From Chrysomallon squamiferum (Eukaryota; Animalia; Mollusca): a stretch of DNA of 64,000 nucleotides. The translations under genes were made by a program, and so were the position numbers. Below the pieces are notes generated by a model. It was not told the DNA's origin and ran no database searches. It was given only the letters and a program-made list of their open reading frames with translations. Below are positions 1-64,000 of the stretch, one piece after another; within the stretch, counting starts at the first letter, position 1, and each line of letters starts with the position of its first letter. Where the stretch lies: positions 1,550,001 to 1,614,000 of the forward strand of contig CM022667.1 in NCBI GenBank assembly GCA_012295275.1, written 5' to 3'.

Positions 1-613
1 TCATGACTATAATGGAGTATGTATTTCCAATACAAACAGTTCAGGTTTGTTTTGCTTATCAGAATAATCACGTTTTCCTGTTAGGTGAGGATAGAAGTTG
101 ACATTATGACTATGATATTAAAGGTGAATGCAGATTAAATTTAGGTTTCATATCTGTTTGCAGAATTTTGTTTTTTTAAATTATCAAATTTAGATATATG
201 TGTCATGGTTCATTAAATATTTCTGTTTGTCTAATTATAGTCCAGTATCTCAAATCTATAGCTTCAAAATATTTTTTGAATTTGGATAAAAAATGTTTAT
301 TATTGATCCATATTTCCTCGTTTTCAAACTAATAAACATTTAGATTTAGTCCAGTTTTGAAAAAAATCAATTACTTTTCCCTTCAAAATTGATTATTTTT
401 TCAAACTCAAAATTAAATTTGTTTTCCATCTAAGTGCCTTTTAGTGTGAAAACATTTTTCACAGCAATAATTTTTATTATTTCTCATAAACATTTAAAAT
501 AACAAACTAACATTTTTCATTGACAGAACTGGTCCCCTCCTGGCTGTGAGAAATTAAACAAATGTCTTCAGCCTCCTCCATCAAAACCATACAAGTGTAT
601 CTGGCCACATTAA
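1..613 (+). CDS. 3' end (last two coding exons, <1..44 and 527..613) of an unidentified gene entering from the left
   Basis: CAG|GTTTGT donor at 44 and ACAG| acceptor at 526 join in phase 0: ..[42 protein letters not shown]. GC-richer than the flanks. Family not recognised. Confidence 0.55.
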
Positions 614-1444
614 CTGTCAAGTCACCGAGGATTATCAGTTAATCTTGTCATTGCATCTTAATAGTGGTACAGAGGAGTATTGTGTTTACACATTCCTTTA
701 TTTAGTACTTAAAAACCAAGGTAAGCAGGTAAAGAGAAAAAAAAACAGTTGGTCTAGAGGTGTATTATTTAGACATTTTATTTATTTAATATGTTAAAAC
801 CAAGATATCCTGGTTAAAAAAAAGAGAACACGAAGAAACTGATCACACAAGTGTACTTAAATTTGTTATGCCTAGGGTACATTTAAATTTTAATCCTGTG
901 GTTTATAATGCTCGAAAAGTGCAATATATTTTGTTTTCCCCATGGAATGTCTGTGATAGACCAAATATTTGTATTAAAATTAATATTTCAATAATGTATT
1001 AAATATTCGTTGGGTTTTAAATCAGTTGATGAGAATTAATATTTTGGTTTTATTTTAGTGGGTATGCACATTTTTATAAATTAGCACTTTTGTAATTATA
1101 TACAATTTTTTGATGCTTGGTTTTGTTTTGAATGTAAGATTATATTATTGATTCATATTGATATTATATAAGATTTTTATCCATGACAATTGATTACAAA
1201 TCTTTAGGTGCCAATCATGTATCTCTGAAAGATAATTTTTTTTATTATGAATTTTATAGTAATTTTTACTCCATCATGATTTTTGAATCTTCGTTATCTG
1301 CAGTGTGTACACACTTTGAATCATGTGATAAAATCAGATATCTTCATGAAAAACGATTATGTAAAAACTTGTTTCAGTTTTCGTTAAAATGAACGAAACA
1401 AAAAAGTTTTATCATTTTGTAAAAGTTTATTTCTGAAAATGAAA

Positions 1445-4400
1445 CTACTTCTGTCTTCTTTTCTTTGAGCCTGAAAGTTGGAAAAAGAAAGAAACCAGTG
1501 TTTTATTTTTTAAAATTCAAAAATAATATTAGTCTCATGACATGGAAAAGAGCATTTGATTATTAATCATATATCCAAAAACATGATTTGTACTGTACTT
1601 CTTAGATTATCATTTACAAATTAATGTTCAATATCTCACTTCTTCAAAATTCTTAACTACGTATTACCCAGAAAATTATTTTCTGTTTCAAATACAATTT
1701 TTTTTTTTTTGTATAAATTGAGTTCATCCTATCATCTGATCAATGAAAGCCAATAATACAATCTCAGATTGAAATTAAATACTAAAAAGTAAATTGATAT
1801 CATACCTTTTTTGCCTTTTGTAGACTGAAATAAAACAAATTTTTTTTTTTTTTATTGTTATGAACCATATAATGTAATTCAATGATCATGTGATCAGTAT
1901 TGTTTTTCATGTCTCAGTTTTATCAGAAACTTTGTTAAGTTTGTTTTGTTTGTAATAAATTATATATAAACTGATTAGTGATTTTGTTTTTAAATTGAAT
2001 GGAATGTTGACACAAATTATTCATAAATATATATATATATATAAATATTTTTCAGGTGCGAATTAATAAATTTGTGGATATTTTATTTATTGATTAAAAA
2101 TAATAAAAGAAGAAAAAAATGAAGAAAATAATAATAATAATTTCAATGCACTTTTGATACTGTATTAAACGATGGAGTATGTTTAGAAAATTACAAAAAT
2201 AATTAAAACTGGTACATACTGTTCTCTTTCTTTTTCGTTTTCTGTCCTGAAAGATAAAAAAAAAAAAAAAATGAAATTGTATAATCACATCAAATAACCA
2301 ATAATTGTTTTTTAATGACTAAACAAGGCAAAAAATTCAGAAAATTACTTTTCATGCCATGAGTGATGTGCATGTGTTTATCTATCTTTCTCTCTCATAC
2401 ATGTCTCTGCATATACACTATGCATATGTATAAAATCATTACTTCATATGGGTTTTGTTTGTAGGTGTCTCTCTTTCCTGTCTCTGTATACATACAGGTG
2501 TATGCATGTGTGTGTGAGTGTCTGTATGTATGTATGTGTATGTTTTTATAATTACCTCAGTAGATCGTTCTCCTGTCAGGGCACTGATGTCTCCAAACTC
2601 AGTGAGACCTCCAAGACTTGAAACAGTCTCCACCTGCTTCAGTGCATTCTAGTGATAAAATAACAGCATTAGAAAAACATTACAATTCAATTCAATAAAA
2701 ATGTCAATATAAAACAGTGTTTTTAACATAAAAGAAAAAATTTATTAATTAAAGAAAATCATGAATGAAGGTACAGTTTAAAATTTTAAAAAAATAAAGA
2801 AAATTATATATAATAATTAAATAAACCAATTTAGACCATAAAAAAAATTTAAAAACAATAATAAAAACACATATTTTATAACAACAATTTATGTGATAAA
2901 AAACAAAAAAAAACAAAAATTAGTGATAAAATAATAGTTCACCTTCTCTTTTTTTGAAATGGTTAATCTCACAAAATGTTCTTCTTCGTATCTGAAAACA
3001 AACAATTTTATTATTGCTCTTTTTTAAAATGGAGAAAATGAAATTATACAATGAAATGTCTTTATAAAACTTTATATTTCAAATGGTAAACAAGAAGTAC
3101 TATAATAATATATAATTTAATAATAGTCCATTTAAATTGACAATTTTGTTATGAAAGAAATGATAATATATAAATGCATGCACACATACACATTTTTTTC
3201 CTAATTTAAACACAATAATAATATACAACAAAATAAACATTTAAAAAAATTGAACATACAGTGATCTCTCTTTTGCCCTTTTTTCTGCTGACATTTTGTG
3301 CAAGTTCCTGGATTCCTGTAAAACATCAGATCATGAAGAATATTAATTACATTTTTGAAAATGGAAAACATTTGAAAAATGGTAACAAATAAAAAAAACA
3401 AATACTGTGAAAACATGCCTAAGCTTCCACATTCCATCACTAGACTATGAACAATTTCACTTAGTAGGTAATAATAATTTATAGTTACCCTGATTTCCTC
3501 TGGCCCATCGTAATATTCTTTTTTCAATTCCTGCAACATGCTGCTGCTTAAAGCTCTCCGTGTTGCTTTTTCCAGCAGTCTTTTCTGTCTATCTTCTGTC
3601 GTTTCATCACCAGCTAAAGACAAAAATAATTCTTTTTTAGTATATATATCTTTCAGTATTATGAAAACATTGCAATTTTCAACCCACAACCCTTAGCATT
3701 AGAAGAAGATATATATATATATATATTGGATGAACATGGCTCTGTAAGTCAGTAATTTTCAACCACTGTGCAATTATCCAAGTTCACTTAATTAGCCCCA
3801 AAAAAAAAAAAACAAATATGATTTTGTTAGTGCAAATAATTTGCCATGGTTGTGCGACTGCGCCTGCAATGTAGAGACTGGTGAAGTGATTAAAAACTCT
3901 TCCTTGACTAAATTGTCATTAGTAAATGTGTCATTTCTTTTTAACACTTTCGGTTGGTGGTGTGACTGAGGGTTTTGTTAATGAAAGAAAAGTGCCTTGG
4001 CTGAAAAAAGGTTGACAAACACTGCTATAAGTAAAAGGGATCTGATGGGGCTTAGATGGTTCCTAACAGAAAATTACATGGTGAAAATGGAGAACTACTG
4101 CACCAATCTTAACATTCATCAAATCAGAACGTTCATCGCACGAAAATAATTTCAAGTTCTTATACAGATGTTTATTAATCTATACAAGTGATTCTGTTTT
4201 GTACAAGTAATATATTTAGCTAAAATGTAAACTTACTGTAAGGAACAGCAGCAAGTCTAGGTGCTACGTATGTCTTTGTTTTTGTTTCCTTCTCGTCATC
4301 TTCACTATCTGATTCTTCTTCATCAAACTGCAAAAAAAAAAAAAAAAAAAATAAATAAATAAATAAATAAATAAAAAATAATTAATACATAAAAGAAAAA

Positions 4401-6426
4401 ACAGATAGCTGTATTTAAGAGAATAAAAGAAACCATATTGGCTAAAACTGAAATATTTTCAAGACATTTATATATAACCAAAAAAAAAGAAAGAAAAAAA
4501 GTGTCACCAAAACCTCATTTTATTCATAAACCACATTTATTATATATACATTTTATCATCTTGTAAAAAAAAAACAATGTCAAATAATAATTTTAATAAA
4601 AAATCTTTCAGGTCAAACCCCCCCTCAACCCAACATGTATGATGTTCATTTTTATTAATACTATTTGAATACACAGTAACATTTAATGAACATATATTTT
4701 TTTTTAAATTAACTTAACACAACCTGAAACCCAAAGCTTGAAAAATGTGTGCAACATAAATGCAAAAATCTTACCTTACTGACAAGGTTATTAGGTTTTG
4801 CCCTAAACCTCAAAGGATCATCATCATCTGAAAGACAATAAATAAAAATAATATAATAACGATAATAATAACAATAATAAAAGGCAGTATTCAAATATGT
4901 TGTAGTAGTAGTATTATTTTATTGTCAAAATTATTATTACAGTTAGTATGTCGATCAAATTAAGTAAAATAACTGGAAAATAGTTTTAAAAATTCAGTTT
5001 GTTCATTTACACAGTCACTGGTATACATACATTAACCATCTTTGAAAATGGTTCTACACCATCACATTAATGTGTATTTACCATATTAATAAACATGAGA
5101 TTTGTTATCTAAACATTACTTATTAATAAATTATAGTTTGATATTTACCAAGTTTGTTACTTTGGGCTGCTTTTACTAGTTTGTCTATGAGATTTGTTAT
5201 TTAAACATTACTTATTAATAAATTATATTTTGATATTTACCAAGTTTGTTACTTTTGGCTGCTTTTACTAGTTTGTCTATCTGATACTTCAGTTTCTGTT
5301 CAATTGGTCGCATCTTCTCCAAAACCTGACAAAAATATAACACAAACATATTAAAACAATTCTCTCTAAAAAAAAATAGTAAAAAGTAAGCTATGGAGGT
5401 AGATGTTATCCAGTTTTTAAATATTATTAATATCATTATTTACTCTTTTTTGATGCTGGCTAGACTGAAATGATGGTAAACTAAAAATTTCAGAAAATAT
5501 ATATATGCATCACTAGAATTATAAAGAAGAATAATATATTTTTTTTTTAGTTTTATAAATATGTAAGTAATTTTGTTTTGACATGTGTAATAAAAAAAAA
5601 ATATTTACACACAGACACACACATCAGATATATATATATACATACATAATGTAAATATATAAATATTACTAACTGTTCTGGTTTCAATCAGTCTACTTAT
5701 TGCTTCATCACCCTTAATCGACTGTCCTCTGGTCTTCAGTAACAAGAGGTATGTTAAATTGATCAGGTAGTTTAACAGCAGATGATACTTGGTTTCTAAA
5801 AAGCTGATGCCCTGAGGAAACAAGACACATAATTATATATAAAAATTACACACACATAGACACATACAGCAAACATTCTCAAAAACAGAACCTTGCTAAA
5901 CTGGGATTCTCACCAGATTTATCAATGTACCTAAAATGCAAATCATATCTGTTGATCAAAACACCTCTTCAAACTGAACTTTTTTACTTGTTCCCATCAG
6001 TGTTCATTTTTGAGACTTTTAATGACATATAAAATTGATTTAATATACAAAATGTATTTAATTTTTTTTTTTACAAATAAATATTTGATATTAAATTAAA
6101 AAAAGAAATAAACAAAAAGGAAAAAAAAAATGTATATAGTATATGCAATTTCTCATTATAAAATTTTAATAATAAAACAAGGATAATAATATTAAAATTT
6201 TGTAAGTAATCAAACCTTGCTAGTTGACAGTTCTCCATCTTTTATTCTTTCAACAAGGTGACTCACATGTTGCTTTACATCACAACTTTTAGAAGAAATT
6301 TCTTCCAGTAAAGAAATAAATTTGGGGACATCACCATCTATTATCTGAAATTACAAATAATAATAATAATAATAATAGTAAGTAGTAGAAGTAGTAGTAG
6401 AAGTAGAAGTAGAAGTAGAAGTAGAA

Positions 6427-6465
<39 letters not shown>

Positions 6466-8020
6466 ATAATTACTATTAAGTATTATGAAAGTGATTTCAA
6501 GAGATTTTGGGATTCAAATACTGCTGTAACTAGGTGATGTTTGCTAGCACGATTATGGTTTAGTCACCACAATCACACATCTTAAGCTTTCTAGTGTATT
6601 AATTGTAACTGATGTATTGGGTAATGTAGATCGGTATCACACTGCATTCACAACTTGTGAATTTGAATACATCTGTGATCGTGTGTCATTCACACTGTGA
6701 GTGGGTTGCAGAGAATGTGTTTTTATTTTCTTGTGCCATCCTGCCACTGTCTGGTGAGACTCTAGCACTAGAGCAGTGTAACGTATTTACTATTTAGTAT
6801 TACTATTACTGTGTATTACTATTAGTATTAGTGTAAGCAGTGTCTAGAGCAGTGATTCTCAACCAGTGTGCCACAAGATCTTCCTAAGTGTGCCGCAAAA
6901 TTTTGGACGGTACATTAAGAAAATGTGAAAAAACCATGTGGTCCAAAAATAAAACTAACTGTAGTATGCAAGGTAAAAACGAAAATATTCTCACTTCAAC
7001 AGACAAGATAGCTGCCCTCGAAAAAGAATATTGTGATTTGGAAAAAAAGGAGCAATCACTGGCAATCTTGATATGAGTTCTACCTGCATTACAGAAATGA
7101 TCCCTATTGTGTTTACTCATCTGACAGCTCTGGACGAAAACATCAACAATTCCTTTCCGTCATTAAAGACAGAAAAGTATGATTGGATTAGAGATCCTTT
7201 CATAAATCATTCTTCCAACATTGAACTTGAGTTACAGGAAGAAGAAGAATTGGCCACCTTTCTAATGACCGAGGGTTAAAATTAAAACATTCGACTCTGC
7301 CCATTGATTCATTTTGGATTTCAGTTCCAGAGGAGTATCCCATATTATGTAAAAGAGCTTTAGCAATTTTATTACAATTTTCAACTTCTTATATATGTGA
7401 ATTAGGCTTGTCAACATTAAACAACATCAAAAACATGAAGCATGAGAGATTACATACAACGGAAGAAGAAATGAGGGTGTGTCTGTCTCATATTCGACAA
7501 GACACTGAGGAAATTATGAATAAAAGTCAGGCACAAATTTCTCACTAAAGAAGCCAGCTATTTGACTGATGAAATTCGAAACACTGCAGTGAAGTATAGC
7601 TGTGTTTTTCTTTATTTAGTTCGAGTCATTCTTTGTGTCTAAGACTAGTCTCAGTCTGTGTCTACAGTTGTATGCCGTCTATGACTTGCCATGTTTTTAC
7701 TTTACAAAATTCAAATATTTTTCATATATATTTAGCCAGGTGTGCCGCTATTTTTTTATGTGTTCCAAGGTGTGACGTTGGCAAAAAAAGTTTGAGAACC
7801 ACTATTCAGAGTATTCTAGAGTGTAGACTGTAGTAACTTATACTGGCAGTGTTAGTATAGGGACAAAAAAATAAATAAAAACACATGCAAATACTCCTGG
7901 ATCCTTTCAGCTTTACATTTAATAAACAGCAATTATTTGAATTAAATGAAGCCTAAAACGTGGGCACCAACAACTAAAAGTATTCTTAACCTGCTGAAGC
8001 TGTATATCTTCCATAGCCAT
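1445..8020 (-). CDS. NGDN: Neuroguidin (Sas10/Utp3/C1D family, LCP5 homologue), 13 coding exons
   Basis: Exons 7991-8020, 6216-6344, 5674-5811, 5241-5325, 4775-4827, 4237-4327, 3489-3613, 3260-3315, 2943-2991, 2556-2648, 2220-2246, 1806-1824, 1445-1470 join in frame with GT-AG ends. Motifs GISFLETKYHLLLNYL, LEKMRPIEQKLKYQIDKL, DPLRFRAKPNNL, YVAPRLAAVPY, YEEEHFVRL and a basic tail match NGDN. Confidence 0.92.
5097..5280. repeat. 92-bp tandem duplication spanning an NGDN exon 3' end and splice donor
   Basis: 5097-5188 and 5189-5280 are near-identical (gagatttgttat...ctagtttgtctat). Confidence 0.85.
6850..7804 (+). mobile_element. Degenerate hAT (Buster/Charlie-like; ZBED8/FAM200-type) DNA transposon in NGDN intron 1
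   Basis: Terminal inverted repeats CAGTGATTCTCAAC ... TTTGAGAACCACTA. Left flank GTCTAGAG is a Charlie-like target. Frameshifted transposase C-terminus: WIRDPF..., FWISVPEEYPILCKRALAILLQFSTSYICELGLSTL, EMRVCLS...QAQISH*. Confidence 0.85.
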
Positions 8021-8182
8021 GCTGTTTTGTTGTTCCGCTTTCTTTATTGTACTTTCCACCTTACTTGATGCGCATATATGATTTTTTTTTAAACCAAGAG
8101 TAATTTTTTTGAGGGCCTCAAGTTATTATTAAACAAACATTAATACTGATACTTATGGATTTGAAGATAATGCAGGAAAATA

Positions 8183-8290
<108 letters not shown>

Positions 8291-8952
8291 ATTTAAATTT
8301 ATTTTTCAGTTACAATTTCATTGATACAGCAACAGCATATTCGATATCTCTATTTCACAGTTTATTAGCCATAATTCGATATTTTCCATACTTTCATTAC
8401 ATGTAAATTTAAATCGTTTTCAGGACCACTCCTTTTAAGATGTTGTAATATATGTACGTTATATATTTAATATATTACATTGTTTTTTATAACATGTAAA
8501 TGGTATTTTTAGCATTAATGAATTAGTTAATTTTTTATATTTCCACTAAACTCTTTCGTAACATTTCTCGATCATAGTCTATCTTTTGAGATGATGATAT
8601 TATTTATTTACGGGTTTAAAAACATTGCATTATTCACCTACATCAATTTACCATAACATATATTTGTAATAATAATACAGTAGTGACTAGATTAAAGGCT
8701 AATTTCTTAGTTAATTCTTAGATTCGTGAAATGCTGTTTTCCAGTAAAATTAAAAAATAAATAAGCGTATGTACGTATGTGTGTGTATATGTATGCATAT
8801 ATATATTACAGATTGGAGCAGGTAAATTGTACATAACCGATTCATGACTGTTTATGAAAAAAACTGCGCGCTTCGGAATCTCTCTCTCACACATGCACGC
8901 ATGTATATGACATCACAAATGCATATTATATACACATCTTTTAAAGTTATCT

Positions 8953-10269
8953 TTAATGAGATGTTGGTTTATTCAATGCCTTTTCTATAGAAGCAAGATC
9001 TTTTTCAACTTTCTGAAGAAATGTATTCAGGGTTTCGTTTCTGTTAATGAGATTCGACAGCTCGAAATTCATGTCTTGCACCACATTGCTGACATTTTTC
9101 ATCTCAAGGGCCACATCAACAAGACCAATAACACTGTCATTTATCGTTACAATTTTACGATTCAGTTCTCGAATTTTATTTGCAGCTCTGCGCATCTTTC
9201 TCGTGTACTTCGTTCTCTGATGACTACTAAGTACACCGTGTTGCTTCTTAAACCATAACTTGACGGTCGTCTGAATGACGTCAGCAGCTGCGTCTCGGCG
9301 TTTTTCTTCCATTTTGGCGCGCTCCACGAAAGCGTGAACATACCGCTCTGCTCTGGTTTGTTGAAATGCTGCGGTAATGACAGCGACGAGTAAAGCAGTT
9401 ATTCCTATTCCCATCAGACCCGTTTCCGCGGCTATAAATCGGCCGCAGTAGGTATTGGGCGACAGATCACCGTATCCAACAGTGAGGAAAGTGATAGCGA
9501 CCAGCCACATCGAATTGATGAACGTGCTCTGTTGGTTGTCGGGCAGATAGTAAGACTCGCAAGTTCTCATGGCCCAGGAATTTATGAAAAATATTCCAAA
9601 CATAAAAGACACGACCAGAAGCACCGGGTGATCCTGCATGACACATTTTAAGTAGAATTCGGTGTTGACGTCGACCTCATTCAGTGCACCGATGCTATGC
9701 ATCGTATTGCTCAGTATCCATTTGCTGTGCATCACAATAAACTTTACTAGGATGTATACTCGTAATAGCATTAAAATGGATAATACTGCGTCAATGGTCA
9801 CGTATCCCCGATGGCCGTCGACAGCCCAAAAAGGAACGTAAACGCTTTCAGGAAGAGGATGTACAGCGCAAACCAAAAGCTCTAGGCTCACTTTGAAGAC
9901 AAAACACCACGACACAACCATTCGCCAGTCGTCAACGTTTCTGTCCAACATCATCAGCTTGACCTCATCTCTGTGGTATAAAATAACAGCAAGCAAGAGA
10001 AGCACTGTTGTTGCTGAAGTTAAAGTCTTTAGAACGGAAATTAAAACGACGAAGTTTGATGTCATCTTTCGTATATCTATTTCTATGTAGACGAGCATCA
10101 TTATCACTCCGACCGCTGCCAGAACAAGCTCAGCATCGATCAGCTTTTGTCGCTGAATTAAAAGTTCTTTTCTTCGTTTTAACCGATAACCGATATTATT
10201 GTGATAATCGTTCGTTGGCTTTTCTTGTCCTAGTAGGGGAACGCTAATATCTTCTGCAACATCACACAT
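8953..10269 (-). CDS. Intronless small-conductance Ca2+-activated K+ channel-like protein (SK/KCNN family), 438 aa
   Basis: IGYRLKRRKEL N-terminus, DDWR, LELLVCAVHP, WLVAITFLTVGYGDLSPNTYCGR pore, CaM-binding-like ERYVHAF...AAADVIQ region and C-terminal coiled coil. A splice acceptor lies just upstream of the ATG (5' UTR intron). Confidence 0.9.
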   Translation of the reverse strand: MCDVAEDISVPLLGQEKPTNDYHNNIGYRLKRRKELLIQRQKLIDAELVLAAVGVIMMLVYIEIDIRKMTSNFVVLISVLKTLTSATTVLLLLAVILYHRDEVKLMMLDRNVDDWRMVVSWCFVFKVSLELLVCAVHPLPESVYVPFWAVDGHRGYVTIDAVLSILMLLRVYILVKFIVMHSKWILSNTMHSIGALNEVDVNTEFYLKCVMQDHPVLLVVSFMFGIFFINSWAMRTCESYYLPDNQQSTFINSMWLVAITFLTVGYGDLSPNTYCGRFIAAETGLMGIGITALLVAVITAAFQQTRAERYVHAFVERAKMEEKRRDAAADVIQTTVKLWFKKQHGVLSSHQRTKYTRKMRRAANKIRELNRKIVTINDSVIGLVDVALEMKNVSNVVQDMNFELSNLINRNETLNTFLQKVEKDLASIEKALNKPTSH

Positions 10270-10835
10270 TTTTGTCTGAAAGTAGACATTGCTTTTATAT
10301 TATCTAAAACATCAAAATAAACACCAGAGAAACTACATTTAAAATTCCTGAGGCAATAACAGTTTACTGAAATAAAATAGGAGTGAACCTAAAGTCAGTT
10401 GATATTATAACATTTTTTCTCAACAACCAAAGTGCAAAAGTGACCGACCCGTTTATCGGAAATTCAGTCTTTACTTTAACAAATCATAATATAGCAGAAT
10501 TCGCATGTATTATTTATCCTAATTTTTTTTTTTTTTTTCATAATAATTAAAAAATAAAAGGTTGAACATGCCTGATACACATAAGTAAATAATATTATTG
10601 TTTTCATTTATGCGCCGCCATATTGATTTTATACGTAATATTTCTGAATTGCGTCATATGTCTGGTTGAGAATAATTCCAGAGGGAAGATTAACAACAAT
10701 GCATCCATCGCAGGAAAATCATCATTAAACAAAGAACATAAAATGTTTTCTTCATTTTATTCGGCAGAGCAAGAAGATAGAATTTTAAAAAGATAATAAT
10801 TTCAATTGTGGATGACTTAAAAACAACAACAACAA

Positions 10836-10874
<39 letters not shown>

Positions 10875-11058
10875 AGAAAGCAATTACAAAAGAAGCCACA
10901 TTAATAATAAATAAAAGAACAAATAATCAACAATATATATTTGCATTATTATTTTATTTTTTGTAATTTTTAAAGTATGTGTGTGTGATTATGTGTATGT
11001 ATTTGTTTATGTATGAAACCAAAATAATAAACAAAATAAAAAATAAATCACTGAAACA

Positions 11059-11106
<48 letters not shown>

Positions 11107-11955
11107 AAAGAAAGCAAAAAGATAACAAAAATTATAGTTTGTGAATTAACATTATGTGAGAGAAGGGATCAAAGTGTAGCTTTTGGCACGAAGTATCTTT
11201 ATTAGTTCCACAAATAACAAAAAAAATTAAAAATTAAAAACAAATCAAAACCCGTATGCTTTATTTTGCCTAATAAAAGCCATGTTTTTAATTTTGTGTG
11301 GAGAAGAGCATTCTATTGATATACTTTATCACAGACTATTTTTAACAACCATTGATTGAAACAAAAAAATATGTCCGAAACATTACGAACTATTCCGATC
11401 TATGTACGAATGCAAACGTAACAAAACTGGAAAACCGGTTTCTTGGAACTAAACAGGATTAAAACAAAATTGTGTTCAGGATCTTGTCATTAAGCCATTG
11501 CGTAATGTTTAAAAAAATATGACAGCCATTATTGCCATAAACAAACAGCTTGATTGTATCAGCTAGAGTGTTATCTTAACATTTATTTTTCTGACAACAA
11601 TTTTCTTAAAGCCTATAACGTTGGTAAGAAATGCGTTATTTCAACTATTTTTATTTATTATTGTATAATAATACTTTGTCAAGTTTGTGTAGCAGTGAGT
11701 GGTAGTACTATGACATTGACAGTGAGTAATCAGTAGTTATTATTATTATTATTATTATTATTATCTTATTATTACGGTTATTATATCTCATATATATATA
11801 TATATATATATTTTTTTTTTCTGACATTGTTAAATTAATGAAGTCATCGTTTAATAAATATTCATAGAAACTTTAAAAGTGAAACAGCATGATGATGATG
11901 ATGATGATCAATACAATAAATTTTAAAATAATTTATTATTTTGTCTTTTCAGGAG

Positions 11956-14517
11956 ATGAAATTGCCAGTATTAAAAGATGGGCTCATTAAAATGATTTTA
12001 CTCTTTTTTGGACATCTTTTATTAGGTATTAATCTTTATAATAATCATTTGTGCATCTTTTTTGATGGTTTAGTCTTAACCCATATATATATATTTATAT
12101 AAACAGATTTACACACAAGTAACATATATCATATATGCACAACCATATCTATACATAGACACAATGTACATGCATACAGAATAATATGGTTATATAATTC
12201 TTTGGTAACCAGAATCTGTTTTTTCATATTTCTATTAAAACAAAAAAGAAAATGCCAGTGCAATTCACTCTTTAATAGATTATTAAAAATTGTGAACTTA
12301 AATAAACTTGCCACAATAATAATTATGACAAATTCAAAAATAATGAAAGCAAATTTTTTAATAGAAATTTTTTGTTAGTTATTATCTTAATGTTAAAAAA
12401 CATTGATTTGCAAATCCTCAATATTTAAGAGATAAAGTAGATGGGGAAATGGAATTATTTAAAAAACCAGAAAAGAAACAGGAATACTAAATTAAAGAAT
12501 TTTATCTGGTTTTTCTGTGATAGGCTGAAATGGATGAACATCTTCAGATTCAGCCTTACCATTCATTACAGAATAAAATGAACTTAAAAACTATAATCAT
12601 TGTGAAAAATGTATAATTATTCTTTTTCCAGTTCAAAGAAGTCAGTCCATCAAATACTACTGTGAAGAAAACTTGTCCCTTGTGAATATTTCTGGGACAA
12701 CGACTGGTACTATTATAACATTATACCATGGTGATAGTTTCTATAGAAACAACCAAAAATGTCAGTGGTTAATTGATGCAGGGAGAGATGGTGCAAGAAT
12801 CCAGCTGACAGTCGAACATTCAGAATTGGAATGGTCACCGGAAGGTGCTATTTGCATGGATCTGTATGATTTTGTTGATGTTAGGGATGGTAAGTTATGG
12901 AAATGAAGTGTTTGCCTCTTTAAATTTGAATTAATTTGAGAATTTAATGATACCACAGTGATCAGTAATCTTTAAATTTATTTGTTTAGATTTTTTAAAC
13001 ACCTTGATTCTGACTTCTAATGTTAAAGGAGTATTATCTACGAGTGGTATTTTGCATAAAATCTCTGAAAACATTGACCATAACATCACTAAGATATTTT
13101 GTTATTCATTTTTTTTTTTTTCTTCATGTCACTGCTAATCCAGTGGTATAGTAAGAAATGCCAATGAACAGTCACTGAAAACTCAGTTATCTTAATAATC
13201 TTAACAGAAAACTAAACTTTAGTAACTGACTAAGCAGCTCATGTTTGTTTATCAGTTTTTTCTGACTTACAACACTCAGACACCTAACTTAACGTCTCTT
13301 TTGATTTTTCTCAACTCTCTTAATTAACATATATGTAATTAAACACAATGCAGTGACAATGGTTGAAAATTACATTATGAGCAACAGTGACAGCTCGACA
13401 TGCAAACATCAGTTAAAGATTACATTAACAACAGCCGGTGATAGTTTGATGTGTAAACAGCTCTTAACAGCTCTTAACTGAGATACAGTCAAATTTTGTC
13501 TCTTTTGCATGTGTAAAATTGTGTCAGAGAAGTTATTAATTGAAAACTCAGTTCAAACAAAACATTGTTTCCAATGAAAAACACTAAGATGTAATAATAA
13601 TAATACTGCAGTTTTAGGAAAAAGTCCAAGTTAAAAGAAAGAAAGGGGTTGACCAGGTTCATTTTTGTTACTGTAATAGCTGGGTACTGCTTTAATATTT
13701 TAATTGGTGTAACATATATGGAATAATATAAAACTGGGAATAATATTTTAAACTGGATGATATTAATTATTGTTGCAGGCAACAGTACATCATCTAAATC
13801 AATTGCTGTGTGGTGTGGATATCGCAGTCCAAGATCAGTTATCAGTACTGGCAGATATCTCTACATCACTTTCAAATCAGACCCAAGAAACCACTACAAG
13901 TATGATGGTGTTATTTTGACCTTTGACATCTTCAGTAAGTTCTGAACATATCTGAAAATTCCTTTTGTTAAAGAATTATTACAGAGCACTTGCACAGCAC
14001 TGAACATTTTTTGTGACGACCGCCATGGATTTTGTTTATTGAATTTGTGTTGTCAATAAAAAAAAAAGTTTAATAAATTTTATCTTGACAGAATTAATTA
14101 GGCCAGTGCTAAAAGCCACATTGAGTGTTTTATTTATATATGTGTAAAGTTCATGATTCAAAGGTTTAAATAAGCTGTTTTATTTTGTGTGAAAATTTTC
14201 ATTTTGTGTTTCTGCATTAAATGTTTTAACAGGTGCAGACTGTTTTTTTTTTGTTTTTTTTTAAAGTTTACACCGAGCTGTATTTGTTTCAGATTCGACT
14301 GACTGCCCTGGGCTCTACTCCTCCCCTGGTAATGAGTTTTGTTACTCCCTCATCAGCGACAGAAAGGTCAACTGGTTTACTGCTCAGGAATACTGCAACC
14401 ACGACCAAGCCAATCTTGTCAGCATCCATTCTGACCTAGAGGTCAACTTCTTAAAAGGTCACTCTCTGAATATACCTTGAAGTGAATAAGTAAAAAGTAT
14501 TATTCACATAGTGTGTT

Positions 14518-14554
<37 letters not shown>

Positions 14555-15729
14555 ATGTGTGTCTGAATGTTGGTGGGTGTGGGATGAAAGTGTAATATGT
14601 AATTTCTGTAACAGTAGGGGAAACTTCAGATTACTTGACGATGATGATGATTATTTGTTTTTGTTTATGATGAACAATTACTTTAATAGGTACAAAATAA
14701 TTATAATTTTATCATCATCATCATCATGTTTATCATATAATTTATTGTTGTTCTTATCATAATTATTATTCCAGAGAAAGATAAGTTTTTTAATATATTA
14801 TATATTTCTGAAATGAAATTTTCACACCATTATTACTGTTACATCAAATTTATTAACATTAATTTTCATAATTTTTGTCTCTAAAAATATTTATTTAATG
14901 TTCTAATCCAGCTTTTAGAATTATCAATAATTTTTTCTTATTAATATGGGAACTAATTTTTTATCTATTTATGTTTTTACTACATGGTTTTTGTAAAAGA
15001 TATTAATCAGTGTTATTCAAATAAAGAAAACATGTAATTATTTTTCAGGTTTGGAATCTGGTAATGGCGAAGGTTGGATTGGCCTTAATAAAATTGTCAA
15101 TGATGATCATTTTGCTTGGATTGATAAGACAGTTTTTAATTACAAAAAGTATGATTTTAAAAATCATTACTGTTTCATTTATTACAAGGAAGTACAACAT
15201 AATCTGAATAGAAATAAAACTGTAATCTCCATAAATAAGATAGTTTAAGAAAAACAACAGCTTTTAAAAAAAAAAAAAAAAAAAGAATTTAATTGAATTT
15301 CAGAACATGTGAAATGATTTAGAAAAATCAAATTTAAAAAACTATTTTTAACAAAAGAAGTTTTGGTATTGAGTTCAAAAATTTGTATAAGCATATGGTT
15401 ATGATACTTCATTCCAAAACAATCATTATTAGTTTATTATTATTATCTTTTTTTTTTTTTGTTGGATATCAGCTTTGATCCTGATGTAGGTGTGAATGTT
15501 GATGATGACTGCGAAGTGTTTGATGTTGACACAGGACTGTGGCGAGGGATTGACTGTCTGCGCAATAAAGCCAACTTCTTTTGTAAGATGAACAAAGGTG
15601 AGTGGTGTGGGTTAAATAGTCACCTTCTCTCTCACTGAACAATGTTTAAGTTATTTATTGTCCAAAACATTGTTGAGAAAGTGGTGGAAATAAGTTAACA
15701 TGCCCAATAATAATAACAACAACAACAAC

Positions 15730-15760
<31 letters not shown>

Positions 15761-15884
15761 GTAATAGAATTAACTGTTTCATTGAAATTCATAACCTCTC
15801 AAAAATATGAAGAAGACCAACACATTATTTACAACAACAACAACAATGATAACATCAAAAAATAACAATAACAGTAATAATAAC

Positions 15885-15926
<42 letters not shown>

Positions 15927-17435
15927 TTAGGTTCAGGATTCAGCATCTGAAATCGTTTGAACAGAAATGATTAAGATTTTAGAAATTTTAGAATTTTGAT
16001 GTTGAAGGAAAATAATGTCAAATCCTAAACACAAAATGTATATTATATTTGATTCAGAGCTTTTTACTTATGATCTGCTTATGTTTTTATGTAGTATTTT
16101 CAATATATTATGTGTACTAAATAAAGCTCATAAGTTCTTAAACTATCAGAAAAGTGTGAGTTATCATACTTTCAGATGTTTGAAAAATGGTACAAATTTG
16201 AAAACTTTACTGATTTCAGTATACAGTGATTTTACCTTTGATGTATTTATTCAGTTGGGGAAAATTGGTAGTAAGTAAGTGATACGTTCGGTTAAAAAAC
16301 AGGATTTTTTATAATCATTTTATTCATTTTTAAGTAATAGATTTAAATATTTAATTATATTAATATAGGCTTATTTTATTTTTATTTCCCTCACCTCCAC
16401 AATAACAGTTTATAAAGTATTATATATATCTGATCAGTAGTACTCAAATATATTTTGTATTTCATTTTGCAAGGTAAATATACAGTTTTGTATAACACAC
16501 CTGAAAAAAAAAGCCAAAAGAATCTGGTAAGAATATTTTAATCATAAATAGAAAATAAAATTCATTATATAGGATTTTCACTTTCATGGAAATAAGAACA
16601 AGGAATTAATTCTATGGCTTACCAAGTGGAAATAACTGATCTCTCAGATATATTTTTTTTTTTTTCTGGACAATTATCTGATTTAAATATATTTCTGATG
16701 CTGTTATCAGAGATATCTGATTATTTTCACTGTTAATTGCATAATCTAACTTAGTAAGATTAAAAAAAAACATTATTTAAAATAATATCACTAGAATTAA
16801 TATTGCTTTCCTTATTTAGCTTCATTTTGGTAAAGACAAAGCTATACCTGTAATTAACATTTTAAAAATATCTAACTGATGATAAGTAATTAATTTCTAG
16901 CATTCTTCCATCAGAAGTCTATTTAAGCATAACTAAATATGAGACTTTCATGTTGAAAGTGTATTATTAATTATATTTAAATTTAATAAACAAAGTTGTA
17001 AATCTCTCATGAATTTGTTACTTTTGCTCTGCTAAAGTTATGAACCAAGATTTGTTTAAATTTTCAGACCAAAAACCGATGAATGTTATTGTGGTAGCAG
17101 TTGTTGTTCCTGTCGTCATTTTGCTTGTTGTCATCGTTGTGGTTGTTGTGTACTTGAAGTTCGGCAGGAAGACCAGTCGGACTGAAACATCTCGCAGGGC
17201 TGCATACACAACATCCCAGAATGATGATGTTCATCATAATGATGATGATGATCATCATCATCATCATGCAGTGGGTTCAAAAAATGAACCCAGAACCAGT
17301 GTGATCACTTCTGGATACTCAGAGAGAAACAACTTTGGAAGAATTTCATCAGCTCCCCCTGGTGAGGGCAACATTCAGCATGTAGCGCCACCTACCTATG
17401 AAGAAGCACTGAATCATCCGGTCCTTGATGTTTGA
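11956..17435 (+). CDS. Type I membrane protein: signal peptide + CUB domain + C-type lectin domain + TM + cytoplasmic tail with PPxY
   Basis: Exons 11956-12025, 12632-12889, 13779-13934, 14293-14457, 15049-15148, 15473-15597, 17068-17435 join in phase. CUB: YRNNQKCQWLI, YDFVDVRDG, WCG..., LYITFKSD. CTLD: WFTAQEYC, LVSIHS, GWIGLN, WRGIDC...FFCK. Val-rich TM and APPTYEEA. Confidence 0.85.
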
Positions 17436-18730
17436 ATGTTAGTTTGTTGATTACTGTGATACATCATTTTTTTCTTATCATTTTAAGAATTTCTGTATTT
17501 TTTTTTAGTTTACAAAATAGTTGATTTTTATTTATTTATGATTTAAAATTTGTATGAATTTTATTGATTTTAATTTTTGATTTCTACTTCAAAAGTAGAG
17601 AAAGAAGTTAAGTTTTATTAATATTGTTATTTCTTTTAAACTGAAGCTGTTGGAAAGATAAATTGCATAAATTGAAAAATTTCTTTTTGATGCAGCATTT
17701 TACACTCAGGTCAACGATTTTTATTAAATTTAAAAAAAAAAAAAAAATAATCGTTTCAACAGTTTTTATCATGTTTAAATACAATCAAAATTTTAAAAAT
17801 TAATACCAGCATTATATATTTTTTTTTATTATTATTATTATATCATTTATATTCTTGTATATTCCCATGTTTGCCAGTTTTATTTGATTATGTTGTAAAA
17901 TATTATTATTTAGGTTATTTATTTTTATTTATTAATATTTCCTTATTCCCCAGAATTACTTCTTCATTATTGTGAGATTTTGTTTTGATAAAAAAAAAAA
18001 GAATGCCTTTGATAGAGGCAGCACTTCTGAAAACCTGTTTTAGAGTTTAAAACATTGTCTTTAAAACATACACAAGTTCTAGTGATGAACACTGATATTA
18101 ATTTTTCATTTTAGTTTAACCACTGTACATTAATATGTTGTTGAAAAACAAATATAATCTGCTGAACTCAGAAACAAAGTGGACATTATTTCAAAATATA
18201 TTTAGGCATTTGAGACCATAAAAAACATGTAAATATAGAATTTTGATGACATGTATTGACCCTTAACAACTTTCATGAAGGCTATTTGTTTATTTCATGA
18301 AAAACCTATTCTTAGTTCAGTCATGAAATACATACTCACAAAAAGCCACGTTTTACCATATATGTATATTTTTCATTATACAAATTCATTTTTTTTATTA
18401 CTCCAAAAAATTAACTCCAAAAGTTTATTTTCATTTTGTTATTTTTATAACATTCCATGATGTGTGTGTGTGTGTGTGTGTGTGTGTTAAGAGTTTATAT
18501 TATATTCAGATGGTGAAGGATATTGTTTACAGGAATATTATAGCTAAACTTCTAAATCATGTACAGGCTAAAATGCATTTTAACATATTTATAGTTTTGT
18601 ATATTACGAATCATCACTGATTTTGTCCACCAGAATAAGAAAACAGTAATTTCTTGTTTCAGGCTTTATCATGTCAAGATATGTACATTTTATTGTTCAC
18701 AAATATATATCAGAGATGCACAGTACTTAA

Positions 18731-18767
<37 letters not shown>

Positions 18768-21700
18768 AATAAGTTTTATATTTCAAGAACAATTAAAACT
18801 TTTTCTCTCAGATTTTATAGTTTTATTTTTTAAATGTTATTATTGATCTTACTATTTCATATCATCAGATAATGAGAGATATCTACCCTAGGTAATTAGA
18901 TATATTTATATAAGATATTTTTACAGAATATACTTACTGGTCATAAACTGTTAGGTCATAAAAAGTTGACTTCTTTCAGTCTTTTTATAAATGAATAAAA
19001 CATATTTTTTAATGTTTTAATATATTTGTATTCTATGTTATTAAGTTTATATACATGTATTTTAATAGAGTGTATTTGTGATAAGATTATATTTATATCT
19101 TTGCATTTGTATGATACTTTTTTCACTGTTTATGTATTCTTGCAAAGATTTTATATTCATTCTACTGCTGTATTGATTTATTTTTCTCTCCATCTGTTTG
19201 CCTCTCCACACACGTTTAATTTTAATATTTTCATGATCTTTTCTACTTGTTCATCAAAATTGTGATCTGTGCTTTTCTGTGGGAATTTGTATGTAAAAGA
19301 TGCCTTGTTGATTGTTGAAATAGAATTGCCATGTCTGTGCATTCCTTAATCAAAACATATAAAGTATAGTATTGTAGATTAGTAATGTATTATCCACTAT
19401 AAAATATATCGTCATTTGTTTATTTTTAACTTACCACTTTTGAAGATGTTTAACTTCAGGACAGAATTTACAGTAGTAAACTGTATGAAATAATACATAC
19501 ATACATTTTATTTACACTGGTGTGTAGGTGTGTGTGTGCATGCCCTCCCACATGGATGAATATATAATATAGGATACTGCAGTGCTGTATTTTGAAGTTT
19601 ACAATATAGTATTTTATAGTATCTCATTATGTTTGGGTGTATCAGAGATTTATGAATTAGTATGTTTATTTATATTTTTTTTTATTGTTTTCTAATTTCA
19701 ATGTTGTTGCGGTTTACACAAAAGGCTAGTCATGAAATGTTTAATAAGTAAATATATATTTTGTACCCCAAAGAACCTTGTTATGAAGATATTTTTTTTT
19801 TTTAATACTTTTTAAAAATATTAGTATTTTATAATCCTTTTCTGGTCTTTAATAAACAGTTCAGTTTCTATATTTAATGATATATTTTCTTTTATTTCAC
19901 ATTACCATATTTCGATATGAACTCTTGAATTTTGTATGTAAATATGTATGTATATTTGAAATCATTTTATATTCACTATAAAGGTGATACATATATTTTT
20001 TGGCACTTTGCAGATTATGTTTACAATAAATTTTTATATTTTTAACTTGCTTGTGTTGTTTTATAAGAAAAACTAATAATAAATAAATAAAAATTGAATG
20101 AAGCTTTTTTCTTCTTCCTTTTACAAAGTTGAGAGATTAAAACAGGCACATTTCCAGAGAACTAATTTCTGTTGTTTATGTTTAAAAAATAAAATTATTA
20201 CTACCAAACTGCTTACATGCAAAACAATGTTAATTGAAAAACTAAAGCAAAAATAATCATCTTGCTAAAAAATATTTTATTAAAATTTCATGATCACAAT
20301 CTTTAAAGTAACATATAATTCAATTTGTAACAAAAAAACCCTTTCTGTATAAAAAGAGACAGAACTTTTGAAACACATACCAAACACAGACATTTTTAAA
20401 ATTAGAAGGAAAAAAAAAAAGAATAAACCCTGATAACTATTTCCTGTAAAACTGAAATTGATTTAATATGGCCTAGAATACTGTTTCAATGGTAAACATG
20501 GAAGTGAAAATAATAAATTAAAAAAAGACTAAACCCTGTTACATCATGTTTTAAGTGCTTTAGAAAATGTCTACTAGAACAAATACTTAAAAGAACATCC
20601 ATTTGTAAGAAGCATCAATTAAAAAATAATAATTTTGTTATATCTGCCATTTTGAATATTTAACAAAAAAAAATAAAAAAAAATAATAAATGAAACAAAC
20701 AGTATATATATTTATGTTAGTAAAATAGATTTACAGGAAATGTTTGTGCATTTCTTAAACGAGTATTTCAATAACCAAAATGATCTTGAGAATGTAACCC
20801 TGTTTACAGTGAATTATTTGCAACCAAACATTCATTAACATTTCAAATATAATTATTCAAAACATGTAAAAACTAATACAGCTATGGCACCAAACATTTG
20901 CAAAAAATGTTTTTAAAATCTGTTTTAATAACCAAACTGATTATTCATAAAATGATATGAAATTTTTTCTTGACTGGATTTCAAATGCCCAAAATACTTA
21001 TGGCATTTTCCAACATAAATGTTTTTAAACAATCATAATACAAAATATATTGATTTTTGCATACAAATACACCTGACTGTATAATATTTACACCAAAGAT
21101 ATGTATATATTCTTCAAAAACGTTTTAATAACCAAACTTGTTTCCAGCTGGTATTTTGCATGCACCAAATACTTCTGTTTTTTCAACAGATAATTCTTCT
21201 TTATACAAACCTGATAATACAAAATGTATTGATATTACAACTAACCATACAATATCTGCACCAAATATTTGTAAGTGCTCTAAATATATTTGAATTTAAA
21301 AAGTATTTTTAAATCTGTCACCTAAATATAAATATATATAGATAGAGAAGTATAGTTTGGTTATAAAAAACCTATCGTATGAGTGTATCAGTCAAAACAA
21401 AGTAATTCATACATATCGCATATTATTTTTAAGATTGTTATCACCATTAGTGTCCAGTATTTATCCCAGTTTTTATTTCATCAGTATTAAATTTTGAAAT
21501 CAGTCTTCTTACCTTACCTAAAGCAAAAAAACCCAAAATGTTTACTGAAAATAAAACTAACTACCACAGATAACTGTATTTTATGTAAAAACAAGAACAG
21601 GAATAGCAGTTAAATAAGTTAAGGTGGAAAATTCTAAAAATTATTTAAATAAATAAATAAAAATATAAATAAGATGGAATGCTTAATACCAACATTTGAA

Positions 21701-22450
21701 TGTTATCTCAGCTTACTAAAAATATTGTGCTCAATGTATAATAAATGAAAAAAATCATTTGTTTACTTGTAGTTCACAACAACAATATAGTTATGTATAT
21801 AAATCTCAATCTGAAAGAAATTATACATAAATAAGCAAAACACTAAAACAAAATTTACATCATTATAATACATGTATTTTGTGCTGTATAACATACCATC
21901 ATTTTCACTCATATATGAAAAAAAAAAAATCTTAAGGAGTAAGAAATCTGAAAAAAAACACCTGCTAATACACAACCCTGTAAATGATTGTTTTACTACC
22001 AGAGAGAAAATGTACTTAAATGAGTTCTGTTTAAAAATTTAGTTAAATAAACAGATTTAATCTAATTTTTTCTCTGACATATACATTTCTTTTAATTAAA
22101 AATGTAGAATGTAATTTATTATTTTTTGTAATGTATCTAGACCCATAACAACAATTTAAAAAGATAGAATTCAATATTATTATTATTAATTACATATATA
22201 TTTTTTACATCCCAAAATTATAACAACAATTTCAACAACAGAATTTACAGTGAATTATTATCATCATCATCATCATTACTTTGTTTTTACAAAATCATAA
22301 CAACAAAATTCAGCAGAGAATTTTATAATTTCATTATTTTGTTAATTAACGTAAAACTACTGTATACATAATCACCTCACATGAAAATCATAACAATTCT
22401 TGGCTACATGTTAGTTTTGCACTGCAAATTGTTAAAGAAGAAGAAAAAGT

Positions 22451-22662
22451 CTATGGGATGATAGGATCAGCATAGGAGCAGCCACTCTCAATTCCAAGGT
22501 TGTAGTGGTGACCTTCGCCATTTTTATAAAGACTTGTGACTGTTCTGAACCAGCCATGTTCTCCCTGAAAATTAAAACACCGTGTTGATAAAACTTCTGT
22601 TTTTATTTCAAATTGTGTCTGTCTCTGTATACGTGCATGTGTCTGTGTGTGTCTGTATACTG

Positions 22663-22702
<40 letters not shown>

Positions 22703-23211
22703 CACAAATGTATATATATATATTTTTTTTATTTGTGTAAATAAAAACCTCTATTTTTAAATTATGTTATGTGTGCCCACACACACACACACACACAGAT
22801 ATATACATTTATATAAATATATACGTAGTGTACATATTTACTGCATATTAGAATTTGCTAATTCTTAATCTTATTGTAAATTAAGCCTACACATGTGTTT
22901 TTAATTTATATTTTTGTCACAAATGACATACGAAAAAAAAAAAAAATATATAAAAGTTATATCATCCTTTATTAAGAAGGTAATATTATTGTTTTATTTT
23001 ACTTACCCAAGGCTCCCCCCAGGAATTCCTCACCACCCAGTACTCCACCCCAGTGGCTTTATCAACTCCCCACCCTACCACAGACACTATATGATTAATC
23101 TGAAAAGAATTAAACAATATATTAAAAATAAGAACAACAACAATAACAACAAGAAAATAAGAGAAAGTAAAACTAATAAGACCAATTACAGTAATAATTA
23201 TGATGATGATG

Positions 23212-23245
<34 letters not shown>

Positions 23246-25682
23246 TTCAGAAGAACTAATAATTATTTAATAACAAAAACTGTTCAACAGAAAAAAGACA
23301 ATCAATTTAAAAAAAAAATTTGCTGAAGGTGTTAAAAAAAATAACATTTTAAAGATCATAAAATAAAATATAATAAAAATAAATATAAATTTTAATAATT
23401 AAAAATAAAAATAGAAATATGTAAACAAATGTTTAACAAAACTTACAGCATTAAACAGATGATACTCTGCAAATATTCCACCTGTGTAAGCTTCAAGCTT
23501 GTTGGTTGCCATGACACCACAACTGTAAACAAAACAGAAAATTCATTATATCTAAAATTCAACATGGGCGATGTCTGTCATTTGTTTTAAGAATTGTTAC
23601 TTCAGTCACTACCAACTGATCCTGCATTAAAATACTGCTTACTGTTGCTTCTGTTTAAACTGAAGAAACATTTTTGAAATAACTTAAAATCAAAAACAAA
23701 AAACAATAATTAATTTGTTTTAGCATAATCACTAAGAATTATGGGTAGTGAGATTATGTAAAACATTTTAAAACTGTGTTGCCAACTCTCTGAAATATGC
23801 TTAGGAATTTGTGAGATTAGTTTCAGATACTGATTAAAATGTTCCCTGACAATGTGAAAAATAAAATGGCTACCAAGGTTGACACTGTGTTGGTAACCAA
23901 AAGAAACTTGGCAAACAGACGCAGAAGAGCAGAAGAAGAAACTGCTTGAGGTAAATTTAATTAAGGATGTAATTTATATGTTTCTAGAATGATCTGTGTA
24001 AAATACAGTTATAGTCTGCAAACGATGGGCTGCTTCTGTATGTGCTTTCAGCATTACTAGTAAAAGAAGAGGTCAAAGGTTATATGACAAAGGTTAGTAT
24101 TTAAAATACCTGATTGGTCCATTTTTGTATATTTCTGCCATCATCTTTTTGCGACCACTAACAGTGCCATAATCAGACACCTTCCATCGAGTGAAGTTCT
24201 TCAGATTTTCACATTTGCCAAATGTCGTACATGTTCCACATTCATCAAAAGGATTACAAGCTGGAGGACAAATTATAAATTGAAATGAAATTATTGATAA
24301 TGAGAAGAATTATGAAAACAATTATCTGGGTGTTTTGTTTTTGTTTTATTAAAGTGTGTTTTATATTAAATGTATGTAATAACACTAAAATGATAACAAT
24401 TAATTTAAGCTCTTGAATTTAAATGGACTGCAATCTGGAGAACAAATTAATGATAAATTAAATTAAATTATTTATTGATAATAAACAGGAAAAACATTAA
24501 AAAATTTGCAGTAGATTTTACCAAATTCCAATTATCAAACAACAGTAATAAAACTGCAATGAAAAATAAAACAAAATACAATTAATATGCTGTTGATTCT
24601 CAATTTCATGCACCTTGGTTTTGGATAATTAGAACCAACCACCATTTCCCACTTAAAACCTTTAAATTATTCTAAGTCCCACTAAACAATGACAGCAACC
24701 ATCTCTCAACCCTCTTTCTATCAAAATAAGAGTAATTTTTACCACTGGCCTCGTTACCATTATAACCTAACAAACTTTACCCAACCTAGCCGACATTTTT
24801 CTACTGTAAATATTTCTTAACATATACTGCATAAGATTTGTTTCCATTGTTTTTATGTCTGTATAAATTATTCTGTATTATACAACTGTTAAGTGTGTAC
24901 TAAAGGTTCATGGTTTGGAAAATTTCAGGATTAATGTTTATTATACACAATTTTCCAGACTGATACTCCTCTCACAAATCTGTGAAACTGTGGGTCAGCA
25001 GTATATTCATTGTAAAAGAATCATAACAGGCCAAATATAATTACAGACATTTCTGAATGTGTTTCACATTCAGGCATATATATGTAACTATCTATCTATC
25101 TATATATATATATATATATCATATGTAAGTATTTTTGTATTTATCTATCTATATATACATCATGTCTATGTATGTTTGTATTTATCAATCTATATATATA
25201 TCATATGTATGTATGTTTGTATTTATCAATCTATATATATATATATCATATGTAAGTATGTTTGTATTTATCTATATCTATGTATGTATTTATCTATCTA
25301 TCTATTTATTTATATATATATCTCTATATATACACACCCTGATCTTTAGCTTGGTAGTTGTTGCAGGTTTCGTCGGGGATGCCCTTCTGATGTGCGTAGG
25401 CATAGACCCCAAGGTCACCTCCACCTTCGCAGCTGCCTGCATTGCCGCAGTCGATGACGTTCTGGACAGACAGGTAGGTTGACGGCCACTCTCCTTTCCT
25501 GAGGATGTTGATCCTGTCAGCCAGCGCACTGGTAGAACCCATAGCCCAACAAGAACCACAGTCTGAAAATTAAAAACGCAAAAATTATACTTTTAACATT
25601 TTTACATGACACACATATACACACAAACATATACATACATATATATATATATATATATGTATTAAAATTGTTCTTATTATGA

Positions 25683-25721
<39 letters not shown>

Positions 25722-25934
25722 GATATACATAAATACAACAACAGTATATCTACATACATATTTTATATATATATATATAATATATAGCATTATATAATAA
25801 ATTAGTAAAATAGATATAGATAATAAAATTTGTAACAAACAAAATTATAATAGAGACAATGGATATTAATAAAAAAAGTTATGTATACATATACACACAC
25901 ATGCACATGTTTGTCTGTATACGTACAATAATAC

Positions 25935-25985
<51 letters not shown>

Positions 25986-26564
25986 GAAATATATATGTAT
26001 TGAGTAAACTTACACTGTGGAATATGCTGATTTCTTGTTGTACTGGCATAATTTACACCGCTTATGTTTCTCCAGTCCCATTGTTTTGGCAGTGAAGACA
26101 TATCTATTACTTCATGTGGTCGTGGTTTTGTTCTTAAAAATATAAGTGGCAAAAAAAATATATATATAATTTATAGTATAATATCTAAAATTATGAATAT
26201 TTGGTACACATTTCAATTTATCATTTTATATAAATTTGTCCGTTCCCTCATTTTATTGTTAACTTTTATTAGTAATAACAACTTTTTATTATTCTGAACA
26301 GTGCTCTAAATACAAAGAGCTAAATGATCATTTTTGAATATATAAAATTAAGAAGCAGTATCGAATATGAAACAACAATGAAAATGAAACTTAAAAACAT
26401 TTTACTCACTTCACGGTTTTGACGCCTTTGTTGAACTCCGGGTTAAAGCAGTATGGTTTTTTATTTACCCTTATTGCCAGATCTTCATTTTTGTAAAACC
26501 ATCTTCCAGCATTTACAGAAAGGGACAAAACAAAAAGCAGCAGGAAAAACGATGCCCGCACCAT
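22451..26564 (-). CDS. CTSZ: Cathepsin Z/X (papain family C1A cysteine carboxypeptidase), 7 coding exons
   Basis: Signal peptide [48 protein letters not shown] contains the HIP mini-loop diagnostic of cathepsin X. Also [39 protein letters not shown] and [14 protein letters not shown]. Approximate exons 26411-26564, 26013-26132, 25338-25563, 24110-24262, 23467-23523, 23007-23099, 22451-22565. Confidence 0.93.
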
Positions 26565-27344
26565 GATTGTACTTGTAGATGTTACTATCACTATCAGATC
26601 TGTGCTGATATCATATGACACATACGCCACAACAATCACATGCAGAAATCATGTGACAAACGTTCGGACAAAATCGGTTCATTCCGGACGACGTTCGCGA
26701 AATACAGTAAATAACGAGCAATAATTGTTTATTTTTATTTTATTATGATTTCTCCTTCTTTTTTTTTTTTTTTTTTTTTTTTACCATCGTTAGTGAAACA
26801 ATTAATACGTAGAAATAAAAGTAATCTTATTTGCATTTAAATACGTAAGTATCTATGGATGTTATATTTATTCGTAGAATTAAATTAATTAGGCCTATTA
26901 ATCCAGGCCAAAGTAAAACATACTTTTTGTTTTAAAATTTAATATAATCGGATTAATTGTTCATTAATACAATAGTTATTAAACGTGATGTTTATGACAC
27001 ATCCCTAAATATATTTACTATTTACAATTATACTGTTAATTTAATGTGTATGTGTGTGAATGTTTGTATGTATGTATATTGTTTTATTTATTCAAGTATT
27101 AAAGAAAATTAATAACTAATAATAAAGCACAAACAAAAACAACAACAAACACCCTCCCACACACACACACACAAAAGCTAACAAACGTAGCAGTTTATTT
27201 ACAAAGAAATACTGTCACACACAATTGTATTTTATATAAAACAATAACATTTCCTTTCTTCAGAAATATATTATTATTATTAATATTATTATTATTATTC
27301 GTATCTCGATTAATAGTAAAATTGTAGGTACTGTTTTAACCTAT

Positions 27345-27559
27345 CTATCCTACCAAAGCAGTGTGAATGATACGTATTCCTGTAGTAGCTTGAATCCAGT
27401 CACTGAATTCTGAAATGCGGGTGAACACGCTCGGTCGACCTTGACAGTCTTCATCTCCCCAGCTGACCACGCCCACAACATACCATCTGTCGTTAATCCG
27501 GCAAGAAAGAGGGCTCCCCGAATCACCCTAAAATTTTAATATATAAAAACGAAAATAAA

Positions 27560-27625
<66 letters not shown>

Positions 27626-28413
27626 AAACATAAATAAATACAAATTAAATATACAGGGTGTCCACAAAGTCTGGGTACATGGGGAATTTTACTATGTTAT
27701 TTATTTATGTTATTTTTCTTACTCAGATCGAATGATGGCTCTGTCTAAAGAAGAAAGAATCGAGTTGGTACTCTTAAGTGGACGAGAAGGATGGTCTTAT
27801 CGCAAAGCTGCAGAAAAATTCAACCTTAGACACCCTAGTAGACAACCTATTTATTTTACTTATGTACCCAGACTTTGTGGACACCCTGTATAAGTAAATT
27901 AATAAATTATTATCACTATTACTACTACTACTACTACCAATTTTTAAAGAATACTGATAATAATCTTGCTATTTAGGACTGGTGCATTTTCAAAAGAAGT
28001 TTTACTGAACATTATTTTCGATACGATTTTCTGGTTTTTTTTTTTTTGTATGAGGAAGCTCAGCGATTTACCTTCCTTAAATTAAAAATCGAGAAAGGAT
28101 GGGGGTAAAAATCGGTTTATCTGACGATTATTTGGATTATCTTTTTATAAGTAGCACAGTCGCAAAATATTCAGTAAAATTTCTGCTGAGGAGGCATATT
28201 CCTAAATTATTATTATTATTATTATTTTATTCAAGAATCACCCATACACGTACATTGCACACTTGCTTTGTTTCTCCACCTGACGCACATAACTGATTTT
28301 TCGTGACTTTGTTGCCATATTCGCTGTAACACTGACCGACTGTTTTCACAGTCATTTGTACTTCCTGTAGCTTCATTCGGTCACCTGTGCCTAAACAGAA
28401 GAAAATCTTCTGA

Positions 28414-28467
<54 letters not shown>

Positions 28468-28931
28468 TTTTTTTAATTTAAAAAAAAAAAAAAAAATAAT
28501 AATAATAATAAAAGAATAAATCAATCCACACGGCTCAAAATGCTCGTTTCTGCTAAGGAAAAATGCCTAGAAGCAATTTTGTATAATTCGATATGTTTTA
28601 TTGGTTTATGCAGATTATGTATACATAATTTCAAGCGAATAGTAAAATATATATATTTTTAAAATATTGTTTCATACAATTACTGGTAATAAAATGGCAG
28701 ACGTAGTATACCTTTAGTTTCCCCCCATCCGCTGGCCCAGCATTCTTTGTCAACAAACTCGTCAAGAGAAAAGCCAACAGGAAGACAAATCGGGGTAACG
28801 TAGTTGCTGGTAGTGTCCACGGGCGTTAACAACTGAAGCAGTGCAATGTCATGGAAATCATCCGCGTCAAATCGTGGGTGCTGCAGAGAAAAGTGGAATA
28901 TCAATGAATACAAAATCATAATGGCGGCCCC

Positions 28932-28971
<40 letters not shown>

Positions 28972-29025
28972 AGATTAAAAAAAAAAAAAAAAAAATAATA
29001 ATAAAAAAAAAAAAAAAAAGCATCA

Positions 29026-29056
<31 letters not shown>

Positions 29057-29362
29057 CTTCTTTTTTTTTTTTTCGGCAGGGAGAATGCCAAAGAAATAGA
29101 AATATATTAGGCTAATAATACCCGTGATAGGAATATATCGCCAACTAATATTTTTGCTAACACATGACGTTATGAGAACATAACCCATACAACCTTTATT
29201 ATATTTTTGACGAAATAATCTCTTTCTCTTCCACTTATTGCGTGACGATCCAGCTCTCCAGATCTGACGATAGTTGTCCATGGTCCGTATGTCTTGGCCC
29301 TATTTCAACAAATAAACAAAAACAAAAATAAGTAAAGTAGACTAACTTTTGTAATAATAATA

Positions 29363-29410
<48 letters not shown>

Positions 29411-29527
29411 TTAAATGATTTTTACCAGTTATGATTAATTATAATGACGAGGAAAACGACGACAAAACGAAATAAACTGCAGTTTAAGAAAAAAAAATGC
29501 CTGATCAACGATATAACGTTTAAGATT

Positions 29528-29564
<37 letters not shown>

Positions 29565-29582
29565 ATAATAAAAATAAATAAA

Positions 29583-29654
<72 letters not shown>

Positions 29655-30074
29655 AATAAATAAATTAAATAGGATTCGTCTACTTTAGGATGAACCCATA
29701 CATTTCTGGAATCACAACCAAACATTAAAAATCTGTGCTACTACTTACGTACGTACGCAGTGTCCAGCCGTTACTGCCCACAGAGGCGAAAGAAGGACAG
29801 CCCCACATCCGTAGTATTTTCCTTTGTAAATAATGTCCAGCATCCACGGCCACTTTCCCGGAGAGGCGTTTTGACCGTTTACTATCTTTAAATTGCGAAA
29901 TGTTCGCACACCACACTGACCTGCTAAAATAAACGAAATATTTTTAACATTTGTAATTTTTTTAATTTTTTTTTTTTTTTTTAAACACTGGTAATGAATT
30001 ATAACTGGAGTCTATTTAAATTTCATTCATGATCTAAAATTATTGAATTATTATTGTTTTAGTTTTGATTTCTG

Positions 30075-30131
<57 letters not shown>

Positions 30132-32164
30132 TAATTAATTAATTGACTGACTTATTTATTTATCTATTTATTTATTTATCATTATTAATATTATTATTAT
30201 TAAATATTATTACTAGTACTATTACATGAACTTTATTTGTTTATATTATGAAATAGATACATAAAGCAATAACAGGTCGTTACAATACGACATAGTAAAT
30301 ACTAACTTGTCACGTTGCCGTTGGCGGGATGAACGTTGCTAATAACACAGCCGTTGTTGTTGTGATAGAAGATGTTAAGTTTACCACATTTTCCCATGTG
30401 GTTTTGACTGTCGGGACTGGAACCGCCCTCGTCCCCACCACACGACTTTGTCTGCTCAATATCTCCTTCCCACCCCTCTGTAGGAGTCACGTAAGTCTGT
30501 AAATAAATAAATAAATAAAATAAAATAAAATACATACATACATACACACCCCATACATACATACATACACAAACGTACATACATGCATACATAAACATAC
30601 ATACATACATACATACACATACCCATACATACATACATACATACACACATATATACATACAAACATACATACATACATACATACATAAACATACATACAC
30701 ACACATACATACATACACACAAACATACATATATACATACATAAACATACATACATACATACATACATATATACATACATAAACATACATACATACATAC
30801 ACACATACATACATGCATACATACATACATACATACACACATACATACATACATACATACATACACAAACAAACAAACAAGTAAATAAATAAATAAATAA
30901 TTAAGTAAATTAATAAATACATTTTGATAATTATATTGGTTTTAGACTAATCGCAGTTTAGAAACTGAAAACAGTTGCCCAATAAATAAACTCAATGTAA
31001 CTACAACTACAACAATAATAGTTATTTGCTGTTAGTACTACTACTACAACAACTACCACAGTCATTACCACTGTTGTAAATACTATATTATTACTATTAT
31101 TGCTGCTACTACTACTACTACTCTACCACTACTATTATTCAACTATATACTACTACTACTATAACACTACTACTACTATTATTATACTAGATACTATCAG
31201 TACAACATACACTACTGCTACTACTACTATTACTAACGCTATTTCTACTCCTCCTACTGCTGCTATAAAAATAACTGAAAAGTAAGAAATGATAATGATG
31301 AAAACAACAACATAAAAAGAAATAGGAAAAAAAGAGAAGAAAAGAACAATCAGTAAGCAAACCTTCATTGCAAACCACCCTCCTGGATAGGTTTTGGAAC
31401 AGTCCATATCGACATCCAACATCCAAAAATTGGGTCCAAACGTATTTAGAGGGGTGTAGCCATACCCATCTGCAGCAACGGTAGGATTTTCTGCTGATTT
31501 TCTGTGATCAAAACAAACCAGAAATGTCACAAAGTTATAATGATATCACAAAGTTAAAATGGGGGAGATAACAGCAAAATTAAAATTAATATTTGAGTAT
31601 CAGCTCTATACAAATTAGAACAGCTTTTTTTGGAACGTTTTTGGATGCAAGCTTATCGTAACCGTTGTCAATGGAATAAAATTAATGGCCTGCTCAATTA
31701 ATGGCCGATAATTATTTGACTCCGGCATTGCTCTAGGTATTACTTTGTGAGTACATGTTCTATAATACGTAAATTTACATGGATGTTGTCCACATGAGAG
31801 GAGTTCCTGATGGTTCAATATTTTGATAGGACGATTGTCCAGGTTCGACGCCATTCCAGTCTAAATAGTTATCTCCCTGAGACCAAACTGAGGCTGCTGT
31901 GAAATGACCAGAAGTTCTGTGTCGAATTGGAATAACAGAATCCGGACCTCCTGAAAACAGATTACAGAATACGCTCATGTGTGTGTGTGTGTGTGTGTGT
32001 GTTAATGTGTGTGTGTGCGCACAGCAACAACGATAACTACTAATACTAATATTACTTTTACTACTATCACTAGTACTCCTACAACAACTACTACTACCAC
32101 TACTACTATTACTATTAATATAATAATAACAACAATAGCAGTAATATCAAGTATCCCATACCAA

Positions 32165-32244
<80 letters not shown>

Positions 32245-32395
32245 ATCTAATCTTTAAAATAATTATTACAACATATTAAAGCAAAAAACCCAGCATGATA
32301 ACTGTACTTACCTCCTCGTAGAAAGACTGTTTCTCCGAAGTCGGTGTCGACTCTGATAAACACAACAGTTCTTTGGAATATAGTATTAGACGCTG
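27345..32395 (-). CDS. S1 (chymotrypsin-fold) serine protease with an N-terminal ~190-aa domain resembling the C-terminal extension of Pseudoalteromonas-type/invertebrate alpha-amylases; start uncertain
   Basis: Exons 32312-~32395, 31779-31950, 31363-31501, 30307-30496, 29749-29923, 29194-29299, 28712-28880, 28254-28390, 27345-27527 join in frame. Protease: K-IVNG activation site, WPWM, TAGHC, HDIALL, GWGET, CNGDSGSP. N-terminal domain: [61 protein letters not shown]. Confidence 0.85.
27654..27888 (+). mobile_element. Tc1/mariner-derived non-autonomous element (MITE-like) in a protease intron
   Basis: Perfect 27-bp TIRs CAGGGTGTCCACAAAGTCTGGGTACAT flanked by TA on both sides. Internal [34 protein letters not shown] resembles a transposase N-terminal HTH. 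Confidence 0.9.
30525..30870. repeat. Compound (TACA/CATA)n microsatellite in an intron
   Basis: Imperfect tetranucleotide array; it explains the spurious MYVC ORFs. Confidence 0.9.
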
Positions 32396-32764
32396 CTGCA
32401 AATAAAAATGAATTAATTGTGTGAGTAGAGCAGAGACAACAAAACGCGAATTCATAATACAGTAATGTAGAGCAACAAGTAATGTTTTTTTTTTTTTTAC
32501 AGTTCAGAATATACTACGTTATTCATGATAAGAAGTAAGAAGTAGGTTATCTTATAATACGTTGTAAAACCATTCGCGAATAACTAGAGTAAATGACAAT
32601 GTTTTAATATTTATGCGGCAGTATTTTAGTACAAATACTTTTTTTTTTTTGGTGTTAAATGTTTAAGGTGTAAGATATGAATCAATCCTGTTTTGTTTTA
32701 GTTATTTATTAATTAATTTTAATTTTTATTTTTTATTTATTAGTTGGTTTTATATTGTTTTTGT

Positions 32765-32827
<63 letters not shown>

Positions 32828-33008
32828 TTTATTTTAACTACTTCGCGAAAAGCTAAGTACAAAACCCACTTTCTTTCGATAAATGGCTAAGTTATCTCCC
32901 CGAGAATCCCGCTAAAATCGGATATTACGTCATTAGGAAAGCCTTAGCAACACAGTTAAAGAATTATTACAAAGAAGGGCTAAATCTGAACTTAGATATA
33001 ATCAAAAT

Positions 33009-33233
33009 ATGGTAAGTTGTCTTAAGATTTTTCACACAGTCTTTAGTTTAAGATGCTAAACATATATATGAAGTTTTACAAGTTACGAACGTAATTTACA
33101 CTATGTAATGTAAAAAAGAACAAAAACCCAGAAATAATGCTGATTTATCAGAAACCTATTTGTTTGGGATTGTTATTTTGTAAAAACAATAAAAAGAACA
33201 AACGATGAAGCATACTCGAATACTGAAGGCGAC

Positions 33234-33266
<33 letters not shown>

Positions 33267-34693
33267 AATTCACACAAACTCTAGCTGGTTTTTGTTTTTG
33301 TTTTTGTTGTTGTGAAATACATGTTCTAAACAAGAACAAAATATATATATTTAAACTAAATACAAGTAACACAAATACGGCTGACTTTCAGCGTCCAGAA
33401 ACAGGTCCCGAAGTTTCAAAAGGTTCTGATCATCCAAAAGATATGGTCCCACTTTTTCATACACCCCGAGCCGGGAGGTCATTTGGGGTCAGACTGAAGC
33501 GAAGAAAACGGTTACTGCAGCGTCGCCGAATGATAGTAACTCAAGAATTTGTTCTGGGAATGATTGGATTTGTATTAATGATGGTTGTCACAGAGTTTCA
33601 CTTTGAGAAAGTATATCTAGACGAATCTAACATGGTTTTCTACATGAAGGTGATTATTTCAGTAACCACAGGAATGCTGCTCCTCGCTGTTCTTGCGTAT
33701 TACGTAACGGAAGTGCAGCTGAAGATGACGGAAAAAGACGTATTCGATTATCGGATGGTGGTGACAAAAACATTCGTCGTAAAACTGTGCGTGGAGTTAA
33801 TAGTGTGCTCTTTCCATCCTTTTCCCGGATATGTTAAGCTGCCGTTTCCAACCTTAGGCGGTGGAGAGTGGTATGTACCCACTGATGCTCTGTTCTCGAT
33901 CTTGATGTTACTTCGTCTGTATCTTGCGGTCCGGTTTGTCATTGTGCATAGCCACTGGATGATGAACTCATACCTGCAGGGAGTCGGGGCGTTGAACAAA
34001 GTCAACATCGATACGGGATTTATTCTGAAATGCCTCATGAGGGACTATCCTGGTACGCTTATTATAATGATAATGCTGGGGATACTGCTGATTAATTCTT
34101 GGGCAATGAGAGCCTGCGAATCGTTTTACGTGCCGGGTCACTATCAAACGGACTACTTCAATTCCATGTGGTTAGTGACTATAACTTTCCTAACCGTCGG
34201 TTACGGTGATATCTCGCCCAACAGTTACTGCGGCCGATTTGTAGCCGCAGAAACTGCCATGATAGGGGTGGGAACGACGGCGTTGCTGGTCACCGTAGTG
34301 ACGTCAAAATTTGAACTGACCAGGCCCGAACGTTACTTGCACATATTCTTTTTGCGAATGGATGTTCAGAGAAGAAAGAAGATGGTCGCAGCAGATATCG
34401 TGAAACTGGTTCTGAGAATTTGGCGCTGGCAGAAAATTAACAAACTGACAACCGGCCGGAGTCTGGCACTTCGCGTACAGCTGAACACGGCTGTACAGAA
34501 AATGAGACTGATCATTGAAGAAGACGAAAAACTCATCGAAGATAGCATCAACGTCATTGACGTGGGTATTAGCGTCATCAAGGCCGGTGTTATGTTAGAG
34601 AAAATGCGCTCGAAAGAGCTATTGGCAACACGTCTGAAGAGAATTAACGATAAACTGAATACAATACAGACAAGCCTGGGTATTTCGAAATAA
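33009..34693 (+). CDS. SK/KCNN-like K+ channel, divergent paralogue; ATG-only first coding exon 33009-33011 plus main exon 33392-34693
   Basis: AATATG|GTAAGT donor. The TTTCAG| acceptor at 33391 leaves 17 in-frame codons before the ORF-track Met. Pore WLVTITFLTVGYGDISPNSYCGR. Confidence 0.88.
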
Positions 34694-35400
34694 AGGAAAA
34701 TATTTATTATTATTAACGAAAAAAATTAGTTTTTATTTCTTACAATGACACCATTTCATTGGATGGAAAATTATTTTATTTTATTTTATTAAATTTTACT
34801 TAATAATTTATTTATTTATTTATTTATTGGAATTACTATACATCAGTTTCAGTCCGCACATTCAAAGAGTTCTTTTTAGGTAACAAATGTTGTTTTTTGG
34901 GTTGTTTTTTTTCGGAACTATTACTTCTTTATTTATTTAATTGTTGACACACTAATTTATACGCATACTCATATTCACTCAAAGAAAATCATAGATGAAG
35001 ATAATAATAATAATAATAATAATAAATAAACGTAATAAAAACAACAACACAAAAACAAACAAACAAACATAAATTTTAAAATAATAAAATAAATTATAAC
35101 AAAATAAAAATAAAAATAAATAAATAAATAAATAAAAATCAACAACTTTTACATCCAGGAAACCATTTTTATTATTATTATTATTTTTTTATTTCGAGAA
35201 AGGTTTGACAGTGCAGTGCAGTTTGAATTGTAACTAACTATTCTTTGAACGCCTCTTATTATCGTCATACTAAACACTGCATGTTTAACAAACACCTTTT
35301 TTCATGCTTTTCAATAAATCTTAGAGACGATAACAATCTTTAGTTCGCAAAAAAAAAAAAATATATATATATATATATATAAAGATTGTCTCTTCCATAT

Positions 35401-35414
35401 CGGAAATGACGTCA
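35401..35414 (+). promoter_or_regulatory. ETS-like + full CRE composite (CGGAAATGACGTCA) upstream of the SK array copy
   Basis: Palindromic TGACGTCA about 60 bp upstream of the ATG exon. The same motif recurs at 47053-47066 and 57597-57610, with a second TGACGTCA in each first intron. Confidence 0.45.
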
Positions 35415-35469
35415 ATACCATTAGTGGTATTTATCCAAATTTCAGCTTGAAAATAATTTCATTTTAAAA

Positions 35470-35893
35470 ATGGTAAGTTACTGTCAATACTGGATTCATT
35501 TGTTAAATCATAATAGTAGTTTGCTGTAATTATTCAGAAAGATATACATTTTGTTTAGTTATTAATTTTTAAAATACCTATAGAAAGAACAAATATACGA
35601 TCATAACGAAAACAAAATAAAAAAGTGTATATAATAAAGAGTAATGATTATTAGAGACTTTTCAAATATTATTAATTTCGAAAAATCAGCTTTTGAAACA
35701 ATTTCAGATAATTTGTGCTACTGAAAGGAAATGGTTTTATTAATTAAAATCCGGTTTTATACCTATTACCCAGCACATTTCTTGGGTCAAGAATGACGTC
35801 ATATTAACGGAAATTTGTATAATCAATACGAAATAGTCTTCCTTTTAAGAAAAAAAAAAAAAAGATCTTTCTCAGTCATAATCATGATTCAGG

Positions 35894-35937
<44 letters not shown>

Positions 35938-37284
35938 TAAATTCAGGTTCAGGCAGAACAGCAAAATGTGAATGACCCCAAAACTCCTCTTGTCAGTCAT
36001 AACGTAAAGGAATACTCCAGTATAAGCGCAAAGTCCGTTGATCTACCCCGACCTGGCAGGTCGTATGGCACCAGACTGAAGAGAAGGAAAAACCTGCTGG
36101 AACGTCGCAGAAAGATAGTCAACGTGGAATTCGCTCTGGCGATGACTGGATTAATGTTAATGCTCCTTGTGACAGAGTTGCACTTTGAGGATATATATCC
36201 AATTCATTCCGATGTCGCGTTTTACATCAAGCTGGCGATATCGATAACCACTGGGGTTTTACTGCTTGCTGTTCTGGCTTATCACATTACCGTAGTCAAA
36301 TTAAAAATGACAAACAAAAATATTTACGATTACCGGATGGTTGTTACGAAAACGTTCGTTTTTAAAGTTTCTATGGAACTCCTCGTGTGCGCCGTTCATC
36401 CGCTTCCAGGAAACATCAACGTGACGTTTGATACGATAACAGGAGAACAGGGGAGAGTTCCCGTGGACGCAGTTTTATCCATTCTCATGCTGCTGCGTTT
36501 CTACATTGTGATAAAGTTTATTATCGTTCACAGCCACTGGATGATCAACATATACATGCAGAGCGTTGGGGACCTGAACAAAGTCGACATCGACACTTGC
36601 TTTATCTTGAAGAGTCTCATAATGAACCATCCCATGCTGCTGACAGTGTCCATGATGCTAACGGTTCTGTTTATCAACACCTGGGCAATGAGGGCATGCG
36701 AATCGTACTACGTACCAGACAGCGATCAGAACGACCTTTTCAATTCAATGTGGCTCGTAACGGTGACCTTCCAACGGGGCTACGGGGATCTCTCGCCCAA
36801 CAGTTACTGCGGACGTTTCATAGCCGCGGAAACGGGTTTCATGGGACTAGGGATAACAGCACTGCTGGTGACGGTTGTGACGGCAAAATTCCAACAGACG
36901 AGATCCGAGCGCTATCTGCACGCGTTCATGGCCGAGTCTGAACTGCAGAAGAGAAAGGAAATCGCAGCTGCCGACATCATTAAGTTGGTGCTGAAGGTGT
37001 GGCTGTTGCATCGCCGTAACAAACTGACGCGTCAACTAAGTTTGCTGTATAGAATAAAACTGAACAAAACCGTGCAAAAACTGCGAGGAATTGATGACGA
37101 AATTACAAGCATCATCGAGAACAATACCGACATAATAGACGTGGGCATCAACATGATCACGGCGGGTACCGCACTGGAGAAAGTGCAGATACCAAAAGAT
37201 GATTTCAAAGAGGACGAGTTTGAAGCTCACATAAAAAGCATTAACAACCAATTAAATGCTATACAATCAAGTTTGCAACAATGA
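35470..37284 (+). CDS. SK/KCNN-like channel, array copy 1 (ATG exon 35470-35472 + 35947-37284) with altered pore TFQRGYGD
   Basis: AAAATG|GTAAGT and ATTCAG|GTTCAG give M-VQAEQQNVNDPK in frame. Near-identical to the 58277 copy except around the pore. Confidence 0.85.
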
Positions 37285-39925
37285 TGTTAAACCAGAGAAA
37301 TAAAAAAAATGGTTTATTTTCTCGTCCAAACAAATTTAAAAAAAAAGAAAAGAAAAAAAAAAGGAAGAAATAATAAATAAATAAATAATAATAATAAAAA
37401 TAATAATAATTTTATATTATTTATTTATTTATTTATTCATTTATTTATTTATTTTATTTATGCTAACAGAAGCCCTCATCTCGATATTACTGCCAATATT
37501 ACGGCAGCCACAATAGCGTATAAGTTCAGCATTGTTATTTTGGGTTATTTTTGGATACTGAACGATTGTTTCCAACGTTTTGTCAATTAAAACAGAAAGA
37601 AAATATGAAAACACATACAGTTTAATGAAAAAAACATGTATTTTGTTTTGCAATATTGAACTTAATACAAAATGTTAGTAAATGAAAGTAAGTTAAAAAC
37701 AATACCCATACGATATATGTATCTATGTATGTGACACAATAGATACAAACAAAATCTTAAAATGTCCAGTAAACTCTATTCCAAAGAAAACTCCAGTTCT
37801 AAACAAACAATACAATATTTTAGAAAAATACCACATCGAAAATTTCTAATATGTAGATAGATAAGTACATAAATCCACAGCAAATGAACAAATAGCACTA
37901 ATGTGTTAGCTTTTCAACAACACTGATCGTACTGCATTCAAGCAGATGATGCTCAAGTTGTTTTAAGAATATAGTTTCCTGTTTATGGAAAATGTAAACC
38001 TGAACATAAGAGATTCTATTCTGCCAATTAATTAAGAACAGCCATTTGTGTTGTGTGTGTATGTGTGTGTGTGTGTGTTGTCTTATTTACACTATCTACA
38101 TTTATCTCTTCTTCTTGTTGTACACTCTCTCTTTTAATATTGAATGTGCTCAGCATTCATTTATTTTCTTAATATTATTATCATTTTATCTTTATACATA
38201 TACATACTTCACACATATATTTATAATCTAGTATTCTTACAAGTGAAAAAATACACCTTTATGAATTAAAATCTGAAGATAACAAAATAATTTCCAAAAA
38301 TAACACATAGCCATTCACTGGCAGATAAACCAATAGTAGATAAAAAAACACACATCATTTTGCACAATGATTTTAAAATACCAAAGTTGGTGCTAATTTT
38401 TCAAAAAATAAAAAATCTATTACTTTTTCATTGATTTTACAGTCAGAATTATTTGTGAAATGGAATTCTCATTACTGATATGTTGCTAAAAATGATCAAC
38501 CAAATTTTAATCTGGTATTTTTAAATGCTCTTTGATTAATAAAGATAATTAAAATATATATATATATATAAAAGAAAATAACTTTAAAAACATAAATAAT
38601 GGAAGATTATTGTTATATTATTTTATTTATATCTTATCAACAACTACTATCAGTTTGACTGGCTATAATAAAAAAAAGAATTCTAAATGAACAATAAAAA
38701 AAGTAAAAATATAAAAGTTTAAAAAAAAAGGAAAAATAAAAAAGTTTAAAAAAAGGGAGTATCACGATAATGCTGAAGAGACACTTGATAATTATTACAT
38801 AACAGAGAATCAAAAAGTACTGTTAAGAAACAATGTATTTTACCTTTCAGTGTTCTCAAAACTGAAACCATGACAACATTTAAAGTTAGATATTAACAAA
38901 AACAGAAAGAAAGGAAAGAAATAAAAAGGAGAATGGGAAAAAATTAAAAGGAATATAAATAAAAAAAGAAAAAGCTGGATTGAAATAAAAGACAGGACAC
39001 AATTTTAAATATTCAAATACAAATTTTTTACAAACAAGGAACATATTTAGTACTATAAAAAATAATATGTAAAGTTAATTTCTATTCATTATCATTAATA
39101 TTCTGAAAGTCAAAAAGTCAAAAAAACAAAACAAAATAACAACAAAAAAACAACAACACAATAATAATAATAATTAAGACACTAAATGATTATCCTGAAA
39201 GATATTAATAATAACATTATTTCTCTCCAAGTTAGAAAAATGGGAGTTCTGTCCTAACTAAAAATTGAATTCCATTATATTATGCCAGCTGGGGAAATTG
39301 GGAAACCTCTCATAAAAGAATCTCGAGTTTCATTATATCAGGTTAGCTTGGAAAAGTGGAAAACCTCTCTTAGAAGAACATTGGATTTGCTTTTTATCAT
39401 TACATCTGTGTTTAATTAAATCAGTCTAGCTCAAAATAGCAGACATCTGTAAACAAATGAATCTTAACATTATACAGCTTATAAAGAAAATAGCTTTAAA
39501 AAATAAATGATAGCATAAATAATGGGAGATTATTGTTATTGTTATTTTATTTATATCTTATCAATAACTACTAACAATTTGACTGGCTATAATAAAAAAA
39601 AGGAATTCTAAATGAACAACAAAAAAAGTAAAAATAAAAGTTTAAAAAAAGGGAGTATCACAATTGTCAAGAGACACTTGATAGTTATTACATAACAGAT
39701 AATCAAAAAGTACTGTTAAGAAACAATGTATTTTACCTTTCAGTTTTCTCAAAACTGAAACCATGACAACATTTAAAGTTAGATATTGACAAAAACAGAA
39801 AAACAAAGAAGCGGAAAAAAAATAAAAATAAAAATAAAAGAAAGAAAAGAATGAAAAAGGAGAATGAAAAAAAATTAAAAGGAATATAAATAAATAAAAA
39901 AGAAAAAGCTGGATTGAAATAAAAC

Positions 39926-40478
39926 GTGGCTCAATTCAATGTGGCTCGTAGCGGTGACCTTCCTCACTGTCGGCTACGGGGATCTCTCGCCCAACAGTTA
40001 CTGCGGACGTTTCATAGCCGCGGAAACGGGTTTCATGGGAGTAGGGATAACAGCACTGCTGGTGACGGTTGTGACGGCAAAATTCCAACAGACGAGATCC
40101 GAACGCTATCTGCACGCATTCATGGCCGAGTCTGAACTGCAGAAGAGAAAGGAAATCGCAGCTGCCGACATCATTAAGTTGGTGCTGAAGGTGTGGCTGT
40201 TGCATCGCCGTAACAAACTGACGCGTCAACTAAGTTTGCTGTATAGAATAAAACTGAACAAAACCGTGCAAAAACTGCGAGGAATTGATGACGAAATTAC
40301 AAGCATCATCGAGAACAATACCGACATAATAGACGTGGGCATCAACATGATCACGGCGGGTACCGCACTGGAGAAAGTGCAGATACCAAAAGATGATTTC
40401 AAACAGGACGAGTTTGAAGCTCACATAAAAAGCATTAACAACCAATTAAATGCTATACAATCAAGTTTGCGACAATGA
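39926..40478 (+). pseudogene. 5'-truncated SK channel fragment (pore to C-terminus), part of a ~3.2-kb partial duplication
   Basis: Begins abruptly at SMWLVAVTFLTVGYGD directly after AT-rich repeat-unit sequence. No S1-S5. Downstream sequence repeats 37284 onward with an offset of 3194. Confidence 0.85.
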
Positions 40479-40568
40479 TGTTAAACCAGAGAGAGAGAGA
40501 GAAAAAAAAGGTTTATTTTCTCGTCCAAACAAATTTAAAAAAAAAGAAAAGAAAAAAAAAGGAAGAAA

Positions 40569-40599
<31 letters not shown>

Positions 40600-40912
40600 T
40601 AATAATTTTATATTATTATTTATTTATTTATTTATTCATTTATTTATTTATTTTATTTATGCTAACAGAAGCCCTCATCTCGATATTACTGCCAATATTA
40701 CGGCAGCCACAATAGCGTATAAGTTCAGCATTGTTATTTTGGGTTATTTTTGGATACTGAACGATTGTTTCCAACGTTTTGTCAATTAAAACAGAAAGAA
40801 ATATGAAAACACATACAGTTTAATGAAGAAAAAAAATGTATTTTGTTTTGCAATATTAAACTTACTACAAAATGTTAGTAAACAAAAGTAAGTTAAAAAC
40901 AATACCCATACG

Positions 40913-40945
<33 letters not shown>

Positions 40946-41277
40946 TGTATCTATGTATGTGACACAATAGATACAAACAAAATCTTAAAATGTCCAGTAA
41001 ACTGAATTCCAAAGAAAACTCGAGTTGTAAACAAACAGTAAAATATTTTAGAAAAATACCACATCTAAAATTTCTAGTATCTAGACAGAAAAATACACAA
41101 ATCCACAGAAAATAAACAAATAGCACTAATGTTTTAGCTTTTCAACAACACAGATAGTACTGCATTCCAGCAGACAATGCTCGAGTTGTTTTAAGAATAT
41201 ATTTTCCTGTTTATGGAAAATGTAAACCTGAAAATAAATGATTCTATTCTGCCAATTAATTAAGAGCAGCCGTTTGT

Positions 41278-41309
<32 letters not shown>

Positions 41310-42097
41310 GTCTTATTTACACTATCTACATTTATCTCTTCTTCTTGTTGTACACTTTCTCTTTTAATACACCTTTATGAATTAAAATCTGAAGATAACA
41401 AAATAATTTCCAATAATAACACATAGCCATTCACTGGCAGATAAACCAATATTAGAAAACAAACAAAAAACACATCATTTTGCATAATAATTTTAAAATA
41501 ACAAAGTTGGTGCAAATTTTTCAAAAAAACAACGAAAAAAAAAAAAAAAAAAAAAAAATAAAAATCTATTACTTTTTCATTGATTTTGCAGTCAAAATTA
41601 TTTGTGAAATGGAATTCTCATTAATGTTATGTTGCTAAAAATGATCAACCAAATTTTAACCTGGTATTTTTAAAATGCTCTTTGATCAATAAAGATAACT
41701 TAAAAAAAAAAAAAAAAAAAAATAAAATAAAATTATATATCTATAAAGAAAATAACTTAAAAAAAAAAAAATGGCATAATTAATGGGAGATTATTGTTAT
41801 TGTTATTTTATTTATATCTTATCAATAACTACTAACAATTTGACTGGCTATAATAAAAAAAAGAATTCTAAATGAACAACAAAAAAAGTAAAAATAAAAA
41901 AGTATAAAAAAAAAGTAAAAATAAAAGTTTAAAAAAAGGGAGTATCACAATTGTCAAGAGACACTTGATAGTTATTACATAACAGATAATCAAAAAGTAC
42001 TGTTAAGAAACAATGTATTTTACCTTTCAGTTTTCTCAAAACTGAAACCATGACAACATTTAAAGTTAGATATTAACAAAAACAGAAAAAGAAAGGG

Positions 42098-42139
<42 letters not shown>

Positions 42140-43469
42140 TGAAAAAGGAGAATGAAAAAAAATTAAAAGGAATATAAATAAACAAAAAAGAAAAAGCTGG
42201 ATTGAAATAAAACAAAGGAAACAATTTTAAACATTCAAATACAAATTTTTCATATTATACTCATATTAAAAAATATTTAAATAAACATTCAATGTATTTA
42301 GATGATACTTGACAAATTTTTTTCACAAACAAGGAACATTTTAGTTCTATAAAAAAAATAATATATAAAGTTAATTTCTGTACATTCATGTAGTGATATA
42401 TTCATTATTATTAATATTCTAAAAGTCAAAAAGTCAAAAAAAAAAAAAAAAAAAAAATAAAATAAAAAAAAATAATAATTAAGACACTAAATGGTTATCT
42501 TGAAAGATATTAATAATAACATTATTTCTCTCCAAGTTAGAAAAATGGGAGTTCTCTCCTAAATAAAAATTGAATTCCATTATATTATGCCAGTTGGGGA
42601 AATTGGAAAACCTCTCATAAAAGAATCTCGAGTTTCATTATATCAGGTTAGTTTGGAAAAGTGGAAAACCTCTCTTAGAAGAACATTGGATTTGCTTTTT
42701 ATCATTACATCTGTGTTTAATTAAATCAGTCTAGCTCAAAATAGCAGACATCTGTAAACAAATGAATCTTAACATTATACAGCTTAGAAAAGTGAAAGTG
42801 ATTCTACGTTTGTAGATGTAATATACATTTTAGTAAGTCTATTCAGATTTGAGTTTATGTCCAGCCTGTTTACAAGTGTCAAAGTTCTTTTACTTAATAT
42901 ACTGAAATCTGCAATGAAATTCATGGGTATAGCTATTTAAATATACAGTTCTGATCCTCTCTGTATTTGTTTAATACCTAAATCTTTTCTGACAACTGAT
43001 GACTTAAGAAGATTTTTAATTTTGTAAAAATGTATTCCATGTGAAGATGTTAAGTATTACTGTTGACATCAGAAGTAGAATTAACATTCAAGAAATGGAA
43101 ACAATTCTCAGTCCACTTAAAATTTGTTAACTTTATTAACATTGTTTTTACAAATAAAAGCATCTACTTACACTCCATAAATAAAACTTGACCACAGTTG
43201 CTTAACAATTAAATAATAAAATCACCTTCTTTTCTTTACTGACAAACAGTATGTATATAATACACATATAAAAAAAATAATCTAGTGGTCTGGCTACTTT
43301 AAAAATAAAATAAAACAACAGTGAAATGCAAACATGCATTTTCCCAATTATTTCAGTATAATAACTGGTTTGTGGAAGAGGATTAGGGACATGATATGCT
43401 GCCTTTAATGAAACTCAAGATTCTTTTTGGAGTTTTTTTTTTTACTCAAGAGAGATAATCAGATAAATC

Positions 43470-44904
43470 TCATCGGCCTACAGCATCACATGCTTCAGCA
43501 AGCTTCTGCAGTGTGACAGGATGATACTGACTTTTCCACTGTCGTAGCATTTGGTAAACCACTTCGTACTGACCGTCTGCTCTATATTGCATTTCGAAAT
43601 TGTCCAGTTGTCCTTCTGAAAGCCCCAGCTTACGACCTAACATCCTCCATTTTTTACCTATGTGAGTAGCAATGTAGCCCATTTGATCCTGTGTAGGTTC
43701 AGCTGTTGAAGCTTAAAATAACAAGAAGACAAATTTGATTGGCCAGTGAAAATAAATTTGTGCCAAACAAATAATATAAAAATATATATATATAAAAAAA
43801 ATAATGAAAGTTTTTAATTATGAATTATGTATACACACAGGAACACACACATACACACCCACACACACACACACATATAAACACACATGCATACACACAC
43901 TCATACATGCACTGAAACTGGCAAATACACAAACATGCATATAAAAGTGCATACAGATATGTATGTATGTATGTATATGTAAACACACATTAACACACAC
44001 AGTTCTGGCTTATTCTCTCCAAAACAAAGCATTAAAAGTCAATTTGGTAAAAAAAAAATATTAAGACAGCAGATGCAGCTTTATAAGATAAATGATATTC
44101 AATCACATTTACCTAATTTCAAAGACTGTGAAAGTATGAAGCACTGTAAAACAGGGGCTGACTAAACTATTACTAGTATTAATGTTACTACTACTAGTAC
44201 TACTTCTAATACTACTACTATTATTATTATTATTATTATTATTAGATCAAGTTAAACTGCTATTTGTCTGACTGAAACTCCTCTGTCTATCTTTAAGATT
44301 TGTTTAAGAAATTTGAATTACTGATGGAATAAAATTTTTTTAAAAAGATATAAATAATAATATCTTTATAACATACCACGGTCTTTAGAAGGGGTGGCAT
44401 CATCATCAAGATCCTGGAATGATACAAGAAGAAAACTTTTATAAAATTGAAAGGTAACTGTTAATTATCTGAAATTTTGCAAGAACAGACTCCAAATAGC
44501 TACATGATTTGAAAAAAAATAGTAATAATAATAAAATAAAATAAAATAAAACCAAAAATACAAATTAAACTGTTTTAAGTGAATGTATATGTATGTGTAT
44601 ACATGAAAAGAAATCCATACAAAACATGTATACTTTTTTATGTTCTTTTGTTGTCGTCTTTTTAAAACTTTTTATACATATATTTTGTTAAATGGACATA
44701 ATATCAGCATAACATATATGATATTCAAAATCTTTCTAAAACCAAATGCTCATACTTAATTTGGATATATATATATTATTATTATTATTATTATTATTAT
44801 ATTATTTTTTCTGTCTCAAGAAATACAATCTGATTAAAAATGTTTAAGCTTATTGATCATAGATACTGTTTATAAATACTTACATTATCTCTCCTGCTTG
44901 CCAT
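43470..44904 (-). CDS. IMD/RIPK1-like death-domain adaptor, copy A: lacks the RHIM exon, DD prematurely stopped (possible pseudogene)
   Basis: Exons 44884-44904 (accATGG; MASRRDN), 44377-44413 (DLDDDATPSKDR) and 43470-43711 (DD: IGKKWRMLGRKLGLSEGQLD...YQMLRQWK...LAEAC). A GGA>TGA change removes GDLSDYLS. Confidence 0.75.
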
Positions 44905-45249
44905 GGTTCCTTGTAATGTAAGACTGCCTAAAAATAGTTCTGACCAAAGATAAAAACATGAACTATGTTGAAACACAAACAACAACTACAGAGCTTTTGT
45001 GTTTCCTATCACTGACTGAGCACATTTTGGCAGTAAATGAAAAGCTATCTACCATTTATGGTCAATAATGCCTGTTGAATCAATTAGCAGTATTTTAAAT
45101 AAGAATATAAAAAAAAAAAAAGAAAGAAACAAATTAAATAAAAAAAATATAAAAAGATAAAATAAAAGATATAAAATAAAATAAAAAATTATAAATATAG
45201 ATTCTTTGAATAAACAAAAATAAAACCCTGTTACATACTATACTGTCAT

Positions 45250-45297
<48 letters not shown>

Positions 45298-45606
45298 TAT
45301 AAACTGTAAAGATGTTTTCAATTTATTTAATTAGTTCAATACACACTCATACTGTCTACAAATTCGGTTTATTTTAAGACATATTTTTATGTTTGTCTTT
45401 AGAACCATTATGAAAACTTACCAGCCAAAATGGTGGTGGGAGGATATAAAAAATCAAATACAAATAATAATAATAATAAATTAAAACAATTAAAAATATA
45501 CCACCTTCCCAACAGATAAGCATATTTATTTTTCTAAATACTTCATTATAAAAATATCTGATTTTGAATTTTTTCTGAAAAGTAATCTGTCTTTGAGAAG
45601 ATATTT

Positions 45607-45684
<78 letters not shown>

Positions 45685-46800
45685 GTTTTGTTGTTGTTAT
45701 TTGCTTTCATGATTTTATTTCAAACATGATTAACCGAAATAAGCTTAAGATAATATAATTGTTGTAAATATTAAAAATAGTTATTTCTGATAGAATGTTA
45801 TAAAAGTTTAGCTTTGTTTCATTAAGTAAATTATAAAACAGAACAGAAGAAATAAATACTTAAAAATTAAAATAATAAAAATAAACATTAAAAAATCATT
45901 ATGTAAATATTAAAATAGCATGACCACTTGTCCAGTTTGCTTTACTCTGATCGTGTTGTCACCTATCCTATTTTAAAAATAGTAGCGTCATTGTATAATC
46001 TACATCGTATCTCGAAATTAATTAATATCTAGAAAGTGACTGTAAGCATTTATCGTTATTAGGTGAGAGAAACAATGCGAAAGTGAAAGTAAGAAAAAAT
46101 AAAACAAAATAATAGTGTTTGAATAACAGTTATACCTAACTTGAGCTGCTGATCGTAGGAATTATATAATCTTAAATGTATTTGAGAAGATTACCTTATT
46201 AAGAAAGAATAATGTGGAAAATTTCGTGTACTGTTAACCACAAAACTTTTTCCAACTTCCTTGTATTTTATGTTTCGGTTAACCAATATTCATGTTTCAC
46301 TAGGGTCCTGATAATCGAGACTACAGAAGAAAACAATGTTTGACTGGTACGCATGACTTCGTATAGCTCTATTCAGATCTGAGACAAATGTAATTATTTA
46401 AAATAATTATGTGAATTTAACATTGTACTTAGATGACAATTTTAGACTGTTGAATTATTATTATTATTTTTTTTTTTTTTTTAAATGCAACAACGACAAC
46501 AATATATATTTTTAAAAAAAGACCTAAAAAAAAAAAGAAGAAGAAAAACGAGAAAGAAATGAAAACGCGGGAAATATGTTTTAGAAGATATTTTTAATAT
46601 TTTTAGGAGATTACTTTATTAAGAAGAAATAACGTATTTTTAACCACAATTTTTTTTTCATCTTCCATGTAGTTTATGTCTTGACTAAGGTCCTGATAAT
46701 CGAGACTACATTTGACTGGTACTCATGAGTTTATTTTGCTCTGTTAACATTTGAGACTAATGTAATTATTTTTAATAATTATATGAATTTAACATTTGTA

Positions 46801-47000
46801 NNNNNNNNNNNNNNNNNNNNNNNNNNNNNNNNNNNNNNNNNNNNNNNNNNNNNNNNNNNNNNNNNNNNNNNNNNNNNNNNNNNNNNNNNNNNNNNNNNNN
46901 NNNNNNNNNNNNNNNNNNNNNNNNNNNNNNNNNNNNNNNNNNNNNNNNNNNNNNNNNNNNNNNNNNNNNNNNNNNNNNNNNNNNNNNNNNNNNNNNNNNN
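46801..47000. other. Assembly gap (200 N) inside the tandem array
   Basis: Run of n. Confidence 1.
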
Positions 47001-47137
47001 AATAAAATAAAAATAAAAATAAATAAATAAATAAAGATTGTCTCTTCAATATCGGAAATGACGTCAATACAATTATTGTTATTTGTTTGTACTAGAAATG
47101 CATCCAATTTCAGCTTGAAAATAATTTCATTTTAAAA

Positions 47138-47512
47138 ATGGTAGGTTACTGTCAATACTGGATTCATTTGTTAAATCATAATAGCAGTTTGCAGTAATTA
47201 TTCAAAAAGATATACATTTTGTTTAGTTATTATTTTTTAAAATACCTATAGAAAGAACAAATATACAATCATAACGAAAACAAAATAAAAAAGTATATAT
47301 AAAAAAGAGTAATAATTATTATAGACTTTTGAAATATTGTTATTAATTTCGAAAAATCAGCTTTTGAAACTATTTCAAATAATTTGTGCTACTGAAAGGA
47401 AATGGTTTTATTAATTAAAATCCGGTTTTATACCTATTACCCAGCACATTTCTTGGGTCAAGAATGACGTCATATTTACGGACATTTGTATAGTCAATAC
47501 GAAATAGTCTTC

Positions 47513-47549
<37 letters not shown>

Positions 47550-47625
47550 AAAAAAGAAAAAAAAAAGGATAAAGAAGGTGTTCTATATCGATAGATCTTT
47601 CTCAGTCATAATCCTGATTCAGGAA

Positions 47626-47667
<42 letters not shown>

Positions 47668-49016
47668 TTAAATTCAGGTTCAGGCAGAACAGCAAAATGT
47701 GAATGACCCCAAAACTCCTCTTGTCAGTCATAACGTAAAGGAATACTCCAGTATAAGCGCAAAGTCCGTTGACCTACCCCGACCTGGCAGGTCGTATGGC
47801 ACCAGACTGAAGAGAAGGAAAAACCTGCTGGAACGTCGCAGAAAGATAGTCAACGTGGAATTCGCTCTGGCGATGACTGGATTAATGTTAATGCTCCTTG
47901 TGACAGAGTTGCACTTTGAGGACATATATCCAATTCATTCCGATGTCGCGTTTTACATCAAGCTGGCGATATCAATAACTACTGGGTTTTTACTGCTTGC
48001 TGTTCTGGCTTATCACATTACCGAAGTCAAATTAAAAATGACAAACAAAAATATTTACGATTACCGGATGGTTGTTACGAAAACGTTCGTTTTTAAAGTT
48101 TCTATGGAGCTCCTCGTGTGCGCCGTTCATCCGCTTCCAGGAAACATCAACGTGACGTTTGATACGATAACCGGAGAACAGGGGAGAGTTCCCGTGGACG
48201 CAGTTTTATCCATTCTCATGCTGCTGCGTTTCTACATTGTGATAAAGTTTATTATCGTTCACAGCCACTGGATGATCAACATATACATGCAGAGCGTTGG
48301 GGACCTGAACAAAGTCGACATCGACACTTGCTTTATCTTGAAGAGTCTCATGATGAACAATCCCATACTGCTGACAGTGTCCATGATGCTAACGGTTCTG
48401 TTTATCAACACCTGGGCAATGAGGGCATGCGAATCGTACTACGTACCAGACAGCGACCAGAACGGCCTTTTCAATTCAATGTGGCTCGTAGCGGTGACCT
48501 TCCTCACTGTCGGCTACGGGGATCTCGCCCAACAGTTACTGCGGACGTTTCAAAGCCGCGGAAACGGGTTTCATGGGAGTAGGGATAACAGCACTGCTGG
48601 TGACGGTTGTGACGTCAAAATTCCAACAGACGAGATCCGAACGCTATCTGCACGCATTCATGGCCGAGTCTGAACTGCAGAAGAGAAAGGAAATCGCAGC
48701 TGCCGACATCATTAAGTTGGTGCTGAAGGTGTGGCTGTTGCATCGCCGTAACAAACTGACGCGTCAACTAAGTTTGCTGTATAGAATAAAACTGAACAAA
48801 ACCGTGCAAAAACTGCGAGGAATTGATGACGAAATTACAAGCATCATCGAGAACAATACCGACATAATAGACGTGGGCATCAACATGATCACGGCGGGTA
48901 CCGCACTGGAGAAAGTGCAGATACCAAAAGATGATTTCAAAGAGGACGAGTTTGAAGCTCACATAAAAAGCATTAACAACCAATTAAATGCTATACAATC
49001 AAGTTTGCGACAATGA
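47138..49016 (+). pseudogene. SK-like channel array copy with a 2-bp deletion frameshift just after GYGD (or a sequencing error)
   Basis: ATG exon 47138-47140, main exon from 47678. Reads GATCTCGCCC at 48521 versus GATCTCTCGCCC in sister copies. The ORF splits into 47699-48673 and 48573-49016. Confidence 0.8.
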
Positions 49017-49107
49017 TGTTAAACCAGAGAGAGAGAGAGAAAAAAAAGGTTTATTTTCTCGTCCAAACAAATTTAAAAAAAAAGAAAAGAAAAAAAAAAG
49101 GAAGAAA

Positions 49108-49138
<31 letters not shown>

Positions 49139-49791
49139 TAATAATAATTTTATATTATTTATTTATTTATTTATTCATTTATTTATTTATTTTATTTATG
49201 CTAACAGAAGCCCTCATCTCGATATTACTGCCAATATTACGGCAGCCACAATAGCGTATAAGTTCAGCATTGTTATTTTGGGTTATTTTTGGATACTGAA
49301 CGATTGTTTCCAACGTTTTGTCAATTAAAAATAAAGAAAATATGAAAACATACAGTTTAATGAAAAAAAAAAGTATTTTATTTTGCAAAATTAAACTTAC
49401 TACGAAATGTTAGTAAACAAAAGTAAGTTAAAAACAATACCCATAAGATATATGTATGTATGTATGTGACACAATAGATACAAACAAAATCTTAAAATGT
49501 CCAGTAAACTGAATTCCAAAGAAAACTCGAGTTGTAAACAAACAGTAAAATATTTTAGCAAAATACTACATCTAAAATTTCTAGTATCTAGATAGAAAAA
49601 TACACAAATCCACAGAAAATAAACAAATAGCACTAATGTTTTAGCTTTTCAACAACACAGATCGTACTGCACTCCAGCAGACAATGCTCGAGTTGTTTTA
49701 AGAATATATTTTCCTGTTTATGGAAAATGTAAACCTCAAAATAAATGATTCTATTCTGCCAATTAATTAAGAGCAGCCGTTTGTATTGTGT

Positions 49792-49823
<32 letters not shown>

Positions 49824-50050
49824 TGTCTTATTTACACTATCTACATTTATCTCTTCTTCTTGTACACTCTCTCTTTTAATACACCTTTATGAATTAAAAT
49901 CTGAAGATAACAAAATAATTTCCAAAAATAACATAGCCATTCACTGGCAGATAACCCAATATTAGATAAAAAAACAAACAAAAAACACATCATTTTGCAC
50001 AATGATTTTAAAATAACAAAGTTGGTGCTAATTTTTCAAGAAAACAACGG

Positions 50051-50081
<31 letters not shown>

Positions 50082-51708
50082 ATTACTTTTTCATTGATTT
50101 TGCAGTCAAAATTATTTGTGAAATGGAATTCTCATTAATGTTAAGTTGCTAAAAATGATCAACCAAATTTTAACCTGGTATTTTTAAAAAGCTCTTTGAT
50201 CAATAAAGATAACTTAAAAAAAAATATAAAATAAAATAAAATAAAATAAAATTATATATCTATAAAGAAAATAACTTTAAAAAATAAATGATGGCATAAA
50301 TAATGGGAGATTATTGTTATTGTTATTTTATTTATATCTTATCAATAACTACTAACAATTTGACTGGCTATAATAAAAAAAAGGAATTCTAAATGAACAA
50401 CAAAAAAAGTAAAAATAAAAGTTTAAAAAAAGGGAGTATCACAATTGTCAAGAGACACTTGATAGTTATTACATAACAGATAATCAAAAAGTACTGTTAA
50501 GAAACAATGTATTTTACCTTTCAGTTTTCTCAAAACTGAAACCATGACAACATTTAAAGTTAGATATTGACAAAAACAGAAAAACAAAGAAGCGGAAAAA
50601 AAATAAAAATAAAAATAAAAGAAAGAAAAGAATGAAAAAGGAGAATGAAAAAAAATTAAAAGGAATATAAATAAATAAAAAAGAAAAAGCTGGATTGAAA
50701 TAAAACAAAGGAAACAATTTTAAATATTCAAATACAAATTTTTCATATTATGCTCATATTAAAAAATATCTAGTAAATATTTTTTATTACATTCAATGTA
50801 TTTAGATGATACTTGACTTAAATTTTCCCAGCTACATTTTTAAATTCACAAACAAGGAACATTTTTAGTTCTATAAAAAATAATATATAAAGTTAATTTC
50901 TGTACATTCATGTAGTGATATATTCATTATTATTAATATTCTAAAAGTCAAAAAGTCAATAAAAAAAAAAAAATAATTAAATCAGTTTAATTAAATCAGT
51001 CTAGCTCAAAATAGCAGACATCTGTAAACAAATGAATCTTAACATTATACAGCTTAGAAAAGTGAAAGTGATTCTACGTTTGTAGATGTAATATACATTT
51101 TAGTAAGTCTATTCAGATTTGAGTTTATGTCCAGCCTGTTTACAAGTGTCAAAGTTCTTTTACTTAATATACTGAAATCTGCAATGAAATTCATGGGTAT
51201 AGCTATTTAAATATACAGTTCTGATCCTCTCTGTATTTGTTTAATACCTAAATCTTTTCTGATGACTTAAGAAGATTTTTAATTTTGTAAAAATGTATTC
51301 CATGTGAAGATGTTCAGTATTACTGTTGACATCAGAAGTAGAATTAACATTCAAGAAATGGAAACAATTCTCAGTCCACTTAAAATTTGTTAACTTTATT
51401 AACATTGTTTTTACAAATAAAAGCATCTACTTACACTCCATAAATAAAACTTGACCACAGTTGCTTAACAATTAAATAATAAAATCACCTTCTTTTCTTT
51501 ACTGACAAACAGTATGTATATAATACACATAGAAAAAAAAATAATCTAATGGTCTGGCTACTTTAAAAATAAAATAAAACAACAGTGAAATGCTAACATA
51601 CATTTTCCCAATTACTTCAGTGTAATGACTGGTTTGTGGAAGAGGATTAAGGACATGATATGCTGCCTTTAATGAAACTCAAGATTCTTTTTGGAGTTTT
51701 TTTTTTAC

Positions 51709-54020
51709 TCAAGAGAGATAATCAGATAAATCTCCTTGGCCTACAGCATCACATGCTTCAGCAAGCTTCTGCAGTGTGAAACAATCAGACTGACTTTTCC
51801 ACTTTAGTAGCATTTGGTAAACCACTTCGCACCTACCCTCTGTGCGATATTCTATTTTCAAATTGTCCAGTTGTCCGTCTGAAAGCCCCAGCTCACGACC
51901 TAACTGCCCCCATTTACTACCTATGTTATCAGCAATGTATTTCATTTGATCCTGTGTAGGTTCAGCTGCTGAAGCTGAAAATAACAAGAAGACAAATTTG
52001 ATTGGCCAGTGAAAATAAATTTGTGCCAAACAAATAATATAAAAATATATATATATAAAAAAAATAATGAAAGTTTTTAATTATGAATTATGTATACACA
52101 CAGGAAGAGAGATAATCAGATAAATCTCCTCGGCCTACAGCATCACAAGCTTCAGCAAGCTTCTGCAAGGTGACAGGATGATACTGACTTTTCCACTGTC
52201 GTAGCATTTGGTAAACCACTTCGTACTGGCCCCCTATTGTATGTTGCATTTTGAAATTGTCCAGTTGTTCGTCTGAAAGCCCCAGCTTACGACCTAACTG
52301 CCTCCATTTACTACCTATGTGAGTAGCAATGTAGGCCATTTGCTCGTGTGTAGGTTCAGCTGTTGAAGCTGAAAATAACAAGAAGACAAATTTGATTGAC
52401 CAGTGGATATAAATTTGTGCCAAACATCAAATATAAAAAAAAAGTATATATATATATAAAATAATAAAAGTACTGAAATAAAATAGTTATTAATTATGAA
52501 TTACGTATACAGTCAGGAACATATATAGATACATACGTACATACACACATACATACACACGCTCATACATGCACTGAAACTGGAAAATACACAAACATAT
52601 AAAAGTGCATACAGATATGTATGTATGTACGTATAGGCAAACACACATAAAGACACAGTTCTGGCTTATTCTCTCCAGGAAAGAAAGTATTAAAAATCAG
52701 TTTGGTAAAAAAAAAAAATTAAGACAGCAGATGCAGCTTTATAAGATAAATGATATTCAATCTGAATGAACTGTGTATAAAAACACTCACTTGTAATTGG
52801 TTTTTTTCGTGCTTTCTTAGATTTCTTTTTGCCAGAACCCGTATACATTTCATTGTTGTTTCCAATCTGAATTGTAGAAGTTTCTGGGTCACCAACAAAT
52901 ACCCTTCTATAACTGCCATCAGGTCCTAAAGTAAAAACAAATATAAAGTAAACTCTAAAAATCTTGAAGTTGCAATCAGATTCAAGATAGTGTTGTATTC
53001 AAGATATTAATCATATGTAACAGAAGAAAAAATAATTACAAATAAAATCGATTGTTCGCGGTCTGATAGTCTACATTCACAATATTATTAAGAACTCCTT
53101 ATATTCAGTGAGTTCACCTAATTTCAAAGACTGTGTAAGTATGAACCACTGTAAAACAGGGATTGAGATAATTAAAAAAACCTAAGAGGAGAAAGTAAAA
53201 ATAAAAATAAAACCCATTTTTTGTGGTACGGTAATGTACATTGATATTATTATTAAAAACTTGTATTCAGTGAATGTTTATCCTTTCTTTCTTTTTTTAA
53301 ATATATTTTAAATCACATTTACCTAATTTCAAAGACTGTGTAAGTATGAACCACTGTAAAACAGGGGCTGACTAAACTATTACTACTATTAATGTTACTA
53401 CTACGAGTACTGCTTCTACTACTACTACTATTATTATTATTATTATTATTAGATCAAGTTAAATTGCTATTTTTCTGACTGAAACTCCTCTGTCTATCTT
53501 TAAGATTTGTTTAAGAAATTTGAATTACTGATGGAATAAAAAAAATTAAAAAAGATAGAAATAATAATAACTTTATAACATACCACGGTCTTCCATATAA
53601 AATGGTGGTTTCATATTTGGTCCATTAAAAGGGGTGGCATCTTCATCTAGATCCTGGAATGATACAAGAAGAAAACTTTTATAAAATTGAAAGTTAACTA
53701 TTAATTATCTGAAATTTTGCAAAGACAGACCCTAAATAGCTACATGATTTGAAAAAAATAGTAATAATAATAAAATAAAATAAAATAAAATAAAACCGAA
53801 AAGAAATATACCAAAAATACAAATTTTAAGTGAATGTATATGTATGTGTATACATGAAACGAAATCCATACAAAACATGTATACTTTTTTATGTTCTTTT
53901 GTTGTTGTCTTTTTAAAACTTTTTATACATATGTTTTGTTAAATGGACATAATATCAGCATAACAAGCATAATATTCAAAATCTTTCTAAAACCAAATGC
54001 TCATACTTAGTTTGGTTATA

Positions 54021-54058
<38 letters not shown>

Positions 54059-54160
54059 TATTTTTTCTGTCTCAAGAAATACAATCTGATTAAAAATGTA
54101 TAAGCTTATTGATCATAGATACTGTTTATAAATACTTACATTATATCTTCTGCTTGCCAT
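51709..54160 (-). CDS. IMD/RIPK1-like adaptor, copy B: caspase site/IBM + RHIM-like motif + two tandem death-domain exons
   Basis: Exons 54140-54160 (MASRRYN), 53584-53653 (DLDEDATPFNGPNMKPPFYMEDR), 52791-52925 (PDGSYRRVFVGDPETSTIQIGNNNEMYTGSGKKK...), DD1 52088-52368, DD2 51709-51974. All are GT-AG and phase-compatible. Confidence 0.82.
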
Positions 54161-54361
54161 GGTTCCTCGTAATGTAAGACTGCCTAAAAATAGTTCTGAC
54201 CAAAGATAAAAACATGAACTATGTTGAAACACAAACAACAACTACAGAGCTTTTGTGTTTCCTATCACTGACTGAGCACATTTTGGCAGTAAATGAAAAG
54301 CTATCTACCATTTATGGTCAATAATGCCTGTTGAATCAATTAGCAGTATTTTAAATAAGAA

Positions 54362-54416
<55 letters not shown>

Positions 54417-54841
54417 AAATAAAAGATATAAAATAAAATAAAAAATTATAAATATAGATTCTTTGAATAAACAAAAATAAAACCCTGTTACATACTATAC
54501 TGTCATTAAATATATATATATATATATATTTTTATAAACTGTAAAGATGTTTTCAATTTATTTAATTAGTTCAATACACACTCATACTGTCTACAAATTC
54601 GGTTTATTTTAAGACATATTTTTATGTTTGTCTTTAGAACCATTATGAAAACTTACCAGCCAAAATGGTGGAGGGAGGACATAAAAAATCAAATACAAAT
54701 AATAATAATAATAAATTAAAACAATTAAAAATATACCACCTTCCCAACAACTAAGCATATTTATTTTTCTAAATACTTCATTATAAAAATATCTGATTTT
54801 GAATTTTTTCTGAAAAGTAATCTGTCTTTGAGAAGATATTT

Positions 54842-54938
<97 letters not shown>

Positions 54939-56803
54939 GTTTTGTTGTTGTTATTTGCTTTCATGATTTTATTTCAAACATGATTATCCGAAATAAGCTT
55001 AAGATAATATAATTGTTGTAAATATTAAAAATAGTTATTTCTGATAGAATGTTATAAAAGTTTAGCTTTGTTTCATTAAGTAAATTATAAAACAGAACAG
55101 AAGAAATAAATACTTACAAATTAAAATAATAAAAATAAACATTAAAAAATCATTATGTAAATATTAAAATAGCATGACCACTTGTCCAGTTTGCTTTACT
55201 CTGATCGTGTTGTCACCTATCCTATTTTAAAAATAGTAGCGTCATTGTATAATCTATATCGTATCTCAAATTAATTAATATCTAGAAAGTGACTGCAAGC
55301 ATTTATCGTTATTAGATGAGTGAAACAATGCGAAAGTATATTTAAAAATTAAAAAACAAAAAATTAAGTTTGAAAACAGTTATATTTAAAAAAATGTATT
55401 TGAAAAACAAAAAAAAAGAATAATAAAATTTCGTGTATTGTTATCCACAAAACTTTTCCCAACTTCCTTGATTTTATGTTTCGGTTAAAAAAGAAATCAA
55501 GAAAAAAAAAACAATATTTGAAACTTCGAAAGCTCTATTCAGATCTGAGACAAATGTAATTATTTAAAATAATTATGTGAATTTAACATTGTACTTACAC
55601 GACAATTTTAGACTGTTGAATTATTATTATGATTTTTTTTTTTTAAATGCAACAACGACAACAAATATATTTAAAAATTAAAAAACAAAAAATTAAAAAA
55701 AGATTAAAAAGAAGAAGAAAAAAGAGAAAGAAATGAAAACGCGGGAAATATGATTGAGAAGATATTTTAAATCTATTTTAGGAGATTACTTTATTATTAT
55801 TATTTGATTATTATTATTATGTTGTTGTTGTAGTAGTAGTTGTTATTTCAAACATGATTAACCCAAATTGCTTAAGATAATATAATTGTTATAAAAGATT
55901 AGTTCTTTTTCATTATTAAGTAAATTATAAAACAGAACAGAACAAATAAAAATAAATACTTTAAAATTAAAATAATCAAAATAATAATCAAAAATCATTA
56001 TGTAACTAATATGACCAGTTGTCGAATTTCCCTAACGCTGATCGTGTTTTCACCTATCCTATTTTAAAAATCGCAGTTTCGTTGAATAATCGCTATAATA
56101 TATGGAAATTAATTAAAACCTAGAATGTTATTGTAAACATTTAATTATCAGTAATACATTATCAGCGAAGCAATGCCAAAGTGAAAGTAAGAAAAAATAA
56201 AATAAAATAATTATGTATGAATAACAGTTATACCTGTTTGGAGGTGAAGATCGTACAAATTATCTACGTTTTATATCTATTTTAGGAGATTACTTTATTA
56301 CGGAAGAATAACCTGGAAAATTTCGTTTATTTTTAACCACAAAAAATGTCCATACGTAGGTCCTGATAATCGAGACTACAAATATTTGACTGGTACTCAT
56401 GATTTCATTTTGCTCTGTTTACATTTGAGACGAATGTAATTATTTTGAATAATTAGGTGAATTTAACATTTGTACTTAGACGACTGTTTTAACCCTTAAT
56501 TGTTGAATTATTATTATTAAAAAGAAAAAAAAAAGAAGAGACAAATATTGATGCCTTAAAGGGATAGAAATTATTTTATTCTATCTTTCCTTTTTTTCTC
56601 TTTTTATTCCGTTAGTTTTAACGATATTTTGGAGTAACTCAAATATTATTCACGCTTATTTCTACACATTTGTGCCTGATAGACTGGATTTGCATGGATT
56701 ATTCTCAATAGACGTGCTACACTGAGAATAACAGCGATGACAAAACAACAGAAATAATAATAACAATGACAATAACAGTAACAAAATTTAGTGCATAACC
56801 ATA

Positions 56804-56862
<59 letters not shown>

Positions 56863-57130
56863 TCTATTAACGATGTTGTTGATTATGCTAACATATAGAT
56901 TATATAACACACACACACACACATACACACATAAATAATAAAATAAAATAAGTATTAAACAAGAAGCTCTAAAAAACAAACAAAAAGCAGCCACACGATC
57001 AGTCAATCAAACTTACAGTTTTACATTAACTTGTAACAAAAGTATACTGAAGATATTTTATTTTATGAATATATTTATTTATCATATCAAAATTTGAAAC
57101 ACAGAAATGTATTTTAATTACAATTTAAAG

Positions 57131-57168
<38 letters not shown>

Positions 57169-57684
57169 TATTATTATTACTAATAAACGTAATAAAAACA
57201 ACAACACAAAAACAAATAAAGAAACATAAATTTAATAATAATAATAAGAAGAAGAAGAAAAAAAAAAAATAATAAAAAAAAAAAAAATAAAAAAAAAAAA
57301 AATAAATAAATAAATAAAATGAACAACTTTTACATCCAGGAAACCGTTTTAACGAAAGAGCTGTTTCAAGCCGAGTTAATTTTGTTTGTTTTTGTTTTGT
57401 TTATTTCGAAAAAAGTTTGACAGTGCAGTGCAGTTTGATTTGTAACTAACTATTCTTTGAACGCCTCTTATTATCGTCGTACTAAAGACTGGATATTTAG
57501 CAAACACCTTTTTTCATGCTTTTCAGTAAATCTTAGAGACGATAACAATCTTTAGTTTGCAAACAAAAAAATATATAAAGATTGTCTCTTCCATATCGGA
57601 AATGACGTCAATACAATTATTGGTTTATTTTATTTGTACTAGATATTTATCCAATTTCAGCTTGAAAATAATTTCATTTTAAAA

Positions 57685-58091
57685 ATGGTAAGTTATTGTC
57701 AATACTGGATTCATTTGTTAAATCATAATAGTAGTTTGCAGTAATTATTCAGAAAGATATACATTTTGTATAGTTATTAATTTTTAAAATACCTATAAAA
57801 AGAACAAATATACGATCATAACGAAAACAAAATAAAGAAGTATATATAATAAAGAATAATAATTATTAGAGACTTTTCAAATATTAGTATTAATTTCGAA
57901 AAATCAGCTTTTGAAACAATTTCAAATAATTTGTGCTACTGAAAGGAAATGGTTTTATTAATTAAAATCCGGTTTTATACCTATTACCCAGCACATTTCT
58001 TGGGTCAAGAATGACGTCATATTTACGGAAATTTTTATATTCAACACAAAATAGTCTTCCTTTTAAGAACAAACAAACAAACAAACAAAAA

Positions 58092-58142
<51 letters not shown>

Positions 58143-59596
58143 AGGATAGAGAAAAAGGAAAGACAACAAAAACGGCAATTGTCTAAGATGGTTTTTTTTA
58201 AATAGATCTTTCTCACTCATAATCATGATTCAGGATAATAATAATTTAAATTCAGGTTCAGGCAGAACAGCAAAATGTGAATGACCCCAAAACTCCTCTT
58301 GTCAGTCATAACGTAAAGGAATACTCCAGTATAAGCGCAAAGTCCGTTGACCTACCCCGACCTGGCAGGTCGTATGGCACCAGACTGAAGAGAAGGAAAA
58401 ACCTGCTGGAACGTCGCAGAAAGATAGTCAACGTGGAATTCGCTCTGGCGATGACTGGATTAATGTTAATGCTCCTTGTGACAGAGTTGCACTTTGAGGA
58501 CATATATCCAATTCATTCCGATGTCGCGTTTTACATCAAGCTGGCGATATCAATAACCACTGGGATTTTACTGCTTGCTGTTCTGGCTTATCACATTACC
58601 GATGTCAAATTAAAAATGACAAACAAAAATATTTACGATTACCGGATGGTTGTTACGAAAACGTTCGTTTTTAAAGTTTCTATGGAGCTCCTCGTGTGCG
58701 CCGTTCATCCGCTTCCAGCAAACATCAACGTGACGTTTGATACGATAACCGGAGAACAGGGGATAGTTCCCGTGGACGCAGTTTTATCCATTCTCATGCT
58801 GCTGCGTTTCTACATTGTGATAAAGTTTATTATCGTTCACAGCCACTGGATGATCAACATATACATGCAGAGCGTTGGGGACCTGAACAAAGTCGACATC
58901 GACACTTGCTTTATCTTGAAGAGTCTCATGATGAACCATCCCATGCTGCTGACAGTGTCCATGATGCTAACGGTTTTGTTTATCAACACCTGGGCAATGA
59001 GGGCATGCGAATCGTACTACGTACCAGACAGCGATCAGAACGGCCTTTTCAATTCAATGTGGCTCGTAGCGGTGACTTTCCTCACTGTCGGCTACGGGGA
59101 TCTCTCGCCCAACAGTTACTGCGGACGTTTCATAGCCGCGGAAACGGGTTTCATGGGAGTAGGGATAACAGCACTGCTGGTGACGGTTGTGACGTCAAAA
59201 TTCCAACAGACGAGATCCGAGCGCTATCTGCACGCGTTCATGGTCGAGTCTGAACTGCAGAAGAGAAAGGAAATCGCAGCTGCCGACATCATTAAGTTGG
59301 TGCTGAAGGTGTGGCTGTTGCATCGCCGTAACAAACTGACGCGTCAACTAAGTTTGCTGTATAGAATAAAACTGAACAAAACCGTTCAAAAACTGCGAGG
59401 AATTGACGACGAAATTACAAGCATCATCGAGAACAATACCGACATAATAGACGTGGGCATCAACATGATCACGGCGGGTACCGCACTGGAGAAAGTGCAG
59501 ATACCAAAAGATGATTTCAAAGAGGACGAGTTTGAAGCTCACATAAAAAGCATTAACAACCAATTAAATGCTATACAATCAAGTTTGCGACAATGA
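57685..59596 (+). CDS. SK/KCNN-like K+ channel, intact array copy (ATG exon 57685-57687 + 58256-59596)
   Basis: Uninterrupted ORF with six TM segments, WLVAVTFLTVGYGDLSPNSYCGR and a CaM-binding-like region. Confidence 0.9.
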
Positions 59597-59690
59597 TGTT
59601 AAACCAGAGAGAGAAAAAAAAAAAAAAGGTTTATTTTCTCGTTCAAACAAATTTAAAAAAAAAAATGAAAAAAAAAAAAAAAAAAAAAAA

Positions 59691-59783
<93 letters not shown>

Positions 59784-60032
59784 TTTATATTATTATTATT
59801 ATTATTATTATTTATTTATTTATTCTATTTATGCTAACAGAAGCCCTCATCTCGATATTACTGCCAATATTACGGCAGCCACAATAGCGTATAAGTTCAG
59901 CATTGTTATTTTGGGTTATTTTTGGATACTGAATGATTGTTTCCAAAGTTTTGTCAATTAAAATAGAAAGAAAATATGAAAACACATACAGTTTAATGAA
60001 AAAAAACCATGTATTTTGTTTTGCAATATTGA

Positions 60033-60125
60033 ACTTACTACAAAATGTTGGTAAATAAAAGTAACTTACTACAAAATGTTGGTAAATAAAAGTAACTTAC
60101 TACAAAATGTTGGTAAATAAAAGTA
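60033..60125. repeat. 31-bp tandem triplication specific to this array unit
   Basis: ACTTACTACAAAATGTTGGTAAATAAAAGTA x3; present once in the other units. Confidence 0.85.
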
Positions 60126-61295
60126 AGTTAAAAACAATACCTATACGATATATGTATGTATGTATGTACGTATGTATCTATGTATGTGACACAATAGATA
60201 AAACAAAATCTTAAAATGTCCAGTAAACTCTATTCCAAAGAAAACTCCAGTTCTAAACAAACAATACAATATTTTAGAAAAATACCACATCGAAAATTTC
60301 TAATATGTAGATAGATAAGTACATAAAACCACAGCAAATGAACAAATAGCACTAATGTGTTAGCTTTTCAAACACAGATCGTACTGCACTCCAGCAGACA
60401 ATGCTCGACTTGTTTTAAGAATATATTTTCCTGTTTATGGAAAATGTAAACCTCAAAATAAATGATTCTATTCTGCCAATTAATTAAGAGCAGCCGTTTG
60501 TATTGTGTGTGTATGTGTGTGTGTGTGTGTGTGTGTTGTCTTATTTACACTATCTACATTTATCTCTTCTTCTTCTTTTAATACACCTTTATGAATTAAA
60601 ATCTGAAGATAACAAAATAATTTCCAAAAATAACATAGCCATTCACTGGCAGATAACCCAATATTAGATAAAAAAACAAACAAAAAACACATCATTTTGC
60701 ACAATGATTTTAAAATAACAAAGTTGGTGCTAATTTTTCAAGAAAACAACGGAAAAAAAAAAAAAAAAAAAAAAATAAAATCTATTACTTTTTCATTGAT
60801 TTTGCAGTCAAAATTATTTGTGAAATGGAATTCTCATTAATGTTAAGTTGCTAAAAATGATCAACCAAATTTTAACCTGGTATTTTTAAAATGCTCTTTG
60901 ATCAATAAAGATAACTTAAAAAAAAAAAAATAAAATAAAATAAAATAAAATTATATATCTATAAAGAAAATAACTTTAAAAAATAAATGATGGCATAAAT
61001 AATGGGAGATTATTGTTATTGTTATTTTATTTATATCTTATCAATAACTACTAACAATTTGACTGGCTATAATAAAAAAAAAGGAATTCTAAATGAACAA
61101 CAAAAAAAGTAAAAATAAAAGTTTAAAAAAAGGGAGTATCACAATTGTCAAGAGACACTTGATAGTTATTACATAACAGATAATCAAAAAGTACTGTTAA
61201 GAAACAATGTATTTTACCTTTCAGTTTTCTCAAAACTGAAACCATGACAACATTTAAAGTTAGATATTAACAAAAACAGAAAAACAAAGAAGCGG

Positions 61296-61340
<45 letters not shown>

Positions 61341-62226
61341 TGAAAAAGGAGAATGAAAAAAAATTAAAAGGAATATAAATAAATAAAAAAGAAAAAGCTG
61401 GATTGAAATAAAACAAAGGAAACAATTTTAAACATTCAAATACAAATTTTTCATATTATGCTCATATTAAAAAATATCTAGTAAATATTTTTTATTACAT
61501 TCAATGTATTTAGATGATACTTGACTTAAATTTTCCCAGCTACATTTTTAAATTCACAAACAAGGAACATTTTTAGTTCTATAAAAAATAATATATAAAG
61601 TTAATTTCTGTACATTCATGTAGTGATATATTCATTATTATTAATATTCTAAAAGTCAAAAAAAAAAAAAAAAAAAAAATAATAAAAAAATAATAATAAT
61701 TAAGACACTAAATGGTTATCTTGAAAGATATTAATAATAACATTATTTCTCTCCAAGTTAGAAAAATGGGAGTTCTCTCCTAAATAAAAATTGAATTCCA
61801 TTATATTATGCCAGTTGGGGAAATTGGAAAACCTCTCATAAAAGAATCTCGAGTTTCATTATATCAGGTTAGTTTGGAAAAGTGGAAAACCTCTCTTAGA
61901 AGAACATTGGATTTGCTTTTTATCATTACATCTGTGTTTAATTCAATCAGTCTAGCTCAAAATATCAGACATCTGTAAACAAATGAATCTTAATATTATA
62001 CAGCTTAGAAAAGTGAAAGTGATTCTACGTTTGTAGATGTAATATACATTTTAGTAAGTCTATTCAGATTTGAGTTTATGTCCAGCCTGTTTACAATAAA
62101 ACAACAGTGAAATGCAAACATGCATTTTCCCAATTATTTCAGTATAATAACTGGTTTGTGGAAGAGGATTAGGGACATGATATGCTGCCTTTAATGAAAC
62201 TCAAGATTCTTTTTGGAGTTTTTTAC

Positions 62227-63558
62227 TCAAGAGAGATAATCTGATAAATCTCCTCGGCCTACAGCATCACAAGCTTCAGCAAGCTTCTGCAATGTGACAG
62301 GATGATACTGACTTTTCCACTGTCGTAGCATTTGGTAAACCACTTCACCTAACTGACCCTCTGCTATATATTGCATTTTGAAATTGTCCAGTTGTCCTTC
62401 TGAAAGCCTCAGCTTACGACCTAACTTCCTCCATAGAACTCCTATGTTATCAGCAATGTAGTCCATTTGATCCTGTGTAGGTTCATCTGTTGAAGCTTAA
62501 AATAACAAGAAGACAAATTTGATTGGCCAGTGAAAATAAATTTGTGCCAAACAAATAATATAAAAATATATATATATAAAAAAAATAATGAAAGTTTTTA
62601 ATTATGAATTATGTATACACACAGGAACACACACACACACACACACACACATATAAACACACATGCATACACACACTCATACATGCACTGAAACTGGAAA
62701 ATACACAAACATACATATGAAAGTGCATGTATGTATGTATGTATATGTAAACACACATAAACACACACAGTTCTGGCTTATTCTCTCCAGGAAGCAAAGT
62801 ATTAAAAATCAATTTGGTTAAAAAATATTAAGACAGTGCATGCAGCTTTATAAGATAAATGATATTCAATCTGAATGAACTGTGTATAAAAACACTCACT
62901 TGTAATTGGTTTTTTTCGTGGTATCTTAGATTTCTTTTTGCCAGAACCTGCATACATTACATTGTTGTTTCCAATCTGAATTGTAGAAGTTTCTGGGTCA
63001 CCAACCAATACCCTTCTATAACTGCCATCAGGTCCTAAAGTAAAAACAAATATAAAGTAAACTCTAAAAATCTTGAAGTTGCAATCCGATTCAAGATAGT
63101 GTTGTATTCAAGATATTAATCATATGTAACAGAAGAAAAAAGAATTACAAATAAACAATTGTTTGTGGTGTGATGATCTACATTCACAATATTATTAAGA
63201 ACTCCTTATATTCAGTGAGTTCACCTAATTTCAAAGACTGTGTAAGTATGAACCACTGTAAAACAGGGATTGACTAAACTATTACTAGTATTAATGTTAC
63301 TACTACGAGTACTACTTCTAATACTACTACTATTATTATTATTATTATTAATATTAGATCAAGTTAAACTGCTATTTGTCTGACTGAAACTCCTCTGTCT
63401 ATCTTTAAGATTTGTTTAAGAAATTTGAATTACTGATGGAATAAAAAAATTTAAAAAAGATATAAATAATAATATCTTTATAACATACGACAGTCTTCCA
63501 TGATAAATGGTGATTTCATATATGGTCCATTAGAAGGGGTGGCATCTTCATCTAGATC
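62227..63558 (-). CDS. IMD/RIPK1-like adaptor, copy C (start exon lies beyond the window)
   Basis: Exons 63489-63558 (DLDEDATPSNGPYMKSPFIMEDC), 62900-63034 (…TSTIQIGNNNVMYAGSG…) and 62227-62495 (DD with a 1-aa insertion, EGQLGEVV). Confidence 0.82.
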
Positions 63559-64000
63559 CTGGAATGATACAAGAAGAAAACTTTTATAAAATTGAAAGTT
63601 AACTGTTAATTATCTGAAATTTTGCAAGAACAGACCCCAAATAGCTACATGATTTGAAAAAAAATAGTAATAATAATAAAATAAAATAAAATAAAACCAA
63701 AAATACAAATTAAACTATGTTTTAAGTGAATGTATATGTATGTGTATACATGAAAAGAAATCCATACAAAACATGTATACTTTTTTATGTTCTTTTGTTG
63801 TCATCTTTTTAAAACTTTTTATACATATATTTTGTTAAATGGACATAATATCAGCATCACATATATGATATTCAAAATCTTTCTAAAACCAAATGCCCAT
63901 ACTTAATTTGGATATATATATATTATTATTATTATTATTATTATTATATTATTTTTTCTGTCTCAAGAAATACAATCTGATTAAAAATGTATAAGCTTAT

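What the first reader, a model, noticed from the sequence alone, without database searches (positions are those of the whole stretch)
35000..64000. Tandemly amplified two-gene module: SK-like K+ channel + RHIM/death-domain immune adaptor
Seen: each repeat unit carries one compact SK-like channel (+) and one small spliced death-domain gene (-). The adaptor is tail-to-tail with the preceding channel and head-to-head with the next, across ~2-3 kb of shared upstream DNA. Known: RHIM + DD adaptors (RIPK1, IMD) drive NF-kB and cell-death signalling, and K+ efflux accompanies inflammasome and cell-death responses in vertebrates. Inference: this may be a copy-number-variable immune/cell-death cassette coupling an adaptor with a channel. 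Alternatively the channel may simply hitchhike on selection for adaptor copies.
Basis: partly seen in the sequence, partly recalled or inferred. Interest (0 to 1): 0.85.

Follow-up and report, generated by a model that had tools for sequence, protein, structure and literature searches.

The report
Snail Imd-like adaptor copies, passenger channel
A snail genome holds a real tandem repeat of a ~10.5 kb block with a potassium-channel gene and a small Imd-like immune signalling gene; the immune gene's death domains have diverged far more than the surrounding DNA, which likely means selection acts on the immune gene while the channel is likely carried along as a neighbour rather than as a partner.

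Summary
The array is real but less regular than reported. It has four SK-like channel copies and three death-domain (DD) genes with four DD exons. As assembled, one SK copy is intact, two adaptors keep the RHIM exon, and the first unit has lost its adaptor.

Public short-read contigs from two studies show copy-specific letters and depth that rises with assembled copy number. One run holds a unit-specific junction. RNA contigs show the RHIM-to-DD splice.

The adaptor is kinase-less and Imd-like (LDED|ATP site, IQIG RHIM, RIPK1-like DD), with homologues across molluscs. The channel is a lineage-specific paralogue of a compact molluscan SK clade.

DD exons differ by 8-14% while unit spacers differ by 2.5-5.5%. 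The changes spare the DD core, and a site model favours positive selection, though gene conversion confounds it. SK copies differ by under 2%.

The two gene types share a chromosome or contig in 6 of 11 other assemblies, but lie 33 loci apart in Pomacea. Nothing ties channel to adaptor functionally. Best reading: a diversifying Imd-like adaptor array with a hitchhiking channel. This scan had not noted this pair elsewhere; it noted an Imd-like adaptor in oysters.

The parts
33009..34693 (+). SK1: older SK-like paralogue next to the array, outside the repeat unit; predicted ATG micro-exon 33009-33011, main exon 33392-34693; open frame, 56% aa identity to SK5
35470..37284 (+). SK2: unit copy; predicted ATG micro-exon 35470-35472, main exon 35947-37284; open frame but selectivity filter damaged as assembled (3-nt loss plus 5 substitutions); no adaptor follows it
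39465..39930 (.). Rearrangement between units 1 and 2: a 461-nt piece 98.7% like 50247-50706, then 5 inserted bases, joined to the middle of SK3
   Evidence: the same junction is in DNA run X1 (table 5c)
39931..40478 (+). SK3: 5'-truncated remnant (pore to C-terminus), no start
43446..44904 (-). Adaptor A: exons 44884-44904, 44377-44413 (internally shortened; donor read from the motif position), 43446-43711; no RHIM exon; TGA at 43470-43472, 7 codons early
46801..47000 (.). Assembly gap (200 N) inside the first head-to-head interval
47138..49016 (+). SK4: unit copy; predicted ATG micro-exon 47138-47140, main exon 47678-49016; 2-nt frameshift near 48522 as assembled, not seen in the contigs of the 3 runs that cover it
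51709..51974 (-). Adaptor B distal DD exon (most divergent DD)
   Evidence: Pfam Death 47.6 bits; exact DNA contig in X1, RNA piece with 1 difference in X8
52088..52368 (-). Adaptor B proximal DD exon (second, duplicated last exon)
   Evidence: Pfam Death 52.6 bits
52791..52925 (-). Adaptor B RHIM exon (IQIG tetrad)
   Evidence: Pfam RHIM 17.1 bits, cut-off 20; splice 52791 to 51974 in RNA runs X8 and X9
53584..54160 (-). Adaptor B exons 1 (54140-54160) and 2 (53584-53653); exon 2 carries LDED|ATPF, a predicted caspase site followed by an IAP-binding-type motif
   Evidence: motif compared with PMC6626034 passages and homologues
57685..59596 (+). SK5: the intact unit channel; predicted ATG micro-exon 57685-57687, main exon 58256-59596; TVGYG filter
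62227..63558 (-). Adaptor C: exons 63489-63558, 62900-63034 (RHIM), 62227-62495 (DD); open frame; exon 1 lies beyond the window
   Evidence: RHIM 19.5 bits, cut-off 20
8953..10299 (-). SK0: a third, older SK-like paralogue of the same lineage-specific clade, 23 kb from the array

Best explanation
A ~10.5 kb block holding two neighbouring genes, a derived SK-like potassium channel and a kinase-less Imd-like adaptor, is repeated in tandem, and selection likely acts on the adaptor's death domain while the channel is likely a passenger. Shown: the array, the gene structures, RNA splicing of the RHIM exon to a DD exon, and excess divergence confined to the DD exons that spares their core. Inferred history: recent amplification to at least four units by unequal crossing-over, then a deletion, exon loss, an internal DD-exon duplication and gene conversion (birth-and-death evolution). 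Inferred function, by analogy with arthropod Imd: the RHIM would seed an amyloid with an upstream RHIM-bearing sensor. The DD would recruit a FADD-like protein and a caspase-8/Dredd-like caspase. Cleavage after Asp12 (LDED|ATP) would expose an IAP-binding N-terminus, leading to ubiquitination and NF-kB activation. The four DD variants would differ in partner binding or in escape from microbial inhibitors, and RHIM-less copy A would be a decoy or a decaying copy. SK5 would be an ordinary K+-selective channel whose Ca2+/calmodulin gating is untested.
For: Real copies: in run X1, contig depth divided by the window's 31-mer multiplicity is 98-140 in 7 of 7 pieces tested (raw depth 134-359); in X2 it is 5.4-13.8 in 6 of 6 (raw 10.5-36.8). 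All 32 contig variants checked match another copy in the window (10, 22). The SK3 junction is in X1. Adaptor: 43% identity over 162 aa to Gigantopelta XP_041376100 and 39% to Haliotis 'protein immune deficiency-like'; best solved match is the RIPK1 DD, E 1e-9; no kinase hit in the window from 6 of 6 kinase-DD queries. Divergence: DD exons differ by 8.0-13.7%; unit spacers and introns by 2.5-5.5% (6 comparisons). A against C differ at 22 of 263 exon bases and 0 of 235 flanking bases. M2a against M1a p = 3e-4, about 12% of codons at omega near 12. Variable residues hit 0 of 11 family-conserved columns against 31 of 66 others, p = 0.002. Channel: copies differ by 0.5-2.0%, and 3 of 4 are damaged as assembled. 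Pomacea loci are C0Q70_19639 and C0Q70_19672.
Against: Overall DD omega is 1.51 and not significantly above 1 (p = 0.29). All three conflicting splits occur among informative sites, so gene conversion or homoplasy could inflate the site test, which rests on four sequences and 86 codons. The B proximal exon is no more divergent than its own intron (8-14% against 13-14%). Adaptors decay too: one lost, one RHIM-less. SK copies show omega 0.28-0.37, below 1 (p about 0.01), so they are not freely decaying. The SK4 frameshift is absent from the contigs of all 3 runs that cover it, and the SK2 lesion was not checked, so more SK copies may be intact. An unnamed relative has two SK genes of this clade and the DD gene on contigs of identical length (1,173,236), so the neighbourhood may be old. 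The DD tree does not resolve orthology with arthropod Imd. No single-copy control outside the array was laid, and X1 may be the assembly's source.
Confidence: 0.6

Rival explanations
1. Neutral tandem duplication: the copies are redundant, constraint on the DD surface is relaxed, and gene conversion from an older DD exon creates the look of positive selection.
For: M0 omega 1.51 is not above 1. Conflicting informative sites. The B proximal exon and its intron are equally divergent. Both gene types show broken copies.
Against: A against B-distal has about 31 replacement and 2 silent changes (Fisher p = 0.02) while its long 3' flank differs at 9 of 723 bases. Conversion would carry silent changes along. 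The DD core is spared.
Confidence: 0.2
2. Functional cassette: channel and adaptor are co-regulated from the shared head-to-head interval and co-amplified because K+ efflux works with adaptor signalling.
For: Divergent arrangement with starts 2.2-3.5 kb apart. Same chromosome or contig in 6 of 11 other assemblies. Run X9 has contigs over both an SK5-type channel and spliced adaptor. SK omega is about 0.3.
Against: Units lose the two genes independently. The genes are not adjacent in Pomacea and lie on different chromosomes in Pinctada and Mercenaria for the proteins listed. Chromosome-level linkage is ordinary molluscan macrosynteny (own knowledge). The SK contig in X9 shows no splice and may be DNA. 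None of the titles and abstract starts listed describes such a pair.
Confidence: 0.1
3. The channel drives the amplification (dosage or new channel properties) and the adaptor is the passenger.
For: This SK clade had already duplicated locally (SK0, SK1). There are four SK copies and three adaptors. SK omega is below 1. SK expansion is reported in oysters (bioRxiv 10.1101/2021.03.18.435778, one passage).
Against: Three of four unit SK copies are damaged as assembled, and excess divergence is on the DD exon.
Confidence: 0.07
4. Assembly artefact: uncollapsed haplotigs or a mis-join of one unit.
For: A 200-N gap lies between adaptor A and SK4. No contig spans a whole unit. Contigs follow SK5 letters at all 10 listed SK sites.
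Against: Four DD exons and four SK versions exceed two alleles. Depth scales with assembled multiplicity in runs of two studies, and a unit-specific junction is in X1.
Confidence: 0.03

Closest known systems
Arthropod Imd (Drosophila Imd; Tenebrio TmIMD, PMC6626034)
   Same: Small kinase-less adaptor; N-terminal caspase site ending D|A followed by an IAP-binding-type motif (LEKD/A and LTTD/A in print; LDED|A here); central RHIM-type motif; C-terminal DD.
   Different: 163-168 aa against the 240-280 aa given for insect Imd. It has a canonical IQIG RHIM rather than a cryptic one. Three genes and four DD exons sit in a tandem array. Orthology is unresolved by the DD tree.
Molluscan Imd-like/RIPK1-like small proteins (Gigantopelta XP_041376100, Haliotis XP_046375274, Pinctada KAK3091125, Pomacea PVD21498)
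   Same: Same layout and 36-43% identity for the three aligned to the B model; the D|A site and RHIM-like motif line up in most.
   Different: Known here only as database annotations; PMC9835746 (2023, passages) states the Imd adaptor had not been found in molluscs. Copy number in those species was not measured.
RIPK1 (vertebrate; zebra mussel RIPK1, PMC12119088)
   Same: RHIM tetrad plus DD; best PDB match of the DD. The paper reports that kinase-less C-terminal RIPK1 fragments, including zebra mussel's, need the RHIM for maximal NF-kB activation (passages).
   Different: No kinase domain in the gene or in the window.
SK/KCNN (KCa2.x, KCa3.1) channels; compact molluscan SK-like clade
   Same: Pfam SK_channel, TVGYG filter, top sequence and fold matches are SK2 and SK4 structures.
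   Different: Coding region in one large exon plus a predicted start micro-exon; a long-branch paralogue shared with Gigantopelta XP_041377082 and an unnamed relative; no Pfam CaMBD hit.

Membership tests
Imd adaptor | Small, kinase-less protein with one C-terminal death domain | tested here: met
   Models of 163 and 168 aa, Pfam Death above cut-off, no kinase hit in the window
Imd adaptor | N-terminal caspase site D|A exposing an IAP-binding motif | tested here: met
   Sequence only: LDED|ATPF (B), LDED|ATPS (C), LDDD|ATPS (A); conserved D and A described in PMC6626034. Cleavage itself untested; the four-residue IBM consensus is recalled.
Imd adaptor | RHIM or cryptic RHIM | tested here: met
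   IQIG tetrad in B and C fits V/I-Q-V/I-G (PMC12119088); Pfam RHIM 17.1 and 19.5 bits, just under the cut-off of 20. Absent from A.
Imd adaptor | Orthology with arthropod Imd | tested here: inconclusive
   88-column DD tree, 24 of 35 inner branches open; the nine proteins with insect-type Imd motifs form their own group and the rest is unresolved
Imd adaptor | Acts downstream of PGRP receptors, binds FADD, activates Relish | not testable with these tools
   Needs experiments
RIPK1 | N-terminal kinase domain | tested here: not met
   tblastn of 6 kinase-DD proteins hits only the DD exons; sequence beyond base 64000 not seen
SK/KCNN channel | SK-type S1-S3 region and six-helix fold | tested here: met
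   Pfam SK_channel 97-109 bits against a cut-off of 31.8; the 20 best Foldseek hits are SK2/SK4-type structures
SK/KCNN channel | K+ selectivity filter T-x-G-Y-G | tested here: met
   TVGYG in SK0, SK1, SK3, SK4 and SK5; damaged in SK2 as assembled
SK/KCNN channel | Calmodulin-binding HA/HB helices and S45A helix | tested here: inconclusive
   Aligned to SK2 and predicted helical (202-210, 320-357, 363-414), but no Pfam CaMBD hit at E 0.1 and several substitutions
SK/KCNN channel | Ca2+/calmodulin-gated K+ current | not testable with these tools
   Needs electrophysiology
Co-selected two-gene cassette | Both genes intact in each unit | tested here: not met
   Only unit SK5 + C has both open as assembled; lesions differ per unit; the SK4 lesion may be an assembly error
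Co-selected two-gene cassette | Adjacency conserved in relatives | tested here: inconclusive
   Same-length contig or chromosome in 6 of 11 assemblies, 33 loci apart in Pomacea; no distances available for the closest relatives
Co-selected two-gene cassette | Co-expression or physical coupling | not tested
   RNA contigs cannot give levels; no complex prediction was run

The most novel reading that the evidence does not exclude
A snail lineage has built a copy-number-variable immune cassette in which a derived SK channel and Imd-like adaptors with diversified, alternatively spliced death domains are driven from a shared head-to-head promoter, coupling K+ efflux to RHIM-amyloid NF-kB or cell-death signalling, with a RHIM-less copy as built-in brake.
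Probability: 0.1. Interest if true: 0.8.

Novelty: new variant of a known kind. Interest (0 to 1): 0.42.

Why it matters
Imd was reported as missing from molluscs (PMC9835746, passages). Yet this locus and its database homologues carry all three Imd hallmarks in sequence, with a canonical RHIM. Signalling adaptors are usually single-copy and conserved (own knowledge). A tandem set whose death-domain residues diverge outside the core suggests an arms race or new partner specificity at the adaptor step. It also gives four natural variants for a direct binding test. The channel link would matter more if true, but nothing here supports it beyond proximity.

Tried and rejected
No whole genome was held, so the array's extent past base 64000 and genome-wide copy number are unknown. 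The word-indexed homologue search with the DD found nothing; the profile search did. The alignment-based search added only heterobranch proteins. The first SK tree had SK1 out of frame by my coordinate slip and was replaced (26 rows). The first exon models used wrong boundaries and were replaced, where exon 2 of A was still entered 3 nt too long; its donor was read from the motif position. RNA run X8 has no contig over the SK coding region while it has the adaptor splice; absence in contigs is not evidence and was not used. Depth test rows left out: 1 of 8 listed X1 pieces and 2 of 8 X2 pieces, which carried 5-14 other letters. Accession-number distance in RefSeq was rejected as a measure of gene distance; only GenBank locus tags of Pomacea were used. 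TGACGTCA sites near the SK starts are copies of the same sites and were given no weight. A simple NF-kB pattern found no site in the head-to-head intervals. No complex prediction was sent, because neighbourhood was the only reason for it. Literature searches listed no paper on an SK-Imd pair or a tandem molluscan Imd array; subscription journals are mostly outside that library. Two vent-snail genome papers (PMC7736800, PMC7142155) have no main-text hit for IMD, death domain, potassium channel or RIPK; their supplements were not read and may list such expansions.
Full report
Setting. The window is AT-rich animal DNA with one 200-N gap. No whole genome was held. The closest named proteins to both genes are from the gastropod Gigantopelta aegis: 55% for the channel and 43% for the adaptor. 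I infer a related gastropod; the species was not determined.

Anatomy. Self-comparison shows long direct repeats from about 35.0 kb to the window's end; SK4 to SK5 is 10.6 kb. The order is SK1, SK2, SK3 remnant, adaptor A, gap, SK4, adaptor B, SK5, adaptor C. SK1 is an older paralogue outside the unit. SK2 has a damaged filter as assembled. SK3 lacks its 5' half. SK4 has a 2-nt frameshift. SK5 is intact. Each full SK gene has a predicted ATG micro-exon and one large exon. Adaptor B has three exons followed by two alternative DD exons, giving models of 163 and 168 aa with GT-AG introns. C matches it with one DD exon, and its exon 1 lies past base 64000. A has a shortened exon 2, no RHIM exon and a stop 7 codons early. 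After SK2 only the far 3' flank of an adaptor remains before a rearranged junction into SK3. So 'one channel plus one RHIM-DD gene per unit' describes the ancestral unit, not the present ones.

Is the array real? Nine of 11 listed runs, from three studies, hold the stretch. Four runs were laid on 44001-55300, all as contigs. The tool warns that contig depth is no copy number, so I used only ratios inside the array. Depth divided by the window's own 31-mer multiplicity was 98-140 in 7 of 7 X1 pieces tested, while raw depth ran from 134 to 359. In X2 it was 5.4-13.8 in 6 of 6 pieces, raw 10.5-36.8, which is noisier. One collapsed unit would give flat raw depth. All 32 variant letters checked belong to another copy in the window, and the SK3 junction with its five inserted bases is in X1. 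Caveats: X1 may be the assembly's source, no single-copy control was laid, no contig spans a unit, and the contigs follow SK5 at all 10 listed SK sites. The SK4 frameshift is absent from the contigs of X1, X2 and X9. It is either an assembly error or a variant the contigs dropped.

Expression. RNA runs X8 and X9 both carry a junction from 52791 to 51974 with CT..AC ends, absent from the DNA runs. That is the predicted RHIM-to-DD splice. X8 holds a piece one base from the B distal exon. It also holds a RHIM-exon junction to a DD exon that differs from copy C at two adjacent bases, so at least two DD types are likely transcribed, and one is an allele or copy not in the window. X9 has a 1214-nt unspliced SK contig whose 15 differences and 2-nt gap against SK4 fit SK5; DNA cannot be excluded.

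The adaptor. The DD passes Pfam and is closest to the RIPK1 DD among solved structures (E 1e-9). The RHIM exon has IQIG, the tetrad defined in PMC12119088 (passages), and scores just under Pfam's cut-off. Exon 2 reads LDED|ATP. Insect Imd proteins conserve D and A at their Dredd cleavage site, which exposes an IAP-binding motif (PMC6626034, passages; pathway in PMC9496462, passages). A profile search of 1.84 billion representatives gave 706 hits at E up to 0.001. The listed hits include molluscan proteins of the same layout, named 'protein immune deficiency-like' in Haliotis and 'RIPK1-like' in Gigantopelta, Mercenaria and Pomacea, and proteins with the beetle-type LTTDA motif. No kinase exon lies in the window (a check prompted by earlier finding e1-9931826). 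The DD tree cannot settle orthology. It is built like Imd and likely works like it; membership as an orthologue is open. PMC9835746 (passages) states Imd had not been found in molluscs. PMC9334734 (passages) found no RIPK in Aplysia. An earlier, unreviewed note reports a RHIM-bearing NLR-like gene elsewhere in this genome (e1-10417047), a possible upstream partner that I did not test.

The channel. SK0, SK1, SK2 and SK5 form one clade (SH-aLRT 100) with Gigantopelta XP_041377082 and two unnamed ENA proteins. That clade is nested in a compact molluscan SK-like group apart from the group holding the vertebrate SK proteins (quick tree, 26 rows). SK5 keeps 84 of 93 columns conserved in at least 85% of homologues. 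Its model (pLDDT 84) best matches SK2/SK4 structures. The calmodulin-binding region aligns and is helical, but Pfam CaMBD is not hit, so gating is open.

Where selection falls. SK exons differ by 0.5-2.0%; the three full copies have dS near 0.03 and omega 0.28-0.37. Non-coding parts of the units differ by 2.5-5.5%. DD exons differ by 8.0-13.7%. For the three pairs among A, B-distal and C, the exon far exceeds its immediate flanks: 34 of 263 against 7 of 239, 22 of 263 against 0 of 235, and 35 of 263 against 7 of 236. For the three pairs with B-proximal it does not, since that exon's intron is equally divergent. My codon models (four sequences, 86 codons, fixed tree) gave omega 1.51 overall, not significantly above 1, and M2a over M1a at p = 3e-4. 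The 32 variable residues avoid family-conserved columns (0 of 11 against 31 of 66, p = 0.002), which argues against plain decay. Conflicting informative sites point to conversion or homoplasy, which can inflate the site test. Diversifying selection on the DD is therefore likely, not shown.

Linkage elsewhere. Judged by equal contig lengths in the listings, an SK-like and an Imd-like gene share a contig or chromosome in 6 of 11 assemblies: an unnamed ENA relative (1.17 Mb contig), Gigantopelta, three Haliotis species and Pomacea. They do not in Pinctada, Mercenaria, Nucella, Plakobranchus or Elysia marginata; the last three are fragmented, and only the listed SK proteins were compared. In Pomacea the two are 33 locus tags apart. 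This fits old chromosome-level linkage that became adjacency in this lineage. It neither shows nor excludes a conserved pair in the closest relatives.

Verdict. The best reading (0.6) is birth-and-death amplification of an Imd-like adaptor with diversifying death domains, with the channel carried along. Rivals are neutral duplication with conversion (0.2), a functional cassette (0.1), channel-driven amplification (0.07) and artefact (0.03). Ten literature searches (listings only unless named above) showed no report of this pair or of a tandem molluscan Imd array; supplements were not read. Novelty: new variant of a known kind. Interest 0.42.

Noticed in passing
window 8953-10299 (-): SK0, an intact older SK-like paralogue. 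Its closest relative in the tree (P0093) is on a contig of the same length as the relative's unit-type SK and Imd-like DD, so a local SK cluster predates this array.
   Followed up: partly
window 39926-39945: The five bases inserted at the SK3 truncation junction repeat sequence a few bases downstream, as in templated-insertion repair junctions (mechanism recalled, not tested).
   Followed up: partly
window 35407, 35794, 47059, 47465, 57603, 58012: Two TGACGTCA (CRE-type) sites per unit, one just upstream of the SK start micro-exon and one in its intron; copies of the same sites, function untested.
   Followed up: no
window 22450-26650 (-): Spliced papain-family protease gene (Pfam Peptidase_C1); it resembles cathepsin Z (label recalled).
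   Followed up: no
window 28200-30011 (-): Spliced trypsin-family serine protease gene.
   Followed up: no
window 12577-17435 (+): Exons of a predicted membrane protein with a CUB domain, a lectin-like exon (recalled, no Pfam hit) and a tail with a PPTY motif.
   Followed up: no
window 31159-32146 (-) and 3201-3692 (-): Exons that by recall resemble the C-terminal extension of molluscan alpha-amylase and neuroguidin; no Pfam hit.
   Followed up: no
P0179, P0151, P0111: Molluscan and unnamed Imd-like proteins share an N-terminal acidic D|A site (for example LDEDA, LEEDA, VEDA) and a canonical RHIM, a family that the papers read here do not describe for molluscs.
   Followed up: partly

What the first reader, a model, noticed from the sequence alone, without database searches (positions are those of the whole stretch)
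43446..62495. Death-domain exons are hypervariable while neighbouring channel CDS and introns are nearly identical
Seen: the four DD exons differ in clustered patches. One patch reads MGYIATHIGKKWRM / MAYIATHIGSKWRQ / MKYIADNIGSKWGQ / MDYIADNIGVLWRK; another reads FEMQYRADGQY / FKMQHTIGGQY / LKIEYRTEGRC / FKMQYIAEGQLG. Patches are shared in a mosaic way between copies, whereas flanking introns and SK copies differ by few bases. Inference: diversifying selection and/or gene conversion on DD interaction surfaces, as expected from a pathogen arms race or partner-specificity diversification.
Basis: partly seen in the sequence, partly recalled or inferred. Interest (0 to 1): 0.75.

Follow-up and report, generated by a model that had tools for sequence, protein, structure and literature searches.

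The report
Snail immune adaptor diversifies binding surface
Three tandem copies of an IMD/RIPK1-like immune adaptor gene, likely from a snail, carry death domains that differ about three to five times more than the duplicated DNA around them, at predicted surface positions likely under diversifying selection, and one copy splices two death domains in a row.

Summary
The patches are real. The four DD exons belong to three minus-strand genes, co-duplicated with intronless SK-channel genes, that encode a kinase-less RHIM + RIPK1-type death-domain adaptor. The closest named relatives are gastropod 'RIPK1-like' and 'immune deficiency-like' proteins. DD exons differ 5.7-14%, against 1.7-3.3% for the rest of the units and 0.6-1.5% for SK. 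'Introns nearly identical' is only partly true: the intron beside copy c2a is as diverged as its exon (8.3% vs 7.7%). Whole-exon dN/dS is 1.5-2.1, not significantly above 1. Site models find 12-15% of codons at omega of about 11, which survives hot-spot nulls and recombination simulations but rests on few codons. Changes avoid the fold core (3 of 30 vs 29 of 57 positions) and helices 5-6, and cluster in helices 1-2 and the H3-H4 loop. Conversion has modest support. Selection on Imd death domains is already in print for bugs; I found no report of this array. Verdict: new variant of a known kind, driver untested.

The parts
43446..43711 (-). DD exon c1 (gene 1); TGA at codon 80 would remove helix 6
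   Evidence: the stop was not checked in reads
44377..44413 (-). gene 1 exon 2 (shorter, 37 nt), candidate caspase site; in frame with the DD exon
   Evidence: AG/GT ends, frame; splicing predicted
44884..44904 (-). gene 1 first coding exon (ATG)
44090..44110 (.). deletion junction in gene 1 that removes the RHIM exon (short GATT microhomology)
   Evidence: not checked in reads
51709..51974 (-). DD exon c2b (gene 2, second DD), the most diverged copy
   Evidence: matched with 0-2 differences by contigs of X1, X2, X3, X5, X6, X9
51975..52101 (-). 127-nt GT-AG intron created by the tandem duplication; its removal joins c2a to c2b in frame
   Evidence: joint 51974/52102 in X9 and X6; frame
52088..52368 (-). 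DD exon c2a (gene 2, first DD); ends at 52102 when spliced, or at the stop at 52088 when not
   Evidence: X2 contig 52194-52376 with 0 differences
52791..52925 (-). gene 2 RHIM exon (IQIG core)
   Evidence: Pfam RHIM 17.1 bits, below the cut-off of 20; spliced to DD-type exons in X6-X9
53584..53653 (-). gene 2 exon 2 with candidate caspase site followed by an IAP-binding-like motif (DLDED then ATPF)
   Evidence: joints in X8 and X9; function inferred
54140..54160 (-). gene 2 first coding exon (ATG)
   Evidence: exon 1-2 joint in X8
62227..62495 (-). DD exon c3 (gene 3), one extra codon in the H3-H4 loop
62900..63034 (-). gene 3 RHIM exon
63489..63558 (-). gene 3 exon 2; exon 1 lies beyond the window end
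35941..37284 (+). intronless SK-type channel copy s1, 3-nt net deletion and altered residues before the pore motif
39931..40478 (+). 5'-truncated SK copy s2 (unit 1)
47672..49016 (+). SK copy s3 (unit 2), 2-nt frameshift
58250..59596 (+). intact SK copy s4 (unit 3)
46801..47000 (.). 200-N assembly gap between unit 1 and unit 2

Best explanation
This is a tandem array of kinase-less RHIM plus death-domain genes, likely IMD-type immune adaptors of a gastropod, whose death-domain surface codons have likely been driven apart by diversifying selection between paralogues, likely with short gene-conversion tracts reshuffling the patches. Shown: gene structure, splicing, RHIM-like and DD modules, excess exon divergence, a conserved core, an in-frame DD-DD transcript joint. 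Inferred by analogy with Drosophila Imd and RIPK1: the RHIM joins an amyloid seeded by an upstream receptor, the DD co-assembles with FADD-type DDs to recruit a caspase-8/Dredd, and the caspase cuts after the acidic N-terminal site to expose an IAP-binding end, leading to NF-kB/Relish activation or cell death. Changing the H1, H2 and H3-H4 loop surfaces (types Ia, Ib, IIIb) while keeping the core, the R603-equivalent arginine and H5-H6 (type IIb) would alter what can dock on the assembly without breaking it. I slightly favour escape from microbial DD-binding antagonists over pure partner re-tuning (about 55:45), because the same codons keep changing in many copies.
For: Best PDB sequence hits are RIPK1 DDs (4 of the top 4, E 3e-8 to 5e-8), and the fold's top hit is the human RIPK1 DD filament. 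The closest full-length relatives are a 166-aa Gigantopelta 'RIPK1-like' (73 of 161 aligned residues identical) and a 190-aa Haliotis 'immune deficiency-like' protein. The four DDs form one clade (99/96) inside a clade with these (96/92). Site tests: M1a/M2a 2dL 15.7-21.7 on 3 of 3 topologies; M7/M8 14.7-22.0 and M8a/M8 14.7-21.7 on 4 of 4 fits. They stay significant with shared gamma rates (p 0.001 and 0.013) and against a neutral hot-codon class (p 0.0005-0.005, 6 of 6 fits). Only 2 of 192 neutral simulations with hot spots, mosaic topologies and double-base changes reach the lowest observed value. Codons 11, 15, 19, 23, 43 and 44 have NEB >=0.85 in 4 of 4 fits. Core positions: 3 of 30 vary against 29 of 57 others, p=1e-4; H5 0 of 10, H6 0 of 8, H3-H4 loop 5 of 6. 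Contigs of other runs add new residues at the same codons (11, 43, 44). Informative sites fall in three ordered blocks, one made of synonymous sites (p 0.011-0.086), and 7 of 8 c1-c2b 3' flank differences lie within 161 nt of the stop (p 1.6e-4).
Against: Whole-exon omega is 1.5-2.1, not significantly above 1. Only 1 of 6 pairwise NG86 tests is significant, and two pairs give omega of about 1. Dropping codons 11, 19 and 43 leaves p=0.013 or 0.20 depending on topology. There are four sequences, the codon models are my own implementation (NEB, not BEB), and the fullest model hit its omega bound. Exon 2 plus the RHIM exon also show pN 0.076 against pS 0.043 (12 vs 2 changes), so high N/S is not unique to the DD. 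The background class fits omega near 1, which suggests relaxed constraint too. Interface mapping is by helix and loop, not by atomic contacts. The core set comes from homologues found with a profile of these same exons, which is mildly circular. RHIM scores below Pfam's cut-off. No partner, cleavage or immune role was tested.
Confidence: 0.62

Rival explanations
1. Relaxed constraint plus conversion: redundant copies drift at surface positions, and short tracts copied from older paralogues elsewhere make the exons look hypervariable without positive selection.
For: Non-DD windows reach 9.6% and the c2a intron matches its exon in divergence. More diverged paralogues exist outside the window (contigs with up to 32 differences over the RHIM exon and its flanks). 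The background omega fits near 1. Gene 1 has lost its RHIM exon and has a late stop, and three of four SK copies are damaged.
Against: Tracts from older functional donors should raise synonymous divergence at least as much, but c1-c2b has dN 0.176 against dS 0.032. Neutral hot-codon and hot-tract nulls fit worse.
Confidence: 0.22
2. Selection is real but is one-off neofunctionalisation of paralogues, mainly the second DD of the tandem protein, to new host partners or to a capping role, with no microbial antagonist.
For: c2b carries the longest branch, is nearly invariant across six runs, has changed residues aligned to RIPK1 K599 and K604 and the whole H4-H5 loop, and sits as the C-terminal DD of a tandem isoform.
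Against: Codons 11, 19, 23, 43 and 44 carry 3-4 residues among the four copies and more in other runs, so change is recurrent and not confined to c2b.
Confidence: 0.3
3. Assembly artefact: some units are alleles placed in tandem, or the differences are consensus errors.
For: A 200-N gap separates unit 1 from unit 2. SK copies carry small indels. The c1 stop and the RHIM deletion were not checked in reads.
Against: c2a, c2b and c3-type patches are matched by independent contigs, the c2a-c2b adjacency is confirmed by a spliced joint in two studies, and units 2 and 3 are contiguous. Allelism of c1 would not remove the excess of non-synonymous change.
Confidence: 0.06

Closest known systems
Gastropod kinase-less RHIM-DD proteins: Gigantopelta XP_041376100.1 ('RIPK1-like', 166 aa) and Haliotis rufescens XP_046375274.1 ('protein immune deficiency-like', 190 aa)
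   Same: Same size and order: acidic N-terminus with a D-A site near residue 13, (I/L)QIG RHIM, basic linker, C-terminal DD; same DD clade.
   Different: The window holds a recent tandem array with 70-85% identical DDs, a RHIM-less copy and a two-DD isoform; copy number in those species was not examined.
Drosophila Imd (PMC9496462, passages)
   Same: No kinase; RHIM-type motif plus C-terminal DD; candidate caspase site followed by an IAP-binding-like motif.
   Different: The RHIM here keeps the Gln (canonical tetrad); the gene is multicopy; upstream receptor and FADD/Dredd link are untested.
Imd-like genes of stinkbugs and bedbugs (PMC12137711, abstract and passages)
   Same: Diversifying selection reported on the Imd death domain, read as a host-microbe arms race.
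   Different: That work compares orthologues between species; here the divergence is among tandem paralogues in one genome.
Vertebrate RIPK1 (PDB 6ac5, 9kv7, 9v9e; PMC12119088 and PMC12130296, passages)
   Same: RHIM followed by a RIPK1-type DD; positive selection reported in some mammalian orders; R603-equivalent arginine kept in 4 of 4 copies.
   Different: No kinase domain in the spliced gene models; RIPK1 has one DD.

Membership tests
Death domain (PF00531) | profile match above cut-off and six-helix DD fold | tested here: met
   4 of 4 exons, 49-54 bits; model pLDDT 93.5 with six helices; TM 0.85-0.88 to RIPK1 DD
IMD-type adaptor | C-terminal DD with no kinase domain | tested here: met
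   spliced gene 2 model of 168 aa from ATG to stop, joints seen in contigs
IMD-type adaptor | RHIM or cRHIM upstream of the DD | tested here: inconclusive
   canonical IQIG tetrad in genes 2 and 3, shared with homologues, but Pfam RHIM 17.1 bits is under the cut-off of 20; exon absent from gene 1
IMD-type adaptor | N-terminal caspase-8/Dredd site that exposes an IAP-binding motif | tested here: inconclusive
   acidic D-A site in 3 of 3 genes; a D-A pair in the first 60 residues of 7 of 12 short RHIM-DD homologue rows, some of them isoforms of one gene; cleavage not testable; the match of ATPF to an IAP-binding motif is recalled
IMD-type adaptor | binds FADD and signals to Relish/NF-kB downstream of a pattern receptor | not testable with these tools
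   needs binding and knock-down experiments
IMD-type adaptor | orthology to arthropod Imd | not tested
   no named arthropod Imd was in the tree
RIPK1 | N-terminal kinase domain plus RHIM plus DD (definition in PMC12119088, passage) | tested here: not met
   no kinase exon between the ATG exon and the DD; long RIPK1 proteins lie outside the clade of the window DDs

The most novel reading that the evidence does not exclude
A gastropod has turned its IMD-like adaptor into a diversified multigene toolkit: full adaptors with different DD surfaces under recurrent selection, a RHIM-less DD-only copy acting as decoy or inhibitor, and a new RHIM-DD-DD protein born when a 395-bp exon duplication created its own intron. 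Together they would set which microbes trigger, or escape, RHIM-amyloid immune signalling.
Probability: 0.25. Interest if true: 0.75.

Novelty: new variant of a known kind. Interest (0 to 1): 0.5.

Why it matters
Intracellular adaptors are usually single-copy and conserved, so an expanding adaptor family with changing assembly surfaces points to microbial interference or to branching of the pathway at the adaptor level. Spiralian Imd is poorly described: a 2023 paper (PMC9835746, passages) says it had not been found in molluscs, although database records now carry the name. The copies are a natural allelic series for testing which DD surfaces set partner choice, and the c2a-c2b splice shows a tandem-domain protein arising from a very recent exon duplication.

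Tried and rejected
No whole genome is held, so copies beyond the window could not be counted. Two word-index protein searches with single DD exons found nothing; the exhaustive profile search did. The ESM Atlas gave only generic DD clusters. A trial translation of gene 3 exon 2 and the first exon joins were off by one or two bases and were redone. I considered c2a and c2b as alternative last exons: joints from the RHIM exon straight to a c2b-positioned DD exist (X8, X7), but those contigs carry 5 of 101 and 14 of 223 differences, so they more likely come from other paralogues and do not show exon skipping. In one search the T15N state is probably an artefact of table rows not shown and was dropped; all decoded haplotypes are partial (12 of 14, 3 of 5, 17 of 25, 15 of 16, 7 of 26 differences visible). 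The c1 stop and the RHIM deletion were not covered by my two read layings. No complex prediction was run, because a pass by likeness to solved DD filaments would not separate the rivals. GENECONV and codeml were not run; I used a runs test and my own codon models. Earlier-finding look-ups by place (near) and by words returned nothing.
Full report
Layout. Self-comparison shows a roughly 9-12 kb unit repeated three times (about 39.9-46.6, 47.0-56.5 and 57.1-64 kb), each with an intronless SK-type channel gene on the plus strand and a DD gene on the minus strand. A 200-N gap separates the first two units. All eight quoted patches are present. The four DD exons belong to three genes: gene 1 (c1), gene 2 (c2a and c2b, a 395-bp tandem duplication) and gene 3 (c3, first exon beyond the window).

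What the gene is. Upstream of the DD lie a 21-nt ATG exon, a 70-nt exon with an acidic stretch followed by ATP(F/S), and a 135-nt exon with an IQIG tetrad; all introns are GT-AG and the frame is open. Pfam gives Death for 4 of 4 exons and a sub-threshold RHIM hit. Contigs from two runs recorded as RNA (X8, X9) and two unlabelled runs that carry exon-exon joints (X6, X7) join these exons. The top solved relatives are RIPK1 DDs by sequence and by fold. The profile search returned 708 proteins at E<=0.001; the nearest full-length ones are a Gigantopelta 'RIPK1-like' protein of 166 aa and a Haliotis 'immune deficiency-like' protein of 190 aa. 17 of 158 fetched proteins carry the same RHIM pattern. 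In a 60-row DD tree the four window domains form one clade (99/96) within a clade holding those two proteins (96/92), apart from long RIPK1 proteins (88 columns, many forks open). The host is therefore probably a gastropod and the expansion lineage-specific; this is inferred from homology only.

Divergence. DD exons differ 5.7-14.0%, SK copies 0.6-1.5%, the non-DD remainder 1.7-3.3%; ratios 2.6-4.9, 5 of 5 pairs significant. SK copies show pN/pS of about 0.5 and 0.3 against the intact copy. The background is itself patchy: of 64 windows, 7 reach 5.7% and the highest is 9.6%; none reaches 12.5%. For c2a the adjacent intron is as diverged as the exon (8.3% vs 7.7%), and c1-c3 is not significant against its own intron; the contrast is extreme only for c2b (12.5% vs 1.2% in both flanks against c1). 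So 'hypervariable' holds against the unit average but not against every neighbouring intron.

Selection. NG86 omega is 0.96-5.5 and 1 of 6 pairs is significant. One-ratio omega is 1.5-2.1, p 0.075-0.30 against 1. Site models (my implementation of GY94 mixtures) are significant on every topology and frequency model tried, with 12-15% of codons at omega 10-13. I tested the main confounders: shared gamma rate variation (p 0.001, 0.013), a neutral fast-codon class (p 0.0005-0.005), and 192 neutral simulations with hot codons or tracts, switching topologies and, in one third, double-base changes, of which 2 reached the lowest observed statistic and 1 the highest (simulations were fitted on one topology). 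The signal rests on few codons: removing 11, 19 and 43 gives p 0.013 or 0.20. Purifying selection on the fold is clear: 3 of 30 core columns vary against 29 of 57 others. The two upstream exons also show more non-synonymous than synonymous change between genes 2 and 3 (pN 0.076, pS 0.043), as a disordered linker under weak constraint might.

Where the changes lie. The model puts H1 at 7-16, H2 18-27, H3 32-41, H4 47-61, H5 67-76 and H6 80-86. By the interface definitions in PMC11874512 (section 6 read whole: Ia H1/H4, Ib H2/H3, IIa H4 and H4-H5 loop, IIb H5-H6 loop and H6, IIIa H3, IIIb H1-H2 and H3-H4 loops), the top codons fall on Ia (11), the H1-H2 junction (15, 19), Ib (23) and the H3-H4 loop (43, 44), while H5 and H6 are invariant. 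Using the alignment and the residue spacing in PMC12130296 (passages), codon 26 matches RIPK1 R603 and is invariant, whereas c2b alone changes the K599 and K604 equivalents and the loop around M637-I641. This is element-level mapping, not contacts.

Conversion. The eight 2:2 sites support all three groupings, in three ordered blocks; runs-test p is 0.011, rising to 0.086 when adjacent sites are merged and one intron site is added. The last block is two synonymous sites, so it is not convergence by selection. c2b looks like a tract of about 430 nt from a more distant donor set in c1-like flanks. The c2a-c2b duplication itself joins a c2a-type exon end to a c1/c3-type intron, as unequal crossing-over between paralogues would.

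Other individuals. c2b is matched with 0-2 differences in 6 of the 8 runs laid (the best DNA holder may be the source sample), so much of the variation is fixed between paralogues and is not allelic. Further DD variants occur, with new residues at codons 11, 43, 44 and 46 (partial haplotypes), so the family extends beyond the window.

First, 2 of 8 runs (X9 and X6, two studies, one contig each, 33 letters on the short side, whole contig accounted for) skip 51975-52101 with GT-AG ends; this fuses c2a to c2b in frame, giving a predicted 252-aa RHIM-DD-DD protein. Second, gene 1 has lost the RHIM exon by an in-frame deletion and has a stop at DD codon 80; neither was checked in reads, and it may be a decoy or a decaying copy.

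Mechanism. By analogy with Drosophila Imd (PMC9496462, passages: cRHIM amyloid, DD binding to FADD, Dredd cleavage exposing an IAP-binding motif), these proteins likely relay a RHIM-bearing receptor's signal to FADD/caspase-8 and NF-kB. That ATPF resembles the caspase-9 IAP-binding end is recalled, not from a call. Earlier unreviewed notes on this genome describe RHIM-bearing STAND-ankyrin receptors (e1-10417047, e1-10582034), which are candidate upstream partners; I did not test them. Bacterial effectors are known to disable DDs at the Ib arginine (PMC11874512), which makes antagonist escape plausible, but no antagonist is known here.

Novelty. Positive selection on the Imd DD is reported for stinkbugs and bedbugs (PMC12137711, abstract and passages) and on RIPK1 in some mammals (PMC12119088, passages). 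Ten literature searches (listings and abstract starts seen) showed no report of a tandem, diversifying gastropod IMD-like array or of a two-DD isoform, but the library lacks most subscription journals, and I did not open the supplements of PMC12137711 or PMC12119088, which may list sites or molluscan RHIM-DD genes. Verdict: a new variant of a known kind; real, moderately interesting, driver untested.

Noticed in passing
window 8953-10299 (-), 33227-34693 (+), 35941-37284, 39931-40478, 47672-49016, 58250-59596 (+): Six intronless SK-type potassium channel genes, two of them older paralogues (68-71% DNA identity). Pfam CaMBD is found only weakly in one (E 0.067), so calmodulin gating may have diverged. 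Three of the four recent copies are damaged.
   Followed up: partly
window 53584-53653 and 63489-63558: Exon 2 differs at 8 of 70 bases (5 residues) between genes 2 and 3, including the fourth position of the candidate IAP-binding motif (F vs S); gene 1 has a 33-nt in-frame shorter version.
   Followed up: partly
window about 40850-41170, 49400-49700, 37740-38140: Non-coding windows with 9-10% divergence between units, as high as some DD pairs; likely conversion tracts.
   Followed up: no
window 12577-17435 (+): Exons of a CUB-domain protein with a transmembrane-like stretch and a PPTY-containing tail.
   Followed up: no
window 25802-26170 (-): Exon that looks like the start of a cathepsin Z-type protease (recalled motif; no Pfam hit on this fragment).
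   Followed up: no
window 22451-32146 (-): Several short exon-like stretches that resemble molluscan amylase-type repeats (recalled; no Pfam hit for the two tested).
   Followed up: no
run X7 contig on window 52794-52924: A joint that goes back 131 bases, as a tandem repeat of the RHIM exon or a circular RNA would give.
   Followed up: no
window 7231-7548 (+), 27540-27893 (+): Transposase-like fragments by eye; no Pfam hit at E<=0.01.
   Followed up: no

What the first reader, a model, noticed from the sequence alone, without database searches (positions are those of the whole stretch)
51709..54160. Hidden IMD-like adaptor: caspase site + IAP-binding motif + RHIM + death domain
Seen: splicing four short exons gives MASRRYN-DLDED/ATPF-...-TSTIQIGNNNEM-...-death domain, about 165 aa with no kinase domain. 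The ORF track shows only fragments of it. Known: Drosophila IMD is cut by DREDD at LEKD/A to expose an IAP-binding motif and has a cryptic RHIM plus a C-terminal DD; ATPF is the IBM of processed caspase-9; IQIG is the RIPK1 RHIM core. Inference: a minimal IMD/RIPK1-type amyloid signalling adaptor with the full IMD logic but a canonical RHIM.
Basis: partly seen in the sequence, partly recalled or inferred. Interest (0 to 1): 0.85.

Follow-up and report, generated by a model that had tools for sequence, protein, structure and literature searches.

The report
Snail IMD-like immune adaptor gene
A spliced, kinase-less gene, likely from a marine snail, carries a predicted protease cut site, an amyloid-type RHIM motif and one or two death domains, so it likely works like the insect immune adaptor IMD, which a 2023 paper lists as not found in molluscs.

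Summary
The gene is real. The exons have canonical splice sites, and RNA contigs (4 runs, 1 study) show the E1-E2, E2-E3 and E3-to-death-domain (DD) joints. Many of those contigs come from a sister copy at 62-64 kb. RNA splices it onto the distal DD, predicting a 252-aa two-DD form besides 163/168-aa single-DD forms. No kinase lies in the window. The nearest named relatives are kinase-less mollusc proteins (Gigantopelta, abalone, limpet, pearl oyster). They share the RHIM tetrad, and three share the N-terminal LxxD|AxP site (3 of 15 non-insect relatives, 0.17 expected), as insect IMD does. The F of ATPF is not conserved; the sister copy has ATPS. The DD is closest to RIPK1 among solved structures. 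Trees cannot decide between IMD orthology and separate kinase loss from RIPK1. Best reading: a caspase-gated, IAP-recruiting, RHIM-polymerising NF-kB adaptor of a widespread molluscan family. Cleavage, IAP binding and amyloid formation are untested. NCBI already labels abalone members 'immune deficiency-like'. New variant of a known kind; interest 0.5.

The parts
54140..54183 (-). Exon 1: 23 nt of leader after an AG acceptor at 54185-54184, ATG at 54160, 7 codons. An unseen upstream exon is likely.
   Evidence: Sequence. E1-E2 joint in runs X2 and X3; one contig begins at 54183. Relatives start 8-13 residues before the same Asp.
53584..53653 (-). Exon 2 (70 nt), holding the predicted caspase site and IAP-binding motif
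53627..53650 (-). LDED|ATPF (residues 9-16): predicted caspase cut after D12, which would expose an IAP-binding N-terminus
   Evidence: Sequence; conservation; function untested
52791..52925 (-). Exon 3 (135 nt): RHIM followed by a lysine-rich linker (K63-K72)
52861..52872 (-). RHIM core tetrad IQIG (residues 49-52)
   Evidence: Pfam RHIM E 0.02, 14.9 bits, below cut-off; tetrad shared by relatives
52102..52368 (-). Proximal death-domain exon D1. It splices at a GTGTGT donor to D2; if read through, it stops at 52088 (168-aa form).
   Evidence: Pfam Death E 3.3e-14; joint 51974/52102 in X1 and X2
51975..52101 (-). 127-nt GT-AG intron between the two DD exons. Its donor derives from duplicated intron sequence at the breakpoint of a 394-bp tandem duplication.
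51709..51974 (-). Distal death-domain exon D2 with stop codon; 71% amino-acid identity to D1
   Evidence: Pfam Death E 6.8e-13
62227..63558 (-). Sister copy with one DD, LDED|ATPS and IQIG; its exon 1 lies beyond the window end; expressed
   Evidence: 16 of 18 RNA variants match it
43446..44904 (-). Degenerate sister copy: shortened exon 2, RHIM exon absent, in-frame stop near the end of the DD

Best explanation
This is a spliced, kinase-less gene with a RHIM motif and RIPK1-type death domains that likely works like insect IMD: a caspase would cut after Asp12, the new Ala-Thr-Pro end would recruit an IAP ubiquitin ligase, and the RHIM would polymerise to relay an NF-kB signal. Shown: the exon structure, splicing in RNA, two DD exons, the absence of a kinase, and the recurrence of the cut-site pattern and RHIM tetrad in molluscan and insect relatives. 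Inferred from Drosophila IMD and RIPK1: the DD binds a FADD-like adaptor that brings a caspase-8/DREDD-like protease. Also inferred: the IAP ubiquitinates lysines of the linker (K63-K72), TAK1/IKK then activate a Relish/NF-kB factor, and the RHIM forms amyloid with itself or with an unknown RHIM-bearing receptor or RIPK1. At this copy a 394-bp exon duplication removed the stop of the first DD and supplied a donor. The result is a predicted 252-aa form with two DDs that are 71% identical, which may raise avidity or widen partner range.
For: RNA joints. DD closest to RIPK1 among solved structures (E 2.6e-8; family profile E 1.8e-23 against 2.9e-13 for FADD). Best single-domain hit among 1.84 billion representatives: a 166-aa Gigantopelta protein, 53% identical in the DD, with the same layout. 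D|AxP within the first 55 residues occurs in 3 of 15 non-insect RHIM+DD relatives (0.17 expected) and 4 of 8 insect-clade proteins (0.08 expected); D|A occurs in 9 of 15 (2.24 expected). In a hand-picked alignment, 15 of 20 have Asp in one column followed by A, S or G (pattern fitted afterwards). Insect IMD conserves LxxD/A as the DREDD site and IBM (PMC6626034, passages). ATPF and AVPS are the caspase-9 and HTRA2 peptides used as IAP binders (PMC7810383, passages). A kinase-free zebra-mussel RIPK1 C-terminus activates NF-kB in human cells in a RHIM-dependent way (PMC12119088, passages). Shrimp IMD forms amyloid (PMC10268257, passages). Gastropods have 22-89 IAPs (PMC13159474, passages).
Against: The full D|AxP is absent from 12 of 15 non-insect relatives; several caenogastropod-type ones have D|AE. 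The motif was not significantly more frequent in RHIM-bearing than in RHIM-less DD proteins (4 of 22 against 1 of 22, Fisher p 0.34; loose pattern 8 against 2, p 0.069). IBM consensus is loose: about 5% of human N-termini are IBM-like. The RHIM is below Pfam's cut-off, and exon 3 finds no RIPK1/3 chain in the PDB. The trees do not join molluscan and insect sequences. No genome is held, so FADD, caspase-8, IAP and receptor partners were not checked. A nemertean imd did not respond to Vibrio (PMC9835746, passages).
Confidence: 0.6

Rival explanations
1. A kinase-less RIPK1 offshoot that signals as a RHIM+DD scaffold only. The Asp-Ala site would be a relic or an inactivating cut, not an IAP switch.
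For: Kinase-bearing RIPK1 with RHIM and DD exists in spiralians. Amphioxus RIPK1b has LETD|AIT just after its kinase. A tree holding gastropod sequences with kinase RIPK1 is not rejected (p-AU 0.082). Many molluscan relatives lack the Pro.
Against: A cut at residue 12 removes only 12 residues and no domain, so its plain effect is a new N-terminus. Pro at position 3 is kept in gastropod, bivalve and insect proteins well above chance.
Confidence: 0.2
2. A decoy or brake. It would cap RIPK1 RHIM/DD filaments, or act after cleavage as a Smac-like IAP antagonist that promotes apoptosis.
For: It keeps both RIPK1 interaction modules without the kinase. ATPF is the caspase-9 IBM. A RHIM-bearing inhibitor, Pirk, exists in flies (PMC4262963, first quarter of the text). 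The copies evolve fast (dN/dS 1.0-5.5 among DD exons).
Against: The layout and order of motifs equal those of the activating adaptor IMD. The kinase-free mussel RIPK1 C-terminus activates NF-kB rather than blocking it.
Confidence: 0.13
3. The family is functional, but this two-DD copy is a redundant duplicate under relaxed selection, or partly an assembly artefact of uncollapsed haplotypes.
For: dN/dS differs from 1 in only 1 of 4 DD pairs tested (p 0.013 uncorrected, against the broken copy). The 44-kb copy is broken. Neighbouring SK-like copies have breaks. A 200-N gap lies at 46801-47000. Most compared RNA variants match the 63-kb copy.
Against: All five exons are open and in phase. The D1-D2 joint is in two RNA runs, on contigs with 2 mismatches to D2, whereas the other DD copies differ from D2 at 12-14 places over the same stretch.
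Confidence: 0.07

Closest known systems
Insect and crustacean IMD (e.g. Drosophila, Tenebrio, Schistocerca, Stomoxys)
   Same: No kinase; N-terminal xxxD|A site with IBM-like residues; RHIM-type motif; C-terminal RIPK1-type DD
   Different: Canonical IQIG rather than a cryptic tetrad (though Schistocerca IMD-like also has LQIG). Shorter (163-168 aa against 240-280 for insect IMD). Two-DD isoform. No clade with insect IMD shown.
Molluscan kinase-less 'RIPK1-like' / 'immune deficiency-like' database proteins (Gigantopelta XP_041376100, Haliotis XP_046375274, Patella KAK6185536, Pinctada KAK3091125)
   Same: Same layout and size. DD groups with Gigantopelta and Haliotis (96/82).
   Different: All have a single DD. 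Their names are as the sources wrote them; I found no functional study.
RIPK1 (human; kinase-bearing spiralian RIPK1 of Lingula, Owenia, Dreissena)
   Same: IQIG-type RHIM followed by a DD; best solved-structure match
   Different: No kinase domain here
FADD / TRADD
   Same: Death domain
   Different: No DED or TRADD-N match in exons 2-3; weaker DD match than RIPK1

Membership tests
IMD | C-terminal death domain related to RIPK1 | tested here: met
IMD | No kinase domain | tested here: met
   No tblastn hit of 4 RIPK-type kinase domains in the window; start matches kinase-less relatives. The 5' end of the transcript was not seen.
IMD | N-terminal LxxD|A caspase-site pattern followed by IBM-like residues (sequence level) | tested here: met
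   LDED|ATPF; above chance in relatives; pattern from PMC6626034
IMD | RHIM or cryptic RHIM between the cut site and the DD | tested here: met
   IQIG at 49-52, shared by relatives. Pfam score is below cut-off, but only 1 of 77 relatives showed a Pfam RHIM hit, and amphioxus RIPK1b did not.
IMD | Common descent with arthropod IMD to the exclusion of kinase RIPK1 | tested here: inconclusive
   Deep forks open; mollusc+insect p-AU 0.105, gastropod+kinase RIPK1 p-AU 0.082
IMD | Cleavage by DREDD/caspase-8, IAP binding and ubiquitination | not testable with these tools
   Needs biochemistry
IMD | Amyloid formation and action between a microbial receptor and Relish | not testable with these tools
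   Needs ThT/SDD-AGE and knockdown; no genome held to look for partners
RIPK1 | N-terminal Ser/Thr kinase domain | tested here: not met
RIPK1 | RHIM tetrad plus C-terminal DD | tested here: met
FADD | N-terminal death effector domain | tested here: not met
   No DED match for the exon 2 and exon 3 frames

The most novel reading that the evidence does not exclude
Molluscs have a true IMD: a kinase-less sister of RIPK1 with the whole caspase-cut/IAP-binding switch and a canonical RHIM, coexisting with kinase RIPK1. The split into RIPK1 and IMD, and the IBM switch, would then date to the protostome ancestor. In this snail the gene is diversifying by tandem duplication into a two-death-domain adaptor.
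Probability: 0.4. Interest if true: 0.7.

Novelty: new variant of a known kind. Interest (0 to 1): 0.5.

Why it matters
A 2023 paper states that the Imd adaptor has not been found in molluscs or brachiopods (PMC9835746), and a 2022 survey places the RHIM in vertebrates only (PMC9573974). A molluscan family with cut site, IBM, canonical RHIM and DD would fill that gap. It would link insect IMD to the C-terminal half of RIPK1 and offer a client for the expanded molluscan IAPs. It can be tested with three point mutants in a standard NF-kB reporter. The two-DD exon duplication is a clean example of a domain being doubled by a breakpoint that removes a stop codon and creates a donor. Against high interest: the architecture is a known kind, and databases already name abalone members IMD-like.

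Tried and rejected
Word-indexed homologue searches with the DD exon found nothing. The alignment search returned only 4 proteins: 3 of its own inputs and a fish FADD. The HMMER search of representatives supplied the relatives. Exon 3 alone gave no RHIM structure hit. ESM Atlas gave only generic DD clusters, with Mollusca, Chordata or Arthropoda commonest. No genome is held. Earlier scan findings: none in 3 look-ups. An N-terminal kinase extension was rejected. Four GTRAGT donors lie upstream (57016, 55598, 55117, 54656), but no listed RNA joint links them to exon 1. Positive selection on the DDs was not established. Two 31-nt exon-like repeats in intron 2 are used by no listed RNA joint. No fold or complex was predicted: the DD is clear from sequence, and the IBM-bearing exon is shorter than the complex tool's minimum. 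RNA reads could be laid only on 51000-55300, so the region further upstream, a possible first exon and the sister loci were not examined. Of the supplements of PMC12119088, 19 of 31 files were not searched and the rest had no hit for six taxon names. Supplements of PMC9835746 and PMC6626034, which may hold alignments bearing on novelty, were not read.

Full report
Observation. The window is AT-rich animal DNA. On the minus strand, three short exons (54160-54140, 53653-53584, 52925-52791) have GT donors and AG acceptors in compatible phases. They lead to two death-domain exons with the same acceptor, D1 from 52368 and D2 from 51974, both matching Pfam Death (E 3.3e-14, 6.8e-13). Joining to D1 and reading to its stop gives 168 aa. 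LDED|ATPF lies at residues 9-16 and IQIG at 49-52. In 200,000 shuffles of the N-terminal 78 residues the site pattern arose in 0.08%, the tetrad in 0.044% and both in none.

RNA. Five runs held part of the stretch; the four RNA runs, from one study and kept as contigs, were laid. The E1-E2 joint appears in 2 of 4 runs. The E2-E3 joint has CT..AC ends in 1 of 4 and a sister-copy form in 2 of 4. Loose ends equal to the end of E3 sit behind 51974 (2 runs) and 52368 (1 run). A joint 51974/52102 with CT..AC ends and a 33-nt side occurs in 2 of 4 runs: D1 is spliced to D2 over a 127-nt intron, which predicts a 252-aa two-DD protein. The contigs that fit this joint by length have 2 mismatches to D2, while the other DD copies differ from D2 at 12-14 places there, so this form belongs to this copy. 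Table 3 showed 40 variant rows and withheld 42. I compared the 18 shown rows that lie in D1, E3 and E2: 16 match the sister copy at 62-63 kb. I left out one row in D2 and 21 in the 3' region. Much of the E1-E2-E3 support therefore comes from the sister copy or other alleles. The E3-to-D2 contigs in one run differ from this E3, so skipping of D1 at this locus is not proven. The base that decides F or S at position 16 was not among the rows shown.

How the second DD arose. D1 and D2 start 394 bp apart. The end of D1 runs, through a shared TT, into sequence identical to the intron upstream of the DD exon in the 62-kb copy. The breakpoint thus removed the stop codon and supplied a GTGTGT donor in the right phase. 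D1 and D2 are 71% identical in amino acids.

Surroundings. The gene lies head to head with a long SK-channel-like ORF in a unit of about 10 kb repeated three times. The 62-64 kb copy has one DD, LDED|ATPS and IQIG. The 43-45 kb copy lacks the RHIM exon and has a stop in the DD. dN/dS among DD exons is 1.0-5.5, against 0.40 for two SK copies. Only 1 of 4 DD pairs tested departs from neutrality (p 0.013, uncorrected, involving the broken copy), so fast change is seen but positive selection is not shown. Four RIPK-type kinase domains find nothing in the window. An AG acceptor 24 nt before the ATG, where one contig begins, suggests an unseen leader exon.

Relatives. phmmer of D1 against 1.84 billion representatives gave 367 hits, 150 listed. 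The best single-domain hit is a 166-aa Gigantopelta aegis protein (53% in the DD) with LVED|AIPE and IQIG; I infer from this that the window is gastropod. Others with the same layout come from Haliotis (named 'immune deficiency-like'; VETD|ASAE, LQIG), Patella (LDED|AVPS, VQIG), Pinctada (LEED|ACPS, LQIG), Mercenaria, Pomacea, Nucella and the annelid Paralvinella. Insect IMDs were also hit. From the 150 I hand-picked 44 with one DD, an N-terminal extension and no other curated domain. The strict pattern [LIV]xxD|AxP occurred in 4 of 22 with a RHIM-type tetrad (0.03 expected) and 1 of 22 without; that one groups with insect IMD. The difference between the two classes is not significant (p 0.34; loose pattern 8 against 2, p 0.069). 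Split by lineage, D|AxP is in 3 of 15 non-insect (0.17 expected) and 4 of 8 insect-clade proteins (0.08 expected), and D|A in 9 of 15 (2.24 expected). In a hand-picked alignment of 20, 15 have Asp in one column followed by A, S or G; that wider pattern was fitted after seeing the data. So an Asp-small-residue site is widespread in the family, the full IBM-like form is kept in a subset across gastropods and bivalves, and the Phe is not conserved.

Phylogeny. On 89 DD columns the four window DDs form one group (100/96) that joins Gigantopelta, Haliotis and two unnamed proteins (96/82). Insect IMD forms its own group (96/86), and deeper forks are open (bootstrap not fully settled). Adding the RHIM segment, neither a mollusc+insect clade (p-AU 0.105) nor a gastropod+kinase-RIPK1 clade (p-AU 0.082) is rejected. 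Against solved structures the DD is closest to RIPK1. Orthology to IMD is undecided.

Mechanism. In insects DREDD cuts IMD at LxxD/A and the new end binds DIAP2 (PMC6626034, passages). ATPF and AVPS begin the caspase-9 and HTRA2 peptides used as IAP ligands, but the consensus is loose (PMC7810383, passages). RHIM-like motifs in IMD and invertebrate proteins are known (PMC4262963, first quarter plus passages). Shrimp IMD forms amyloid (PMC10268257, passages). Kinase-bearing RIPK1 exists in zebra mussel, and its kinase-free C-terminus activates NF-kB through the RHIM (PMC12119088, passages). A cut at residue 12 would remove no domain, so its simplest purpose is to make an IAP-binding end. I therefore favour a caspase-gated, IAP-recruiting, RHIM-polymerising NF-kB adaptor (0.6). 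The rivals are a plain scaffold with a relic site (0.2), a decoy or IAP antagonist (0.13) and a decaying duplicate (0.07). Every biochemical step is inferred. The roles of FADD, ubiquitinated lysines and TAK1/IKK are carried over from the fly pathway as summarised.

Novelty. PMC9835746 (passages) says Imd had not been found in molluscs or brachiopods and reports a nemertean imd, described by its DD. PMC9573974 (passages) finds RHIMs only in vertebrate RIPKs. Ten library searches (seven of them aimed at invertebrate IMD or RHIM) listed no paper whose title or abstract start describes a molluscan IMD with cut site, IBM and RHIM. I read only passages of PMC9334734, PMC8917759, PMC13159474, PMC13506858, PMC5437397 and 10.1101/010942, the library lacks most subscription journals, and databases already give the IMD-like name to abalone members. 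Verdict: a real gene, a new variant of a known kind (canonical RHIM, molluscan, two-DD isoform), interest 0.5.

Noticed in passing
window 33227-34693, 35941-37284, 39918-40478, 47672-49016, 58250-59596 (+) and 8953-10299 (-): Cluster of long-ORF SK-type potassium-channel-like genes (Pfam SK_channel for the three scanned). The 36-kb copy reads QRGYGD where others read TVGYGD, the 48-kb copy is split over two frames, and the 40-kb copy is partial.
   Followed up: partly
window about 35000-64000: A unit of about 10 kb (SK-like gene head to head with the adaptor gene) is repeated three times, with long blocks at 88-95% identity and a 200-N gap at 46801-47000. Real tandem copies are likely; uncollapsed haplotypes are not excluded.
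   Followed up: partly
window 53118-53148 and 53323-53353 (-): Two copies of a 31-nt stretch flanked by AG and GT inside intron 2, with one copy in each sister locus. It is exon-like but frame-shifting, and no listed RNA joint uses it.
   Followed up: partly
window 54656 (-): Strong donor upstream of exon 1, conserved in the 45-kb copy; a candidate end of an untranslated first exon with a short out-of-frame ATG. No RNA joint is listed.
   Followed up: partly
P0060 residue 371 (amphioxus RIPK1b): LETD|AIT just after the kinase, which resembles the IMD cut site and suggests IMD corresponds to the post-kinase half of RIPK1.
   Followed up: no
P0021, P0022, P0030, P0049: A subgroup that includes Nucella and Pomacea proteins shares an extra N-terminal C[ST]DD motif and has D|AE or D|SV instead of D|AxP; possibly a variant without IAP binding.
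   Followed up: no
window 28683-30011 (-), 25327-25569 (-), 12580-12903 (+): Exons of a trypsin-like protease, a papain-family protease and a CUB-domain protein.
   Followed up: no
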